Origin: an uncultured delta proteobacterium
Lineage (GTDB): Bacteria; Myxococcota; UBA727; VGSZ01
Assembly (NCBI GenBank): GCA_963775425.1
Contig: CAVZJB010000011.1
Location: forward strand, 128,001 to 192,000
Direction: 5' to 3'
Length of the DNA: 64,000 nucleotides
Shown: piece after piece, positions 1 to 64,000 of the stretch
Position numbering within the stretch: the stretch's first letter is position 1
How the letters are laid out: each line of letters opens with the position of its first letter
Program-made: the position numbers and the translations under genes
Notes under the pieces: model-generated
What the model was told of the DNA's origin: nothing
The model's input: the letters and a program-made list of their open reading frames with translations, nothing else
The model's database searches: none

Positions 1-1015
1 TGATCCTTGCCGAGGCGGCGCGGGCGGTCGCTCCACGAATTGGTGCGCTCGACGACCCATCGCTTGCGCAGCACCTGGAAGACCGGCACGGGCTTGAAGA
101 GCGCGAGCTGCGGACCCTGCCACGCTCGGCGCTTTGACATTCGCGGCACCACTTCGACATCGACGCCGGGAAAGCGCTTCTCGAGCCGCTTCTCGCACTT
201 ACCCGAGTAGCCCATGTCGACGTAGACCTTCTTGAGCGTCGGGTGCTTCTTTACGCCGCGTGCAACAACCTCGTCAGCGGCGTCGCGGTCCTGGATGTTC
301 GCAGGCAGAACCGCGACGGTGAGCAACAACCCGAGCGTGTCTGTCAGGAGATGGCGCTTGCGACCTTTGATCTTCTTAGCGCCATCGTAACCATGGGCCC
401 CCCTTTTTCCGCCGTCCGCACCGACTGGCTGTCGAGAACGGAGGCGGTCGGCGCTTCGTCGCGTCCTTCGCGTTCGCGCCATAAGTCTCGCAGCTCGTCG
501 TTCATCTTCTCGAACAGCCGCTCGTCGGACCAACGACGGAACGTCGCGTAGACGTTCTGCCACGGCGGGAACTCGCGCGGCAGCATCCGCCAGGCGCACC
601 CGGAACGAACCGCGTAGCAGATCGCATCGAACACGAGGCGTCTCGGGTATTTCTCCGGACGCCCCACCCCTGACTTCTCGAAGAGATGCCGCACGAGCTC
701 CCACTCGACGTCGGTGGTGCTCGACGGATAGTGGCCGTCGGAGGCGCGCCTGTGCGCCTGGGTGTAGCCGTAGCGCTTCGCCGGCGGCGTCGACGGCGCG
801 TTCTCCGTGCGCACAAGCTTCAGCCCGAGTCGCTTGAGCGCCACGTTGATCGTGTCGTGGCTGACGCGGCGACGTTTCCGCGCCCGCATCTTCTCGGCGA
901 GCTCGTACGTCGACAAACGCGGCTCGGCATTCAACGTGTCGACGAGGAACCGATCATCGTCGGCGTCGAGAATTGGAGGACGTCCGGGACCGCGACCACT
1001 GGGAATGCGCGCCAT
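1..1015 (-). CDS. IS5-family transposase, two ORFs joined by a -1 frameshift at AAAAAGGGGGG (408-398); 3' end outside the window
   Basis: ORF1 carries YPSS..D.EW, GCAWRMLP.EFPPWQNVY..FRRW and LDSQSV. The -1 frame continues GYDGAKKIKGRKRHLLTDTLG, VYVDMGYSG and RWVVERTNSW. Confidence 0.88.
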
Positions 1016-1058
1016 GACCTCGACATAGCAGGCGGACAGTTACTTTGTAAACACCTTC
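1..1058 (-). mobile_element. IS5-family insertion sequence (IS1031-like), truncated by the window edge
   Basis: Two-frame DDE transposase. Candidate terminal IR GAAGGTGTTTACAAAGT (minus strand, 1058-1042) is preceded by a TCA trinucleotide, consistent with a TNA target. Confidence 0.85.
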
Positions 1059-1513
1059 TGAAAGGCTGACGAAAAACAAGGCTCGTAGCAGCACTCGGCG
1101 AAGCCGCCCACAAGGTGGCTCGCCGCGCGGAGTACGTGGCGAGGCACGTCGATCGCTCATCAGCCCGCGAACGTCGTACAGGGTTCGTGCGGGTCGTGTG
1201 CGCGCCGACGTGCCTCGATGCGATGTCGGCGCGGACTTCAGGCGGTGAGCTTCGCGAGGTTCTGCAGCAGGTTGAAGGCCACGGCTGCCATCAGGGCGAC
1301 CGTCGTCACCTTCGCTAGCCCCCGTACGTAGAGCCCGTGTACTGATCCAGCCGTGGATCAGGCTTCTGGTGCTTGCGGCGATCGCCGGCCCCGCGCGGCC
1401 GCGCTTGAGCTTCACCATGCAAGGTGGATCAGCTCGAGCCGCACTTTTGGCGCGCAAATCTCGGTGAGTTGCGAGTGCTTGGGCGCTCGGATCAGCGAAG
1501 GCTAGACGACGTC

Positions 1514-1619
1514 GCCACCGCCGGAGCGGAAAGGAGCGGAGAGCTCGGCGCCCCGGCGCTCAACTCGGCGCGCGTCTTCGTCGCCGAGCTCGGAGCTCCT
1601 TTCCGCTCCGCCGTGTGGC
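1514..1619. repeat. Long intergenic inverted repeat (hairpin)
   Basis: 1522-1537 pairs perfectly with 1595-1610 (16 bp). After a GGA/GGA internal loop, 1541-1550 pairs with 1582-1591 (10 bp). Confidence 0.85.
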
Positions 1620-1958
1620 CGTAGCACCGTCCCCTTCCGGGTGGCTCGGATCAACGGTCCATCGGGCCAGCCCTCGTCGCCACTCGCGGCGCTCTCGATG
1701 ACGCGGATCCACGCGTCGACGCCCCGGGCGCGCACGCGTCCGAGCAGGCCGTCCCGCGCGCCTTGCCGATGGCGTCACCCCTGGAGCTCAGCGGCGTTAC
1801 GACATTCTCGGCGGGACGGCGTTTTTCGCTGACGACGACGTCGTGCCCCGCCGCGAATGTCTACGCCGCGCGCCTTCGGCTCCTCCCGGCGCCGGGCCTC
1901 TCCGCGTAGCCGAGCTTCGTCGACGACACCGAGCTCGCCGCCCCGTCGCCGATGGGGC

Positions 1959-3326
1959 TCAAGGCGCGAACGCGAGCTCCAGGGCCTCGTCGAGGGACTT
2001 CACGCGTAAGACGGTGAGGCCCTCGGGGGCGCGAACGCCGTCGGTGCCGGTGGCGGGGACGAGGGCGCGGGTGAAGCCGAGCCGCGCGATCTCCTCGAGG
2101 CGGTTCTCCACGCGGGCGACGCCGCGGATCTCCCCGGACAGGCCGATCTCGCCGAAGCAGGCGAGCTCCGGATCCAGCGGGGCGCACTTCAGCGACGACG
2201 CCACCGCCAGCGCCACCGGCAGGTCGGCGGCGGGCTCGTCGAGGACGGCGCCGCCGGCGACGTTCACGAACAGATCCTGTCCGAGCAGCGACAGCCCCGC
2301 GCGCCGCTCCAGGACGGCGGCGAGCATGGCCACGCGCACCTGATCGATGCCGGTGGTGGTGCGCCGCGGGTTGCCGAAGGGCGTGGCCACGCACAGCGCC
2401 TGCACCTCGACGAGCAGCGGGCGGGTGCCCTCGATGGTGGCGGCGACGGCGGAGCCCGGCCGCCCCTTGGGGCGCTCGGCGAGAAACAGCGCCGAGGGGT
2501 TGTCCACCGGGACGAGCCCCTCGCCGCGCATCTCGAACACCGCGATCTCGTGGGTGCTCCCGAAGCGGTTCTTGGTGGCGCGCAGCACGCGATGCGGCCC
2601 CGCGCGCGTGGGCTCGAAGGAGAGCACGGCGTCCACCATGTGCTCGAGCGTCTTTGGTCCCGCCAGCGCGCCGTCCTTGGTGACGTGACCGACGAGCAGC
2701 GTGGAGATGCCCCAACTCTTGGCGACCTGCATGGCCTTGTGGGTGACCTCGCGGACCTGCGACACCGACCCCGGCGCCGAGTCGAGCTCCGGCGACGAGA
2801 TGGTCTGCACCGAGTCCAGGATCAGCACGACGGGCTTGTGCGCCTTGACCTCGTCGAGGACGGCGAACAGGTCCGTCTCCGCGAGCAGGAAGATGTCCTC
2901 GTTGAGCGCCCCGAGCCGCTCGGCGCGCATGCGTGTCTGCGCCGTGGACTCCTCGGCGCTCACGTAGAGCGTGCGCGCGCCCTGCTGCGCCAGCCGCTTG
3001 GCGGCCTCGAGGAGCAGCGTGCTCTTGCCGACACCGGGCTCGCCCCCGATGAGGACGAGGGAGCCGGGCACGAGGCCGCCGCCGAGGACGCGGTCGAGGT
3101 CGCCGAGCCCCAGGCGAACCCGCGGCACGTTCTCGCTGACGACCTCGGTGATGCGCACGGCCTTGCTCGCGGGCCGCTCGCCGCGCGCCGCCGACGCCCC
3201 CGACGACTTGCGCGCCCGCTCCTCGACGAAGCTCGACCACGCGCCGCACTGCGTGCAGCGCCCCGTCCACTTGCGCTCGACGTGCCCACACACCTGGCAG
3301 GCGAAGATGGTGGCGTCACGGCTCAT
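1959..3326 (-). CDS. radA: DNA repair protein RadA/Sms
   Basis: N-terminal C4 zinc finger (CQVC..CTQC), Walker A GEPGVGKST, KNRFG motif, Lon-like C-terminus (GEIGLSGEIR). Confidence 0.97.
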   Translation of the reverse strand: MSRDATIFACQVCGHVERKWTGRCTQCGAWSSFVEERARKSSGASAARGERPASKAVRITEVVSENVPRVRLGLGDLDRVLGGGLVPGSLVLIGGEPGVGKSTLLLEAAKRLAQQGARTLYVSAEESTAQTRMRAERLGALNEDIFLLAETDLFAVLDEVKAHKPVVLILDSVQTISSPELDSAPGSVSQVREVTHKAMQVAKSWGISTLLVGHVTKDGALAGPKTLEHMVDAVLSFEPTRAGPHRVLRATKNRFGSTHEIAVFEMRGEGLVPVDNPSALFLAERPKGRPGSAVAATIEGTRPLLVEVQALCVATPFGNPRRTTTGIDQVRVAMLAAVLERRAGLSLLGQDLFVNVAGGAVLDEPAADLPVALAVASSLKCAPLDPELACFGEIGLSGEIRGVARVENRLEEIARLGFTRALVPATGTDGVRAPEGLTVLRVKSLDEALELAFAP

Positions 3327-3415
3327 ACGAGGACATCCGCGCGACCCCGCCGCAATTTGCGCACCCGCCGGCGGATCTCATCGCGACAGGTCGGGCGGGG
3401 ACGCGTGCGCGCCGC

Positions 3416-3898
3416 TCAATGGCTGTGGGCGCCGGGGCCGTGGATGTGGCCGTGCTTCATCTCGTCGGCGGTGGCCTCGCGGACGTCGTTCACGGTGACC
3501 TCGAAGGTCAGCGTCTTTCCCGCGAGCTCGTGGTTGAAGTCGAGCGTGATGGTCTTGCCGTCCATCTCGGTGATGCGCGCGGGGACCTCGGTGCCGTCGG
3601 GCGCGGTGGCGACGATGTGGTCGCCGACGTCGTACTTGCCCTGGGGGAACTGGGACTTGGGCACGGCGTGCACGCGGCTCTTGTCGTACGTCCCGTAGCC
3701 GTCCTCGGGCGAGACCACGCACTTCTTCTGCGCGCCCTTCTCGAGGCCCTCGAGCTGCGCCTCGAGGCCGGGGATGATGTTGCCGGCGCCGTGGAGGTAC
3801 CACAGGGGCTCGCCCTTTTCGGAGAAGTCCACGACCGTGCCGTCGTCGATGGTGAGCTTGTAGTCGAGCGCAACGGCGCACTTCTTCGCGACTTGCAT
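3416..3898 (-). CDS. slyD: FKBP-type peptidyl-prolyl isomerase SlyD
   Basis: YLHGAGNIIPGLE, DFNHELAGKTLTFEV, His-rich tail HGHIHGPGAHSH; start taken at MQVAKK. Confidence 0.93.
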   Translation of the reverse strand: MQVAKKCAVALDYKLTIDDGTVVDFSEKGEPLWYLHGAGNIIPGLEAQLEGLEKGAQKKCVVSPEDGYGTYDKSRVHAVPKSQFPQGKYDVGDHIVATAPDGTEVPARITEMDGKTITLDFNHELAGKTLTFEVTVNDVREATADEMKHGHIHGPGAHSH

Positions 3899-3978
3899 GG
3901 GAGCTCCTTGTCCGCTCGGGGTACGGAATCGCCCTCGCCCGGTCAACCCAGCGAGCGCGGCGTTTGTCGGCGCGGCGC

Positions 3979-4521
3979 TCAAAACAGCAGGAGCCGCGTG
4001 AACCACGCCGCGGCGAGGAGCCCCGCGAGGTCGCCGATGAGCCCCGCCCACAGCGCGTGCCGGATGCGCTCGATGCCGACGGAGCCGAAGTAGACGGCGA
4101 GGATGTAGAAGGTGGTGTCGGCGGCCCCCGACATCACCGCCGCCGTCGTGGCCGGGACGCTGTCGGCGCCGTGCGTCTTCATGAGCTCCACCATCACGCC
4201 GTCGGCGCCGCTGCCCGACAGCGGACGCACGAGCATCATCGGCAGGGTCTCCGCGGGGACGCCGATGAACGACAGCGCCGGGCCGAGCGCGTGCGCGAGC
4301 AGGTCGAGGAGGCCGGCGCCGCGCACCATGCCGACCGCGACGAGGACGGCGACGAGGTACGGGATGATCCGCACCGCGGTCTCGAAGCCCTCCTTGGCGC
4401 CCTCGACGAAGACCTCGTACACCTTCACCTTGCGCACCGCGCCGGCGACGACGATCACCACGATGACGACGGGGATGGCCCAGTCGGCGACGACGTCGGC
4501 GACCGAGCGCAGGACGTTCAC
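3979..4521 (-). CDS. SpmB-like (nucleoside recognition/gate domain) membrane protein
   Basis: VYEVFVEGAKEG, RPLSGSGA and DTTFYILAVYFGSVGI motifs; the GTG start overlaps the upstream stop (GTGA). Confidence 0.88.
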   Translation of the reverse strand: MNVLRSVADVVADWAIPVVIVVIVVAGAVRKVKVYEVFVEGAKEGFETAVRIIPYLVAVLVAVGMVRGAGLLDLLAHALGPALSFIGVPAETLPMMLVRPLSGSGADGVMVELMKTHGADSVPATTAAVMSGAADTTFYILAVYFGSVGIERIRHALWAGLIGDLAGLLAAAWFTRLLLF

Positions 4522-5222
4522 GGCGCCCCCGCGGCGTCGTCGTCGTCGCCCGCGGGCGCCGCGGCCGCCGGCGCCGGCGCGGCGGCCTCGGGGGCGGGCG
4601 CGCCGGGCAGGGGGTAGCGACGCTGCAGCAGGCGCGCGGCGACGAAGGCGACGATCATGCCGCAGCCGGTGGCCAGGATGGTCGGCAGCACGATGTTCGT
4701 CGCGGCGGAGCTCCCGTTGGCCAGGCGCAGCGCGATGGTCCGCGCGGGGATGAGCGTGATGTGCGTGGTGTTCAGGGCGAGGAAGAGCACCATGGCGTTG
4801 GTCGCCGTCTTCTTCTCCGGGTTCAGCTCCTGCAGGCGCTTCATGGCCTCGAGGCCGAGCGGCGTGGCGGCGTTGCCGAGCCCGAGCAGGTTCGCGGACA
4901 TGTTCATGACGATGGCGCCCATGGCCGGGTGCTCCGGCGGCACGTCGGGGAACAGCCGGACCAGGACCGGCCGCAGGACGCGCGCGAGGAGCGCCACCAG
5001 CCCGGCCCTCTCGGCGACGCGCATGAGGCCCATCCACAGCGCGAGCACGCCGACGAGGCTGAGGGCGAGCTTGGCCGCGTCGGACGCCGAATCGAGCGCC
5101 TTCTGCGTCACCCCCTTCATGGCGCCGCCCTCGATCGCCTGGGGGAACAACGACGGCCAGACGTCATGCAGGCCCGCCGCGAGCACGGCTGCGCAGAGCA
5201 ACGCGACGAAGACGCGGTTCAT
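4518..5222 (-). CDS. SpmA-like (nucleoside recognition domain) membrane protein
   Basis: LFPDVPPEHPAMG, NMSANLLGLGNAATPLGLEAM and MVLFLALNT motifs. Confidence 0.9.
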   Translation of the reverse strand: MNRVFVALLCAAVLAAGLHDVWPSLFPQAIEGGAMKGVTQKALDSASDAAKLALSLVGVLALWMGLMRVAERAGLVALLARVLRPVLVRLFPDVPPEHPAMGAIVMNMSANLLGLGNAATPLGLEAMKRLQELNPEKKTATNAMVLFLALNTTHITLIPARTIALRLANGSSAATNIVLPTILATGCGMIVAFVAARLLQRRYPLPGAPAPEAAAPAPAAAAPAGDDDDAAGAP

Positions 5223-5293
5223 ACCGGCGCGATCGTAGGCAGTCTCAAGCGCGCTCTCGAGTTTTTGGCCGGTCCACAGTACGTTCGGCCTCC

Positions 5294-6118
5294 ATGAAAG
5301 CCCGCCTCGCCACCGCGGCCTTCTTCGTCGTCATCGGCATCCTGCTGCCGGTGGTGGCGGTGGCCAAGCGCGGCCCGCCCTGGGGCTTCCGCGGTCACGA
5401 CGCGGTCCTCCTCGAGGCCACCGGCGACGTCGAGATCATGGCCTCGGAGCAGCGCCGCCAGCGCGAGAAGCGGGAGGACGCCGCCCTCGAGCCCAAGGCC
5501 GGCCTGTTCCTCGACGCCGGCGACGAGGTGCGCGTGTCCCGCTACGGGCAGGCCCGGCTGCGCACCCCCACCGCCGACCTCGTCGTCGGCGACGCGGCGG
5601 ACGTGGTCCTCGGCGACAAGGACGTCACCATCACCCGCGGCATCGTCGACGTGCGCCTGCCGGGCGGCACCACGCCGTTCGAGGTGAAGGCCGCGGGCGT
5701 CGCGGGCAAGCTGACGCTCCGCCCGGGCGGCGGCGAGGGCGGCGCCGTGCGCGTGCTCGTCGACGGCTCCGGCGCGCTGCGCGCGCTGGTGCAGAGCGGC
5801 TCCTGCGAGGGGACGGCGCCGGGCGGCGACGAGATCGCCGAGAGCGGCCGCGTCGTCGTCGTCGGGCCGGACAAGAAGCCGCGCGTGGAGGCGAAGCCCA
5901 CGGCGCTGGCGCTGACCCCCCGCTGCGACGGCAAGAAGCTCACCGTCGACGTCCCCGCCGGCGCGCAGGTGTTCGTGGGCGCCAAGGTGAGGTACCCGAA
6001 GGACGGCCAGGTCGTCGTCGACGTCGCGGGCGGCAAGGTCCCGGTGTTCGCCCGCGACCTCGCCGGGGACACCGCGCGCGTCGAGGCCGACTGCACCCAC
6101 GCGACGAAGACGAAGTAG
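5294..6118 (+). CDS. Exported protein, possible FecR-like beta-rich domain
   Basis: Signal peptide/TM; G.V...L..GD.VRV...GQARL pattern resembles FecR; host-like codon usage. Confidence 0.6.
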   Translation: MKARLATAAFFVVIGILLPVVAVAKRGPPWGFRGHDAVLLEATGDVEIMASEQRRQREKREDAALEPKAGLFLDAGDEVRVSRYGQARLRTPTADLVVGDAADVVLGDKDVTITRGIVDVRLPGGTTPFEVKAAGVAGKLTLRPGGGEGGAVRVLVDGSGALRALVQSGSCEGTAPGGDEIAESGRVVVVGPDKKPRVEAKPTALALTPRCDGKKLTVDVPAGAQVFVGAKVRYPKDGQVVVDVAGGKVPVFARDLAGDTARVEADCTHATKTK

Positions 6119-6120
6119 CC

Positions 6121-6744
6121 GTGGCCAAGAAAGACCGGTTCGTCCCCAAGGGGAACGCCCGCTACGACCGCCACGATCACTACTTCAAGAAGGCCCGCAA
6201 GGAGGGCTTCGCGGCGCGCTCCGTCTACAAGCTCGAGGAGATCGACCACGAGATGCACCTGATCGCGCCCAAGGACCGCGTCCTCGACCTGGGCTCCGCG
6301 CCCGGCTCGTGGCTGCAGTACGTCGACGACAAGCTGAAGACGGGGACGGCGCTCGGCATCGATCTGTTGCCGGTGAAGGCGGGGCTGTCGGGGAAGGTGG
6401 AGGTCCTCGTGGGCGACGTCTACGAGACCCCGCTCGAGGAGCGCGGGCCCTTCGACGTGGTGCTGTCGGACATGGCGCCGAACACCACGGGCATCCGCAC
6501 CGTCGACCAGGCGCGGAGCCTGGCCCTGTGCGAGCGCGCCCTCGAGATCGCCGAGCAGGCGCTCGCCCCTGGCGGGAACATGTGCGTGAAGATCCTCGAG
6601 GGCGGGGACATGAAGAGCTACCTCGAGGCGTGCAAGAAGGTCTTCGAGACGGTGAAGGTGAGGCGGCCGAAGAGCACGCGGGCGGGGTCCACGGAGACGT
6701 ACGTGATCGGGCTCGACAAGCGCCCGCGGCGCGTGCGCCCGTAG
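6121..6744 (+). CDS. rlmE: 23S rRNA (uridine-2'-O)-methyltransferase RlmE/FtsJ
   Basis: D.YFKKARKEG..ARSVYKLEEI, VLDLGSAPGSW, VLSDMAPNTTG and ETY motifs. Confidence 0.95.
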   Translation: MAKKDRFVPKGNARYDRHDHYFKKARKEGFAARSVYKLEEIDHEMHLIAPKDRVLDLGSAPGSWLQYVDDKLKTGTALGIDLLPVKAGLSGKVEVLVGDVYETPLEERGPFDVVLSDMAPNTTGIRTVDQARSLALCERALEIAEQALAPGGNMCVKILEGGDMKSYLEACKKVFETVKVRRPKSTRAGSTETYVIGLDKRPRRVRP

Positions 6745-6775
6745 AGCGGCCGCGCTCGCCGCGCTAGCGTCGGGC

Positions 6776-7141
6776 ATGCTCTACGCCGGCCTGCCCATCC
6801 TGGTCCTCGGCCTCATCATGATGTTGCGGGGGTGGATCTACACCCTGAGGCCCAACGGCCGGATCGCCGAGCGCCGCAAGCGCCGCAACCTCAAGGTCGG
6901 CTTCACCACGGACATGAAGCTCTTCGGCAGGAAGATCCGCCGGCTCGGCCTGATGATCGCGCTGGCCGGCGGGGGGCTCGTCGGCTGGCATCTGTCGCGG
7001 GGCCACGACGTCCCGGTTGCCCCGTCGGCGCCGGCCCCGTCGGCCCCGTCGGCCCCGTCGGCCCCGGCCCCGTCGGCGCCCTCCGCGGCGGCGGCCCCGG
7101 CGGCGACACCTGTGCCGGCCCCCGGAACGCCCGCGCCGTGA
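6776..7141 (+). CDS. Small two-TM membrane protein with a Pro/Ser/Ala-rich tail
   Basis: Two hydrophobic helices flanking a basic loop; (APS)n tail. Confidence 0.7.
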   Translation: MLYAGLPILVLGLIMMLRGWIYTLRPNGRIAERRKRRNLKVGFTTDMKLFGRKIRRLGLMIALAGGGLVGWHLSRGHDVPVAPSAPAPSAPSAPSAPAPSAPSAAAAPAATPVPAPGTPAP

Positions 7142-7172
7142 AGCGAGATCCCCTCGAAGCCGCGGCGGCCTC

Positions 7173-7201
7173 TTGACCTCTCACCGGCTCGCGTGCACAG
7201 T
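7173..7201 (+). promoter_or_regulatory. Sigma70-type promoter of tRNA-Phe
   Basis: TTGACC-17 nt-CACAGT just upstream of the tRNA. Confidence 0.55.
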
Positions 7202-7210
7202 CCGCGGCGC

Positions 7211-7286
7211 GCCCAGATAGCTCAGCTGGTAGAGCAGTGGACTGAAAATCCGCGTGTCGCTGGTTCGATTCCGGCTCTGGGCACCA
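7211..7286 (+). tRNA. tRNA-Phe (GAA)
   Basis: Cloverleaf GCCCAGA...TCTGGGC-A-CCA, anticodon loop CTGAAAA, T-loop GGTTCGATTCC. Confidence 0.97.
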
Positions 7287-7296
7287 ACAAGACTCA

Positions 7297-7331
7297 AGGA
7301 CGCCGCGGGTTCACGCCTGCGGCGTTCTTTT
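7297..7331 (+). terminator. Rho-independent terminator after tRNA-Phe
   Basis: GACGCCGCGGG...CCTGCGGCGTTC hairpin followed by TTTT. Confidence 0.75.
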
Positions 7332-7389
7332 GTGGGACCGAGGTGTCGATCCGCGGTGGGCTCGTTCGTCGTCAGCCAAGGAGGACGCG

Positions 7390-8130
7390 ATGCGATTCAT
7401 GGTGATGCACAAGCACGACAAATCCACCGAAGCGGGCGGGCGGCCGAGCCCGGAGTTCATCGGGAAGATGGGAGCGCTCATCGGGGAGCTCATCGAGTCC
7501 GGCGTGTTCGAGGACGGCGCCGGGCTGGGAAGGAGCGCGACGCGCACCCGGCTCACGTTCAAGGGCGGTGAGCGCACGCTGCTCGAGGGACCCTACGCGG
7601 GCTCCGACAACGAGCTCGTCGCCGCGTTCCAGCAGATCACCGTGACGTCGCGCGCCGAAGCCGTCGAGTGGGCTTCCCGGCTCGGCCGCGTCCTCGGCGA
7701 CGCCGAGATCGAGGTCGGGAAGACCACCGAAGAGTGGGACCTCGGTCTCGCGCCGGAGCCGCCGAACGCGCCGCAGCATTACCTCGTGCTCCAGAAGGCG
7801 ACGAAGGCGTCCGAGGCCGGTGAGGCGCCGAGCGCCGCAGTGCGCGACGCCGTCGACCGCGTGCAGAAGGAGATGGCGGACGCCGGCGTGCTCACGAGCG
7901 CCGCGGCGCTCACGCCCTCGTCGCGCGCGACCCGCATCCACATGAACCGCGCGGGCAGGAGGGACGTCATCGATGGGCCGTTCGCGGAGTCGAAGGAGCT
8001 CATCGGCGGCTTCGCGATCCTCGATCTGCCGTCGAAGGACGCGGTGCTCGACTTCGCGTGGCGCTATGGCGGTCTCATGCTCGAGAGCGTCGAGACGCTC
8101 GAGATGGACATCCGCCCGGTCCGCGAGTAG
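7390..8130 (+). CDS. YciI/DGPF-domain protein (two tandem domains)
   Basis: EGPYAG and DGPFAESKELIGGF motifs; GGAGG SD upstream of MRFMVM. Confidence 0.88.
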   Translation: MRFMVMHKHDKSTEAGGRPSPEFIGKMGALIGELIESGVFEDGAGLGRSATRTRLTFKGGERTLLEGPYAGSDNELVAAFQQITVTSRAEAVEWASRLGRVLGDAEIEVGKTTEEWDLGLAPEPPNAPQHYLVLQKATKASEAGEAPSAAVRDAVDRVQKEMADAGVLTSAAALTPSSRATRIHMNRAGRRDVIDGPFAESKELIGGFAILDLPSKDAVLDFAWRYGGLMLESVETLEMDIRPVRE

Positions 8131-8424
8131 CGGCGCTCGCGGCGCCGCGCGCCCACCGGCGCGGCGCCGTCGGCGATTCCATCGTCACGTTCACGCCGGG
8201 CGCCGCCTTCGCCTGGCCGGCGCTCGGACGCGGGCGCGGAGGGCGGCGCTGCCCTGTCCTCGCTCGATCCGCGTCGTCGCCGGCCTCGCGCTCGCCGCCG
8301 TCGCGTCGTCGTGCACGCCGGTCCCGCTCGCGCTCACGCACCGCGCGACCGGCGCCGTCGTGGCGAGCACGCAGGCGTCGGGCACAATCGTCACCCTCCC
8401 CGTCACCGTCACCGTCGGATCTCG

Positions 8425-8821
8425 GTGAGCGCAGAGGAGCGGGGGCTGCGCGACGAGTCCGTCCTCGCGCGCGAGGGGTTCGCGCTCCCGCCGCCCCTCT
8501 TCGCCGCCGGGACGCGGGTCACCGAGGTCGGGGACAAGAACTTCCGCCTCGAGCGCGAGCGCGTCGAGGCGCCTCAAGGTGGTCCCCGAGGAGCTGTTCG
8601 CGGCGTGGGTGGACGAGGGCACGGTGGTCGTGCCGGGCGAGCGCGACGACAAGGTCGTCGTCTCCGCGCTCGTCGACGCGTGGACGCAGGAACCCGGGGA
8701 CACGCTCGCCGACGCCGTGAACGCGCTCACGCGCGCGGCGCACGTCGTCCCGGCGTGGAGCCTCTCGGTGCGCGAGGAGCTCGAGCGCGCGGCCGGGGAG
8801 ATCGTGATGGCGGTTCGGTAG
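8425..8821 (+). pseudogene. Hypothetical protein with a +1 frameshift near 8572 (pseudogene or sequencing error)
   Basis: Host-like coding frame ...ERVEA continues as LKVVPEELF... if one C of CC at 8572-8573 is removed. Confidence 0.45.
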
Positions 8822-8901
8822 CCGCCTGCCGGACCAACGCACGGTCCGGCATTTTCTTTGAGTTGAGCGAGGTCTGCTGAGGTCGTCCTCGAGCACGACC
8901 T

Positions 8902-9645
8902 TCAGCGTCGCTTCGGCCCGCGCGCCATACAGATGGCCAGGTATCGCTGGATCACGTCGGCGAGACCTGTATCGATGCTTTCAACCACCAGCGCGTGTCC
9001 TATGGATACTTCGAGGATGCCTGGAATCGTCAGGAATCGACCCAGGTTGTCGAGATTGAGATCATGGCCGGCGTTGACCCCGAGGCCGACCGCCTGTGCC
9101 CGTTGCGCTGATTCATGGAATGCATCCAGCAGAGGCTGTTCCCGTCCGGCCTCGAAGGCGTTGGCGTAGGGCTCGGTATACAACTCGACGCGATCGGCCC
9201 CCAGATCGCGGATGGACTCCAGCTCGTTGGTGTCGTGGTCCACGAACAGGCTCACCCGGATGCCGCGGTCCCGAAGGGACCCGATCACACGTCGAAGAAG
9301 CGCACGGTGGTCCACCACCTTCCAGCCGTGGTCCGAGGTGATCTGTCCGGGGGAGTCCGGCACCAGTGTGCATTGCGCCGGCACTGTCTCGAGCACCACC
9401 TCGAGGAACTCGTCGCCCGGATAGCCCTCCACATTCAGCTCCACACCGCGGTCGTCACAGATCGACTTCAGCGTGGACACATCCGAGTACCGTGCGTGCC
9501 GTTGGTCTGGTCGTGGATGCAACGTGATGCCGTTCGCTCCGAAGTCGATGCACCGGTTCGCGAAATTGGCCACGCTCGGATAGTCACGTCCCCGAGCGTT
9601 GCGCAGGAGAGCGATTTTGTTGATGTTAACGGATAGGTTGGTCAT
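8902..9645 (-). CDS. pdxJ: Pyridoxine 5'-phosphate synthase
   Basis: LSVNINKIALLRNARG, ITLHPRPDQRH, NAGHDL and EVSIGHAL motifs. Confidence 0.95.
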   Translation of the reverse strand: MTNLSVNINKIALLRNARGRDYPSVANFANRCIDFGANGITLHPRPDQRHARYSDVSTLKSICDDRGVELNVEGYPGDEFLEVVLETVPAQCTLVPDSPGQITSDHGWKVVDHRALLRRVIGSLRDRGIRVSLFVDHDTNELESIRDLGADRVELYTEPYANAFEAGREQPLLDAFHESAQRAQAVGLGVNAGHDLNLDNLGRFLTIPGILEVSIGHALVVESIDTGLADVIQRYLAICMARGPKRR

Positions 9646-9849
9646 CGGATTCGTACTCGAGAGGCACGGTTTTATTGCAGATACAGGATGAAGTCCACCG
9701 GGTCCCGGCCGATGTCCGGACTGCGGCGCAGTCCGGTGCTCCCGCCCGCCGCCAGGACGAATTCGTGCTCTCCTTCGGGCCGTGTCATGAACAAGTCGAT
9801 CACGATCGGAGGTCGATCCCCGATTTCGGCGCCGACGCGATCGACTTGT

Positions 9850-9975
9850 TCATGAGGCACTGCTGCGTGGATGAATCACGTAGTTCCAGTTGCCGTGAAA
9901 TGCATTTCGCTCGATTCGGAGCGCGGCCATGACCTCGTCCGGTATCTCGACGCCGGTCGGATGCTCGATCTTGTT
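9850..9975 (-). mobile_element. Remnant C-terminus of an ISAzo13-family transposase
   Basis: HPTGVEIPDEVMAALRIERNAFHGNWNYVIHPR resembles the conserved ISAzo13 C-terminus (YPTG.K...FHG.WNY.I.P); the upstream part is missing. Confidence 0.7.
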
Positions 9976-10108
9976 CGCGGAAGAACCGCGTCGACGAGGT
10001 GGGCAGCGCAGTCCGCGGCGCGCCGACCGGTGCATGACGGGCACACCGCGCGCCGCTTGCACGGTCGTGGTCGGCGTGCTCGCGTTGTTCGTCCTCAAGT
10101 AGCGCCGC

Positions 10109-11713
10109 TCACGGGCGGTACTGGATACGCCCCGCCGGCGGCGGCGACACCGGCGAGTGCGTACGGAACCACGCGATGAGCGCGTCGACGTCGACCGGGC
10201 CGGTGGTCACATCGCGGCCGGCGGCGAACACGCCGCGCTCGACGAGGAAGTTGTTGACGGTGACGCGGTACTCGCCGGCAGGCGCAAGCGGCTTGTCCCC
10301 CACGAGGACGCTGCCGGGCACCACGTGCCGCCCCGACGCGTCGGGCCCGGACCACGCGTAGCTGAGCCCGGACACCTGCAGGATGCCCTGCTGCGACGAG
10401 AACTGGTCCTCGAGGGCCCGCTCGATCTGCGCGCCGGTGAGCGTGACCGTCTCGAGCACGTTGCCGAACGGGTGCACCGCGAACAGCTCCGCGACCGTGA
10501 CCTCGCCCGGCTGCTCATCGCCCGTCGGCGCGACGAGCAGGGAATCGCGCAGGCCGCCGTTCTGCTGGAACGCGATGCGCGCGCCCGCCGGCGCCGTGGC
10601 CGCGAGCTGCGCATCGGCGTCGACGTCGCCCAGGCTGCTCTCTCCCGCGACGTTCGGCGTCGCTCGCAGGTCGGCCGTGACGGTGCCGGTGACCTCGGCG
10701 CCGATGTCGACGGACGCCGCGACCGCCTCGGCCACGGCGGCGGCGACGCCCGCGTCCGGCGCGATGTCGTGGTCGACGTCGCGCGTGAGCGGAGCGCCGG
10801 CCGTCACCGTGCGCGCGTCGAGATCCACGGTGAGGTCGACCTCGCCGAACACGTCGCCAAAGGCGCCGGCGGCGATGGTCGGCACATCGTCGATGGGACA
10901 TGCGAAGCGCGCGTGGGAGTGCCCCGACAGCACCACGTCGACGACGTCCGCGACCGCGGACGTGAACGGCACGATGTCACCGCCCAGCGAACACCCGAAC
11001 AGCGGCGCGCCGGGCACGTGGGTAAGCGCGATGACGACGTCGGCGCCCTCCTCGCGCAGCACTCCGGCCTCGCGTCGGACGGCGACCGCCTCATCGTCGA
11101 ACGTGAGGCCCTCGACCGCCGTCGCGACGGTCACGGTAGGCGTCTTGCGCCAGGACGCGCCGACGAGGCCGACGTGCGCGCCAGCGACGTCGACGATGGC
11201 GCCGGGGAGGAAGGCGGGCGAGCCGTCGTCGAGAGCTACGTTCGCCGCCAGGAAGGGAAAGGACGCGCCCGGCCACGGGTGGTCGCACGGGTCGCCGTCG
11301 TGGCAGCCACCGCTTTCCAGGCGCACCAGCTCGTCATACCCCTCGTCGAGCTCGTGGTTGCCGACCGCGCTCGCGGCGAGGCCCATGCGCCCCATGATGT
11401 CGAGCGTGGGCTCGTCGTGCTGGACGGCGGACGGCAACGGGCTCGCGCCGAGGATGTCACCCGCGCCGACCAACAGCGCGCCGTCGACGCCGCGCGCGCG
11501 TTCCTTCAGGTGCGCCGCGAGCCACGCCGCCCCGCCGACGTCCCCGTGCGCCTCGAGGTTGCCGTGGAAGTCGCCGATGGACAGGACGCGCAGCGTGACC
11601 TCGCCGCGTGGCTGCAAAGGCGTCGTGTGGTGGCCGTCGGGGCCGCCGCAGGCCGCGAACGCACCGAGCGCCACGAGGAAGAACGCGGCGCCAAGGCCGG
11701 TGGTCGTGCGCAT
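10109..11713 (-). CDS. Bifunctional metallophosphatase/5'-nucleotidase lipoprotein
   Basis: GDFHG, AGD, GNHE, GHSH and N.GGLR/PFGN motifs; lipobox-like AFAAC. Confidence 0.92.
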   Translation of the reverse strand: MRTTTGLGAAFFLVALGAFAACGGPDGHHTTPLQPRGEVTLRVLSIGDFHGNLEAHGDVGGAAWLAAHLKERARGVDGALLVGAGDILGASPLPSAVQHDEPTLDIMGRMGLAASAVGNHELDEGYDELVRLESGGCHDGDPCDHPWPGASFPFLAANVALDDGSPAFLPGAIVDVAGAHVGLVGASWRKTPTVTVATAVEGLTFDDEAVAVRREAGVLREEGADVVIALTHVPGAPLFGCSLGGDIVPFTSAVADVVDVVLSGHSHARFACPIDDVPTIAAGAFGDVFGEVDLTVDLDARTVTAGAPLTRDVDHDIAPDAGVAAAVAEAVAASVDIGAEVTGTVTADLRATPNVAGESSLGDVDADAQLAATAPAGARIAFQQNGGLRDSLLVAPTGDEQPGEVTVAELFAVHPFGNVLETVTLTGAQIERALEDQFSSQQGILQVSGLSYAWSGPDASGRHVVPGSVLVGDKPLAPAGEYRVTVNNFLVERGVFAAGRDVTTGPVDVDALIAWFRTHSPVSPPPAGRIQYRP

Positions 11714-11745
11714 GACTCGCCCCCTGTTGGGTGCACGAGAGCACC

Positions 11746-11761
11746 AGCACCGTCCGTGCCA
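11746..11761 (-). promoter_or_regulatory. Sigma54 (-24/-12) promoter of the 5'-nucleotidase
   Basis: Minus strand TGGCACGGACGGTGCT: GG-N10-GC, 33 nt upstream of the ATG. Confidence 0.6.
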
Positions 11762-11998
11762 CCGAGGCGCGACGCCCCATGGGCACGGCGCCGCGCGCGG
11801 TTGGGGCAGCGCACACGTCCGGTGTGTACGAGCGAACTGTTACGACGCGCGCGAGGCGGCGACCACGTCGCCCTTCTTCTGCACGACCGGAACATCGTCC
11901 GGCGCGCAGCTGGCGGCTTCGGTCAATTCGTTGGCGGGACCGGTCAGCGACGCGCCCGCGGGGGGCGCGTACGCATAAGGCGAACCCCGGAGGTCGCC

Positions 11999-12781
11999 AT
12001 GGTCGTCACCGCTGTCTTGCACGCCGCGCTCGCGCTCATCGTCTACGTCTGCACGGCGCTGGCGTTCGTCGCCGCCCTGCGTGCGCTCGGGCTCTCCGTG
12101 CGCAAGGGGAGCGACGGCGCCGTCTCCGTCCGCGCCGCGGCGCTCGGCTTCGCCGCCAACCTGGCCGCGGCGTCGGCCGTCGCCGCGCTGTGGTGCGCGC
12201 TCGAGGGACGCCCGCTCGTCGCGATCGGCTTCTCCTTCGGCGCGCGCGCCGCCGCCGTGGCCGGCGCGGGCGTCGTCGCCGCCGTCGTCGTGGGCGCCGC
12301 CGCCGCCGTCTTGTTCGGCGGAGCCGTCGCGCCCGGCGTGGAGCGCGGGCGAGGCGCCGTCGTCGTGGTCGTCGGCCTCGCCGCGCTCGCGGCCGCTGCC
12401 TTTGCGGAGGAGCTGCTCTTCCGCGGCTACCTGCTCTCGGTGCTGCGCGCGCTCGGCACGCCGACGGCCGTGGCGCTCTCGACGGGCGCGTTCGTGGCGG
12501 TGCACTTCCTCACGACGCGCGCGAGCGCGGGGCAGGTGGCGAGCTGGATCGTCGGCGGGCTGTTGCTGGCGGTGGTGTTCCTGCACACGGGCTCGCTCGC
12601 CGCGGCGACCGCGGTGCACCTCGCGCGCAACGTCGCGAACGCCATGTTCCTCGACCCCGTGCCGGGCCTGGCGCGCGTTCGCCTGCGCGCGCCGCTGTCG
12701 CCGTGGCAGCGCGCGGCGGCGCACGCCGCGCATGCCGTCGTCGTCGCCGTCGCCGTCGCCGTGTCGTCGGGCGGCCACTGA
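11999..12781 (+). CDS. CPBP (CAAX/Abi) intramembrane metalloprotease
   Basis: EELLFRG, F...H and H..RN motifs, multiple TMs, GGAGG SD. Confidence 0.88.
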   Translation: MVVTAVLHAALALIVYVCTALAFVAALRALGLSVRKGSDGAVSVRAAALGFAANLAAASAVAALWCALEGRPLVAIGFSFGARAAAVAGAGVVAAVVVGAAAAVLFGGAVAPGVERGRGAVVVVVGLAALAAAAFAEELLFRGYLLSVLRALGTPTAVALSTGAFVAVHFLTTRASAGQVASWIVGGLLLAVVFLHTGSLAAATAVHLARNVANAMFLDPVPGLARVRLRAPLSPWQRAAAHAAHAVVVAVAVAVSSGGH

Positions 12782-12819
12782 CCCGCGCCCGATGGCGGCG
12801 CCTGCGGCGCGCCGCGGTC

Positions 12820-13857
12820 TCAGCGGGCGGCGCGCACCTGCGCGGGCGAGCGGCCGGTCCAGCGCTTGAAGGCGCGGATGAAGGCGCTCGGCTCCGAGAA
12901 GCCGAGGAGGAACGCGACCTCGGCCACCGACAGCCGCTGCGAGCGCAGGTAGGAGACGGCGAGGTCGCGGCGGACCTCGTCGAGCACCGCGCGGAACGTC
13001 GTCCCCTCCTCCTGCAGCCGGCGCGCGAGGCTGCGCTCGCTCATGGCGAGCCGGCGGGCTGCCTGCGCGAGAGAAGGCGCCTCGCCCTTCGCGCTCCCGG
13101 CGAGGACCTCGCGCACCCGCCGCGTGACGCCCGCGGGGTCCTGCGCCTGCGCGAGCAGCCGCTGCGCCTCGGCCTCGAAGAAGCTCTGCATGCCGGCGTG
13201 GCGGTGCCGGCACGCAAGCGCGAGCACCGACGCGGGCAGGACCAGCTCGTGGCGCGCGGCGCGCCAGACGAGGGGCGCGTCGAAGAAGCGCTCGTGATCG
13301 CTGGTGTCGCGCGGCGGCGCGCACGCGAGCCGCACCTCGACGGGCCGCACGTGCTGGCCGCTCACCTCGCGCATCGCCGCCAGGTGCTCTCCGAGGCCGA
13401 GCTCCACCACGGCGCGGCTCGCGTCGGCATGTCCCGCGGGCAGCCGCGCGTCCTGCCGCACCAGGCGCACGACGTCGCCGTCGTCGACGAGCGCGAAGTC
13501 GTCGGCGGCGAAGCGTATGCGGCGGTAGCGCAGCGCGAGGCGCAGCGCGGCGCCGACGTCTGCGGCGGTGAGGCAGACGTAGCCGAGCACCTGGTGGTCC
13601 TCGAGGCGCGAGCGCTCCGCCTGCCGCACGAGGAAGCCGTCGCCGAAGCGCAAGAGCCCTGCCTCGACGAGCGCGACCACGACGTGCGCCGCGTCCGGCG
13701 CCCCCGGCGCGACCAGCGGAGCGTCGGGATCGACGCCGAACTCCAGGAGCACCGCGCGCGGGTCGGCGCCCTCGGCCCGCAGCGCTCCGAGCAGCGGCTG
13801 ATAGCCGTCGATCTGTGTGCGAGGCTGGGCGCCGTCGTCGCCGGCCACGGCGTTCAC
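12820..13857 (-). CDS. AraC-family transcriptional regulator (Arabinose_bd_2-type N-terminus)
   Basis: MSERSLARRL.EEGTTF and VAFLLGFSEPSAF.RAFKRWTG.SP. Confidence 0.9.
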   Translation of the reverse strand: MNAVAGDDGAQPRTQIDGYQPLLGALRAEGADPRAVLLEFGVDPDAPLVAPGAPDAAHVVVALVEAGLLRFGDGFLVRQAERSRLEDHQVLGYVCLTAADVGAALRLALRYRRIRFAADDFALVDDGDVVRLVRQDARLPAGHADASRAVVELGLGEHLAAMREVSGQHVRPVEVRLACAPPRDTSDHERFFDAPLVWRAARHELVLPASVLALACRHRHAGMQSFFEAEAQRLLAQAQDPAGVTRRVREVLAGSAKGEAPSLAQAARRLAMSERSLARRLQEEGTTFRAVLDEVRRDLAVSYLRSQRLSVAEVAFLLGFSEPSAFIRAFKRWTGRSPAQVRAAR

Positions 13858-14027
13858 CGGCGCCCGCGGTACTCCATCATGTCCTGCATCTTGCTCTCGG
13901 CGGCGGCGGCGATCTGGCCCTCCTCCTCGATGCGGCTCTTGCAGTCCTCGCAGACCTTCTTGGTCTTGCCGCCGACCTTCACGGCGAAGAGCTCCTCGAC
14001 GTCTTCACCGCACGACTTGCACTTCAC
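13854..14027 (-). CDS. Small zinc-ribbon protein (57 aa)
   Basis: CKSC...VCEDC, GGAGG SD, stop overlaps the AraC start (GTGA). Confidence 0.75.
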   Translation of the reverse strand: MKCKSCGEDVEELFAVKVGGKTKKVCEDCKSRIEEEGQIAAAAESKMQDMMEYRGRR

Positions 14028-14627
14028 GGTCCACCTCCACCGCCCCGGTCGCAGAAGCCTAGCGGTCCGCCGCACGGTGTCGAGGGCTGTGTGCCCCGCC
14101 TCCGTGCTTCCAGAACTGCGCGCCGCCTCCCGCAGCGGCGGCGCTCCGCGCGCTCCCGGCGGCGCAGCAAAGTTCGAACCACGCTGCGTAGCGTGCGCGG
14201 CGCCCTTGATCCCGCGCGCTCGCGCAAATGTCGACGACCCCGCGCGCGTGCTCAGCATCGAGCACAAGCTTCAGAAGCTTGACCCGGTTATCGACGTCGT
14301 GGCGCCGCGGAAGGAGCTCGAGCACCTCGTTGCCATGCTGACGAACCTCGTGCGCCGTTGCGAGGCGTAGACGTTGGCCACGGGAAACGCGCACGCACCA
14401 GCGCACGGCGAAGGGGCCGGGCATGGGCAGGCGCAGTTCGAAAGCGCCGACAAGTGGGTTCGCCAAGCCCTCGACGTCGTTGACGACTCGCTTCACCCTC
14501 ACCAGCGAAGAAAAGTTGCGCAGATCAGTTGCGCCGCTTCACAAGTCGAACCGCGCTCCGTGCTGACCGCGACCGTGCCCGCACTGAATGTTGTTGGCGG
14601 CAGGGTCGGTGAAGACGGTCTGCTGCG

Positions 14628-15407
14628 CTAGCGCGGTGTGGACGCAGCCGGTGCTGGGAGCGCGCCGCCCGACCAAGCGCCACATGTGCCCAGGGTCTTC
14701 CGATCTTGCTGCACGGGTGTGGCGGCCGGAGCGATGCGACAGACCGCGCTGATCAGCGCGCGCGCCTGCGCGAGCGCGAGCCCGGCCCCGCCCACCATCT
14801 CCCCTTTGCTCCCGAACGCATCCACCTCGAAGTTCTTCCCGATTCGGGGCACCTTCACGCGCCCGATCTCTCGTCCAGGAATGCACGACTCGGGCGCGGC
14901 GGCATCGGCAGCGAAGCTGACCTGACGCCTCTGTACGACGATGGAGGCGGTGCCCGGCAACACATGCCGGCCGAACACGAGATGCGCCGGGACCACGTGC
15001 GCTTTCGCAACACCCTGCACTGCCACGCAGTCCGCCGGACTCCCACTGTTGAGCGCGGCGATGCACGCTTGCGTCTCCGGCGTCGGCGGAAGGAAGAGCT
15101 CCGCCTGTGGCGCGTGGCTCACGTTGCTCAACACGAACCACTGCGTTTCCCCGAAGCCGCGTTGCAGAGTGGCGTCAGTGACCTCGAGCCGCGCGGGCTT
15201 GTCCGGTCGCAAGCAGAGAGCTCCGTCGCGGACGAACAGCGCTCCCGTCTCGCCCACGCCGGACTCCGAGTACACCGAGCCCGAGAACAGGGGGCCCTCG
15301 GGGCTGGTCACGGCCAAAGACAACATGAACAGAGCCAGCACGATTTCCTCCAAGAGACGTCGCTGGTGAGGGTCCCATGGGCTTTTGGCAGCCCGCAAGC
15401 TCCTCAA
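14628..15407 (-). CDS. Hypothetical exported protein (atypical composition; start uncertain)
   Basis: Long ORF with a hydrophobic N-terminal segment and several Cys; less GC-biased codons. Confidence 0.45.
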   Translation of the reverse strand: MRSLRAAKSPWDPHQRRLLEEIVLALFMLSLAVTSPEGPLFSGSVYSESGVGETGALFVRDGALCLRPDKPARLEVTDATLQRGFGETQWFVLSNVSHAPQAELFLPPTPETQACIAALNSGSPADCVAVQGVAKAHVVPAHLVFGRHVLPGTASIVVQRRQVSFAADAAAPESCIPGREIGRVKVPRIGKNFEVDAFGSKGEMVGGAGLALAQARALISAVCRIAPAATPVQQDRKTLGTCGAWSGGALPAPAASTPR

Positions 15408-16118
15408 ACTGATGGCGCTGCGTGCCGTCGCTCGTCGCCGTCGAGGTTCCGGAGCACCGCGAAGCGATCAATGCACGAGCAAGGTCGCGCCCCGGCGCGC
15501 GCGACGACGTCGCTTCGGCGCTACTGGCGCTTCGCTTTGAAGGAGCCGTCGCTGAAGGTGAGGGTGGTGGAGCCGTCGGAGCTCACGAGGTCCATGGCGA
15601 AGCGGCCGCTGAGGATGTCGCCGTCGACGCCGAGGATGTAATCTCGCAGCGGCCGCACCGCGGGAAGCGGCGCCAACTGCAACGGCGAAAGCCGGCCGCA
15701 ACGAAGAGGACCTCATGCTCACGGCGCGACGCGCGGCTCTAGCTGCGTCGGGCCGACGAGCGTCGCCGGTCATGCTCGCCTGAAGGAATTCGGCGGGCCG
15801 TCGACGGGGACAAGAGCTCGAATCGCGTTCCGGTAGAGCGCGATGAGTTCTGGCGTTGCGGCGCTACGCCTCGCCGCAACCTCAACCGCCTGCGCGCGTT
15901 CCTCGTCGTTCGCGTTTGCATCCACGTACCCGGACATCGCGGCAGCGACTGCGGAGGTGTCGTCGTCGTCTGCTCGATATGTCTGTACGACCAGGCGACC
16001 CAACGCTGCCGCGAGAAACCCGCGACCGCTGGGCGCCTGGTCCGCCGCACGGAGAGCGATCTCAATACGAAAGCGGAGGTCGGTCGCTGAGTCGCAGCCG
16101 TTGAGGGTGGGCGATGGA

Positions 16119-16193
16119 TGGTGAGCCTGCAGGGATTCGAACCCTGGACCGATGGATTAAAAGTCCACTGCTCTACCACTGAGCTACGGGCCC
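16119..16193 (-). tRNA. tRNA-Lys (TTT)
   Basis: Minus strand GGGCCCG-TA-GCTCAGTGGTAGAGC-A-GTGGA-CTTTTAA-TCCAT...GGTTCGAATCC...CAGGCTC-A-CCA; C6-A67 mismatch. Confidence 0.93.
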
Positions 16194-16260
16194 GCAGCCA
16201 GAGTACGGAGCCTCGTTGAGCGCGTCCACGCGATGCACCCGTGTGCTAGCGTCCGCCGCC

Positions 16261-16743
16261 ATGCAGGCGAACATCCGCGAGTACCGCGTCGAGGACAAGG
16301 AGCGCGTCGTCGCGCTTTCGCTGCGCGCGTGGGCGCCCGTGTTCGCGTCGCTCGAGGCGATCCTCGGCGCGGAGATCTTCACGCGGCTGCACGGCGACTG
16401 GCGCGAGTACCAGGCGCGCGCGGTGCGCGACACGCTCGCGAACGCCGCCGTTCGCACCTGGGTTGCCGAGGGCGCGCGCGGCGTCGCGGGGTTCGTCGCG
16501 GCGAACCTGCACAAGGAGCAGGCGATGGGCGAGGTGTGGATGCTCGCGGTCGACCCCGACGAGCAGGAGCACGGCATCGGCCTCGCGCTCACCGAGTTCG
16601 CGACCGCGTGGCTGCGCCAATCCGGCATGAAGATCGCGATGATCGACAGCGGCGGAGACCCCGGCCACGCGCCGGCGCGGCACGTCTACGAGAAGGCCGG
16701 CTACACGCTCCTGCCCGTCGCCCGCTACTTCAAGGCGATCTAG
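16261..16743 (+). CDS. GNAT family N-acetyltransferase
   Basis: LAVDPDEQEHGIG motif A; APARHVYEKAGY. Confidence 0.88.
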   Translation: MQANIREYRVEDKERVVALSLRAWAPVFASLEAILGAEIFTRLHGDWREYQARAVRDTLANAAVRTWVAEGARGVAGFVAANLHKEQAMGEVWMLAVDPDEQEHGIGLALTEFATAWLRQSGMKIAMIDSGGDPGHAPARHVYEKAGYTLLPVARYFKAI

Positions 16744-16801
16744 CGTTCGCTCCACCGCCCGTTCGAAAGGAGCCCGCCCATGGCGGGGCGCCGATCCCGG
16801 C

Positions 16802-17326
16802 GAGCTGTGGGCCGCGGGGAGCGGAGGCCACCTCTACCGCGACACCGGCGCGGGGCTCGTCGACGTCACCACGGATACGCGAGACGCCGTCCTCGCCGTC
16901 ACCGGCCACGCCGTCGGCGACGTCACCGCGTTCTTCGCCGACCGGAACGTCGGCGCGCCGCCCATCTATCACTGGGACGGACAAGCGCTGTCGGAGGTGC
17001 CGTCGCTCGAGCACCCGGTGACGGTGCAGCGCTTCGGCGACGTCACCTATGCCGTCGACCTCTTCGAGGGCGGCTTCACCGTCGTGCTCCCGAGCGTGCA
17101 TGGGACGAGCGCGCGCCTCTCGGGGAACACCGAGATCGGGCAAGCTGCGTTGGTGTCGCCGTCGGAGGGCTACGCGCTCAACGAGCTCGGCGGCGTCCTG
17201 GACTTCGACGGCGCCGCCTTCACCGACGACGGCCTCCGCTTCCTCAACCACGGACGCGGGCTCCGAGCGATCGAGAGCGGTGTCTTTGTCGTCGGCGACT
17301 TCGGCTTCGTGCTGCGCCACGAGTGA
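16802..17326 (+). pseudogene. 5'-truncated fragment of a beta-propeller-like exported protein
   Basis: Open frame ELWAAGSGGHLY...VFVVGDFGFVLRHE lacks a start codon or signal peptide at its 5' end. Confidence 0.45.
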
Positions 17327-17351
17327 CCGGCGCGGCCACGGCGGCGTGTCG

Positions 17352-17927
17352 CTAGTCGACGTCGGCGACGTCGAACGTACCGGTCACGTCGATGGTGGTT
17401 CCGGTGTTGGTGGTCTCGCCCAGCGTGCTCGTGAACGAGCCGATGAGCTCACCGCCTTCGCTGAAGTCGGCGTCGACGGTGATGCTGCAGCTCGCGCCGG
17501 TGCTGATGCCGTTGTAGACGGTGCCGCTCTCGCCGACGGTGATGTTGACCGAGCTGTCGCACGCGTAGCTGCCGGCGGGGACGCTGGTCCCGGAGGTGTT
17601 CCAGTTCACGATGGCGCTGGAGCCGTTGTCGCCGCCGAGCGCGTTGGCGCTCGCGACCACGACGTTGCCGGCGTTGAGGAAGTGGCCCACCGCGTTGTTG
17701 ACGGAGTGCGCGTGGCCGTCGGCCGTCCACGAGAACGTCCCGGCGTCGCCTTCGCCTTCGCCCTCTCCTTCGCCCTCTCCTTCGCCCTCCCCTTCGCCTT
17801 CCCCTTCGCCTTCCCCTTCGCCTTCCCCTTCACCTTCACCTTCGCCTTCGGCGGGGCAGGCTGTCAGGGCGCTGAGCCCGGCGACGGACACGAAGAGGAT
17901 GGCGACGAGAGATGCGCGAACGAACAT
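17352..17927 (-). CDS. (Glu-Gly)n-tract lipoprotein 1 with a small beta-rich passenger domain
   Basis: AAGGAG SD, lipobox LTAC, ~17 EG units (17748-17849), acidic/Thr/Ser-rich C-terminal domain. Confidence 0.85.
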   Translation of the reverse strand: MFVRASLVAILFVSVAGLSALTACPAEGEGEGEGEGEGEGEGEGEGEGEGEGEGEGEGEGDAGTFSWTADGHAHSVNNAVGHFLNAGNVVVASANALGGDNGSSAIVNWNTSGTSVPAGSYACDSSVNITVGESGTVYNGISTGASCSITVDADFSEGGELIGSFTSTLGETTNTGTTIDVTGTFDVADVD

Positions 17928-18499
17928 GAGTGCTCCTTTTCTGCGCGCATCATGGGGCGAAACGCGCCCCACGTTGAGGCATTTTTCCCGAGGCTGCGGA
18001 CGCGGAGATTTTCCCCCGCCGAGGGCAACTTCTCGCGCTGCCGCTTGCGGTGGCGAGCCAGGCGAGATCGACGTAGCCGCCGCGGGGCGGTTCTTGCGCG
18101 AGCGTCAAAAAGCGCGCGGCGAAGAGCCTGACAACGGCGGTGACGTCGTCGGCACCGGCGCCCTTGTCCTTGAGCGCGCGCGCGCGCCGCGTGCGCTGGC
18201 GCCCGATCCGCGGTGCGCCCGCGCACCGTGCCGTGCAGGGCGCTCAGTCCCACCAGAAGAACAGGTCCGTTTCGTCGCCGGCGTCGACGCGCGCCTTGCT
18301 CGCGCCCACGGCCTTGGCGACCGCGACGGACGCGACTTGCGCTCCCCGCCGCATGTCCCTGGGGCGTTCTCGGCGGCCTCGACGGCGAGGAGGCCGCGCC
18401 GCGAGAGCGCACGCGCGCTGCGCGCGACCAGGGAGGGCGGCGTGGCGGCGCAGAAGATCAAGCTCGGCGAGGGCTTCCATCCCGCGCGCGAGAAGGGGT

Positions 18500-19091
18500 C
18501 GTTCGACGCGTCGAGGACGAAAACCACGACGGCCTGCAGGAGCCCGGCGAGACCGACGCCGCCGACCCCGACAGCGACGGCGACGGCCTCGACGACGGCC
18601 TCGAGCGCGTCGCCCTCTACCCCGGCGCCGCGTGTCCCGACGGCCACGCCAATCCCCTCGACGCCGACAGGGACGGCGACGGCGTCCTCGACGGCGCCGA
18701 GGAGCAAAACCACGACGGCCTCATCGACGCCGGCGAGACCAGCCCCTGCGCGCTGCCGCCGACGGGCGCGCGCGCCCCGGATCCCAGCGCGGCCGCGCCT
18801 GTGCCGCCGCCCGTCGGTGAGCGCGACCCCGAGCGCGCCGCCCCCGAGATCCTGCCGCCGACCACGCCCGAGCTCCCCGCGCCCCTCGGGCCGTCACCCT
18901 CGTCGACGACCGCGCCGTCCGCGTCGTCGCCGTCGCCGCCGTCGTGGCTCGCGCAGGCCGCGGTGACGTTGTCGGGCTCCACAGTCTGGGGCTGCTCGTC
19001 GTCGTCGTCCACGCCGGACGCCGCCGTCCTCGCGCTGCTCGTCGTCGCCCTGGCGAAGCGTCGGCGGCGGCGCGCTGCGTCGCGCCGCTGA
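18500..19091 (+). pseudogene. C-terminal fragment of a Ca-binding (DxDGDG repeat) surface protein with a MYXO-CTERM-like tail
   Basis: DPDSDGDGLDDG and DADRDGDGVLDG repeats, Pro linker, GCSSS...hydrophobic helix-RRRRR; no credible 5' part. Confidence 0.6.
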
Positions 19092-19154
19092 CGCGGACGA
19101 CGCGCGCGTGATACCCCGTTCCGCCGACGCGGCCGAGCCGATACCGACGCTCCG

Positions 19155-20726
19155 ATGTTGGTCGTCGCCCTCGCCTTCGCCCTCACCACACCCGCCCCGG
19201 CCTGCGTGGGGCTCGCCTGCTACGACGCGTGCATGACGAAGGGCGACGCGAGCGCGTGCGCGGCGTGGGGTGACCTCGTGTGGCACGCGCGCGCCGGCGG
19301 CGGCGGCCACGTGCTCGCCGCGGCGCCCTTCTGGGAGAAGGCCTGCGCCGCGGGCGTCGCCCAAAGCTGTGAGCGGCTCGCGTACGCCTACGCGACCGGC
19401 GAGGGGCTTCCCAAGCGCCCCGACCTCGGCGCCGCTTTGATCGCGCCGCGGTGCGAACAGGGCGACTTCCACGCGTGCCGCTCGCTCCTCGACGACGTGT
19501 TCGCGACGGAGCCCGCGGCGAAGGCGGCGGAGAAGCGCCTCGAAGTCGTGTGCCGGCGCGGCGACGCCGAGAGCTGCTCGGCGCTGGAGGACCACGGCAA
19601 CGCGGTCGGCGCCCACGAGCTGGCGTCCGTCTCCGCGCGCGTGTGCCGCGGGGAGAAGGCGCCGCCGGGCTGGACGTGGCCGCCGTACGTGGCGTGCTCG
19701 GCGCTCCTCGCGCGACCGGAGGCCGCGAAGCCGGAGGTCCACGCGCGGCTCCTCGAGCGCGCCGTCGAGCTCGGCAGCACCGCGTGCGCGCACGGCGACC
19801 ACGACGCGTGCGGCCTGGTTCGCTCCGAGGCCGCCGAGGACGCGCGCCTGCAAGCGAAGGGTTGCCGCCTGGGCGCCCGCGTGCTGTGTGACGACCTCGA
19901 GCGGGGCCGCTGCAAGGACCTCGACCTCGACGCGTGCACGCGCCTGCTGGCCGCGAAGCACGGCACCGCGGATGTCAAGGTCGCCGCCGACGCGTGCGTG
20001 CGGAGCAGCGGCCAGCGCTGGGCCGCCTTGTGCCTCGCGGCCGGCGAGTCGGCCGCGGCGTGCAAGCGCGGGTCGCAGCAGGGCTGCACCCAAGCGGCCG
20101 TCGACGGGTGCAACGCTGGCGACGGCGACGCGTGCCTCGAGGCTGCGAAGGCGAAGACGAAGGCCGATCTGCGTCCCGCGCTCCGCGACATGTGCAGCAG
20201 GTCTTTCACGCCGCGCGTGGTGCTGTGCGGGCTCCTGGCCGACCTCGAGGAGGCCCACGGCGCCCCGGTTCACGCGGCCTACGCGCGAGCGGCCGCCTGT
20301 CGGAAGGAAACCCCGTGCCGCGCCAAGGTGAAAGCGCCCACGCTCGAGCAGGCCCGCTACGGCTGCGAGCTCAACGACGGCGGCGCGTGCCTCGAGGTCT
20401 TTCACCGGCGAGGGAAGGGCGGCGTCTCCGCCGACGAGGCGCGCAAGGCCATCGAGAGCGCGTGCTACGCGGACGTCGAGGGAGCGTGCAGACAAGCCGC
20501 CGTCGCAGACCTCGCGAGCGACAACACAGACGCCGCCGTCGGCGCGTACAAGTACGCGTGCTTCGGCCACGAGCCCGACCTCGCCGCGTGTCGCGACCTC
20601 GCGGCGCTCTACTGCGAAGGCCGCTACGTCCCGAAGCACCTCGGGATGTGTCAGGACTACGAGCAGGTGGCGTGCAAAGGCGGCGACGGCGCCGCGTGTG
20701 CCGCCGTCGAGCGGCTGCGCCGCTGA
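19155..20726 (+). CDS. Exported Cys-rich Sel1-like (Hcp-type) repeat protein
   Basis: Signal peptide; repeated ..KAC..G...(A/S)C..LA..Y..G pattern. Confidence 0.75.
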   Translation: MLVVALAFALTTPAPACVGLACYDACMTKGDASACAAWGDLVWHARAGGGGHVLAAAPFWEKACAAGVAQSCERLAYAYATGEGLPKRPDLGAALIAPRCEQGDFHACRSLLDDVFATEPAAKAAEKRLEVVCRRGDAESCSALEDHGNAVGAHELASVSARVCRGEKAPPGWTWPPYVACSALLARPEAAKPEVHARLLERAVELGSTACAHGDHDACGLVRSEAAEDARLQAKGCRLGARVLCDDLERGRCKDLDLDACTRLLAAKHGTADVKVAADACVRSSGQRWAALCLAAGESAAACKRGSQQGCTQAAVDGCNAGDGDACLEAAKAKTKADLRPALRDMCSRSFTPRVVLCGLLADLEEAHGAPVHAAYARAAACRKETPCRAKVKAPTLEQARYGCELNDGGACLEVFHRRGKGGVSADEARKAIESACYADVEGACRQAAVADLASDNTDAAVGAYKYACFGHEPDLAACRDLAALYCEGRYVPKHLGMCQDYEQVACKGGDGAACAAVERLRR

Positions 20727-20740
20727 GGTCAGGCAATCAC

Positions 20741-21688
20741 ATGCGAGCGATGCAGTACCCCGCCTACGGAACGCCGCCTTCGCTGGTGGACCTGCCGGTG
20801 CCGACCGCGGGCGCCGACGAGGTGCTCGTCCGCGTCATGGCGGCGAGCGTGAATCCCGTCGACTGGAAGATCGCGAGCGGCAAGCTCCGGCTGATCATGC
20901 GGAACCGGTTGCCGTGCGTCCCGCTCGCGGACGTCGCCGGCGTGGTGGAGTCCGTCGGCCCCGGGGTGACGACGTTTTCGCCCGGCGACCGCGTCCACGC
21001 CCGCATCGCCGGCAACAACCCCGGCGGCGCTGCGGAGTACGCGCTGGCGACGACGGCGGTGCTCGCGCACATGCCGGCGTCGATGGACTTCGCGACGGCG
21101 GCCGGGCTGCCGCTCGCGGGCATGACGGCGTTGCAAGGGCTCAGGCGCGACGCGGGGCTCCCGATGGAGAACGCGAACGCGCGCGTGCTCGTCGTCGGCG
21201 CGTCCGGCGGCGTCGGGCACCTCGCCGTGCAGATCGCCGTCGCGGCCGGCGCCGAGGTGACCGGCGTCTGCAGCGGCAAGAACGCCGCGCTGGTGAAGGA
21301 GCTCGGCGCCCACGCGGTCATCGACTACACGAAGCCCGACGCGTTCAAGGGCGCCGCGCGCTGGGACGTGATCCTCGACTGCGTCGGCGGCAACCCGCTG
21401 CCCTGGCTCACGCGCACCACGCCGCGCGGCACCTACGCATCGACGTTCCCGGGAGCGCTCACGATGCTCAGGAGCGCGCTCGACCCCGTCACGCCCAGGA
21501 AGGTGAAGGCGGTCATGCTGAAGAGCAACGCCGCCGACCTCGCCTTCCTCGACGAGCTCTACGCCGCCGGCAAGCTCAAGGTCGTCGTCGACAGCCGCTT
21601 CCCCCTCGAAGACCTGAACGCCGCCTGGGACCGCTCGCGCAGCGGGCGCAGCGCCGGCAAGATCATCGTCGACGTCGCCCCCGCGTAG
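20741..21688 (+). CDS. NADP-dependent MDR-family oxidoreductase (quinone reductase-like)
   Basis: ASVNPVDWK, AAGLPLAGMTALQ, GASGGVG and GKIIV motifs. Confidence 0.92.
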   Translation: MRAMQYPAYGTPPSLVDLPVPTAGADEVLVRVMAASVNPVDWKIASGKLRLIMRNRLPCVPLADVAGVVESVGPGVTTFSPGDRVHARIAGNNPGGAAEYALATTAVLAHMPASMDFATAAGLPLAGMTALQGLRRDAGLPMENANARVLVVGASGGVGHLAVQIAVAAGAEVTGVCSGKNAALVKELGAHAVIDYTKPDAFKGAARWDVILDCVGGNPLPWLTRTTPRGTYASTFPGALTMLRSALDPVTPRKVKAVMLKSNAADLAFLDELYAAGKLKVVVDSRFPLEDLNAAWDRSRSGRSAGKIIVDVAPA

Positions 21689-21716
21689 CGCGGCCGTCGA
21701 CGAGAGCGGCCGCGCA

Positions 21717-21821
21717 CTAGACGGGGGCGTGGATCTCGGGGGCAGGGCGGGCGATGTCTTCGAGGACGCGCTCGATGGCGTCGACGGACTTCTTGGCGTC
21801 GCCGTAGAGCATGCGCGTGTG
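21717..21821 (-). pseudogene. pntB: C-terminal stub of NAD(P) transhydrogenase beta subunit
   Basis: HTRMLYGDAKKSVDAI matches the PntB C-terminus (NT.MLFGDAK.SVDAI); the rest of the gene is absent. Confidence 0.7.
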
Positions 21822-21890
21822 ACCGATAAGACATTCAAAGGCCCACATTCCTCGGCGAGCATCCCATGCCGGCTCCAGCGGCAGCAAGGT
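21821..21890. repeat. 70-bp dispersed repeat, copy 1 (copy 2 at 36007-36076)
   Basis: Ungapped manual alignment, 59/70 identical, same orientation. Confidence 0.85.
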
Positions 21891-22011
21891 TGGGCACTCG
21901 CGCGAGCTCGCGCAGGCACAAGGACAGCTCGCTTTTTCACCAGCTCCTTCCCTGTCATCCTTGTGGGGCGCGTCGGGCGGCACCGGCAACGTCCGCACCT
22001 GGCCTTCCGAC

Positions 22012-22035
22012 GCGGGGGACAAGCCCCCGCCCTAC
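22012..22035 (-). repeat. GTAG-type REP-like palindrome
   Basis: Minus strand GTAG-G-GCGGGGG-CTTGT-CCCCCGC. Confidence 0.6.
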
Positions 22036-22037
22036 GG

Positions 22038-22268
22038 GGCGTCGACGCAGCCGACGTCGAGCCCCGCCGGGTCGTCGACGCAGCCGACGTCGAGCCCCGC
22101 CGGGTCGTCGACGCAGCCGACGTCGAGCCCCGCCGGGGCGTCGACGCAGCCGACGTCGAGCCCCGCCGGGTCGTCGACGCAGCCGACGTCGAGCCCCGCC
22201 TCGTCGTCGACGCAGCCGACGTCGAGCCCCGCCGGGTCGTCGACGCAGCCGACGTCGAGCCCCGCCGG
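22038..22268. repeat. Tandem repeat, 7 x 33 bp (GTCGTCGACGCAGCCGACGTCGAGCCCCGCCGG)
   Basis: Seven contiguous near-identical units with no spacers. Confidence 0.95.
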
Positions 22269-22343
22269 CTCGTCCCATTGCGCGTCTCCCTCTGAGCTCC
22301 GCGGCGTTACGACATTCACGGTGGCGTCCAGTACACTCGGGTG

Positions 22344-23978
22344 ATGCCGCACGAGCCCGGGTCGGTCATTCACGAGCGTTACGTCGTCCGCGAGGTGCTC
22401 GGCGACGGCGGGTTCGCCACCACGTACCGGTGCGACGACACGTCGAGCGGCGCCGCCGTCGCGCTGAAGGAGCTGCACCTCCATCGCGTCGACGACTGGA
22501 AGAGCGTGGAGCTGTTCGAGCGCGAGGCCGGGCTGCTCGCCGCCCTCGCGCACCCCGGCATCCCGGCGTTCGTCGACTCCTTCCGCGAGGAGGAGGACGG
22601 CAAGCCGCGCTCCTTCTGCCTCGTGCAGACGCTCGCCGACGGCGCGTCGCTCCAGCAGCGGCTGCGCGCGGGCGAGCTGTTCGACGAGGCCCGCGCGCGC
22701 GACATCGCCGGGCAGGTGCTGCGGATCCTCGCGTATCTGCACGGCCTGTCGCCGCCGGTCACCCACCGCGACGTCAAGCCCGCCAACATCGTGCTCGACG
22801 ACGCAGGACGCGTGCAGCTCGTCGACTTCGGCGCCGTCCGCGTCTCCAGCGGAGAGACGGGCAGCACCGTCGCCGGGACGTTCGGCTACATGGCCCCCGA
22901 GCAGTTCCAGGGGCGCGCGAGCCCCGCGTCCGACGTCTACGCCCTCGCCGCCACGCTCGTGCACGTCCTGTCGGGCAAGGCGCCCGAGACCCTGCCGACG
23001 CGCCGGCTGCGCATCGACTTCCGCGCCGCCGTCAACGTCGGCGACGCGTTCGCGTCGTGGCTCGACGCGTGCCTCGAGCCCGTCGCCGAAGACCGCCCGC
23101 GCTCGGCGCGCGACGCGCTGGCGTTGCTCGACGAGCCCGCGCATCCCGGACTTCCCCGCCCCAACAGCCGGGGGGCGCGCCCACAGCCGCCGGCCCGGCG
23201 CGCCACACTCGCGGCCGCGCTCATCGGCGCCAGCGCCCTCTTCGCCGTGGGCGCCGGCGTCGCGGGCTTTGTGCTCTTCTCCCGCGCGCCGTCGCCGGCG
23301 GCCGTGCCCGCCCCGCAGCCCATCCCGCCGCCGCCCACGCCTGTCCCGCAGGCGCAGCCGCAGCGGGCGCGCCCCCCGGCGCCGGCGCCGATCCCGAACC
23401 GCGTGTGTACGCCGCTGCCCACCGGCAAGTGCCGCGTGCGTTGCAGCGTCGACGTCGTCGCCGGCACCACCGACTGCCCGCCGGCGGTGTTCTCCGCCAG
23501 GCGCCCGCTCGTGAACGGCCAGGGCGTGCTCGCGGCGCACCTCGCGGGGCGCCGGGGCCTCGAGCTCACCGCGCACATCTGCAACCCCAAGGGCTTCACG
23601 CTCCACGTCGCGGACTCGCCGAGCTGCAACGGCTACGGCGGCGACTTCGGCAGCAGCACGTGGGACGCCGAGCTCCAGCTCGCCGGCAGCGGCGTCGCGC
23701 TCTTCGGCAGCGACGCCGTCCACGGCGCCAAGCTCTACGCAGACCCCGCGTTCCTCAAGGCCACGGGGTGCCAGGACGTGAAGCTGTTCGTCGGCGACGG
23801 CACGGTGCTCGCCGAAGAGCCGTGCATGACGGTCTCGTCGGACAACGCGCTCCGCCTGAATCCCCCGAACGATCGCGAGGGCAAGCCGGACAGCGACTGG
23901 TACATCGGCATGAACCGCGTCGTCGGCGGCGGCCGCACGGGATTGGGGCTCGAGCGGCTGACGCTCTGCGTGCGTTGA
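22344..23978 (+). CDS. Membrane Ser/Thr protein kinase with an extracytoplasmic Cys-containing domain
   Basis: LGDGGFATTY, VALKEL, HRDVKPANI, DFG, GTFGYMAPEQ; TM, Pro linker, C-terminal domain. Confidence 0.93.
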   Translation: MPHEPGSVIHERYVVREVLGDGGFATTYRCDDTSSGAAVALKELHLHRVDDWKSVELFEREAGLLAALAHPGIPAFVDSFREEEDGKPRSFCLVQTLADGASLQQRLRAGELFDEARARDIAGQVLRILAYLHGLSPPVTHRDVKPANIVLDDAGRVQLVDFGAVRVSSGETGSTVAGTFGYMAPEQFQGRASPASDVYALAATLVHVLSGKAPETLPTRRLRIDFRAAVNVGDAFASWLDACLEPVAEDRPRSARDALALLDEPAHPGLPRPNSRGARPQPPARRATLAAALIGASALFAVGAGVAGFVLFSRAPSPAAVPAPQPIPPPPTPVPQAQPQRARPPAPAPIPNRVCTPLPTGKCRVRCSVDVVAGTTDCPPAVFSARRPLVNGQGVLAAHLAGRRGLELTAHICNPKGFTLHVADSPSCNGYGGDFGSSTWDAELQLAGSGVALFGSDAVHGAKLYADPAFLKATGCQDVKLFVGDGTVLAEEPCMTVSSDNALRLNPPNDREGKPDSDWYIGMNRVVGGGRTGLGLERLTLCVR

Positions 23979-23981
23979 GGC

Positions 23982-24377
23982 TCACGCGTCGTCGGAGGCG
24001 TGGAGCACCGGCGGCGCGCCGAAGCGCTCCTCGAACTCGAAGTACAAGCGCTCGAGGTGCACGCGCGCCGCGTCGCCGCCGGCGATGAAGCGGAACGCGA
24101 GCGCGCCCTGGCCGCGGGCGCCGGGCTCCTCGAGCTCGTCCGCGAACAGGCGGCGCAGGGCCTCCCGCGCCGAGCGCGCGGCATAGAAGGAGAAGACCAT
24201 CGCGCTCTTCCCCTTCGGATAGACGGCGAGCGACCTGTCGAGGCGCGACACCTGCACCGCCGCCGGCGCGTCCGGCGCGTGCTGCCCTGTGCCGGCGGCG
24301 TCGAGCGGGAACCACTCGGAGAAGCCGCGGGCGAGCGCGTCGTCGTCGCCGCCGCCGGGCCCGGTCGACGGGCTCAT
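23982..24377 (-). CDS. Hypothetical protein
   Basis: 131-aa ORF with host-like codon usage (YPKGKSAMVF, FEERFGAPP). Confidence 0.65.
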   Translation of the reverse strand: MSPSTGPGGGDDDALARGFSEWFPLDAAGTGQHAPDAPAAVQVSRLDRSLAVYPKGKSAMVFSFYAARSAREALRRLFADELEEPGARGQGALAFRFIAGGDAARVHLERLYFEFEERFGAPPVLHASDDA

Positions 24378-24725
24378 GGCGTCAACACCAGGGCGCCGGT
24401 GGTCTTTCTGCCCCCGAGGTCCTCGTGCGCGCGCGGGCGGCCTCGGCGAGCGGGTAGCGGCCGCCCACCGCGGGCGTCAAGGAGCCCTTCTCCACCGCGG
24501 CGAACGGCTTCTTCGACTGGTTCTTCCGCGGCATCGCCCCGCCGTGCTCGTTGTGCCGGCGCGAGCTCGTGCAGTGTGACTGCGCAGACTACGAAGACGA
24601 AGGGACGCCCGTCGCGCGCAGCCCCGCGTGGTGGCAGGACGTGTCGCGCGCCGGCCGCCGCGCCGACGACTTCGACGTCGAGCCCTGGGTGCAGCAGATC
24701 CTCGCCCACCGCGCCGATATGCGGC

Positions 24726-25748
24726 TCACGTCGCCGCCGCGCGCATGATCAGCTCGACCTCGTCGAGCCCCACGGACCGCTGCTCCAGCGATCCGCGCGT
24801 GTCGGTCGCGCGAAAGACGGGAGCGTCGAACGCGACGGCGACCATCGGGTTCTGCTTCGTCGCTTCGGCCGCAAAGCCGCGCATCGCGTCCTCGAGCGCC
24901 GCGAAGCCCCGCGCGCGCTCCCAGAACGAGGCGCCGGCGTCGAGGGGCATGCGCAGCAGCGCGCGCACCGTGGACCGCGCGTCGCCCTGCGCCGGCGGGG
25001 CAGGAGCCGCAGCCGGCGACGGAGCCGGCGCGGGCCGCTCGGCGTCGACCGCCGGCTCCGTCGCCGGTCGAACGGCGTCGACCGCCGGCGTGGTCACCAG
25101 CCGAAGCCGCCGCGTCGCGAACACCTCGGCCTCGAGCTCGGCGGCGTCCACCACGCGCCGCATCGCGCCGAGCGCGTCGTCGAGCGCGCCCGGGTCGCCC
25201 GAATGCGCGACCTCGTCGATGCGCGCCTTTGCTTCCGCGCGCTTCATGCGCGCGCTCAGGAGACCCTTCTCGCGCTTGGCCGCTTCGATTCGGGAGCTCA
25301 GCTCGAGCAGCGCGGCCTTGAGCTCCTCGACGGCGGCCCTCTGCTCCGTCCACTCCTTCTCGAAGGCGGCAGCGCGCCGCGCGTGCTCGCTCCCCTCCGC
25401 CGTGAGCCCGCGTTCGGTCTCGACCTGCTTCAGCAAGCGCTTCTCATCGGCGATGGCCACGGCGACCTGCTTCTTCGCGGCGACGAGCCGGCCCTGCATG
25501 TCGAGGAGCACGAGGTCCAACGCGCGCTCCGCGGCGCTCGCCGGCGTGTCGGTCGGGGACGACGCGGCGAAGTCCAGGGGCGTCACCGTCGCGCCGGGGG
25601 GCACGAGCTCGGCGAGCCGCCGGACCGCACGCTCGAACAGCAGCACGGCGGCGAGATGCGACCCGGCACCCTGGACGTGCAGGGTCACGCCGACCTCGAC
25701 GAGGTCCGGCCGAACGCGGAGGCTCACCGTGGGGTTTCCGCCGGTCAT
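24726..25748 (-). CDS. PspA/IM30-like coiled-coil protein with extra N- and C-terminal regions
   Basis: LDMQGRLVAAKKQVAVAIADEKRL and LSSRIEAAKREKGLLSAR.KRAEA resemble the PspA helices. Confidence 0.65.
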   Translation of the reverse strand: MTGGNPTVSLRVRPDLVEVGVTLHVQGAGSHLAAVLLFERAVRRLAELVPPGATVTPLDFAASSPTDTPASAAERALDLVLLDMQGRLVAAKKQVAVAIADEKRLLKQVETERGLTAEGSEHARRAAAFEKEWTEQRAAVEELKAALLELSSRIEAAKREKGLLSARMKRAEAKARIDEVAHSGDPGALDDALGAMRRVVDAAELEAEVFATRRLRLVTTPAVDAVRPATEPAVDAERPAPAPSPAAAPAPPAQGDARSTVRALLRMPLDAGASFWERARGFAALEDAMRGFAAEATKQNPMVAVAFDAPVFRATDTRGSLEQRSVGLDEVELIMRAAAT

Positions 25749-25828
25749 CCGGCGCAGCCTACGCGCGCGCGGCGCGGCGCAAAAGGCGCGCGTGGCAGCG
25801 GGGCCGGGCCTTGTGCATGATGCGCCGC

Positions 25829-25882
25829 ATGAAGACACGCGCCGCCGTCGCCTATGAACCGAAGAAGCCGCTCGTCATCGAG
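25829..25882 (+). pseudogene. N-terminal stub of a class III alcohol / S-(hydroxymethyl)glutathione dehydrogenase
   Basis: MKTRAAVAYEPKKPLVIE matches the FrmA/AdhC-type N-terminus; similarity ends after 18 codons. Confidence 0.6.
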
Positions 25883-26096
25883 GGCCGGACGGGCCAAAGG
25901 TGGCCGCGCTCCTCGCCGCCGGCGCCTATCGGTCGCTTGCGTCACAGGTCGACCGCGACATCGACTGGTGGGCCGCGCTCGTTCGCGCCGTGGACCGGTT
26001 GCCGCGTCCGCCCACCGAAGAAGAGCTCAGCCGCGCGGGGCTCTGAAAGCAGCATCGGCGACGGCGAGAGCCGACGAACGCGAGCGCCGCGCACGG

Positions 26097-27764
26097 TCAC
26101 GGGACGACCGGGATCGTGAGCACGGAGGCGCCCGTGCCCCAATGCACCGTCGCGTGCCCTCGACGGCTCGGTGCGTAACGAGCCGGGAAGTGTCCGAACA
26201 ACGGGTTCCCCGGCTCGAGCGAGCGCCCGGCGATCATCAAGCGCAGCTCGTCGCCGGCGCGGAACAAGGTGGCTGACGCGCTGAGCGGGATGTCCGCGTC
26301 GACGAGCTCCCCCGGTTTGAGCGGGTGCAGCTCGTCGAGGGACGCCTCCGCCTCGTGAGCGGGCCCCGTCGCGTCGAGCCGACGAAGCGCGAGGCGGAGC
26401 CGGCCGTCGGCGACCCGGTCGCGCCCGTAGCCGTAGGAGCCCTCGAACGGCACGTAGCGCCCGGCGCTCCACTTTTCGACGCCGATGAACAGGTGCGCGT
26501 CGTCGGCGCCGCCGAGAGCGACGCGCAGGCGCAGGTTCATCGGCCCGGTGACCTCCGTCTCGGCGTCGAAGCGATGCGTGAACACCAGGGACCGGCGGCG
26601 GAGACGGAAGGATGCGGAGCCCGGCGTGAGCGGCGGCGCCGTGGACAGCGCCCCACCGGCGGAGATGTACAGCGGGGTCCATCGCGTCCGTGCCAGCGGC
26701 CACTCGCTCTCGGACCGCACCGACGTCACCGTCCCCCGGTTCTCCCGCACCTCGACACGAACCCGCGGCAGCGCGGGCACGTCCAGTCCGCGCAGGTGCC
26801 GGTCGAAGAAGGCCGCCTGGGTGCGCTGCGCATCCTCGCTGTAGAACGTCGACCACTTCGAGCCTCGATGCGCGTACGCCGTGAGCTCCGATGACCCCGC
26901 TCGCTCGACGACCCGCCACGAGCCCTGGCTGTGCAGGTTGTGGTCCGAGAAGCTGGCGCACACGAGCACCGGCACCTCGATTCGCGCCAGGTCCGGCACC
27001 AGCGACCTCCACCATGCGTCGCGCAGCGGGTGGCGCCGGCGTTCGGCCCCGATGTCGCTCGACAAGCGCGCGGTGCGTCGAGTGATTGTCGCCCAGATCA
27101 CCGAGAAGCCTCGCTCGGGGACGCCGCCGGGGGTCATGAAGTCCCGATAGGCGTCGGTGAACCCCTCCCACGGACAGATGGCGGCGAGGTGCGGCGGTTG
27201 CAGCGCCGCCACCTTGTATTGCGAGATGGCCAGGTACGAGACGCCGAGCATCCCGACGCGACCGTTGGACCAGGGCTGCGTCCCGGCCCACTCGATCAAG
27301 TCGTACGCGTCCTGCGCCTCCTGATCCGAGAACAGCGAGCCGACACCCTCCGACGTCCCCGCGCCGCGCGCGTCGGCGTTGACGACGACGTAGCCGCGGG
27401 CGACCCACGCGACGGGGTCCGGCGCCTCCCACCCGGTCTCGCTCGAGATCCGGTAGGGCTCGGACTGATTCATGATCCGGAATTGGAAGCTCAATCGCCA
27501 GCCTCTCCTCGTCCGGCGGGGCAGAGCGTCTTTGCCGTACGGATGGATCGACACGATCACGGGGAACGGCCCGTCACCGGGCGGGCGGTAGACGTTGGCG
27601 CGCAGCATGGTTCCGTCGCGCATGCGCAGCGGGACGTCATGCTCCTTGATCAGGTCCGGCGGCGCCGCAACGACGGTGACCGGTGGCCACAGGAAATTCC
27701 GGATCCGACGGAGCGCGTAGGCGAAGCGGCCGGGACGCACCCAGGGCCGATCGTGGACAGTCAT
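26097..27764 (-). CDS. CocE/NonD family hydrolase
   Basis: MRDG..LRANVYRP, DARGAGTSEG, WSNGRVGMLGVSYLA (GxSYxA nucleophile), PepX-like C-terminal domain. Confidence 0.92.
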   Translation of the reverse strand: MTVHDRPWVRPGRFAYALRRIRNFLWPPVTVVAAPPDLIKEHDVPLRMRDGTMLRANVYRPPGDGPFPVIVSIHPYGKDALPRRTRRGWRLSFQFRIMNQSEPYRISSETGWEAPDPVAWVARGYVVVNADARGAGTSEGVGSLFSDQEAQDAYDLIEWAGTQPWSNGRVGMLGVSYLAISQYKVAALQPPHLAAICPWEGFTDAYRDFMTPGGVPERGFSVIWATITRRTARLSSDIGAERRRHPLRDAWWRSLVPDLARIEVPVLVCASFSDHNLHSQGSWRVVERAGSSELTAYAHRGSKWSTFYSEDAQRTQAAFFDRHLRGLDVPALPRVRVEVRENRGTVTSVRSESEWPLARTRWTPLYISAGGALSTAPPLTPGSASFRLRRRSLVFTHRFDAETEVTGPMNLRLRVALGGADDAHLFIGVEKWSAGRYVPFEGSYGYGRDRVADGRLRLALRRLDATGPAHEAEASLDELHPLKPGELVDADIPLSASATLFRAGDELRLMIAGRSLEPGNPLFGHFPARYAPSRRGHATVHWGTGASVLTIPVVP

Positions 27765-28081
27765 GACGGAGTCTCCCTGCTCCTGGGCGACATCCAACCG
27801 CAAAATTTCGACGACGTCACGCTCTCAGGCGGGCTTCGCATGACGCGCAGCCTCAACGAGTCGCGGCGACGGGCCCGGCGCGCGCGCGCCACCACGCCTG
27901 CGCCGCGTCGTTCAGCGCCGGCGCGTCGAGGTCGAGGTCGAGGTGCAGCGGCGCGTGCGCGAGCGGCTCGATCGCGCGCTTCATGTGTGCGAGCTCCTCT
28001 ACTTCCAGTCTGACCGCCAAAGCGCAGAAACGGTCAAACGCGCCCCCCGCGCCGACCCTAGGTTTGGTCGCGGAGGTCGTC

Positions 28082-29113
28082 GTGGTCCCTCAGCAGTGGT
28101 ACGCCATCTATCCCGCGCGCCGTGTCGGCAAGAAGCCGGTGGGGCTCACGCGCCTCGGCCAGAAGATCGTGCTGTGGCGCGACGGCGACGGTCGCCTCGT
28201 GTGCATGCCGGACCGATGCTGTCACCGCGCGGCGCAGCTCAGCTGCGGCCGCGTCGTCGACGGCTGCATCGAGTGCCCGTACCACGGCATGCGCTACGAC
28301 GGCGACGGCGCCGTCGTGAAGATCCCCGCGCTCGGGACGCGCCCCATCCCGCGGGTCTTCCACCTCGGGCCGCTGCCGTGCCGCGAGGAGCGTGGCCTCG
28401 TCTGGCTCTGGCACGGCGACGCGCGCGCGGACCTGCCGCCCATCCCGTGGGACGACGCGCTCGACGCGGAGCTGGCGCCTGGCCGCCACGCCGTCGACAT
28501 CGAGGATCAGTTCGACATCAACTACCTGCGGCTCATGGAGAACAGCACGGACCTCTTCCACGTGCCGTTCGTCCACCGCCGCACCATCCCGGTGGGCGAG
28601 GTGCTGGAGGACTTCGAGTGCACGTCCGACGGTGTGCACGTCCGCGTCAGCGGCCGCATGACCGACGGCAAGAGCCGCGGCCTCGTCGCCGCCGTCCACG
28701 TCGTGGTCCCCTCCTTGTTGATCATCACCGCGGGCAAGGTGCGCTTCCTCGCGATCGCCACGCCCATCGACGAGCACAACACGTGGGTGTTCGCCCGCTA
28801 CGTGCAGGACTACGTGCGGCTGCCCCTGATCGGCGGCTTCCTGAGCTGGCTGCTCGGCGTCTTCGACTACCGTCTCCTGCAGCGCTACCAGGACGCGCCC
28901 GTGTGGCGCACGCAGCAGCTCGACGACCCGGGGGATGTCGGGCACTACCAGCTGCTCGTGGGGGACGGCGGCGTCGCGTGCTACTTTCGCATCCGGCACC
29001 GCCTCTTGCAGGAGGCGCAGCACACGGACGGCGATGAACGCGACGACCGCGAAGGTCCAGCGAGCAATCGATCACATCGAAGCGAACCTCTTCGGTCCGC
29101 TGTCGCTCCTTGA
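28082..29113 (+). CDS. Rieske non-heme iron oxygenase alpha subunit (VanA-like)
   Basis: CCH...CPYHG Rieske motif and EN..D..H...VH mononuclear iron motif; GGAGG SD before the GTG. Confidence 0.9.
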   Translation: MVPQQWYAIYPARRVGKKPVGLTRLGQKIVLWRDGDGRLVCMPDRCCHRAAQLSCGRVVDGCIECPYHGMRYDGDGAVVKIPALGTRPIPRVFHLGPLPCREERGLVWLWHGDARADLPPIPWDDALDAELAPGRHAVDIEDQFDINYLRLMENSTDLFHVPFVHRRTIPVGEVLEDFECTSDGVHVRVSGRMTDGKSRGLVAAVHVVVPSLLIITAGKVRFLAIATPIDEHNTWVFARYVQDYVRLPLIGGFLSWLLGVFDYRLLQRYQDAPVWRTQQLDDPGDVGHYQLLVGDGGVACYFRIRHRLLQEAQHTDGDERDDREGPASNRSHRSEPLRSAVAP

Positions 29114-29889
29114 CGTCGCCGCCGCCGCGGGCCTCTCGCTCTACCACCTGCATCGCCTGTTCACGGCGTTCTTCGGCCACTCCATCAAGGGGTACGTGCG
29201 CAAGCGCCGCCTCACCCACGCGGCGACGCTCCTGCGCACCACGAAGCGGAGCGTCCTCGACATCGCCCTCGAGTCCGGCTTCGAGAGCCAGGCGTCGTTC
29301 ACGCGCGCGTTCCGCGCGATGTTCGGCGCGCCGCCGGCGGCGTACCGGGTGGGCAGAACGCGGCCCTGGTACCGCGGGCTCGAGCCGGCCACCGCCGCGT
29401 CGCTCGATCACCTGCGGGACAGCATGACCCATGAGCCCACCATCCGGCTCTTCGAGCGCGCGCTGGCGGTGCGCGGCTTTGCGGCGCCCATCGACCTCGA
29501 CGACGAGCTGCCGGTGATGGCGCTGTGGGGACGCGTGCACGAGGAGCTCGGGCCGCTCGCCGTGGGCACGAGCTGCTACGGCGTCGTCCTCACAAGCGGC
29601 GCCGGCGTGCCTCACGGGCCGGAGCACCCCATCGCGTACCTCGCCGGCGTCGACGCCACGCAGATGGACGTCGCGGCGGCGCCGCACGCCGGCGCGGTGC
29701 CGCCCGGGCCGTACGCGGTGTTCGAGCACCGCGGGCCGGTGACCCAGATCGGCGCCACCGTCGACTACGCCTGGGGCACATGGCTGCCGCGCAGCGGGCG
29801 CGTGAAGGCGGCGCGGCCCGACTTCGAGCGCTCGGTGTTCGGCGCTGCGCCGTTCGTCGTCGAGATTCTGGATCGCCGTGGAGCCGTGA
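29034..29889 (+). CDS. AraC-family regulator with GyrI-like effector domain (apparent +1 frameshift at ~29866)
   Basis: RAIDHIEANL, GFESQASFTRAF, YAVFEHRGP and WLPRSG. Removing one T at 29866-29867 gives the typical end EIWIAVEP-stop. Confidence 0.8.
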
Positions 29890-29968
29890 CACGCTTGCGC
29901 GAAGCGCCTCGGGAGCTCGTTCATGGCGCCGCGGCAAAAGAGCGACGGCCCGCTGCAGCCGCGCCCTG

Positions 29969-30361
29969 TCATCGACGCGGTGACACCGCCGCCCGCAGCG
30001 AGGCTTCGACGAAGGCCTGGTACCGCTCGGCGGACCAACCCTGCTCCTGCACGAGGGTCCGGTAGACCTGCGGGTGGGAGACGGACCAGATGAGGGCCGC
30101 CAATCCCTCCTCGCCGAGGCCGGCGGCGACCTCGCCGCGGCCCGCGAGCTGCTGGGCGGCCCCGCCGTAGTTCTTGAGCCGCTGGTGCGCGCGGGTCCGC
30201 GCAAACGCCGCGATCTCCCCGTCGTGCCCGGCCGCCTCGTCCACCACGCGCCACAGAGCGGCCGTGCGCGCATGGACCTCGCTGAACCACGCGGCGAGCA
30301 CATGGATGGCGCCGGCGAGGTCCGGGGCCGCCGCCACGCGTTCCCGCATGAACTCCGGCAC
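29969..30361 (-). pseudogene. C-terminal half of a TetR-like regulator lacking the HTH
   Basis: W....PQVYRTLV.EQGWS.ERY pattern typical of TetR C-terminal domains; no N-terminal HTH frame upstream. Confidence 0.55.
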
Positions 30362-30629
30362 CGGACAGAGCGCGTGGCTGGAGTGCAGGTCGACGGACGC
30401 GTGCGCATGCCCAAGGTCGTCTGCGACGCCGTCCTCGTCTCGTGCGCGCGCGCCGCTCGCGGGCGGCGTCGGTGGAGCTGGCCTTCGTCAGCGCCCATGA
30501 CATGGCCGAGAAGATCGCGCGCATCCAGTTCCCCGGCTGACCGCCGCGCAAGCCGATTGCGTCCACATTGGTGCGTGCAATCGGGGTTCCGTCTCCGGTA
30601 GTTTGCAAGGCAAGATTCCTGGAGACGTC

Positions 30630-32147
30630 ATGCTTTCACGCGTGCTTTCCCTCGCGGTCCTCCTCTCGGGCCTTGTCTTCACCGTCGCCAGCTCGACCGC
30701 CTGCGAAGGAGAAGGAGAGGGCGAAGGCGAAGGAGAAGGCGAAGGAGAAGGCGAAGGAGAAGGCGAAGGAGAAGGCGAAGGAGAAGGCGAAGGAGAAGGC
30801 GAAGGAGAAGGCGAAGGAGAAGGCGAAGGCGAAGGCGAAGGAGAAGGAGAAGGCGAAGGAGAAGGAGAGGGCGAAGGGGAAGGCGAGGGCGAAGGGGAGG
30901 GCGAGGGCGAGGCGTTCGTCACGCTCGAGACGCCCCCTGACGCGACCCAGGCCACCGAGATCGCCGTCTCCGACGACGGCCGCTTCGTCGCTTTTGCCAC
31001 CGGCGACGCCCTCGACGCCCTCGACACCAACAACTTCAGCGACGTCTACGTCCTCGATCGCCAAAGCGGCGCCCTCACGTATGTGTCGCAGGGCTTCAAC
31101 GCCGACTGCACCACGCCGGTGATCTCCGGCGACGGCTCCACGGTGGCGTTCGTGACCCTCGGCAGCGGCGTCGCGGCGGACCAAAACGGCTCCTCCGACG
31201 TCTACGCCCACGGCCTCGCCGACGCCGACGGCGTCTACGAGCTCGTGAGCAGCCTGCCGGACGGAAACGCCGCCGGGAGCAGCACCGCGCCCGCGGTGTC
31301 GGCGGATGGCGCTGTGATCGCGTTCTTCTCGGGCGCCGCCGGCGTGGACGGCGTGTTCGCCGCTGCGCAGAACCAGGTCTACGTGCACGCCGCCGGCACC
31401 CCGGGGGCCACGCTCGTGAGCCGCACGTCGGGACCCGTCGGCACCTCCGCCATCTCTGATGGGCCGTGCGACGCCAACGCCACCAGCGTCGCCATCTCCA
31501 ACGACGGAAACCACGTCGCCTTCGTGTGCCAGGCGGACAACCTCGCGCAGGCGAGCACGCCCGCGGCGTCCAACACCGGCAAGCTCGACGTGGTGTTCGT
31601 GCACGACGTCGCCGCAGGCACCACGACGGCCATCTCGGTGCCGTCGGGCGCGGTGGATCCCGACGGCATCGCCCGCGACGTCGACATCTCCGCCGACGGC
31701 AGCAGCGTCTCCTTCGTCTCCGACTCCACCAACCTCGTCGCCGACGACAACGACGGCCTCGCCGACATCTTCGTCGCTGCGTCCGATGCCTCGTCGCTCA
31801 CCATCGTCACCGGCGTGTGCAGCGCCAGCTTCACGTGTAAGAGGAGCCCGCTCACGGCGGACGGCGCGCGCTTCCTCGCGAGCACGACCAACGCCCTCGA
31901 CGCCACCCTCGACGCCGGCGCCGCGGCGGACCTCTATCTCTTCGACGTGTCGGCGCTGTCGACGCCCGCGCTCGTGGATCGACGCTTCGGCGACGGCCAC
32001 GCGCCGCTCGGCGCCGGGACCACCATCGCCGACCTCGCCGCCGACGGATCCACGGCGGTCTTCGTGTCACCGAGCGGCACGCTCACGTCGCCGGCGCTGT
32101 CGGACGTGAGCTTCTTCGGCCGCGTCTACTCCGCGCTCTTGCCGTAG
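30630..32147 (+). CDS. (Glu-Gly)n-tract lipoprotein 2 with a TolB/PD40-like beta-propeller
   Basis: Lipobox-like STAC, ~34 EG units (30705-30911), repeated (V/I)S.DG..VAF and D.N...DVY motifs. Confidence 0.88.
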   Translation: MLSRVLSLAVLLSGLVFTVASSTACEGEGEGEGEGEGEGEGEGEGEGEGEGEGEGEGEGEGEGEGEGEGEGEGEGEGEGEGEGEGEGEGEGEGEAFVTLETPPDATQATEIAVSDDGRFVAFATGDALDALDTNNFSDVYVLDRQSGALTYVSQGFNADCTTPVISGDGSTVAFVTLGSGVAADQNGSSDVYAHGLADADGVYELVSSLPDGNAAGSSTAPAVSADGAVIAFFSGAAGVDGVFAAAQNQVYVHAAGTPGATLVSRTSGPVGTSAISDGPCDANATSVAISNDGNHVAFVCQADNLAQASTPAASNTGKLDVVFVHDVAAGTTTAISVPSGAVDPDGIARDVDISADGSSVSFVSDSTNLVADDNDGLADIFVAASDASSLTIVTGVCSASFTCKRSPLTADGARFLASTTNALDATLDAGAAADLYLFDVSALSTPALVDRRFGDGHAPLGAGTTIADLAADGSTAVFVSPSGTLTSPALSDVSFFGRVYSALLP

Positions 32148-32511
32148 CTCAGCCACCGGCGATTTCCTGCTGTTTCGCTACCCGGGCCTCGGAGGTTCCT
32201 ACGAGGCGCCTCTGGCCTCCGATCGCGGTGTCGAGGCGGCGTGGCGGCAATATGAGACGCGCCACCGGAAGCTCGCGACGCCGCGGCAGAAGAGCATGCG
32301 CTTCACCGCGTCGCTCCTCGTGCCGCAAACGCGCGCCGGCCTCGCCGTGAGGAACCTCGCGCTCAGGTCCTGCCGCTCGGCGGGTCCGCCCGGAGGCGCC
32401 GGTCGGCCTACGCCTGACTCGAGGCACCGCCGTCGCGCGGCTCCCCGGGTGACGCCGCCGGTGCCGCGCACGGGGCGCGGCTCGTTGCCTCGCCGTGGGA
32501 CGCTCGCGACG

Positions 32512-35500
32512 TCACGGGATGTACTCGGCGGGCGCGCGCGGCGTGCCCCCGTTGAAGAACACCGAGCCGTTGGCGCCGACGGCGCCGTCCATCAAGGTGG
32601 TGGGCTCGTTGTCGTGCGTGATGCCGGACCACGCGTCGGCCACGGGGTCGTAGCGGCCGCCGACGCCGGGGCTCTGCCACACCACGAAGGTGGTGCCGCT
32701 CCACGCGGCGAGCGTGGTGCGCGTGAGCGTGGGTCCGCCGCCGGCGAGCCGGCGCCAGGTGTTCGTCGTCGGATCGTAGGCGCCGCCGTCGACGCCGCCC
32801 CACTCGATGAGCTCGTCGCCGCTCCACGCGCACGCGGGGAAGAACGTGGCGCTCGGCGCGTTGGCGGCGCTCATCGGGCTCCACGCGTCGAGCGCGGGGT
32901 CGTAGCGCGCGCCGTCGCCGAGCGCGCCGCTCTGGTCGCGGCCGCCCCAGACGAGGACGAGCGCGCCGGTCCATTGCATGCACAGGTCCTCGCGCGGCGC
33001 CGGCGCGTCCGTGGACGGCAGCGCCGTCCACGTGTCGGCGTCGGGGTCGTAGCGGCCGCCGTCGCCGAGGGGGATGAAGTTGAACGTGTTGTCGAAGAAG
33101 CCGCCGCCGAACACGACGAGCTCGCTGTCGGTGAACACCGCGCCGTTGTTGGAGCGGCCGGCAGGCGCGTTGGTGCTGGTGATGGGCGACCACGCGTCGA
33201 GAACGGGGTCGTACGAGAAGCCGGTGGAGAAGCGCGAGGTGCTGTTGCCGCGCCCGCCCCAGACGAGCAGCGCGGCCCCGCTCCACGCGACGGACGGATC
33301 GAGGCGGAACTCGGGCTGCCCGACGTCGCTCATCTGCGAGAACGCGCCGGTGTCGATGTCGTAGCGCGTGCCGGGCCGCTCGTGGAAGCTCAGGATCTCG
33401 ATGCCGGTGAAGGCCGGGCGGTTGCTCGCCATCCCGGGCGCGGTGTCGGTGGCGGTCCACGCGTCGGCGGCGACGTCGTAGCGGCCCCCGTCGCTCTGCT
33501 GTGCGCCGCCCCACACGATCATCTCGTTGCCGGTGAACGCCGCGCCGTGCGAGGTGCGCGCCGGCGGCGCGTTCGTGGCGCTCGTCGGCGTCCAGGCGTC
33601 GGCGACGGGGTCGTACACGCCGCCGTCCCCGACCGGCAGCGTGCTCGAGAACGGCCGCCCGCCCCAGATGATCATGCGCGTCCCCGTCCACACGGCGGTC
33701 TGCTCGACGCGCGCGGAGGGCGCGCTCGTCGTCGTCACCGGCGCCCACGTGTCGGTGCCCGGGTCGTAGCGGCCGCCGGCGACGGCGCTGTTGTGCTCGC
33801 CCCACACGACCATCTGCTCGCCGGTGAACACGGCGGTGCCGGTGAACGGCATCAAGGGCTGCCCGGTGGTGGACATCGCGCTCCACGCGTCGGTCGCCGG
33901 GTCGTAGCGCAGGCCGCCGCCGAAGCCGCTGCCGCCGAACACGAGCATCTCGGTGCCGGTCCACACCGCGGCGTGTCCGCTGCGGCCGGAGGGCGCGTCG
34001 GCGATGGGCGCCCACGTGTCGGTGGCGGGGTCGTAGGAGGCGCCGTCGACGAGCGGGAAGCTGCCCGCGTTGCCGCCCCAGACGATCACGTGGTCGCCCG
34101 TCCACACCGCCGTCTCGCCGCTGCGCGAGCGGGGCGCGCCGACGACGCTGACGGGCTGCCAGCGATCGAGCTCGGGGTCGTAACGGCCGCCGCTGGTGCC
34201 GCCGGTGCCGCCCCAGACGATCATCTCGCGCCCGGTCCACACCGTGTCTTGCTGTGACCGCGCGCTCGGCGCGCCGACGTTGGTGATGTTGTGCCAGCGA
34301 TCGGTGACGGGGTCGTAGCGCCCGCCCGTCGCCGTCTCGTTGCCGAAGCTGTTCTGGTTGGTGCCGCCCCAGACGAGCAGCTCCATGCCGCTCCACACGA
34401 TGGACGCGTGGAAGCGTCCCGCGGGCACGGAGTCCGGGATGACCCACACGTCGCTGCCGCGCACCGTCACGCCGACGTGGTTGCTGTCGATGCCGCCGGC
34501 GGTGGCGACGAAGAGGTCGTCGAGCCCCGCGGGCGTCGACGCGGCCACGTCGAACGACGCGGCGTCGTCGGCCCACCCGGTGACGGTCATCGGCGTCGCG
34601 CCGATGGCACCGGCGCCGCTGGCCGTGCCGAAGGAGCTGCCGCTGATCTGAAGCGACGCGCCCGGCGAAAACGACGACGGGTCGACGTCGCGGATCCACG
34701 GCAGGATGCCGAGCGTGGCCGTGGCGCTTTTCGGGTTGACCGACACGGTGACGTCGCCGGCGTCGAGCGTCGCGGGGATGACGGCGACGATGAGGCTGTC
34801 GGACCACGTCGTCACTTGCGCGGTGACGCCGCCGATGACGACGGTGGAGCCGCCCTGCACGTCACCGAAGCCCGTGCCCTCGATGATCAGCGGGCCACCC
34901 ACGGCGCCGCGCTCCGGCGTGAGCGCCCGGATGAGCGTGGCGCCCACGGTCCACGTCCACAGCGGCGGCACGGCCTCGACGTTGCCGGCGTCGTCGGTGG
35001 CCTCGATCTGCATCACGTGCGCGCCGTCGCCGAGCGCGTCGATGGTGAACGGCGAGGTGCACGGGGCGGCGGCGGCCGCGTCGAGGGCGCACAGGAAGGT
35101 GGCCTGCTCGTTTGCGACGAAGCGGAACGTGGCGGACGTGTCGGCGGAGCTCGGGGGTCCCGCGAGGATGGTGGTCGTCGGCGCGGTGAGGTCGAGGGTC
35201 CAGCCAGCGAAGGCGGCCGCGCCGCGGTTGCCGGCGGCGTCGTCGGCGGTGACGCGGAATTGGTGCGGGCCCTCGGCGAGCGCGGGGGTGTCGACGGGCG
35301 ACACGCAGGCGGCGAAGGCGCCGGCGTCGACGGCGCAGCGGAAGGTGCACGCCCCCTCGCTGCAGTGGAACGCGACGTGGGCGGCGGCGGCGTTCGTGAG
35401 CGCCGGCGGCGCCTCGTCGATGACGACGGTGGGCGCCGCGGTGTCCACGGTCCAGTCGACGGTCCGTGCGTCGGTGCCGCCGGCGCTCGTGGCGGTGACG

Positions 35501-36048
35501 GTGAAGCTGTGGTCGCCGTCGCCGACGGAGATGTTCTGGGGCGAGGTGCAGGGCGCTTCCGTGGCGCCGTCGACGGCGCAGGTGAAGGTGCACGTCTGAT
35601 CGCAGGTGAAGGCGAACGTCGCCGCGCTCTGGTTCGTCAGCGCCGGCGGCGCCGCCGTGACCGTCAGGACCGGCGCGACGTCGCCCTCTCCTTCACCCTC
35701 GCCTTCGCCTTCTCCCTCTCCTTCGCCTTCGCCTTCACCCTCGCCTTCTCCTTCACCCTCGCCTTCTCCTTCACCTTCTCCTTCTCCTTCACCCTCGCCT
35801 TCTCCTTCACCCTCGCCTTCTCCTTCGCCTTCTCCTTCTCCCTCGCCTTCTCCTTCACCCTCGCCTTCGCCTTCGCCTTCGCCCTCGCCCTCGCCTTCTC
35901 CTTCACCCTCGCCTTCGCCCTCGCCTTCCGCGGGCCCTGCGTCGGGCGACGGCGCCGGCGGGGCGGGACAGGCGGTCGCGGCCAAGAGCCAGGCGAGGAC
36001 GGACAGGACCGAAAAGACCTTCAAACGCCTCAATTCCCTGGCGAGCAT
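32512..36048 (-). CDS. (Glu-Gly)n-tract lipoprotein 3 with Ig-like, IPT/TIG and Kelch repeats
   Basis: Lipobox ATAC, ~41 EG units (35683-35928), three CTSP/TD.AGN Ig-like units, TIG domains, about 12 VWTG..M.VWGG...GGRYDP..D.W Kelch repeats. Confidence 0.9.
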   Translation of the reverse strand: MLARELRRLKVFSVLSVLAWLLAATACPAPPAPSPDAGPAEGEGEGEGEGEGEGEGEGEGEGEGEGEGEGEGEGEGEGEGEGEGEGEGEGEGEGEGEGEGEGEGEGEGEGEGEGEGEGEGEGDVAPVLTVTAAPPALTNQSAATFAFTCDQTCTFTCAVDGATEAPCTSPQNISVGDGDHSFTVTATSAGGTDARTVDWTVDTAAPTVVIDEAPPALTNAAAAHVAFHCSEGACTFRCAVDAGAFAACVSPVDTPALAEGPHQFRVTADDAAGNRGAAAFAGWTLDLTAPTTTILAGPPSSADTSATFRFVANEQATFLCALDAAAAAPCTSPFTIDALGDGAHVMQIEATDDAGNVEAVPPLWTWTVGATLIRALTPERGAVGGPLIIEGTGFGDVQGGSTVVIGGVTAQVTTWSDSLIVAVIPATLDAGDVTVSVNPKSATATLGILPWIRDVDPSSFSPGASLQISGSSFGTASGAGAIGATPMTVTGWADDAASFDVAASTPAGLDDLFVATAGGIDSNHVGVTVRGSDVWVIPDSVPAGRFHASIVWSGMELLVWGGTNQNSFGNETATGGRYDPVTDRWHNITNVGAPSARSQQDTVWTGREMIVWGGTGGTSGGRYDPELDRWQPVSVVGAPRSRSGETAVWTGDHVIVWGGNAGSFPLVDGASYDPATDTWAPIADAPSGRSGHAAVWTGTEMLVFGGSGFGGGLRYDPATDAWSAMSTTGQPLMPFTGTAVFTGEQMVVWGEHNSAVAGGRYDPGTDTWAPVTTTSAPSARVEQTAVWTGTRMIIWGGRPFSSTLPVGDGGVYDPVADAWTPTSATNAPPARTSHGAAFTGNEMIVWGGAQQSDGGRYDVAADAWTATDTAPGMASNRPAFTGIEILSFHERPGTRYDIDTGAFSQMSDVGQPEFRLDPSVAWSGAALLVWGGRGNSTSRFSTGFSYDPVLDAWSPITSTNAPAGRSNNGAVFTDSELVVFGGGFFDNTFNFIPLGDGGRYDPDADTWTALPSTDAPAPREDLCMQWTGALVLVWGGRDQSGALGDGARYDPALDAWSPMSAANAPSATFFPACAWSGDELIEWGGVDGGAYDPTTNTWRRLAGGGPTLTRTTLAAWSGTTFVVWQSPGVGGRYDPVADAWSGITHDNEPTTLMDGAVGANGSVFFNGGTPRAPAEYIP

Positions 36049-36076
36049 CCCATGCGCTCTCCAGCGGCAGCAAGGT
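36007..36076. repeat. 70-bp dispersed repeat, copy 2 (leader and first codons of lipoprotein 3)
   Basis: 59/70 identical to 21821-21890. Confidence 0.85.
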
Positions 36077-36078
36077 GG

Positions 36079-36645
36079 CTAGCGGCCTCGCCTCTCGAGG
36101 AGCCCTCTTCCCTCGAAGATCGCGGGCATCGCCTTGTCGATCCTCGCGATCCGCGTCGCAGGCTGCTTCGCGCCGGCGAAGTGGAACAGGTAGCCCCTTC
36201 GCCGCCCGGGCGTCAGCGCCTCGAACGCGCGCTTGAACCGCGGGTCCTTGCGAAACTTCTCCTTCAGCTCGTCGGGCACGGGCAGGTCCGGGCGGCTCTT
36301 GTCCACCTTCAACCCGGCCTTCTCGGCCGCCACGGCTTCGCGCACGTAGGCCTTGATGGTCGCGGCCTTCGTCGCGATCTCCTTCGCGCCGGTGAACTTC
36401 ATCACCCGCGCTGCCTGAACCTGCCCGAGCTGCACCAGCAGCTTCTTCGGGTCCTTCAGCAGCGCACCTTGAAAGAAGCCCAACGCGCAATACTCCTTGA
36501 AGCCCTGGATGATGACGACGTTCTTGCCGTCCATCGTGTAGCAGGGCTTCCCCCACTTGCACTCCTCCTTCAAATCGAAGCCGGACAGGAGCCTCTGCAG
36601 CTCGGCAATCTCAGCCCGCCACCGCTGTCGATACGCCATCTCCAT
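36079..36645 (-). CDS. YdeI/OmpD-associated (DUF1801) family protein
   Basis: EECKWGKPCYT, FFQGALLKDP, FEALTPGRRRGY and AKQ..TR..RI motifs. Confidence 0.88.
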   Translation of the reverse strand: MEMAYRQRWRAEIAELQRLLSGFDLKEECKWGKPCYTMDGKNVVIIQGFKEYCALGFFQGALLKDPKKLLVQLGQVQAARVMKFTGAKEIATKAATIKAYVREAVAAEKAGLKVDKSRPDLPVPDELKEKFRKDPRFKRAFEALTPGRRRGYLFHFAGAKQPATRIARIDKAMPAIFEGRGLLERRGR

Positions 36646-36870
36646 GCTGCACCTCCTCGTTGCACGTCGCGATGGGGCCGGAAGGGCGACGCCGTCGGAT
36701 CCGATGCTACCGACATGCGTCCCGCCTGAAGAGCCCTCGGCTCGGGCGTTCCGACGCGTCACCGGGGACATGCCGTCGGCGCGGAGGGACCTGCGGGTCA
36801 CCGGTGATGCTCGCCGCCAACGCCACAACGACAGCGAGGACGGGCACAGTGCGTGTATAACAGCCTTCGC

Positions 36871-38202
36871 ATGACGCGCGACGACGAGACCACCATGGGC
36901 CCGAGCCAGGCTCGCGCGCGGCACCCGCCACGCGCGACGCTGCGGGTGGTGTTCTCGGGCGACGCCCCGACCGTCGACGTTCACGCGTTGCGCCAGGGGA
37001 CCACCGCCGTCGGCCGCAGCGTCGACGCCGTGCTCGGCATCCGCCTCGACGACCCGCGGCTGTCGCGCGAGCACGCCGTCGTCGTCGTCGACGGGGGCCG
37101 CGTGCGCGTGGTGAACAAGAGCCAGCACGGCACGTTCCAAAACGGCGTGGCCGTCGAGGACGCCCTGCTCGCCGACGGCGACGTGCTTCAGCTCGGCGAC
37201 ACCTTCGCCGTCTTCCGGCTCGTGCCCGCGGACGTCGTCGACGTGATCAACAACGCCATCATCGGCGTGTCGCCGGCGGCGGCCCAGTTGCGCTCGACGG
37301 TGAAGCTCGTCGGGCCCACCGGCGCCTCCGTGCTGCTGCTCGGGCCCACCGGCGCCGGCAAAGACGTGCTCGCCCGCGCCCTCCACGACGAGAGCGGGCG
37401 CACGGGCGCGTTCATCGCCGTGAACGCCACGGCCATCCCCGAGAGCCTCGCGGAGAGCCAGCTCTTCGGCCACCTCGCCGGATCGTTCACGGGCGCCAAG
37501 GGCGATCATCCGGGGTGGTTCCGGCAGGCCGACGGCGGGACGCTGTTCCTCGACGAGGTCGGCGACATCCCGCTCGCGCTCCAGCCCAAGCTCCTGCGCG
37601 TCCTCGACGAACGGCGCGTCACTCCGGTGGGCGCCGCCCACGCCGTGCCGGTCGACGTCCGCGTGCTCGCCGCCACCAACGCGGACCTCGAGGCCCGCGT
37701 CGCCGACGGCCGCTTCCGCGGTGATCTCTACGCGCGGCTCGCCGAGATCTCGGTGCGGCTGCCGCCGCTGTCGGCGCGCAAGGAAGACGTGATGCCGCTG
37801 TTCGAGCACGCGCTGCCCAAGGGGCACGCTCCCTACGAGCCCGCCCTCGTGCGCGCGCTGCTCGCGTACGCGTGGCCCTACAACGTGCGTGAGGTGATGA
37901 AGGTGGCCACCGAGCTCGCCGTGCGCGGCGAGGGCCGCCCGCTGCTGGCGCTGGACCTCGTGGAGGAGCGGCTGCGCAGCCGCCCCGCGCCCGCCGGGGG
38001 CCCCCCGGCGACGAGCGCGCCCGCGCCCGCCGGCGACCCCGCGCGCGATCCGGTGCCGGACAAGGAGCAGCTTCAAGAGCTGCTCAAGCGCCATCGCGGC
38101 GTCATCGCGGAGATCGCCCGGGCCACCGGCCGCTCGCGCAAGCAGGTCTACCGCTGGCTCGACAAGCACGGCCTGCGCGGCGCCCTCGCCGACGACACCT
38201 GA
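36871..38202 (+). CDS. FHA-domain sigma54-dependent enhancer-binding protein
   Basis: FHA (GR..D..LSREH..S.HGT..NG), Walker A GPTGAGKD, GSFTGA loop, FLDEVGD, WP.NVRE, C-terminal HTH. Confidence 0.93.
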   Translation: MTRDDETTMGPSQARARHPPRATLRVVFSGDAPTVDVHALRQGTTAVGRSVDAVLGIRLDDPRLSREHAVVVVDGGRVRVVNKSQHGTFQNGVAVEDALLADGDVLQLGDTFAVFRLVPADVVDVINNAIIGVSPAAAQLRSTVKLVGPTGASVLLLGPTGAGKDVLARALHDESGRTGAFIAVNATAIPESLAESQLFGHLAGSFTGAKGDHPGWFRQADGGTLFLDEVGDIPLALQPKLLRVLDERRVTPVGAAHAVPVDVRVLAATNADLEARVADGRFRGDLYARLAEISVRLPPLSARKEDVMPLFEHALPKGHAPYEPALVRALLAYAWPYNVREVMKVATELAVRGEGRPLLALDLVEERLRSRPAPAGGPPATSAPAPAGDPARDPVPDKEQLQELLKRHRGVIAEIARATGRSRKQVYRWLDKHGLRGALADDT

Positions 38203-38303
38203 AGCGAGAAAAAAAGCTGAGGCACGCACTCTGAAGAGAAGTGCTGCCGACCGGAGGGAGGCGCGCACTCTGACCGAGCGAAGCGAGGGAAGGCGTGCGG
38301 AAC

Positions 38304-38332
38304 AAAAAAAGAAAGGCCCGCTTGCGCGGGCC
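38304..38332 (-). terminator. Rho-independent terminator of the RRM gene
   Basis: Minus strand GGCCCGC-GCAA-GCGGGCC followed by TTTCTTTTTTT. Confidence 0.85.
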
Positions 38333-38364
38333 CTCCTCGTCGTCACGAGAGTGACGACGTCAAC

Positions 38365-38670
38365 TCACCAGCGCTTGCCGCCGCGGCCACCGCCGCCGCC
38401 GCCGCCGCCGAAGCCGCTCTCCTTGGGGCGCGCGACGTTCACCGTGAGCGCGCGGCCTTCGTACATCTGCCCGTCGAGGGCGCTGATGGCGGCCTTGGCC
38501 GCCTGGTCGGTGCCCATCTCGACGAAGCCGAAGCCGCGGGAGCGGCCGGTCTCGCGATCGGTGACGATCGAGGAACGATCGACGCTGCCGTAGCTGGCGA
38601 AGAGCTGCGCGAGCTGCTCCTCAGTGGTGTTGAACGAGAGGTTTCCGACGTAGAGCTTGTTTTCAGCCAT
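38365..38670 (-). CDS. RRM RNA-binding protein with a Gly-rich tail
   Basis: KLYVGNL (RNP2), RSRGFGFVEM (RNP1), GGG tail. Confidence 0.95.
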   Translation of the reverse strand: MAENKLYVGNLSFNTTEEQLAQLFASYGSVDRSSIVTDRETGRSRGFGFVEMGTDQAAKAAISALDGQMYEGRALTVNVARPKESGFGGGGGGGGRGGKRW

Positions 38671-38818
38671 TTGAGAACTTTCCCGGGAACTGCTGCGCCT
38701 TCCCACCGTCACCCATTGACGGCATGGAAGCCCAGCTTCTGGACGCTTGCGAGCGCGCGACGGCTGCTGTTTTGAGGGGCAGTGGGGCGAGCAAACAGGT
38801 CGAACCAGACCTGTGTAC

Positions 38819-38846
38819 AGAGTACGGGCTCGGGCGCACGAAGCAA
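38819..38846 (-). promoter_or_regulatory. Candidate sigma70 promoter giving a ~140-nt leader to the RRM gene
   Basis: Minus strand TTGCTT-16 nt-TACTCT. Confidence 0.45.
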
Positions 38847-38920
38847 GATCATTCGACGGGATCGGCTCCGGTGGCGCACGGACGCCGAATTTCCGACCGG
38901 ACGGAGCCGCGGCCGCGCCG

Positions 38921-41596
38921 CTACGGGCTCCGGTGGCATTGCGCGCACTTCTCGGACTTGTGCTCGTAGCCCTGGACGTCCTTGTGGTTCTTGGCCTCGA
39001 TATCGGCGTTGTGCGCGTGGCACTCGGCGCAGCGCACGGGGACCCCGGCGCAGCTCCCTGTGGAGGCCGCGCCGCGCAGGCCGGAGTGGCACTCGTTGCA
39101 GGAGACGGGTGCGTGGACGCCGCGCAGGATCGGGAAGCAGGCCTCGTGCTGCAGGAACGCCGCCGGCGTGAAGGCCACCGGCTGGTGGCAGGTGCGGCAG
39201 TCGGCGGTGAAGGGGGCGCGCGCGTGGTCGACGGTGACGAGCGACGCGCGCGCGGCGTCCTTGGCGTGGCACGCGACGCACGCGAGCGCGGCGCGGCTGA
39301 ATGTGCGCTCGCGCTTCTCGATGTGGCACTCCTCGCAGGGCAGGGCGGCGTGGCGGCCGACCAGCGGGAAGTTCGTGCGCCGGTGCGCGTCGACGGTGAA
39401 GTTGGGCGCGTTGAAGCCGTCCTCGGTGTGGCAGGAGCGGCACATCAAGCCGAACTCCTGCGCGTGCGGATCCTGATGGCAGCCCGCGCAGCTCGTCGGG
39501 ATGGGACGCGACGTATCGCCGCCGTGGCAGTCGACGCAGCCGACGCCGCGGTGCTTGCCGACGAGCGGGAACGGCGTCCTGTCGTGGGCGAAGCGCGCCG
39601 GCGACCACCCCTTGGGCGCGTGGCACGCGTCGCAGCCGACGGCGTTTTTGCCGGTGGCGTCGAGCGCGAGGTGCGCGAGGGCGTCCTCGGGCCCCGCCAC
39701 GGTCGTCGTCGCCGTCTCCGTCGCCGCCGTCGTCGTCGTTGCACCGTGCACGGGGGGCGCCGCCTTCGCGTCCTTCGGCGCGGGCGCCTTCGTCGTCGCC
39801 GCGGCCTCAGCGGGGGCGGGCGCGCGCGACGGGCCGGGGGCCGGCGCGAAGTCGTTGAAGCCGCCCTTGTGCTCGTCCTGGTGACAGCTCGCGCACGCGG
39901 TCGGCAGTGGCTTGTAGCGCGCGGTCTTCAAGGTGCCGGTGTCGATGACCTCGTGGCACGCGGCGCAGCGCGCGGTCTTGTGCTTGCCCTCGAGGGGGAA
40001 CGAGCTTTGTTTGTCGTGATCGAACTTGGCCGGCTTGAAGCCCTTGGTGGAGTGGCACTGCTCGCACGCCGTGACGCCGTCCTTGGCGAGCTGGCCGACG
40101 TGTTGGTCGGCGTGGCACGAGGCGCACGCGGTGTCGACGGGCTTGTACATGACGATGCCCCGCATGTGCCCCTTGGCGTCGGCGGCGGGGTAGTGGCACG
40201 CGCCGCACTCCACGGCCTTGTGCTTGCCCGTGAGCGGGAAGCGGCTGTCGTCGTGGTTGAACACGATCTTGTCGAACGACGACGCCTGGTGGCATTGGTC
40301 GCACGCCTTGCCCTTGTCGCCGCTGAACTGCCCGCCGTGCGGATCGCGGTGGCAGGCCTCGCACTTGCCCGTGGCGTCGGGCAGCGCCAGCTTCACGTCG
40401 CTCACCAGGAGCGGGCGGCCGTGGCGCGACAGCTCGCGCCTCACCGACGACGGCACCTTGCGCAAGAGCCCGCGGTCGCTCTTGTGGCAGAGGTTGCAGG
40501 CGACGGCGCGGTGGGAGCCGGCGAGGGCGAAGCGGGTGTCGTCGTGCATCTTCACGTCGAAGAGCACCGGGGTGAAGCCCGTGACCGAGTGGCACTTCTC
40601 GCAGTCGGCCTTCACTTGCCCTTCGTGTGCGTCGGCGTGGCACGCGCCGCAGGTCTCGTGCTTCAAGCCCTTGAACACCGCGCGCTGTCCGGGGAACGGA
40701 CCGTGGCAGCTCTTGCACGCCACCGACGTGTGCTCGCCGCGCAGCGGGAACTTGGTCTTGTCGTGGAAGCCTGTGTCGTGCGCGGTCTGCTTGATGACCT
40801 TCCAGCCGCTCTCGCTGTGACACTTGACGCAGTTCTTGCCGAACTCGCCGTGGTGCACGTCGTCGTGACACGCGAGGCAACTGTTCTGGCCGATGCCCTT
40901 GAGCTGCATCTGCATGTACGTGCGCGCGCGTGGCTTGGGGAACGCGTCCATGCGCGTGCTCTCGTCGGTGGCGTCCTCGTGGCACTTGGCGCATGCCACG
41001 GAGTTGTGGCGGCCCTTCAAGCGGAAGTCGGCGAGCGGCGGCTTGTGCACGAAGCGCGTAGGCTTCCAGTCGTCGTTGCCGTGACAGCGCGTGCACTCGT
41101 TGCCCTCCTGGCCGCGGTGCTCGTCGAAGTGACACTTGGTGCAGGCCGACGACAGGCCGAGGAACGTGCGTGTCCGCTTCTTTTCCGTGAGGAGCTTCTT
41201 CACTGCGCCGTCGAGGATGCGCCGGGCCTCGTGACAGTCGCGGCAGTCGTTCTTCTGGTGGGCGCCGTGGAGCGGCCAACCCGTGAGCGCGTGGTTGAAG
41301 CTCCGCATGGACCAGTGGATGAGCGAGTCGCCGGTGCCGCCCTTGTGCTCCTTGTGGCACTCGGCGCACAGCTCGTTCTTGTTGCGCGCGTGGTAGCCGA
41401 CGCCCTGGTCGATGCGCGACGCGATCTCCTTGTGGCAGGCGAGGCACTTGGGGTTCGAGTGCTTGCCGCCCTCCTCGTGGCACTTGGTGCACGACGTCAG
41501 GCCGTCGAGCTGCTTGTGCGCGCTCGACAACGGCCCCGGCGAGAACACCTGCGCCGCGATCTGCGCCGAAGACAGGAGGATGACGGCCGCAATCAC
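38921..41596 (-). CDS. Multiheme c-type cytochrome, 30 CxxCH motifs
   Basis: Hand count of 30 CxxCH in triheme repeats (FPL.G.H..CxxCH..CxxCH...H....CxxCH); N-terminal SPGPLS.AH; GTG start overlaps the upstream stop. Confidence 0.92.
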   Translation of the reverse strand: MIAAVILLSSAQIAAQVFSPGPLSSAHKQLDGLTSCTKCHEEGGKHSNPKCLACHKEIASRIDQGVGYHARNKNELCAECHKEHKGGTGDSLIHWSMRSFNHALTGWPLHGAHQKNDCRDCHEARRILDGAVKKLLTEKKRTRTFLGLSSACTKCHFDEHRGQEGNECTRCHGNDDWKPTRFVHKPPLADFRLKGRHNSVACAKCHEDATDESTRMDAFPKPRARTYMQMQLKGIGQNSCLACHDDVHHGEFGKNCVKCHSESGWKVIKQTAHDTGFHDKTKFPLRGEHTSVACKSCHGPFPGQRAVFKGLKHETCGACHADAHEGQVKADCEKCHSVTGFTPVLFDVKMHDDTRFALAGSHRAVACNLCHKSDRGLLRKVPSSVRRELSRHGRPLLVSDVKLALPDATGKCEACHRDPHGGQFSGDKGKACDQCHQASSFDKIVFNHDDSRFPLTGKHKAVECGACHYPAADAKGHMRGIVMYKPVDTACASCHADQHVGQLAKDGVTACEQCHSTKGFKPAKFDHDKQSSFPLEGKHKTARCAACHEVIDTGTLKTARYKPLPTACASCHQDEHKGGFNDFAPAPGPSRAPAPAEAAATTKAPAPKDAKAAPPVHGATTTTAATETATTTVAGPEDALAHLALDATGKNAVGCDACHAPKGWSPARFAHDRTPFPLVGKHRGVGCVDCHGGDTSRPIPTSCAGCHQDPHAQEFGLMCRSCHTEDGFNAPNFTVDAHRRTNFPLVGRHAALPCEECHIEKRERTFSRAALACVACHAKDAARASLVTVDHARAPFTADCRTCHQPVAFTPAAFLQHEACFPILRGVHAPVSCNECHSGLRGAASTGSCAGVPVRCAECHAHNADIEAKNHKDVQGYEHKSEKCAQCHRSP

Positions 41597-43815
41597 GGCA
41601 GGATCCACTTGAAGCCGAGGTACAGGCTCACGCCCACGTGGGCGCCGATGAGGACCACCATGAACAGCGCGAGCACCACGTGGATCACGAGCCAGCCACG
41701 GAAGAGGCGCTTGAGGCCGGCGTAGAACGAGATCTGCAGACGCGAGCGCGCGATGAGCATGAGGCCGCTCTTGAAGGTCTCGAAGGCCTTGGCGTCGACG
41801 AAGTAGGGGCGCGCGCTCTCGATGCTCCTGTGCAGGTGGCGGCGCGCCCGCGGATCTTCGACGACGGCGCGGAAGAACGAGCGCTGCTTGGGCGCGGCGT
41901 CGGCGAGGGCGAAGAGCTGGTGCACCAGCTCGGCGTTGGTGGCGTCCTCGAGGTGGGGCTCCATGCGTTTGCGGATGTCCTGAAGCTGCGTGCGCACCTC
42001 GGAGAGCGCCAACACCTTGCCGGCCTGCGCGGGCACGAACCCGAAGAGGAAGCGGCCGATGACGCCGGTGCCGACCACGATGGACAGGGCGATCCAGGTC
42101 CACACCGCGAGCAGGTTGTTGAGCATGAACGCCGCGTGAAACGCGATCACCAGCGGGCTCATGATGCCGACGAACATGTGGAACGTGAGCCACGTGCGGA
42201 TGGACGCGGTCCCCTTCAACGCCCGCCAGCGCTTCCGCAGCGCGTACAAGAAATTGAAGATCATGAACGTGGTGGCGATGACGCCGACGCCGTGGCCCCA
42301 CAGCCCGGCGGGCTTGAGGAACTCGTCGCCGGGCAGCCCCGCGCGCGCGTCCACCGGGAACGTGTAGTAGTCGCGCCCGACGAAGAAGAGGCCGGTGATG
42401 ATGGCCGAGCCGAGCGCGAACAGGAACAGCGCGAGCCGCCGCCGGGTGCGCGCCTCCACCTCCGCCTTGGTCGGGCCGCGCGCGGGGCCGCCCGCGCCCT
42501 TCTCCTCGCCGAGGTACTTGCGGATGGCGACGCCGACGGACTTCAAGAACGCGGTGGGCACCTCGCCGCCGGCGGAGACGATGACGCGATCGTTCTTGAG
42601 GCGCCCCTCGCCGTCGGCGGTGTCGAGGACGACGGCGCGGTCCTCGATGCTCTTCACCTGGCTGCTGAACAGCGCGCGCACGCGGCCCTCGTCGATGAGC
42701 CGTTGGACGTTGTCGCGGTTGCGGGGCTTGGCGCGCGAGAAGCTCGACTGGCGGTACGAGATGCTGACTTTGGCGGTGCTCTCCTCGGCGAGCTGTACGG
42801 CGGCTTCGACGGCGGAGTCGCCGCCGCCGACGACGAGGACGCGCTGCCCGTGGTACTGCTCTGGATCGACGAGGCGGTACGTGACCTTGTCGAGGTCCTC
42901 GCCGGCCACGCCGAGCTTGCGCGGCGTCCCGCGCAACCCGGTGGCGAGCACCACCGCGCGCGCCTGCACGGCGAGGCCGCGCGACGTGGTGATGGTGAAC
43001 ATGCCCGCCTGTCCCTCGATGCCGACGACCTTGTGGCCCTCGTCGACCTTGATCTCGTTCTTCTGCAGCACCACCTGCAGCTCGGAGAGCAGCTCCTCCT
43101 TGGACAGGAGCGAGCGGCCGAACTTGCCGTAGCCCGGCACCATCACCTGCTCGCTCATCACCACCTTGCCGCGCGGGTAGTGGGCGATGCAGCCGCCGAG
43201 GGTCTCCTGCTCGAACACCCGCGCGACGAGGCCCTGCTCCTTGCAGGACACGGCGCACGCGATGCCGGCGGGGCCGCCGCCGACGACGGCGACGTCGACG
43301 AGGGTGCCTTGCGCCTGCGTGCCCTTCAGCTTGCCTTTCAGCGAGCGCCCGACGTCGATGCCCTGGCGGAGCGCGTTCTTGATGAGGCCCATGCCGCCGA
43401 GCTCGCCGATGACGTAGACGCCCGGCCGGCTCGACTCGAACTTGTCGTCGGTGTCGGGGAGGTCGACGCCCTTTTCGGCCGAGCCGAACACGAGCTTGAT
43501 GGCGCCGACGGGGCACTCCACCGCGCAGCGCGCGTGGCCGATGCAGTGCGCGGCCTCGACGAGGGTGGCGACGCCGCCGACGACGCCGATGATGTCGCCC
43601 TCGGGGCACGCCTTGATGCACGAGAAGCTGCCGATGCACAGCGTGGGGTCGATGACGGGGTGGAGCGACGGCGGCGTGCTCTGTCCCTCGGCGACCGCGA
43701 GCTGCAGCGCGCGCTCGCCCGCCGTGGACATCGCGCGGCGACGGAACAAAAGGATGACGATGGCCGCCAGCAGGACGGCCGCGACGGTGAAGGAGATGAT
43801 CAGCGTGTCACTCAC
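41593..43815 (-). CDS. Membrane flavoprotein: TM anchor, 2x[4Fe-4S] ferredoxin, TrxB-like FAD/NAD(P)H domain and His-bearing multi-TM domain
   Basis: CIGSFSCIKACP and CIGHARCAVECP; GGGPAG, ATG and GGGDSA; C-terminal TMs with GHGVG, WLTFHM, AFHA, VIHV and GAHV. Confidence 0.88.
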   Translation of the reverse strand: MSDTLIISFTVAAVLLAAIVILLFRRRAMSTAGERALQLAVAEGQSTPPSLHPVIDPTLCIGSFSCIKACPEGDIIGVVGGVATLVEAAHCIGHARCAVECPVGAIKLVFGSAEKGVDLPDTDDKFESSRPGVYVIGELGGMGLIKNALRQGIDVGRSLKGKLKGTQAQGTLVDVAVVGGGPAGIACAVSCKEQGLVARVFEQETLGGCIAHYPRGKVVMSEQVMVPGYGKFGRSLLSKEELLSELQVVLQKNEIKVDEGHKVVGIEGQAGMFTITTSRGLAVQARAVVLATGLRGTPRKLGVAGEDLDKVTYRLVDPEQYHGQRVLVVGGGDSAVEAAVQLAEESTAKVSISYRQSSFSRAKPRNRDNVQRLIDEGRVRALFSSQVKSIEDRAVVLDTADGEGRLKNDRVIVSAGGEVPTAFLKSVGVAIRKYLGEEKGAGGPARGPTKAEVEARTRRRLALFLFALGSAIITGLFFVGRDYYTFPVDARAGLPGDEFLKPAGLWGHGVGVIATTFMIFNFLYALRKRWRALKGTASIRTWLTFHMFVGIMSPLVIAFHAAFMLNNLLAVWTWIALSIVVGTGVIGRFLFGFVPAQAGKVLALSEVRTQLQDIRKRMEPHLEDATNAELVHQLFALADAAPKQRSFFRAVVEDPRARRHLHRSIESARPYFVDAKAFETFKSGLMLIARSRLQISFYAGLKRLFRGWLVIHVVLALFMVVLIGAHVGVSLYLGFKWILP

Positions 43816-43847
43816 GACGCGTCCGCCTCGACGAGGCACGTCCCGCG

Positions 43848-43863
43848 AGCAACTCGCGTGCCG
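43848..43863 (-). promoter_or_regulatory. Sigma54 promoter of the flavoprotein/30-heme operon
   Basis: Minus strand CGGCACGCGAGTTGCT (GG-N10-GC, consensus-like CACG and TTGC), 33 nt upstream of the GTG. Confidence 0.7.
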
Positions 43864-43864
43864 T

Positions 43865-43953
43865 GATCAGCGACCCGAGGGAGCGGCCGCGCTTGATCAA
43901 GCGACCGGAGGGAGCGGCCGCGCTTGATCAAGCGACCGGAGGAGCGATCGCGC
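43865..43953. repeat. Three ~31-bp tandem repeats (GATCAAGCGACCGGAGGGAGCGGCCGCGCTT)
   Basis: Units at 43865, 43895 and 43926; the core CGACCGGAGGGAG also occurs at 38248-38260. Confidence 0.85.
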
Positions 43954-43976
43954 GGAGCACCGCCACCGACCATGCC

Positions 43977-44783
43977 TCACATCCCCATATAGAGGAGCAC
44001 GCCGCCGGTGCCCGCGAGGGCGACGCCGACACCGGCGACGAGCAGCATGGCGGTGGCGACGTTGGCGGCGCCTTCCTTGGCGGGGCCGAGGGAGTCGGGG
44101 TCGCGGATGATCCCCACCTGGCTGGCCGCGACAGCGCCGCCGCCGAGGCACAACAGCGCGCCGCCGCCGAGCGCGGCGATGCCGCCGACCGCCATGGGCG
44201 TGAGCGCCACGGGCGGCGGATCCGCCGGCGGCGCCTCGGGCTGAAGCGGCTTCATGCCGGGATCGCCCTTGGCCGTGCCCGTGGTGGGGTGGGGCGGGGC
44301 GGTGGTGCTCGTCGACGTGGAGGTGGCGGCCGTGGGGGGCTTGGCCTTGTCAATCGCGCCCTTGAGCGCCTTGATGACGGCGGCGGGGACCACGGAGCCG
44401 CCGCCGAGGACGTCGTCGGCGCGGGCGGCGCTCTCGTCCTGGGCGATGGAGCGGCCGTCGGTGTTGACGAGGTGGGCCTCGAGCTGCACCTGCCCGCCGG
44501 CGCGCAAGGCCTCGACCCAGACCAGCCACGTGGCGTCGGCGGTGCGGAGCACCTCCTTGGCGCACGCGTGATCCGTGAGGCACTCGGTCTTCACCGACAG
44601 CGCCTTGGACAGCGCCCACAGCTCGGCGCCGGTGCCGTTGATCTCCGCGTCGACCTTGTCCTGCACGTGGCGGGCGTCGTCGTCGGCGAAGCCGGCGGTG
44701 TGCACGACGACGGCGACGCGCGTGCCGCCGGGCGCCGCGGCGAAGCTCAACGCCGCGGCGAGGACTGCTGCGCCGAGGGTCAC
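43977..44783 (-). CDS. Exported protein with C-terminal hydrophobic segments (kinase-associated; resembles the N- and C-regions of PEGA-type proteins)
   Basis: Signal peptide, C.....C motif, Pro/Thr linker, two Gly/Ala-rich hydrophobic C-terminal segments; start overlaps the kinase stop. Confidence 0.7.
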   Translation of the reverse strand: MTLGAAVLAAALSFAAAPGGTRVAVVVHTAGFADDDARHVQDKVDAEINGTGAELWALSKALSVKTECLTDHACAKEVLRTADATWLVWVEALRAGGQVQLEAHLVNTDGRSIAQDESAARADDVLGGGSVVPAAVIKALKGAIDKAKPPTAATSTSTSTTAPPHPTTGTAKGDPGMKPLQPEAPPADPPPVALTPMAVGGIAALGGGALLCLGGGAVAASQVGIIRDPDSLGPAKEGAANVATAMLLVAGVGVALAGTGGVLLYMGM

Positions 44784-46744
44784 GACCGGATCCTCCCGAG
44801 CGCGGCAAAGGCGGCGTTCAGCGTGCGGTTGGCGGCGTCGTACTTTCCGTCTTTCATCTCTCTCAAGACCTCGCCCGCCAGAGCGTCAAGCTGTTTTCGT
44901 GCGGCCGCGTCGGGGGCGGTCGCATCGTAACGCTCGTTGAACCGTAACAGTTTTTTTCGAACGAACCCTTTGTCGATTTCGATGGCGTCGGCGCGCCGTC
45001 GCGCGTCGAGCGCCATGTCGCCGGCCTCGGAGAATCGCCGCGTCCGGGCGGCGTTGAGCACGCGTGCCCGGAGCCTGTCGAGCTCGCCGTCGTCGCCGGA
45101 CTGAAGGCCCTTTTGCGCCAGCAGTCGATCGAGGGCCGCTCGTTGCTCGGCGTAGTGCCGCTGGTCGGTGGCTCGGGTGTCTCCGTGGTGCGCCCGCGGC
45201 CGGGGCGCGTGCGACGGCGGCGCGGCGTGCTCGGCCTCCTCCGCCGTCGCCGGCGGGTCCTCGGCGTCGGGGGCGGGATCCGGGGCGGGATCGGCCGGCG
45301 GATCGGCGGGCGGATCGGCGGGGGGATCGTCGGGCGGATCCGCCGGCGCGGCGTCGGCAGCCGGCGGATCGGCCACCGTCGCGGGCTCGTCACGGGCGTC
45401 GCGCGCGACGACGACGGCGACGGCCACGACGGCGACGGCGGCGGCGACGCCGAGGAGCGGCTTGAGCCTGCTCTTCCCGGGGCCGAGCAGCGCTTTGTCC
45501 TCGTCGCTGACGACGCGCAGCGCCGGCTGGGGCAGGAGCTGGGTGTCCTTGGCGAGGAGCGCGGGCCCCGCGGGCTGGCCGCCGATCACCCACGACGCGG
45601 ACGACCGCGGGTCTTCATCCACGCGGATGGCGCTTTCGAGCCGCGGCGGCGCGCGCGCCGGCTCCTCCGCGGGGTCGGTGGGCGGCAGGCTGACGATGGT
45701 GACGTCGGCGGTGAGCGGCGGCGCGTTTTCATCGGTGCTGTGGGCGGGCTCGTTTTCGTCCGTGGTGCGCACCGGTCCGCGCGTGAGCGTGGGCGCGTCG
45801 GGGCGCACGGGAGGAGGCGGGCGGGTCAGCGGGTCCGGCTCCGACGACGTGTCTCCCAACGAGACCGGCATCGGCGACGGAATCGTCTTCACGTCGTCGT
45901 CGGGGATGCTCTTCTCGATGTCCGCGAGCGCGCGCGCGAGGGCGCGGGCATCGGGGTAGCGCTCGTCCGGGGAGAAGGCGAGGGCGCGCAGCGCGATCGG
46001 GCTCACGGCGGCGGGGAGATCCTTGCGCACCAGGTGCGGAGGCGGCGGGCGCGACTTGGACATCGCCTCGAGGAGCATGACGTCGCTGCTCGCGGAGAAG
46101 GGCATCTTGCCGGTGAGACAGTTGTAGAAGATGACGCCGACGCCAAACTGGTCGGATCGGGGCGTCGCCGGCCTCCCCGCCCAGACCTCCGGCGCGATGT
46201 AGTGGCGCGTGCCGAGGGCCACGCCGGGGAGCGTGAGCGACGAAGCGCCGTCGAGCGCCTTGGCGATGCCGAAGTCGAGCAGCGTGACCTCGTCGTCGTC
46301 GCGCACCATGATGTTGCGCGGCTTGAGGTCCCGGTGGACGACGCCGACGTCGTGGGCGGCGGCGAGGGCGTCGCAGATGTTGCGGCAGATGGCGAGGGTG
46401 CGGCGCACGGGGAGCGGTGGGACGTCGGCGCCGAGGAGATCGCGCAGCGGGATGCCGTCCGCGACCTCCATGGTGATGAAGCGGACGCCCTTGTCCTCGT
46501 GCAAGTCGTGGAGCCGGCAGACGCCTTTGTGCACGATGCGGCGCGCGAGCACGATCTCGCGGTTGAAGCGCTCGACGGCCTCGGGGTGCGCCGCGAGCGC
46601 GGGGTGCAACACCTTCACGCAGAGGCGCTGCTTGAGCAGCGTGTCCTCGGCGAGGAACACCATGCCCATGGCGCCGCGCCCGAGCTCGCGCTCGAGGCGA
46701 TAGCGGCCCAGCCGCTCGCCGGCTCTCAGCTGGTCGGCCTGCAT
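44780..46744 (-). CDS. Membrane Ser/Thr protein kinase
   Basis: LGRGAMGMV, HRDLKPRN, DFGIAK, GTRHYIAPE; Pro/Asp-rich linker, TM, helical C-terminal domain. Confidence 0.93.
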   Translation of the reverse strand: MQADQLRAGERLGRYRLERELGRGAMGMVFLAEDTLLKQRLCVKVLHPALAAHPEAVERFNREIVLARRIVHKGVCRLHDLHEDKGVRFITMEVADGIPLRDLLGADVPPLPVRRTLAICRNICDALAAAHDVGVVHRDLKPRNIMVRDDDEVTLLDFGIAKALDGASSLTLPGVALGTRHYIAPEVWAGRPATPRSDQFGVGVIFYNCLTGKMPFSASSDVMLLEAMSKSRPPPPHLVRKDLPAAVSPIALRALAFSPDERYPDARALARALADIEKSIPDDDVKTIPSPMPVSLGDTSSEPDPLTRPPPPVRPDAPTLTRGPVRTTDENEPAHSTDENAPPLTADVTIVSLPPTDPAEEPARAPPRLESAIRVDEDPRSSASWVIGGQPAGPALLAKDTQLLPQPALRVVSDEDKALLGPGKSRLKPLLGVAAAVAVVAVAVVVARDARDEPATVADPPAADAAPADPPDDPPADPPADPPADPAPDPAPDAEDPPATAEEAEHAAPPSHAPRPRAHHGDTRATDQRHYAEQRAALDRLLAQKGLQSGDDGELDRLRARVLNAARTRRFSEAGDMALDARRRADAIEIDKGFVRKKLLRFNERYDATAPDAAARKQLDALAGEVLREMKDGKYDAANRTLNAAFAALGRIRS

Positions 46745-46905
46745 TTCGGAGGTCACAGTACACCCACCTGGTCTCTCTACGCCCGCGCACGTCCGACGCG
46801 AGCGCCGCGTGCGCCGCCCGCGTGCGCGCCCGCGTGCGCGCCCGCTTCGCCTCGCATGGAGCCACACGCGGCGGGCGCGCTCCGGTGGCGGCGGGCGCGT
46901 CGATG

Positions 46906-46921
46906 TGGCGCAGGGGTTGCT
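46906..46921 (+). promoter_or_regulatory. Sigma54 promoter of the lipoprotein/29-heme/beta-barrel operon
   Basis: TGGCGCAGGGGTTGCT (GG-N10-GC, TTGC), 41 nt upstream of the ATG at 46962. Confidence 0.72.
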
Positions 46922-46961
46922 TCGCGATCGCGGTCCACGTCGGACGACGTAGGATCGCCCC

Positions 46962-47840
46962 ATGAAGACCTTGCCCTCTTTCCTGATTCCCGCCGCCCTC
47001 GCCGCCGTGTTCTTCGGGGTCCTTGGCGCCGGGTGCGCCGCCCTCCTCGCCGACGCCCCTTGCAGCAGCGATCAGAACTGCCCGAGCGGCCAGCTCTGCA
47101 GCGACGGAGTCTGCGCCCCGGCTGACGTCGTCGCCGAGGGCGAGGGCGAAGGAGAAGGAGAGGGCGAAGGAGAAGGCGAGGGCGAAGGCGAGGGCGAAGG
47201 AGAGGGAGAAGGCGAAGGAGAGGGCGAAGGCGAAGGCGAAGGCGAGGGCGAAGGCGAAGGCGAGGGCGAAGGAGAGGGCGAAGGAGAGGGAGAAGGCGAT
47301 CCCTGCAGCCCCGGCGGCACCGTCAACAGCGTCGACCAGTTCTCGGGCTGCACCGCCGTCACCGCGGACATCACCCTCACAGGTGGCTCGCTCACCGGGC
47401 TCTCGGGGGTCGAGACCGTCAACGGCAGCCTCAGCATCAGCAACATCGAGAACAGCCTCAACAACCTGGGTGCGCTCCAGACCGTGTCCGGGGATGTGAC
47501 GTTCAGCGGCGGCGACACCAACAGCGGCGCGGGCAACGCCCTCGGCAACCTCCAGAGCATCGGCGGCGACCTCGTCATCCACAACGGCGGCGTCGATCTG
47601 CACACCATCAACGGCTACGGCCAGCTCCAGACCATCGGCGGCTCGCTCGTCATCCACAACAACTCGGCGCTCACCAGCGTGAGCGCCACCGCGTTCGCGA
47701 GCCTCACGTCGATCGCCGGCTCGCTCGACCTCGACCAGAACCCCGTCCTCGCGTGCACCGGCGGGGTGCCGAGCCTGAAGACCGCGGCGGGCGACCGCGT
47801 CACGCTCGGCACCAACGGAACCGCCGGATGCACGCCCTGA
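46962..47840 (+). CDS. (Glu-Gly)n-tract lipoprotein 4 with a receptor-L-domain-like solenoid
   Basis: Lipobox GAGC, 4-Cys motif, ~27 EG units (47136-47297), L..L..(I/V)GG.L.I.NN repeats. Confidence 0.85.
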   Translation: MKTLPSFLIPAALAAVFFGVLGAGCAALLADAPCSSDQNCPSGQLCSDGVCAPADVVAEGEGEGEGEGEGEGEGEGEGEGEGEGEGEGEGEGEGEGEGEGEGEGEGEGEGEGDPCSPGGTVNSVDQFSGCTAVTADITLTGGSLTGLSGVETVNGSLSISNIENSLNNLGALQTVSGDVTFSGGDTNSGAGNALGNLQSIGGDLVIHNGGVDLHTINGYGQLQTIGGSLVIHNNSALTSVSATAFASLTSIAGSLDLDQNPVLACTGGVPSLKTAAGDRVTLGTNGTAGCTP

Positions 47841-50287
47841 GCGCAGCGCGCTGCTGCGCTGTCCTCGCGGTCATCGCCGCGACCGGCTGCGCGCCGAAAG
47901 CGCCCGCGCTCACCTTCGGCGTCAGCACCGGCGAGCACGACGCCTATTTCCTCATCGGCAGGGGGGAGCACCACGCGCTCGGCAAGCGCGCCGACGACGG
48001 CCCCATCCAGTGCAGCTCGTGCCACGCCGCCGGCAGCGACAGCTTCACCGAGTTCTCGTGCACCGGCTGCCACGAGCATCGCCAGGACGTCACCACCGGC
48101 ATCCACTCCGGCATCGCCGAGTTCCGCTACGACAGCGCGAGCTGCCTGTCCTGTCACCCCGGTGGCAACGCCGACATCGACGGCATCGACGACGCGACGC
48201 ACACGCGCGAGTACTTCCCCATCGACGATCACAGCGCGCACAAGGCGGTGCAGTGCTCCGGTTGCCACACGCACGCCGACGACCGAACCATCGTCACCTG
48301 CACCGGCTGCCACGACCACGCCGCCGACGGGCAGGAGGTGCACGGCTCGGCGGAGCTGCAGGCGGTGCACGGGCAGATGACGGGCTACGCGTGGGACACG
48401 CAGAGCTGCCGCGATTGTCACGCGAAGAGCGAGAACCCGGGCAGCTACGATCACACGGCGTTCCCGACGGCGGCGGGCACGTCGCACGAGGGCATCTCCT
48501 GCGCCGCGTGTCACGCCACGCCGCAGGATCGCTCGCAGCTTTTGTGCGTCACCTGCCACGAGCACAACCAGGTCGAGACCGACGCCGCGCACGCCGACGT
48601 CCCCGACTACCGCTACGACTCCGGCAGCTGCGTCCTCTGCCACGCCCAGTCGCAGGTGCCCGGCGAGATCGATCACTCCACGTTCTTCCCCATCGACACC
48701 GGCGCCACGCACGCGCTCGGCACCGTCGTGGACAACGCCGGCCTCGTCCCCGACGAGACCATCGCCTGCACGTCGTGCCACAAGAACCCCACCGACAACT
48801 CGCAGGCCACGTGCCTCGGCTGCCACGCGCACTTCGAGGACGTGCTGCAGCCCATCCACGACGGCATCGCGGGCTATGCGTGGCAGGACTCGAGCTGTCT
48901 GTTCTGCCATCCGCACGGTGAGCCCGACGGCTACCTCTCCGAGCACCCCGAGTTCCCCATCGCGTCGGGCGACGCCCACCAGGGCATCGCGTGCGCGGAG
49001 TGCCACGCGTCGCAGACGGATCGCTCACAGCTCCTGTGCACGTCGTGTCACGTGCTCACCGACATGGAGCCCGTGCACCGGAGCCTGCCGGGATGGCAGT
49101 TCGACAGCACCGCCTGCTTCACGTGTCACGCGCAGTCGCAGGTGCCGGGGACGTTCGACCATGAGCCCTACTTCCCGCTCGTCGGCACGCAACACGCGCT
49201 CGGCGCCCCGAACAACCTCGTGTGCACCGACTGCCACAGGGACCGCACCAACCGCACGCTGCTCGACTGCACCGGCTGCCACCTCGGCAGCCACGACCAG
49301 GCGCCGATGAACACGGCGCACACCGGCGTCCCGAGCTACTCGTGGACGCCGGCGTCGTGCGTGGGCTGTCACCCGAACGGCACCGCCGCCGGCGCCGTGT
49401 TCTCGCACCCCTACTTCCCCATCACGGCCAACGACACACACGGGCAAAACGGCATCGCCTGCGCCGACTGCCATACGAACCCCGCCGACAACACCGTCGT
49501 CGAGTGCACCGCGTGCCACCTGGGCAGCCATGATCAGACGCCGATGACGCAGCGGCACGCAGACGTCCCCGGCTTTCAGTGGTCGACGTCCCAATGCCTG
49601 TTCTGCCACCCCAACAGCGAGCCCGTCGGCAACATCGATCACGCGCGCTTCTTCCCGATCACGGCGGGGTCCGCGCACGCGGGCATCGCCTGCGCCGACT
49701 GCCACATCGATCCGAACAACCGGCAGACGCTCGGCTGCGCGCAGTGCCACCAAGGCGACACCAACCCGACCATCGCGGCGGTGCACCAGGGCATCCCGGG
49801 CTTCGCGAGCACGTCGACGGCATGCCTGCAGTGCCACCCGCACTCGGAGTCGGTCGGGACGATGGATCACCAGGCCTACTTCCCCATCGGCGCGGGCTCC
49901 CAGCACGCGTCGGCGGCGTACGCGGCCAAGATCGCCTCAGGGCAGAACCAGTGCTCGGCGTGCCACGTCTCGCGCACCGATCGCACGCAGGAGAATTGCG
50001 CGAGCTGCCACGCCGGGGTCTCGCCGACGCCGTCGTCGTCCCACGGCTCCGTCGGCGGCTTCTCCAACAACTCCGTGAATTGCAAACAGTGCCACGGTGA
50101 TGCGCAGGTGGACACGCTTCGGTCGCACACCGTATTCAGCCCTACACACCACCGGGCCAAATGCATCGACTGCCACCGCACCTTCCGCAGCGACAAGCCC
50201 TTCGCCATCAATTTCACGCAAGGCGTGTGCACCAAGTGCCACTCGTCGTCGTGCACGGTGAACAACAGGAACGCATGCGGCGACTGA
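47828..50287 (+). CDS. Multiheme c-type cytochrome lipoprotein, 29 CxxCH motifs
   Basis: Hand count of 29 CxxCH in nine triheme repeats plus two; lipobox-like ATGC; overlaps both neighbours. Confidence 0.92.
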   Translation: MHALSAARCCAVLAVIAATGCAPKAPALTFGVSTGEHDAYFLIGRGEHHALGKRADDGPIQCSSCHAAGSDSFTEFSCTGCHEHRQDVTTGIHSGIAEFRYDSASCLSCHPGGNADIDGIDDATHTREYFPIDDHSAHKAVQCSGCHTHADDRTIVTCTGCHDHAADGQEVHGSAELQAVHGQMTGYAWDTQSCRDCHAKSENPGSYDHTAFPTAAGTSHEGISCAACHATPQDRSQLLCVTCHEHNQVETDAAHADVPDYRYDSGSCVLCHAQSQVPGEIDHSTFFPIDTGATHALGTVVDNAGLVPDETIACTSCHKNPTDNSQATCLGCHAHFEDVLQPIHDGIAGYAWQDSSCLFCHPHGEPDGYLSEHPEFPIASGDAHQGIACAECHASQTDRSQLLCTSCHVLTDMEPVHRSLPGWQFDSTACFTCHAQSQVPGTFDHEPYFPLVGTQHALGAPNNLVCTDCHRDRTNRTLLDCTGCHLGSHDQAPMNTAHTGVPSYSWTPASCVGCHPNGTAAGAVFSHPYFPITANDTHGQNGIACADCHTNPADNTVVECTACHLGSHDQTPMTQRHADVPGFQWSTSQCLFCHPNSEPVGNIDHARFFPITAGSAHAGIACADCHIDPNNRQTLGCAQCHQGDTNPTIAAVHQGIPGFASTSTACLQCHPHSESVGTMDHQAYFPIGAGSQHASAAYAAKIASGQNQCSACHVSRTDRTQENCASCHAGVSPTPSSSHGSVGGFSNNSVNCKQCHGDAQVDTLRSHTVFSPTHHRAKCIDCHRTFRSDKPFAINFTQGVCTKCHSSSCTVNNRNACGD

Positions 50288-51987
50288 AAGCACTCGCGCG
50301 CGCCGCACCGGCGCGTCCCACGACGGCGGCTCAGCGTCACGCGCGCGGCGCGGCGGGGCTGGTGGCGCTCGTGTGCCTCGTGATCCCCGTGGAGGCGCGC
50401 GCGGCGCCTGTGGCGTCGACGCGCGTCACGTTCGCGACGGCGAGCGCCATCTACGTCGACGCCGGCACCGCCGACGGCCTCGCGCAGGGCGCCAAGCTCG
50501 AGGCGCGGCACCGGCGGCGCGGCGCGGCCTCGTGCACCGTCGTCGAGATCGCCGCGCATCACGCGGTGTGCAAGGCCGACGGCAAGCGCGTGCCCGGCGT
50601 GGGCGATCGCCTGCGCTTCCAGCGCGCCGCCGCCGACGCGCCCGCCGCGGTGAAGCCGCGCCCCGACCCGCCCACGCCCGACGCGCTCGCGCCGCTGCGC
50701 AAGAAGGTCGAGGCCGCGCCGTTTCAGAAGGTGGCGTTCAAGAAGGCCCGCCGCGCGGCGCGGCCGGTGTGGACGGCGCGGGGCTCGACGACGCTGCGCC
50801 AACAGGTGTGGGCGACGTCGGGCAAGGACAACGTCTTCGCGCGCCCCTCGCTCGACGCCGGCGCGCGCGCGGGCATCGGCATCTTCCCCGGCCTGTACGC
50901 CGCCGGCGCGCTGCGCGTGCAGGGCGACGTGCTCGCGCCTCCCGAGCAGCGCTTCCGGCCCGGCGAGCTCCAGCTCTACCTGTGGAACGCGTCCGTCGGC
51001 GTCGCCGAGGGCGCCGTCGTCGGCGCCGCCGGCCGCTTCCGCCCCCAGAAGGCGCCCGGCCTCGAGCTCCTCGACGGCGCGCAGGCGGGCTTCCGCGCCT
51101 TCGGCGGCGCGCTCGAGGTGGGCGGCTACGCAGGCGCCATCCCCGACCTCGTCACGCTCGCCCCGTCCATCGACCGGCTCACCGGCGGCGCCTACTTCTC
51201 GCTCGACCTCGCGGCGGCCAAGGACGTCCTCGTCCTGCCGCGCGCGCGCGTCGGCCTCGTGAGCACCCCCGACGGAAAGACCGTGCGCGCGCTCGCGGAG
51301 GCGGAGACGCAGGTGCTCATCGACGGCGTCGTCGCCGCCGGCGGCTCCGCCCGCGTCGGCGCCGGCGGCACCGACGACCCGCTGCCCACCCTCGACGCCG
51401 CGCGCGCCGACCTCGACGTGCACACGGGCCCGCTGCACGTGGACGCCGGCTACCGCTACCTCGCGCCGCTCGCCGTCGACTTCGACGCGGCCTCGGGCGT
51501 CCCCACGGTGGGCGGCGCCCACCACGGCGACCTCGAGGCGCGCTACGCGCTGTCGTCGTGGCTCGTGATCGGCGCGGACAGCGGCGCCGGCTACGACGTC
51601 GCCACGCGCAGCGCCCGCGGCTACGCAGGGCCCATGGTCGAGCTGCCCACCGCGTTCGGCACGCTCGGCGGCCTCGAGCTGGGCTACGCCGAGGAGGCCG
51701 ACGTCGCCAAGATCCGGTGGAGCGGGCGCACGGCGTACCTCGCGGCCACCGTGTCGCCGCTCGACGTCGTTCGCATCGTCACGCGCGCCTCCTACTTCGA
51801 GGACGCCGCCATCAACGACTCGCTGCGCGAGGCCGCGCTGATGACGCTCATCGACGCGCCCGTGCTGCCGTGGCTGTCGGTGCGCGGCCGCGCGCAGGTG
51901 CAGGCGGCGCTGGCGCCTCTCGACGGCAGCACGCGCGCGTCGCCGACGACGCTTGTGGCGGATCTGGGCCTCTCCGGCTCTCTGTGA
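50275..51987 (+). CDS. Probable outer-membrane beta-barrel (porin) with an N-terminal small beta domain
   Basis: Signal peptide (EARA), IYVDAG..DGL..G domain, then long alternating amphipathic strands ending LVADLGLSGSL. Confidence 0.7.
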   Translation: MRRLKALARAAPARPTTAAQRHARGAAGLVALVCLVIPVEARAAPVASTRVTFATASAIYVDAGTADGLAQGAKLEARHRRRGAASCTVVEIAAHHAVCKADGKRVPGVGDRLRFQRAAADAPAAVKPRPDPPTPDALAPLRKKVEAAPFQKVAFKKARRAARPVWTARGSTTLRQQVWATSGKDNVFARPSLDAGARAGIGIFPGLYAAGALRVQGDVLAPPEQRFRPGELQLYLWNASVGVAEGAVVGAAGRFRPQKAPGLELLDGAQAGFRAFGGALEVGGYAGAIPDLVTLAPSIDRLTGGAYFSLDLAAAKDVLVLPRARVGLVSTPDGKTVRALAEAETQVLIDGVVAAGGSARVGAGGTDDPLPTLDAARADLDVHTGPLHVDAGYRYLAPLAVDFDAASGVPTVGGAHHGDLEARYALSSWLVIGADSGAGYDVATRSARGYAGPMVELPTAFGTLGGLELGYAEEADVAKIRWSGRTAYLAATVSPLDVVRIVTRASYFEDAAINDSLREAALMTLIDAPVLPWLSVRGRAQVQAALAPLDGSTRASPTTLVADLGLSGSL

Positions 51988-52031
51988 CGAGGCGTCCCAC
52001 CCGCACCGCGGGGGGCGGGTAACATCGGGCC

Positions 52032-53650
<1,619 letters not shown>

Positions 53651-53654
<4 letters not shown>

Positions 53655-54536
53655 TGGCTCTTGTCGCCGCGGCGCCGGCCGCCGCGGAGAAGCTGGCGGT
53701 GGTTCCCTTCGGTGACGCCGCCGGCGAGATCGTCGCCTCGGTCCGCGCGTCGGTGTCCTCCATCGAGGGGAAGCGGGTGATCTCGGCGGCCTCCACACAG
53801 GAGGACGTCCGCGGCGCCGCCGACGCCGGCGTCGCGTGCGGCGCCACCAGCGACGAGTGCCTGGTGAAGCTCGCCCTGTTCGCGCAGGTGGACGGGCTCG
53901 TGTCGGTGAGCGCCGTGCGCACCGCCGCGGGCCTCGACGTCGAATCTCGTGCTCGTGGAGGCGGCGCTCGCGCGACGCACCGGCGCCGTGCACGCCCTGG
54001 TTCCCGAGGGCGAGCACCGCGCGTCGGCCGTCGCCGACGCGGTGGCGGAGCTGCTCACGCCCGACAAGGTGCTCGGCGCCCTCGTCGTCGACAGCGCGCC
54101 GCCCGCCGCCGCTGTGAAGGTCGACGGCAACGCGGCCGGCGCCGCGCCCGCGCGCGTGCGGGTGCGCGCGGGCACCCACGACGTCGCCGTGAGCCTGCCC
54201 GGCTATGTGCCTGCGCGCCGCCGCGTCGACGTGCGCCCGGGCGCGGAGACGCCGCTGCGCCTCGTGCTCAAGCCGCTGTCGACCCCGCCACCGGGATCTG
54301 CGCCGGTGTCGGCCGGGCCGTCCGCCGGCCTGATCGCCGCCATCACCGGCGGCGCCATCGTCGCCGTGGGCGCGGGCACGGCCGTCACGCTCGACGTCAT
54401 CCTCGAGAGCGGCGGCACCGGCGACTTCGCCGCGCGAGACGCCATGCTCAACGTCGAGAAGGTCGCCGCCGTCGCCGCCGTGGCCGGCGGCGTCGTGGTC
54501 GCGGCCGGCGCCGCCATGCTTGTCACGGGCTCGTGA
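53651..54536 (+). CDS. PEGA-domain protein (apparent +1 frameshift at ~53943)
   Basis: The N-part (C.....ECL..L) joins the PEGA frame (LVVDS.P..A.VKVDG...G..P...G.H.V.V..PGY) if one A at 53943-53944 is removed; C-terminal hydrophobic segments. Confidence 0.75.
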
Positions 54537-54560
54537 GGCTCGGGCTCGTGAGGCTCGGGC

Positions 54561-55880
54561 TCAGGGCGCGCCGGCCTCGTCGGCGCCTGCGTCGGGCGCC
54601 CCGTCGCGGCGCGCGCCGTCGATGTCGAGGAGCTCGCGGGAGGCGGCGGCGACCCCAATCGCGAGCGAGTCGGGCGCGAGGTGGAGCACATCCCGGCCGG
54701 CGACGGGATCGGTCGTGAAGCCCGGGTCGACGTCGACGTTGCCGTCGCCGCTCACGCCCGGGACCACCGAGTCCAAGAAGGCGCACGTCCCCGTGAAGTC
54801 GTTGGCGTTGTTCGCCGTCACGATGGAGCGCTCGACGGTGACGCCCGTGCTGCCGCAGGCAATCCCCGTCTTGTTGCCGGTGACGGTGAGGTGCCGCAGC
54901 GCGTCCTGGCTCGTGGGTGCCAGCGCGAGCGAGAGGCCGATCTCGCTGTCGTAGATCATGGAGCTCACGATCTCGTAGTCGGCGCCGAGGTTGAGGCCCG
55001 CGTGCCCCGGGCCGGTGACGTCGTGGATGCGGCTGCGCAGGACGGTCAGCTTGGCGGCGCTCGCCTCGAGCAGCACGCCGTTGTCGGCGATGGGACCGAC
55101 CTCGCTGTCTTCGAGGACGAGCGCGCTGTCCGCGTCGTGGACGTCGATCGGCTTGCTCCCCGTGACGATGACGTTGATCAGGTGAACGTGCGTCCCCTTG
55201 TGGACGTCTAGCTTGGTCGCGCCGATGTCGATGGTCGCCGGCGCGCCGACGGCCTCGACGATGATGTTCGCCTCGTTGGGGTTGTTGTTGGCGCCGTCGA
55301 AGTTGGGCGCGGCGGCGTAGGTCGCGCCCCCGGTGAGCTCGATGATCACCTCGCCGTCGTCGCCGTCGTGCGCGAGCAGCGTGGGGGCGTCCGGCGCCGC
55401 GACCACGCTCGGGGAGAGCAGGCAGTGGCTCGGCTGGCCCCGGCACTCGTAGTTGCTCTCGACGTGGCACAGGGCGTCGCAGCCGTCGCCCGCCGTCGTC
55501 CCTCCGTCGTCGCAGGTCTCGCCGAGGGCGTCGTCGCGGACGCCGTCGCCGCAGCGCGCCGGCTCTCCCTCTCCTTCGCCCTCTCCTTCGCCCTCGCCCT
55601 CGCCCTCGCCTTCGCCTTCGCCCTCGCCCTCGCCTTCGCCCTCTCCTTCGCCCTCGCCCTCTCCTTCGCCTTCTCCTTCGCCTTCGCCTTCGCCCTCGCC
55701 CTCCTCGCCCGGGGCGACGGCGACGCAGACGCCGGCAGAGCAGGTCTGGCCGGCGGGACAGTCGTCGTTTTCGCCGTCGGCGAAGCACGGGGGCGCGTCA
55801 GCGAAGAGCAGGCAAGCGCCGGCCCCTGCGGGCACCGCGGCGATCAGCAGCACGAGGGGGACGTGGGAGACAACGCGCAC
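54561..55880 (-). CDS. (Glu-Gly)n-tract lipoprotein 5 with a myxobacterial Cys-rich repeat and a parallel beta-helix domain
   Basis: Lipobox AGAC, 4-Cys motif, ~23 EG units (55563-55703), CGDG....GETCDDG....GDGC, DPGF...HL...S.AI...DIDG..R...PDAGADE tail. Confidence 0.85.
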   Translation of the reverse strand: MRVVSHVPLVLLIAAVPAGAGACLLFADAPPCFADGENDDCPAGQTCSAGVCVAVAPGEEGEGEGEGEGEGEGEGEGEGEGEGEGEGEGEGEGEGEGEGEGEGEGEPARCGDGVRDDALGETCDDGGTTAGDGCDALCHVESNYECRGQPSHCLLSPSVVAAPDAPTLLAHDGDDGEVIIELTGGATYAAAPNFDGANNNPNEANIIVEAVGAPATIDIGATKLDVHKGTHVHLINVIVTGSKPIDVHDADSALVLEDSEVGPIADNGVLLEASAAKLTVLRSRIHDVTGPGHAGLNLGADYEIVSSMIYDSEIGLSLALAPTSQDALRHLTVTGNKTGIACGSTGVTVERSIVTANNANDFTGTCAFLDSVVPGVSGDGNVDVDPGFTTDPVAGRDVLHLAPDSLAIGVAAASRELLDIDGARRDGAPDAGADEAGAP

Positions 55881-55897
55881 GCCCGAAGTGTAGCGCG

Positions 55898-56446
55898 TTA
55901 CTCGGCGGCTTCTTCCTGGGCGCGCTCATCGATGAGCTTGAGCATCTTCTTCTTGATGACGCCCCGCCGCAGCCGCGAGAGGTAGTCGACGAAGAGCTTG
56001 CCATCGAGGTGATCGCACTCGTGCTGCAGCGCCACCGCCTTGAGGCCCTCGGCCTCGATGACGTGCTGCTGCCCCTCGAGATCCGTGTAGGTGAGTGTGC
56101 ACCGCGCGGCGCGCGTCACCATGCCCGTCTCGCCGGGGACCGAGAGGCAGCCTTCCTCCCACTCGAGCTCGCCCTGCTTGTTGGAGATCTCGGGGTTGAT
56201 GAGCACCAACGGGGCCTCCCCCGAGGGGATGTCGGCCTTGTCGCGGTCGTAGCTGCGGATGTCGACGACGACGACGCGCTTGTGGACGCCGATCTGGGGC
56301 GCGGCCAGTCCAACGCCGTCGGCGGTGTACATCGAGTCGAACATGTCCTTGGCCAGCGCCCGGATCCCCTCGTCGATGGCCTCGACTTTCGAGGAGACCT
56401 TGAGCAGCTCCGGGTTGGGCCAGATGAGGATCTCGCGGGCAGCCAT
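55898..56446 (-). CDS. def: Peptide deformylase
   Basis: GVGLAAPQIG, EEGCLSVP and QHECDHLDG motifs. Confidence 0.96.
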   Translation of the reverse strand: MAAREILIWPNPELLKVSSKVEAIDEGIRALAKDMFDSMYTADGVGLAAPQIGVHKRVVVVDIRSYDRDKADIPSGEAPLVLINPEISNKQGELEWEEGCLSVPGETGMVTRAARCTLTYTDLEGQQHVIEAEGLKAVALQHECDHLDGKLFVDYLSRLRRGVIKKKMLKLIDERAQEEAAE

Positions 56447-56492
56447 GTGCATAGTCCTAACGCCTCGCGCCGTTTCCTTCCACTGAGTCCCG

Positions 56493-58607
56493 ATGCAGGC
56501 GATCATCCGGTCGATGGCGGCCCAGTCCCTGCGCACCCGCGCCCTCAGCACCATCCTCGTGGTGTTCGTCGGTCTCACCGTCGCCATTGCGCTCGCCGGC
56601 CTCGCCGTGGTGCGCACCGGCCTCGAGCGGGACCTCGCGGCGCGCGCCAACGTCATCGGGCGCGCGCTCGGGCAGTCCACCGAGCTGTCCATCGGCGTCA
56701 GCCAGAACAACTCCGGGCTGGTCGAGCGCGCGCTGTCCTGGCTCACCACCGTCGGCGAGGACCTGGTGTTCGTCATCGTGCTCACGCCTGACGGAAGGCC
56801 CATCGCCGGCATCAGCAACGACGGCCCCATCCCGGAGGCCGACCTCGCGGCGCTCGCGGCGCGCGCCCCGCGGGCCACCGCGCTCGAGGTGGTCAAGGAC
56901 GTCTCGCTCGCGCCGGCCGCGGAGAAGCAGGCGTCCGGCGACGTGCTCGACCAGATCAACGAGGAAGCGGGCATCGAGCCGGCCGCGCCGGCGCACGTGC
57001 GCATCATGCTCACGGGCCGCGGTCAGGTGCTCCGCCAGACCGCCGCGGTCGTCGTCACGGGCATCGCTTTGTGCCTCATCTCGCTCATCGCCTTGTGGCG
57101 CATCGCGCGCGACGCCTTCCGGCGCATCGAGCCCGCGCTCGAGCACGCCCGTCGGATGGCGCAGGGCGACTTCGTCGACGGCGCGGTGGAGGCGGAGTAC
57201 CGCGAGCTGGCCACGCTGTTTCAGGCGCTCAACGAGATCTCGCAGTCGCTGAGCTTGATGATCGGCGACGTGCGCTCCCTGGGCGACGAGGTGTCGGTCG
57301 CCGTCGAGCGCATCACCGGCGCCGCCGGCAGCCTCCGCTCCGGCGCCGACGACGGCACGCGCGCGGTGGGCATCACGGAGGAGGCGGTGGCCGCCATGCA
57401 GCGCACCGTCGACGAGGCCACGCGCCGCCTCACCGACCTCGCCACCACCGCCGACGTCTCCTCGCGCGACACCGAGACCATCGAGCGCCAGAACGCGGCC
57501 ACCGGCCAGACGGTGCTCACGCTCGCCGGCGAGCTCGAGCGGCACGCCCGCTCGCTCCTCGTCATCGACGACCGCACCAAGGCGCTGTCGCGCGACGCCC
57601 GCGCCGTGGGCGAGGCGTCGGAGGCGGCCCGAGCGGCGGCCAATCGCATGCAGATGACGTCGCAGGTGGGCATGGAGCGCGCCGTGGAGGCCGCCCGTCT
57701 CGCCGAGCACGCGATGCACAGCTCGCAGGCCGGCGGCAAAGCGATCGAGGACGCCATCGCGCGCTTTCAGCAGATCGCCGCCCTCGGCAGCACCATGGAG
57801 GGCAACCTTCGGGCGCTCACGGGGCGCGTCGAGGGCATGCACCCCATGCTCGGCGCCATCGCCGACGTCACCAGCCGCACGAGCCTGCTCGCGCTCAACG
57901 CCGGCATCATCGCCGCGCAGGCGGGGGAGCGTGGCGCCGCCTTCCAGGTCGTCGTCGACGAGCTCAAGAGCCTGGCCGCGCGCACCGCGGAGCTCACCGC
58001 CACCGTGGAGCTGTCGGTGCGCACCATCCTCGAGCAGCGCGGCCGCACCGACGAGGCGGCCGAGGCGCTGCGCGGTGTGGTCGGCGCCTCCATCGAGGAC
58101 GCGCAGCGCGCCGGCGCCGCGCTCGACGCCATCCGCACCTCCACCGCGCAGAGCCAGCAGGTGTCGGCGGGCATCTCCGAGACGCTCACCAGCCAGGAGC
58201 GCGACGTGAAGGAGACGCTCGCGCGCATCGACGTCGTCGACGGCGCCGGCAACTCCGTGGAGGGCACCGCGCGCGCCCTCGCCGACGAGGTGCGCGTCTT
58301 GAAGGAGGTCGCCGAGCGCGTGACCAACGTCGCGGACGACGTCGCCCACATGAGCAAGGACCAGGGCGAGCTGGCGGCGCGCGTCGGCCAGGTGCTCTCG
58401 CTGGTGTCGCGCCAGGTGGGAGAGCTCACCTCGACGCAGGACGAGCAGCGCAGCGACGTGGCGCGCGTCGAGAAGAGCCTGCAGCAGATCCGCCGCTTCA
58501 GCGACGACGCGCGCGGGGGCGCCGCCGCCCTCGACGAGGTCGTCCAGCGCGTGCACGACAAGACCGCCGGCCTCGCCGAAGCCATCCACCGCTTCCGCAC
58601 GCGGTAG
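56493..58607 (+). CDS. Methyl-accepting chemotaxis protein
   Basis: Two TMs, HAMP, signalling hairpin TSLLALNAGIIAAQAGERGAAFQVVVDELKSLA. Confidence 0.9.
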   Translation: MQAIIRSMAAQSLRTRALSTILVVFVGLTVAIALAGLAVVRTGLERDLAARANVIGRALGQSTELSIGVSQNNSGLVERALSWLTTVGEDLVFVIVLTPDGRPIAGISNDGPIPEADLAALAARAPRATALEVVKDVSLAPAAEKQASGDVLDQINEEAGIEPAAPAHVRIMLTGRGQVLRQTAAVVVTGIALCLISLIALWRIARDAFRRIEPALEHARRMAQGDFVDGAVEAEYRELATLFQALNEISQSLSLMIGDVRSLGDEVSVAVERITGAAGSLRSGADDGTRAVGITEEAVAAMQRTVDEATRRLTDLATTADVSSRDTETIERQNAATGQTVLTLAGELERHARSLLVIDDRTKALSRDARAVGEASEAARAAANRMQMTSQVGMERAVEAARLAEHAMHSSQAGGKAIEDAIARFQQIAALGSTMEGNLRALTGRVEGMHPMLGAIADVTSRTSLLALNAGIIAAQAGERGAAFQVVVDELKSLAARTAELTATVELSVRTILEQRGRTDEAAEALRGVVGASIEDAQRAGAALDAIRTSTAQSQQVSAGISETLTSQERDVKETLARIDVVDGAGNSVEGTARALADEVRVLKEVAERVTNVADDVAHMSKDQGELAARVGQVLSLVSRQVGELTSTQDEQRSDVARVEKSLQQIRRFSDDARGGAAALDEVVQRVHDKTAGLAEAIHRFRTR

Positions 58608-58717
58608 TGCGCCGACGGTGAGCGCGTGCGGTCGCGCACACTTCGATGTGTGCATAGATCGGCGCCGGGGAATGCACGTTCCCCGCGTGACGTCCAAGCC
58701 GCTAGGATAAGGAGCAC

Positions 58718-59929
58718 GTGGCCAATCCCCTCGCATGGCTCCCCTTCCACGGGGACAAGCGCAGCAGACGCGCCGCGTTGCTCGGCGGCGCACTGACCGC
58801 TTCGCTCTGCATGCACTTCGGCCTGCCGTTCATCCACTGGCAGCGCATCGAGGCCGTCAGCGAGACGCCGGTGCAGGTGACGCTCTTGCCGCCGCCGCCG
58901 GTGCCGGTGCCGGAGGCGGACGAGCCGGTCGAGGCCCCCGACGAGGACGACGTCGACGCGCCCAAGAAGGAAGACGCGCCGGTGCAAAAGCCGCAGAAGG
59001 AGGCGGACAAGGAGACGCCGCCGAAGGTGGAGGAGCCGCCCGCCAAGGTGTCGGTGCCGCCGCCCATCCCCACCGTGGACCGGCAGGCGGCGTGGAAGGC
59101 GCGGCTGGCGGACCTCCAGCGCCGCCGGGCGGAGCGCCTCGCCGAGCGCATGCGCCAGCGCGCGGAGCGGGAGGCGGCGCGGCAGCGCCTGGGATTGGGC
59201 GGCAAGAAGGGCGGCGCCCCCGACACCGGCGCGTGGAAGACGGGCAAGCCCGACTCCACCTACCTGTGCACCGCCAACGACAAGGGCATCGAGCTCCACG
59301 TGATGCGCGCGCGGCCGCTGCGCGAGTGGATCACCATCGTGCCCACGGTGCTCGCCGGGTTCGACACGCGGCCCGGGCTCGGCGGCTACCTCGACCACGT
59401 GCAGCAGATCGTGCAGCGCGACCACACGCACGGCGCGCCGCGCCGGCTCGGCTTCGTGGAGCTCGGTCTGCCCAGCGACGTCCTGCAGTTCCCGCTCGAG
59501 GAGCCGCGCGGCGTGCGCATCGCCGTCGGGCGCCTCGACGCGCATTGCATGGTCGGCTTCAAGTACGCGGCGCGGCTGTTTCCCTTCACCATCCAGCGCG
59601 CGCCGGTGCGCATCATCGACGGCTCCAACCACACGGTGAACGCGCTCGTCGACGTCACGTTCTTCAAGGACGTCTCTCTCGAGATCCACTCGGTGGACGG
59701 CACCGAGCTGCCGTTCACGCGCGGCCGCTTGAAGAACGGCAGCGGCATCCAGCGCAACATCGAGGACCACTACGAGGCCGCGCGCCTGGCCAAGAGCATC
59801 GCCGACCTCTTCGGCATCAAGCTCGTCCCGCACCACAACCGCGCCGCGAGAGCGCCGGCGCGCCACCCGCGGGCCACCAAGACCAAGAACCTCGCCGAGG
59901 GTCGGCCGGCCAAGCGCGCCCAGGACTGA
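58718..59929 (+). CDS. Membrane-anchored protein with a TonB/TolA-like Pro/charged linker and an unknown C-terminal domain
   Basis: N-terminal TM with SxxxH, PPPPVPVPE/EKP linker, charged helix; AAGGAG SD. Confidence 0.75.
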   Translation: MANPLAWLPFHGDKRSRRAALLGGALTASLCMHFGLPFIHWQRIEAVSETPVQVTLLPPPPVPVPEADEPVEAPDEDDVDAPKKEDAPVQKPQKEADKETPPKVEEPPAKVSVPPPIPTVDRQAAWKARLADLQRRRAERLAERMRQRAEREAARQRLGLGGKKGGAPDTGAWKTGKPDSTYLCTANDKGIELHVMRARPLREWITIVPTVLAGFDTRPGLGGYLDHVQQIVQRDHTHGAPRRLGFVELGLPSDVLQFPLEEPRGVRIAVGRLDAHCMVGFKYAARLFPFTIQRAPVRIIDGSNHTVNALVDVTFFKDVSLEIHSVDGTELPFTRGRLKNGSGIQRNIEDHYEAARLAKSIADLFGIKLVPHHNRAARAPARHPRATKTKNLAEGRPAKRAQD

Positions 59930-59996
59930 CCTCGGCGCCATCGCCGCCCGCCGACGCGCAGCGCGCGTCAGGGACGCCGGCGGACATGCCGCCTGC

Positions 59997-61994
59997 CTAC
60001 TCGAACGTCACGGCGATGCGGGCGGTGGCGCCGCCTTTGACGTCGACCTTCTTGGTGATCTCTTTGTCGCCGTGCTTGAGGTGCACCACGTAGCTGCCCG
60101 CGACGACGTCGATGGGCGCGAGCGGCGTGTTGCCGAAGTCGCGGGTGCCGATGATGACGTCGGCGAACGGCAGCGCGCGCACGTCGAGCTTTCCGTGCGG
60201 CAGCGCGCCGTAGTCGATGTGCGACGACACCTCGACGACGGTGCGGCCGCCATGCCGCTTGTCGTAGGCGATGAGGCGCCGCGTGGACGCCGGCACCTGC
60301 AGCCGGGTGGTGGCGAAGCCGAGGATCTTGCCGCGGTCGGTCAGCCACTGCACCGAGGGGGGAGCGACGACCGCGACCTCGCGCACCGACGGCCGGCGGC
60401 GCGTGTCCCGGTGCGCGTCCTTGGCGTCCTTGGCGTCGTCCTTGGCGTCGTCCTTGGCGTCGTCCTTGTGCGCCGGCAAGGCGGCCGGGTCGTCCCCTGC
60501 GGGGCCCGGCGTGGGGCTCGGCGTGTCGCCGGGGCCCGTGTCGCCGGGGCCCGGCGTGGGGCTCGGCGTGTCGCCGGGGCCCGTGTCGCCGGGGCCCGTG
60601 TCGCCGGGGCCCGTGTCGCCGGGGCCCGTGTCGCCCGGGGGCGCGTCGCCGGGGGCCGTGTCGCCGGGGGGCGTGTCGCCGGATGGGGCGTCGCCGGGGG
60701 CTGTGGCCGTCGCCCCGGCGGGCGCCGGCGGATGCCCCAGGGAGTCCTGGGCGGAGCGCACCACCGCCCAGCCGCCGATGCCGAGGACGGCGACGGCGGC
60801 GGCGGCGGCGAACAGCGGGGCCCGGCTCGGCTTGAAGGTGGCCGCGAGCTCGTCGTCGCCGCCCGCGAGGCCCACCGAGGTAGGCGCCGTCGCGTCGCTC
60901 ACCGAGATGTGCGGCACCTCGAGCGTGTCACCCGCGCCGGTCCTCGACACCCAACCGGACTTCAGGAGCTCGGTCTCGGGCGCCGACGCCGGGAACGTCA
61001 GGATGGGGCCCGTCTCCTCGACCTCGACCTCGTCGGCGTGGTCGAGGACGTCGCGCACGAAGGGCGCGACCACCGAGCGGCGCATCGAGAGCACGTCCGC
61101 GAGCCGGTCGGCGATGTCGTGCCCCGTGGCGGGCCGCAGGTCGCGATCCTTCTCGATGAGGCGCAGGACGAGGTTTTCCAGGCGCCTCGGCACCAGCGGG
61201 TTGAGCTCAGTTGGCGGCCGCGGCTTCTCCGACAGGATCGCGTTCATCAGCGCGAGGTCCGTCGGCGCCGAGAACGGCCGCTTGCCCGTGAGCAGCCAGT
61301 AGGCGGTGACGCCGAGGGCGTACAGATCGGCGCGCCCGTCGACGGGATCGCCCCGCACCTGCTCCGGCGACAGGAACGGGATCTTCCCCTTGAGCTCGCC
61401 GGTCTTGGTGCGCTCCGCGGTGGCCACCTTGGCGACGCCGAAGTCGAGGATCTTGGTGACGCCCTCACGGTTCATCATCAGGTTGTCGGGGCTGATGTCC
61501 CTGTGGATGATGTCGAGGGGCTTGCCGTCCGCGTCGCACTTTTCGTGGGCGGCGGCGAGCCCGAGGGCCGCGTCGGACAGAGCGCTGCAGACGAGCTCCA
61601 GCGGCAGCGGCTTCTTCAACCGCCAGGCGGCGCGCGCGAGGCGGTTGAGTGCCAGCCCCTCGACGTACTCCATGGCGATGAAGTAGGCGCCGTGGTCTTC
61701 GCCGAGCTCGTAGATGTGCACGATGTTCGTGTGCTGCAACATCGCCGCGACACGCGCCTCGCGCTGGAACATGTCGACGAAGCGCTTCTCCACGGCGAGG
61801 TGCGGCAGGATGCGTTTGACGACGCACGCCTTCTGGAAGCCCGCAGGTCCGTCTTGCTGCGCGAGGAAGACCTCGGCCATCCCGCCCACGCCGAGCCGTT
61901 TGGTCAGCAGGTACCGGCCGAGCCGCGCCGGCAGCGTGTAGACGGGCTGCGGCTCCTCCCGCTCGACGCCGTCGGTCTTGAGATCACCGGTCAC
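59997..61994 (-). CDS. Membrane Ser/Thr protein kinase with (GDTGP)n linker and a C-terminal PEGA-like domain
   Basis: LGVGGMAEVF, HRDISPDN, DFGVAK, KGKIPFLSPEQ; 15-bp repeats at ~60500-60700; P.ADV.I....G.TP....V..G.Y.V.L. Confidence 0.93.
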   Translation of the reverse strand: MTGDLKTDGVEREEPQPVYTLPARLGRYLLTKRLGVGGMAEVFLAQQDGPAGFQKACVVKRILPHLAVEKRFVDMFQREARVAAMLQHTNIVHIYELGEDHGAYFIAMEYVEGLALNRLARAAWRLKKPLPLELVCSALSDAALGLAAAHEKCDADGKPLDIIHRDISPDNLMMNREGVTKILDFGVAKVATAERTKTGELKGKIPFLSPEQVRGDPVDGRADLYALGVTAYWLLTGKRPFSAPTDLALMNAILSEKPRPPTELNPLVPRRLENLVLRLIEKDRDLRPATGHDIADRLADVLSMRRSVVAPFVRDVLDHADEVEVEETGPILTFPASAPETELLKSGWVSRTGAGDTLEVPHISVSDATAPTSVGLAGGDDELAATFKPSRAPLFAAAAAVAVLGIGGWAVVRSAQDSLGHPPAPAGATATAPGDAPSGDTPPGDTAPGDAPPGDTGPGDTGPGDTGPGDTGPGDTPSPTPGPGDTGPGDTPSPTPGPAGDDPAALPAHKDDAKDDAKDDAKDAKDAHRDTRRRPSVREVAVVAPPSVQWLTDRGKILGFATTRLQVPASTRRLIAYDKRHGGRTVVEVSSHIDYGALPHGKLDVRALPFADVIIGTRDFGNTPLAPIDVVAGSYVVHLKHGDKEITKKVDVKGGATARIAVTFE

Positions 61995-62067
61995 GCAGGA
62001 ATCCTATGCCCAACGGGGCCCTCCGCGCCCGCACGGACAGCCTGTGTGCCATGCGCCGATGTCGGTC

Positions 62068-62541
62068 CTACTCGGCCGCCTGGCTCGTGGCCCGCTTCTG
62101 GAGGGCGTCGGCGTAGCGACGGGCGTGGCGCGCCTCCACCTTGGCGAGGCCGCGGAAGCGCTTCTCGGCCTTTTGGAGGGCACCCTTGAACAGCACGGCG
62201 TGGTCCTTGGACTCGCGGGCCTGCTCGTCGAACACCTCGACGGCGGCGTGCTCCTGCTCCGCCCGCGCCACGTCCGCGAACGCCGGGTACATCTGGCTCG
62301 TCTCGTACAGCTCGCCCTCCATGGCGGCGCGCAGCAGGTCGGTGACCTCGAGCTGCTCCGCCGGGAAGAGCTGCGACAGGTGCGCGAAGGCGTGGGCGGT
62401 CTCTTCGTCCGCCGTGGCCTCGAACAGGCGGGCGACCTCCTCGTCGCCCTTCAGGCGCGCGAGGCGGGCAAAGTACAAGTACTTCCGGTTGGCCATCGCC
62501 TCTCCGGCGAACGCGGCTTCGAGGTTCTCACGGGTCTTCAT
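62068..62541 (-). CDS. Rubrerythrin-family protein (no rubredoxin domain)
   Basis: T.ENL.AAFAGE..ANRKY.YFA, E..HA, GE.YE...MYP.FA and E..H motifs. Confidence 0.92.
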   Translation of the reverse strand: MKTRENLEAAFAGEAMANRKYLYFARLARLKGDEEVARLFEATADEETAHAFAHLSQLFPAEQLEVTDLLRAAMEGELYETSQMYPAFADVARAEQEHAAVEVFDEQARESKDHAVLFKGALQKAEKRFRGLAKVEARHARRYADALQKRATSQAAE

Positions 62542-62560
62542 GGCTGGTCTCCTTCCAGGT

Positions 62561-62575
62561 TTAGACACTGTCTAA
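62561..62575. promoter_or_regulatory. Perfect 7-1-7 inverted repeat, Fur/PerR-family operator-like
   Basis: TTAGACA-C-TGTCTAA, 20 nt upstream of the rubrerythrin ATG. Confidence 0.65.
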
Positions 62576-62670
62576 CTTCCACCCGGGTGAGATGCACGGA
62601 TCCCGGAGGCGTTGCCGGCAGGCGTTGCGTCGGCGTCCGCGGCGCGCGCGCCGCGCGGTATGCTCGCGGC

Positions 62671-64000
<1,330 letters not shown>

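Follow-up and report, generated by a model that had tools for sequence, protein, structure and literature searches.

Gene organization of the locus

The window, that is, the whole 64,000-nt stretch of DNA that was analysed, carries two divergent operons with a kinase gene and a gene for a 268-aa membrane protein between them (Table 1). In operon A, the gene of a flavo-FeS membrane fusion protein is followed by that of an exported cytochrome c with 30 CxxCH motifs, and the cytochrome start overlaps the fusion-gene stop by 16 or 4 nt, depending on the start chosen. Operon B encodes a GE-repeat lipoprotein, a lipoprotein cytochrome with 29 CxxCH motifs and a 570-aa protein, and the 29-heme gene overlaps the lipoprotein gene, as the 570-aa protein gene overlaps the 29-heme gene, by 13 nt. 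The gene content and heme counts given for both operons in the original prediction matched the ORFs and Pfam assignments, and the within-operon overlaps that it described were all seen.

Table 1. Features of the two operons and their surroundings (positions are those of the window)
Feature	Position	Strand	Basis and remarks
FHA-domain sigma54 activator	36853..38202	+	Sigma54_activat E 1.5e-58, FHA E 3.5e-12; convergent with cytochrome gene
30-heme exported cytochrome c, 895 aa	38921..41608 (or 41596)	-	Operon A; Pfam and CxxCH count
10-heme module, residues 653-895	38924..39652	-	Identity to separate 10-heme genes
Ala/Pro/Thr-rich linker between modules, residues 590-652	39653-39841	-	Sequence
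20-heme module, residues 1-589	39842..41608	-	Identity to separate 20-heme gene
Flavo-FeS membrane fusion protein	41593..43815	-	Operon A; GTG start, other possible GTG at 43839
PCC3-IMP-like membrane domain, residues 445-740, 5 helices	41596..42483	-	Alignment, tblastn
YpdA/thioredoxin-reductase-like flavoprotein domain	42496..43323	-	Pfam, Foldseek, VIA-align
Fe-S domain, C60xxS63xxC66xxxC70P and C91xxH94xxC97xxxC101P, both non-canonical	43468..43662	-	30-sequence alignment
N-terminal TM anchor, residues 1-30, then RRR	43726..43815	-	Sequence; AF2 helix at residues 3-42
Sigma54-type -24/-12-like site	43848..43863	-	One mismatch; just upstream of fusion gene
Three tandem 31-nt repeats, TTGATCAA-centred palindrome in each	43864..43953	.	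Tandem Repeats Finder
268-aa membrane protein	43977..44783	-	Upstream of fusion gene
Ser/Thr kinase	44780..46750	-	Pkinase E 9e-41; upstream of fusion gene
Sigma54-type -24/-12-like site	46906..46921	+	One mismatch; 41 nt before operon B ATG (46962)
GE-repeat lipoprotein	46962..47840	+	Operon B; GE-dipeptide run, Cys-rich N terminus, Recep_L-like C terminus
29-heme lipoprotein cytochrome, 819 aa	47828..50287	+	Operon B; 29 CxxCH, ATGC lipobox
Predicted outer-membrane beta-barrel protein, 570 aa	50275..51987	+	Operon B; AF2 model, Foldseek

Each operon had been assigned a sigma54 promoter, and this was partly confirmed: three one-mismatch matches to TGGCACN5TTGCW occurred in the window versus 1.03 expected, and two of them precede the operons in the correct orientation, but two-mismatch matches were at chance level (16 versus 16.8 expected), and the closest relatives, in which the intergenic gap is absent, showed no counterpart. 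Directly upstream of the fusion-gene site lie the tandem repeats (period 31, 3.0 copies, 91% matches), possibly an activator-binding site. Orthologues of the sigma54 activator with 57-62% identity occupy the same position at three relatives' loci (L005, L006 and L007), and those of the kinase and the 268-aa membrane protein, both probably regulatory, do so with 65-69% identity at L005 and L006.

The fusion protein joins a flavo-FeS module to a PCC3-type membrane domain

Four parts make up the 740-aa fusion protein: a membrane anchor at the N terminus, an Fe-S region with two motifs, a FAD/NAD(P)H domain that resembles YpdA and thioredoxin reductase, and a domain of five helices. It was matched in Pfam by Fer4_10 (E 2.9e-7), Pyr_redox_3 (E 6.3e-44) and Pyr_redox_2 (E 3.2e-27). 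Its AF2 model reached a pLDDT of 76.8, with 40-50 in the Fe-S domain, and the pTM of 0.43 marks the domain packing as of low confidence. Because the anchor, which the separate Gallionellaceae flavoproteins also carry, is followed by RRR, the positive-inside rule would place the flavoprotein domain in the cytoplasm. All 8 positions of the Fe-S motifs were invariant in an alignment of 30 sequences. Among 146 relatives' ORFs, the second-ligand position was His in 145 for motif 2, and Ser in 76, Cys in 47, Ala in 21 and Thr in 2 for motif 1.

Foldseek returned Bdr/YpdA (7a7b, E 2e-19), TrxR-type FNRs and IruO as the best matches of the flavoprotein domain, and VIA-align superposed it on 7a76_A with a Z of 23.1; it scored under the TIGR04018 cut-off (164 versus 339.9 bits). 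Invariant in a 30-sequence alignment were GxGxxG (residues 179-184), which we take to be the FAD site, GGGDSA (residues 330-335), presumably the NAD(P)H site, Y354 and R355. No Cys was conserved in the alignment, so a disulfide is an unlikely acceptor.

The membrane domain carries W542-x3-H546-x13-H560 in helix 3, GTGxxGR in helix 4 and W708-x3-H712-x13-H726 in helix 5, with a 4-helix insert separating helices 4 and 5. According to He et al. (2017), who proposed the PCC3 clusters, the "conserved inner membrane protein" (IMP) likewise has two WX3HX13H pairs and an (S/T)GxxG motif. Searched by tblastn, the domain matched Gallionellaceae IMPs at E 4e-16 to 1e-11, and W98, H102, H116, G140, G143, W264, H268 and H282 (domain numbering) were invariant across both in a 12-sequence alignment. 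By sequence, then, the membrane domain is a homologue of the PCC3 IMP and would be of the di-heme b type, its four His ligating the putative hemes. No sequence relative was found among solved structures, the best hit (E 0.25) being a coiled coil. A sub-threshold match to Pfam Ferric_reduct (E 3.1e-4, 21.2 versus the gathering 28 bits), of a kind given by 7 of 12 members of the family, suggests a weak kinship with the ferric-reductase/MsrQ superfamily.

The flavo-FeS module and the IMP were found in three arrangements: fused (Myxococcota and others), adjacent (Gemmatimonadota and KSB1) and divergent (Gallionellaceae family). In a first set of 32 relatives' loci, 16 were fused, 1 adjacent with a 4-nt overlap and 11 divergent, and 4 were cut by contig ends; a second set of 80 comprised 17 fused loci, 48 with a separate IMP nearby and 15 without an IMP. 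The reverse search from the IMP found it in 58 of 121 Gallionellaceae-family genomes, and a divergent flavoprotein adjoined it at 43 of the 50 loci inspected there (28/30 and 15/20). Together, the fused and neighbouring forms display a Rosetta-stone pattern at the level of gene order. The accessible parts of the PCC3 literature contained no mention that we found of a flavo-FeS module at these loci.

The multiheme cytochromes and a predicted barrel-cytochrome complex

The exported cytochrome has one heme motif per 29.8 aa (30 CxxCH in 895 aa) and matched Cytochrome_C7 (E 7.9e-36), Cytochrom_c3_2 and Mtrc-MtrF_II-IV_dom (48.3 bits, cut-off 30). By its alignments it is a fusion of two modules: the 20-heme module is 42% identical to a separate 20-heme gene at L018, and the 10-heme module is 45-49% identical to separate 10-heme genes at L018 and L008. 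We read the former, which shares 27% identity over about 900 columns with 24-heme PCC3 periplasmic cytochromes, as the periplasm-spanning part. With 72 His each for 30 and 29 hemes, both cytochromes of the locus have enough His for bis-His ligation.

The 570-aa protein, on whose being a probable beta-barrel the original prediction had been staked beforehand, had zero matches in Pfam and NCBIfam searches. AF2 with a 26-sequence alignment modelled it (pLDDT 83.4) as a signal peptide, a small N-terminal beta domain (residues 46-116) and a 22-strand barrel (residues 167-569). Foldseek found 329 PDB matches at E<=0.001, and among the top matches listed all were outer-membrane barrels, which supports assignment of the model as an outer-membrane beta-barrel. 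Homology to the proteobacterial PCC3 porin was undetectable. When the barrel was predicted together with the 10-heme module, ipSAE values of 0.77, 0.75 and 0.77 were obtained, compared with 0.00 for the best of three controls; the partner pLDDT was 72, and at least 78% of the contacts agreed between runs. The ipSAE mark, which 116 of 157 solved complexes and 2 of 215 mismatched pairs attain, is a rough guide here, where our own alignments were used, and the score may have been helped by the solved MtrAB complex. On nearly every strand, the barrel residues in contact with the cytochrome alternate and thus face the lumen; the 10-heme module is accordingly predicted to lie within the barrel.

The 29-heme lipoprotein matched Cytochrom_CIII and Mtrc-MtrF_II-IV_dom (51.1 bits), and we read it as an MtrC-like partner that would be exposed at the surface. 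Extra cytochromes adjacent to the barrel in relatives all had a signal peptide and a lipobox-like Cys (9/9). The surface cytochrome is absent in the nearest relatives and has 7 to 51 hemes in others, and conservation of the GE-repeat lipoprotein beside the barrel is confined to the closest relatives (L005 and L006).

Synteny linking the two operons

At 28 of the 32 fused loci, a multiheme ORF starts less than 2 kb downstream of the IMP domain, and the barrel family lies within the locus at 20, a further 9 being cut by contig ends. The barrel was absent at three fused loci with full flanks (L008, L016 and L019), and L016 likewise lacked any multiheme cytochrome within 10 kb. Counting these 20 fused loci and two split loci (L030 and L156), the barrel family adjoins the genes of the fusion protein and the cytochrome in three different gene orders. 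Furthermore, a paralogue on contig C4 of the same genome has an 8-heme lipoprotein, a barrel, a 962-aa fusion protein and a 30-heme cytochrome all on one strand. Since the paralogue unites these genes and the barrel recurs at 20 of the 32 fused loci, the two operons belong together, and their expected co-occurrence was upheld.

Discussion

We consider a PCC3-type trans-envelope conduit, whose inner-membrane component is fused to a cytoplasmic electron-input module, to be the best reading of the locus, with a probability of about 0.6. Electrons would pass from NAD(P)H through FAD, Fe-S centres and two b hemes to an outlet of 59 c hemes. In the cytoplasm, NAD(P)H would reduce the FAD bound by the YpdA/TrxR-like domain. 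From there, electrons would move through two Fe-S clusters, of which one has a conserved His at a ligand position and the other Ser, Cys or Ala. A pair of bis-His b hemes would take them across the inner membrane, with H546 and H712 ligating the heme nearer the cytoplasm and H560 and H726 the one nearer the periplasm. The 20-heme module would then receive the electrons and span the periplasm, the 10-heme C-terminal module, seated in the lumen of the barrel with its 22 strands, would lead them across the outer membrane, and the 29-heme surface lipoprotein would pass them to an acceptor outside the cell, for example a mineral, a humic substance, another cell or oxygen. Such a path would need no quinone. 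NAD(P)H as the donor and outward flow are suggested by the domain families, their sole basis, and from sequence and models we likewise infer cofactor occupancy, surface exposure and the acceptor. The original prediction is partly supported: its reading as a trans-envelope wire is strengthened by the 10-heme module predicted in the barrel and by the four di-heme b His in the membrane domain. Its 29-heme lipoprotein is an accessory that varies between relatives.

He et al. (2017) hypothesised that the PCC3 IMP is a quinone-active cytochrome b, modelled on bc1 and hydrogenase cytochrome b. On that published model, the di-heme b domain here would trade electrons with the quinone pool, and the flavo-FeS module, rather than being a required in-line donor, would act as a feeder of the NAD(P)H:quinone type or be accessory. 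Weak matches to the quinone-reactive family Ni_hydr_CYTB in 3 of 12 membrane domains agree with it, as do the 7 of 50 inspected Gallionellaceae-family IMP loci without an adjoining flavoprotein. The window was correctly said to encode no quinol dehydrogenase as regards the two families tested, NapC/NirT/CymA (PF03264) and NrfD; the genome (94.55% complete) has three NrfD matches elsewhere, which count against the quinone-free reading, but no PF03264 match at all, which speaks against quinone coupling while having no bearing on the di-heme domain itself. However, the covalent fusion or 4-nt-overlap adjacency of the two modules in many phyla argues for direct Fe-S-to-heme transfer, and we regard quinone coupling as unlikely, if the most credible of the alternatives.

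The conduit might also be an inlet that takes up electrons from Fe(II) outside the cell, from reduced humics, from a cathode or from a partner cell and passes them to the b hemes and Fe-S clusters, and from there through the flavin to NAD(P)+ or another cytoplasmic acceptor. In the PCC3 literature, Fe(II) oxidisers, in which PCC3 is enriched, are the best-known hosts and inward flow has been assumed for them; in Sideroxydans sp. CL21, cells oxidising iron show upregulation of the IMP gene belonging to one PCC3 copy. Yet the cluster has no energy-coupling subunit, and the lack of a conserved Cys in the flavoprotein domain makes a disulfide improbable as the acceptor. TrxR-type ferredoxin-NADP reductases are reversible, so the family does not fix the direction; inward movement, however, opposes the inside-negative membrane potential, and the step from Fe(II) to NAD(P)+ is uphill by several hundred mV. 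An inlet therefore seems doubtful, somewhat more so than quinone coupling.

A slimmer chance still is given to a supply of reducing power to the envelope, in which cytoplasmic NAD(P)H would charge the large cytochromes, and these would act as a capacitor or a detoxifying reductant for oxygen, peroxide or oxidised metals, comparable to MsrQ-type and NOX-type systems. The kinship of the membrane domain with the ferric-reductase/MsrQ superfamily, the presence of the system in genomes named Myxococcus sp., Archangium and Myxococcaceae, lineages that are largely aerobic, and the varying heme count of the surface cytochrome (0 to 51) would fit, but the barrel with its predicted internal cytochrome and the lipoprotein cytochromes point beyond the outer membrane. 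This explanation differs from the preferred one only in purpose, and most steps are common to both. That operons A and B have nothing to do with each other and that the 570-aa protein is an ordinary porin, as their divergence, the two intervening genes and the unannotated barrel family might suggest, is very improbable and already disfavoured by the recurrent adjacency of the barrel at fused and split loci, the one-strand paralogue and the complex prediction.

The original prediction knew of no characterised example, and the kind is indeed uncharacterised, but described relatives exist: judged by its membrane domain and cytochromes, the locus is related to the PCC3 clusters put forward in 2017 and not an orphan. 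The NAD(P)H-fed conduit would be a bacterial counterpart to the logic of the eukaryotic NADPH ferric reductase/NOX, with 59 c hemes added. Our analysis suggests that the "electron wires" of PCC3, a widespread family, may be plugged into a flavoenzyme and not only into the quinone pool.

Gene content of the locus

The window has a G+C content of about 72% and comes from a genome of 8.26 Mb that is 94.55% complete and that its named relatives assign to the phylum Myxococcota. The gene content of the two operons, including the heme counts of 30 and 29 CxxCH motifs and the overlapping genes, was correct as originally predicted, and the features are collected in the table below. In operon A, the stop of the fusion gene overlaps the start of the 30-heme cytochrome gene, and operon B consists of three consecutive overlapping plus-strand genes. 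Pfam matched the fusion protein to Fer4_10 (4Fe-4S dicluster, E 2.9e-7), Pyr_redox_3 (E 6.3e-44), and Pyr_redox_2 (E 3.2e-27), and its last 300 residues matched no Pfam family in the whole-protein scan at E<=0.01. The 30-heme protein matched cytochrome c7/c3 families and the MtrC/MtrF domain II/IV family. Gly-Glu runs, like that of the first operon B gene, occurred in several predicted proteins (window 30603-32147, 46962-47840, and 54561-55880; contig C10 of the same genome, ~6420-6710) and surfaced as spurious 'TrAA12-like' Pfam matches; they may be a lineage-typical acidic spacer leading from a lipid anchor to a functional domain.

Features of the conduit locus and its flanks, with positions in the window
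Feature	Position	Strand	Description
Small RRM-type RNA-binding protein	38365-38712	minus	Gly-rich tail; between the cytochrome gene and the sigma54 activator gene
30-heme exported cytochrome, 895 aa	38921-41608	minus	overlaps the fusion gene; 30 CxxCH, 29.8 residues per heme, 72 His
Fusion protein, 740 aa	41593-43815	minus	from Pfam and sequence
Three tandem 31-nt repeats	43864-43953	.	91% matches; TTGATCAA-centered palindrome in each copy
Lipoprotein with long GE-dipeptide run	46962-47840	plus	first gene of operon B; from sequence
29-CxxCH lipoprotein, 819 aa	47828-50287	plus	second gene of operon B, adjoins the barrel gene; from sequence
570-aa protein (barrel)	50275-51987	plus	third gene of operon B; no Pfam or NCBIfam family at E<=0.01
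Second Ser/Thr kinase	52032-53654		starts 45 nt after the barrel gene
PEGA-domain protein	53949-54536		after the second Ser/Thr kinase

The membrane domain is related to the PCC3 inner-membrane protein

PCC3, a system predicted from genomes and associated with iron oxidizers, is described as a porin, an extracellular cytochrome, a periplasmic cytochrome, and an inner-membrane protein (IMP) of ~300 aa that is conserved (He et al. 2017, PMC5566968). In that description the IMP has five helices, helix 4 bearing SGXXG and helices 3 and 5 each WX3HX13H; it was likened to the ferric-reductase domain, and an exchange with quinone was proposed (PMC5566968). The membrane domain at the C terminus of the fusion protein was modeled with five helices as well, and W542-x3-H546-x13-H560, GTGxxGR (G584xxG587R588), and W708-x3-H712-x13-H726 were invariant in 30 homologues. 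The same motif columns were invariant in an alignment with five IMPs of Gallionellaceae/Sphingomonadales. When the domain was used in tblastn against Sideroxydans/Gallionella ORFs, 23-25% identity was obtained (E 3.6e-16 to 1e-11), and the matched ORFs sit directly upstream of the 24-heme gene. The order at these loci (IMP, periplasmic cytochrome, extracellular cytochrome, porin) matches that described for Slit_1446-1449 (PMC11429942). Judged by sequence, the window's C-terminal membrane domain is a homologue of the PCC3 IMP.

Scanned alone, the membrane domain reached 21.2 bits against Ferric_reduct (PF01794, E 3.1e-4), below the gathering score of 28 bits, and 7 of 12 aligned membrane domains matched this family at E<=10; the whole fusion protein did not match it at E<=0.01. 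A sequence search of solved structures with the membrane domain returned nothing meaningful (best E 0.25, a coiled coil), and a wide structural search with the whole 740-residue model was filled with flavoprotein matches (model range 165-437), so that it does not bear on the membrane domain. The nearest ESM Atlas clusters to the domain were unnamed hypothetical proteins of 312-345 aa. At E<=0.001 its family comprised 4744 cluster representatives, of which 1049 remained at E<=1e-30; of the best 150 of the 4744, 19 had at least 700 aa (fused), 13 had 400-700 aa, and 118 had fewer than 400 aa.

Flavoprotein and IMP genes are linked across genomes

In Gallionellaceae, a gene divergent to PCC3 shows 43-44% identity with the window's Fer4-flavoprotein. 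A flavoprotein-based search collected 32 loci of relatives, in which flavoprotein and IMP were fused (16 loci), adjacent (1), or divergent (11), with four loci cut by contig ends. The adjacent case, in Gemmatimonadota, has the two as separate genes with a 4-nt overlap, and in the 11 divergent loci (Gallionellaceae, Rugosibacter, and Sphingomonadales) the flavoprotein gene stands opposite an IMP-cytochrome-cytochrome-porin cluster. A second flavoprotein scan yielded 80 loci, of which two repeat loci of the first set; 17 were fused, 48 had a separate IMP within 7 kb, and 15, many of them on short contigs, had none. Bradyrhizobium, Hyphomicrobium, Amphritea, Candidatus Endoriftia, and Novosphingobium aquae are represented in this set, as are Planctomycetota, Elusimicrobia, and KSB1.

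To remove ascertainment bias, the search was reversed and started from the IMP in genomes of the Gallionellaceae family, 58 of 121 of which carried it. The flavoprotein adjoined the IMP in 28 of the 30 best-scoring loci and in 15 of 20 further loci, which were chosen blind to their neighbors from ranks 31-64 with 14 rows in that range left out. Combined, this amounts to 43 of 50 loci, the flavoprotein being missing beside the IMP in the other seven. In Myxococcota, the membrane domain was found in 93 of 301 sampled genomes, a tally that counts one unpublished genome (G319) to which no conclusion is tied; the strong matches there are regarded as fused because nearly all lie in open frames of ~740-1000 aa. 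Named genera with the fused form include Myxococcus, Archangium, and Anaeromyxobacter. PCC3-type conduits were found in Myxococcota, Pseudomonadota (alpha, beta, and gamma), Gemmatimonadota, Acidobacteriota, Planctomycetota, Elusimicrobia, and KSB1. The occurrence of the two as fused, adjacent, and divergent genes is the classic signature of proteins that would work in physical contact.

Two loci from these searches are unusual. In an Acidobacteriota MAG (L016, 10007-12241), the fused flavo-FeS-diheme protein is full length, and the 10 kb to each side of its gene contain neither a multiheme cytochrome nor a barrel; its partners must then lie elsewhere, or its acceptor is of another kind. In a Planctomycetota MAG (L146, 9306-13706), an IMP-like domain and a 26-CxxCH ORF overlap at length on the same strand downstream of the flavoprotein, which may be an IMP-cytochrome fusion or a frameshift.

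The main text of He et al. (PMC5566968) contains no occurrence of 'flavoprotein', 'FAD', or '4Fe-4S'. No mention of an NAD(P)H or flavoprotein partner of PCC3 was found in the main texts of the open full-text literature, and within this scope such a partner seems not to have been described. Slit_1445, which we presume to be the tag of the flavoprotein gene that neighbors the IMP gene Slit_1446, is absent from every main text in the open full-text literature searched.

The flavo-FeS module

The best NCBIfam model for the fusion protein was YpdA (TIGR04018), whose cut-off of 339.9 bits was not reached (164.1 bits). For residues 170-435, the nearest fold was Bdr/YpdA (Foldseek E 2e-19; VIA Z 23.1, rmsd 4.3 A over 264 residues), and TrxR-type ferredoxin-NADP reductases and IruO came next, the matches ranging from Foldseek E 2e-19 to 1e-13 and from VIA Z 23.1 to 17.8. 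The TrxR-type ferredoxin-NADP+ reductases, Bdr/YpdA, and IruO (3lzw, 3ab1, 7a7b, 5twb) share with the window's flavoprotein the fold and the two dinucleotide motifs; unlike them, it is membrane anchored and joined to its own ferredoxin-like and cytochrome b domains. Both dinucleotide-binding motifs of the flavoprotein domain were invariant in a 30-sequence alignment. Because no conserved Cys was found in the domain in this alignment, electrons probably leave through the Fe-S domain rather than through a disulfide.

The Fe-S domain carries two CxxXxxCxxxCP motifs. Neither has Cys at its second ligand position, which is taken by Ser in motif 1 and by His in motif 2. The motif 2 His was kept in 145 of 146 relatives, and the corresponding position of motif 1 was Ser in 76, Cys in 47, Ala in 21, and Thr in 2. 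In [NiFe] hydrogenases, electrons leave for cytochromes through a His-ligated 4Fe-4S cluster; by analogy, the conserved-His cluster is the likely contact to the inner heme. The model of the fusion protein had low confidence for the Fe-S domain and for the domain packing. From the N-terminal anchor with RRR behind it, the RKR that comes after helix 2, and the model, a topology is predicted in which the flavo-FeS part is cytoplasmic, H546/H712 lie close to the cytoplasmic face, and H560/H726 lie close to the periplasmic one. In the paralogous 962-aa fusion protein on contig C4 of the same genome (375159-378047), a charged, low-complexity insertion of ~215 aa lies inside the NAD(P)H-binding domain; a long form of ~900-990 aa was also seen in the relatives' loci L002-L004 and in several database proteins.

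The multiheme cytochromes

The 30-heme protein, which we infer to be periplasmic, was 27% identical over ~900 columns to the 24-heme PCC3 proteins (E ~1e-61 to 1e-63). It corresponds to a 20-heme and a 10-heme protein joined by an Ala/Pro/Thr-rich linker: residues 1-589 were 42% identical to a separate 20-heme gene, and residues 653-893 were 45-49% identical to separate 10-heme genes. Counted from their first heme motif onward, the 10-heme proteins of the system are ~240-255 aa long, and they have no atypical motifs. Against Mtrc-MtrF_II-IV_dom (cut-off 30), the 30-heme and 29-heme proteins scored 48.3 and 51.1 bits, respectively; against the MtrA/DmsE model TIGR03508 they scored 46.4 and 40.2 bits, not reaching the cut-off of 192.2.

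Extra cytochromes beside the barrel in relatives have 7 to 51 hemes, and a signal peptide with a lipobox-like Cys was present in 9 of 9. The closest relatives, L005 and L006, have no cytochrome between the GE-lipoprotein and barrel genes. The 51-CxxCH lipoprotein lies beside a related system at L008 (1470-5735), and ORFs with 48 and 39 CxxCH stand beside related systems at proteobacterial loci (L172, 2-3598; L164; L165).

The barrel and its predicted fit with the 10-heme module

For the 570-aa protein, 31 homologues were collected, all unnamed or 'hypothetical', and 26 were aligned. AlphaFold2 modeled it at pLDDT 83.4 and pTM 0.65. Besides a signal-peptide region, the model has a small beta domain near the N terminus, and residues 167-569 contain 22 strands. 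Foldseek against the PDB returned 329 matches at E<=0.001, and all top-listed ones were outer-membrane barrels, namely MOMP, chitoporin, OccK/OprD porins, and FimD/PapC usher pores. The strands and the barrel matches bear out what had originally been called a probable beta-barrel.

The protein has no Pfam match, and hence none to MtrB_PioB. A profile of five proteobacterial PCC3 porins found neither the window's barrel (E<=10) nor the Gemmatimonadota barrel. A kinship of the barrel to the PCC3 porin by hhalign (probability 54%, E 1.3e-4) was rejected because the porin alignment held the Gemmatimonadota porin, a member of the barrel's own family (E 1e-22).

The barrel (residues 160-570, 26-row alignment) was then submitted to complex prediction with the 10-heme module (22-row alignment). 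The pair gave ipSAE values of 0.77, 0.75, and 0.77, and all three controls gave 0.00; the pLDDT of the partner was 72, with agreement between runs in at least 78% of contacts. Of 157 solved complexes, 116 reach the ipSAE mark, as do 2 of 215 mismatched pairs; these counts apply approximately here since custom alignments were used. Barrel contacts fell on alternate positions of nearly every strand, and for this reason the module is placed in the barrel lumen, as MtrA is in MtrB. The prediction supports, at the level of a model, binding of the 10-heme module to the barrel. The predictor may have drawn on the solved MtrAB complex, even though no kinship in sequence between the barrel and MtrB was detected.

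The two operons as one system, and their regulation

A paralogous locus on contig C4 carries, on one strand, an 8-heme lipoprotein, a barrel 47% identical to that of the window, the 962-aa fusion, and a 30-heme cytochrome. The two flavoprotein searches together gave 32 distinct fused loci, 16 from the first set and 16 new from the second scan. The barrel family was present in 20 of these, nine were cut by contig ends, and three with full flanks (L008, L016, and L019) lacked it. In 28 of the 32, a multiheme ORF begins no more than 2 kb downstream of the fusion gene; of the other four, L002 and L109 run into a contig end, L016 has no such ORF, and at L019 it lies 4 kb away. The usual order in Myxococcota is fusion gene, 20-heme gene, 10-heme gene, and barrel gene, sometimes followed by another lipoprotein cytochrome. 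The original prediction had joined operons A and B, and the barrels of the fused loci together with the one-strand paralogue uphold it: by gene content and order, the two are predicted to form one system. A search of sequencing runs for the locus listed one DNA run, with a 0.06 share of words, and no RNA run.

The same prediction gave each operon a sigma54 promoter. The window has three one-mismatch sigma54 -24/-12 sites, and two of them indeed lie directly upstream of operons A and B, one before each; conservation did not follow, as no sigma54-like sites were found at the equivalent places in the closest relatives. There, the fusion gene follows its upstream gene with almost no gap. The 31-nt repeats sit between a 268-aa gene and the fusion gene's upstream sigma54-like site and may be binding sites of the neighboring FHA-sigma54 activator. 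This FHA-domain activator and a Ser/Thr kinase flank the system, and both hold their position in the closest relatives. Kinase genes in fact stand on both sides of the conduit, with a kinase and a membrane protein upstream of operon A.

Comparison with known systems

By homology of its IMP, flavoprotein, and periplasmic cytochrome, the system can be classed as a member of PCC3. It has in common with PCC3 the homologous IMP, the long periplasmic multiheme cytochrome directly after it, and a second cytochrome with a barrel. In contrast to PCC3 as published (PMC5566968; Gallionellaceae survey, PMC9900912), the window's IMP is fused to the flavo-FeS module, its 20-heme and 10-heme cytochromes form one 30-heme protein, and its genes are split between two divergent operons. 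Its barrel belongs to a family with no detectable kinship to the proteobacterial PCC3 porin, and its predicted surface cytochrome is a lipoprotein. In the published PCC3 model the IMP is coupled to quinone, and a flavoprotein is unmentioned in the main text (PMC5566968).

At the outer membrane the system would work like MtrCAB, and at the inner membrane like NOX/FRE. With MtrCAB (the solved Shewanella complex, which we take to be PDB 6R2Q), it would share a decaheme cytochrome inside a barrel and a lipoprotein multiheme cytochrome outside, the window's version being a model. MtrB has 26 strands, whereas the window's barrel has 22 modeled strands and no MtrB/PioB family match. Mtr is fed by the quinol dehydrogenase CymA, whereas no NapC/CymA-type quinol dehydrogenase was found in the window's whole genome (94.55% complete). 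NrfD-type proteins are encoded in the genome, away from the locus, so that the original statement that the window holds no quinol dehydrogenase is accurate for both types.

With NOX/FRE and MsrQ/YedZ, the likeness would lie in a path from cytoplasmic NAD(P)H through flavin and two bis-His b hemes to an outside acceptor, the b hemes being stacked across the membrane on helices 3 and 5. Unlike NOX/FRE, the window's protein has a TrxR/YpdA-type flavin domain at the N terminus, not an FNR-type domain at the C terminus; two Fe-S clusters are interposed; there are five helices, not six; the acceptor would be a multiheme cytochrome; and the Ferric_reduct match stays below the gathering score. Rnf-MmcA of Methanosarcina links a low-potential donor in the cytoplasm to a multiheme cytochrome with no separate quinol dehydrogenase. 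Rnf-MmcA and the Geobacter Pcc/ImcH-CbcL routes are likewise envelope-spanning cytochrome chains, to which the system would be similar in layout. Identity with the Anaeromyxobacter Pcc, published as a two-gene cluster with a 12-heme cytochrome of 338-344 aa (Shi et al. 2014, PMC4245776), is improbable by that description, as cytochrome sizes and heme counts differ.

Proposed mechanism and implications

The best-supported chain would run from NAD(P)H through FAD, two Fe-S clusters, and two b hemes to 59 c-hemes. Electrons from the b hemes would enter the 20-heme periplasmic wire, pass to the 10-heme insert of the barrel, and reach the 29-heme surface lipoprotein. On general grounds of bioenergetics, outward flow is favored, as it would be downhill from NAD(P)H and along the membrane potential; carrying electrons inward from Fe(II) to NAD(P)+ would be uphill in redox terms and against that potential. 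Such an outlet would regenerate NAD(P)+ with no energy conservation at that step, as NOX and yeast ferric reductases do.

Porin-cytochrome conduits underlie microbial metal reduction, iron oxidation, electrosynthesis, and corrosion, and to our knowledge all characterized ones hang on the quinone pool. PCC3 has often been cited since 2017 and has stayed functionally blank; the fusion names a concrete inner-membrane partner for it, an NAD(P)H-type flavo-FeS module, and makes its connection biochemically testable. We tentatively suggest, at a probability of roughly 0.4, that PCC3-type conduits are in general quinone-independent, NOX-like NAD(P)H:extracellular-acceptor oxidoreductases, in which a membrane-anchored Fer4-flavoprotein, fused or separate, feeds a di-heme b protein and a cytochrome wire that spans the periplasm. 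If so, the current assumptions of a coupling of PCC3 to the quinone pool and of a role in Fe(II) oxidation would both be wrong, and bacteria would have a second, previously unrecognized route for venting cytoplasmic reducing power outside, one that is electrogenic and driven by the membrane potential rather than energy conserving. Should the link between flavoprotein and IMP hold, PCC3 genes in metagenomes would be read as an electron outlet or redox valve and not as a marker of iron oxidation; a compact module with one inner-membrane protein would be at hand for wiring cytoplasmic NAD(P)H to electrodes; and the NOX/ferric-reductase principle would extend to the two-membrane envelope.
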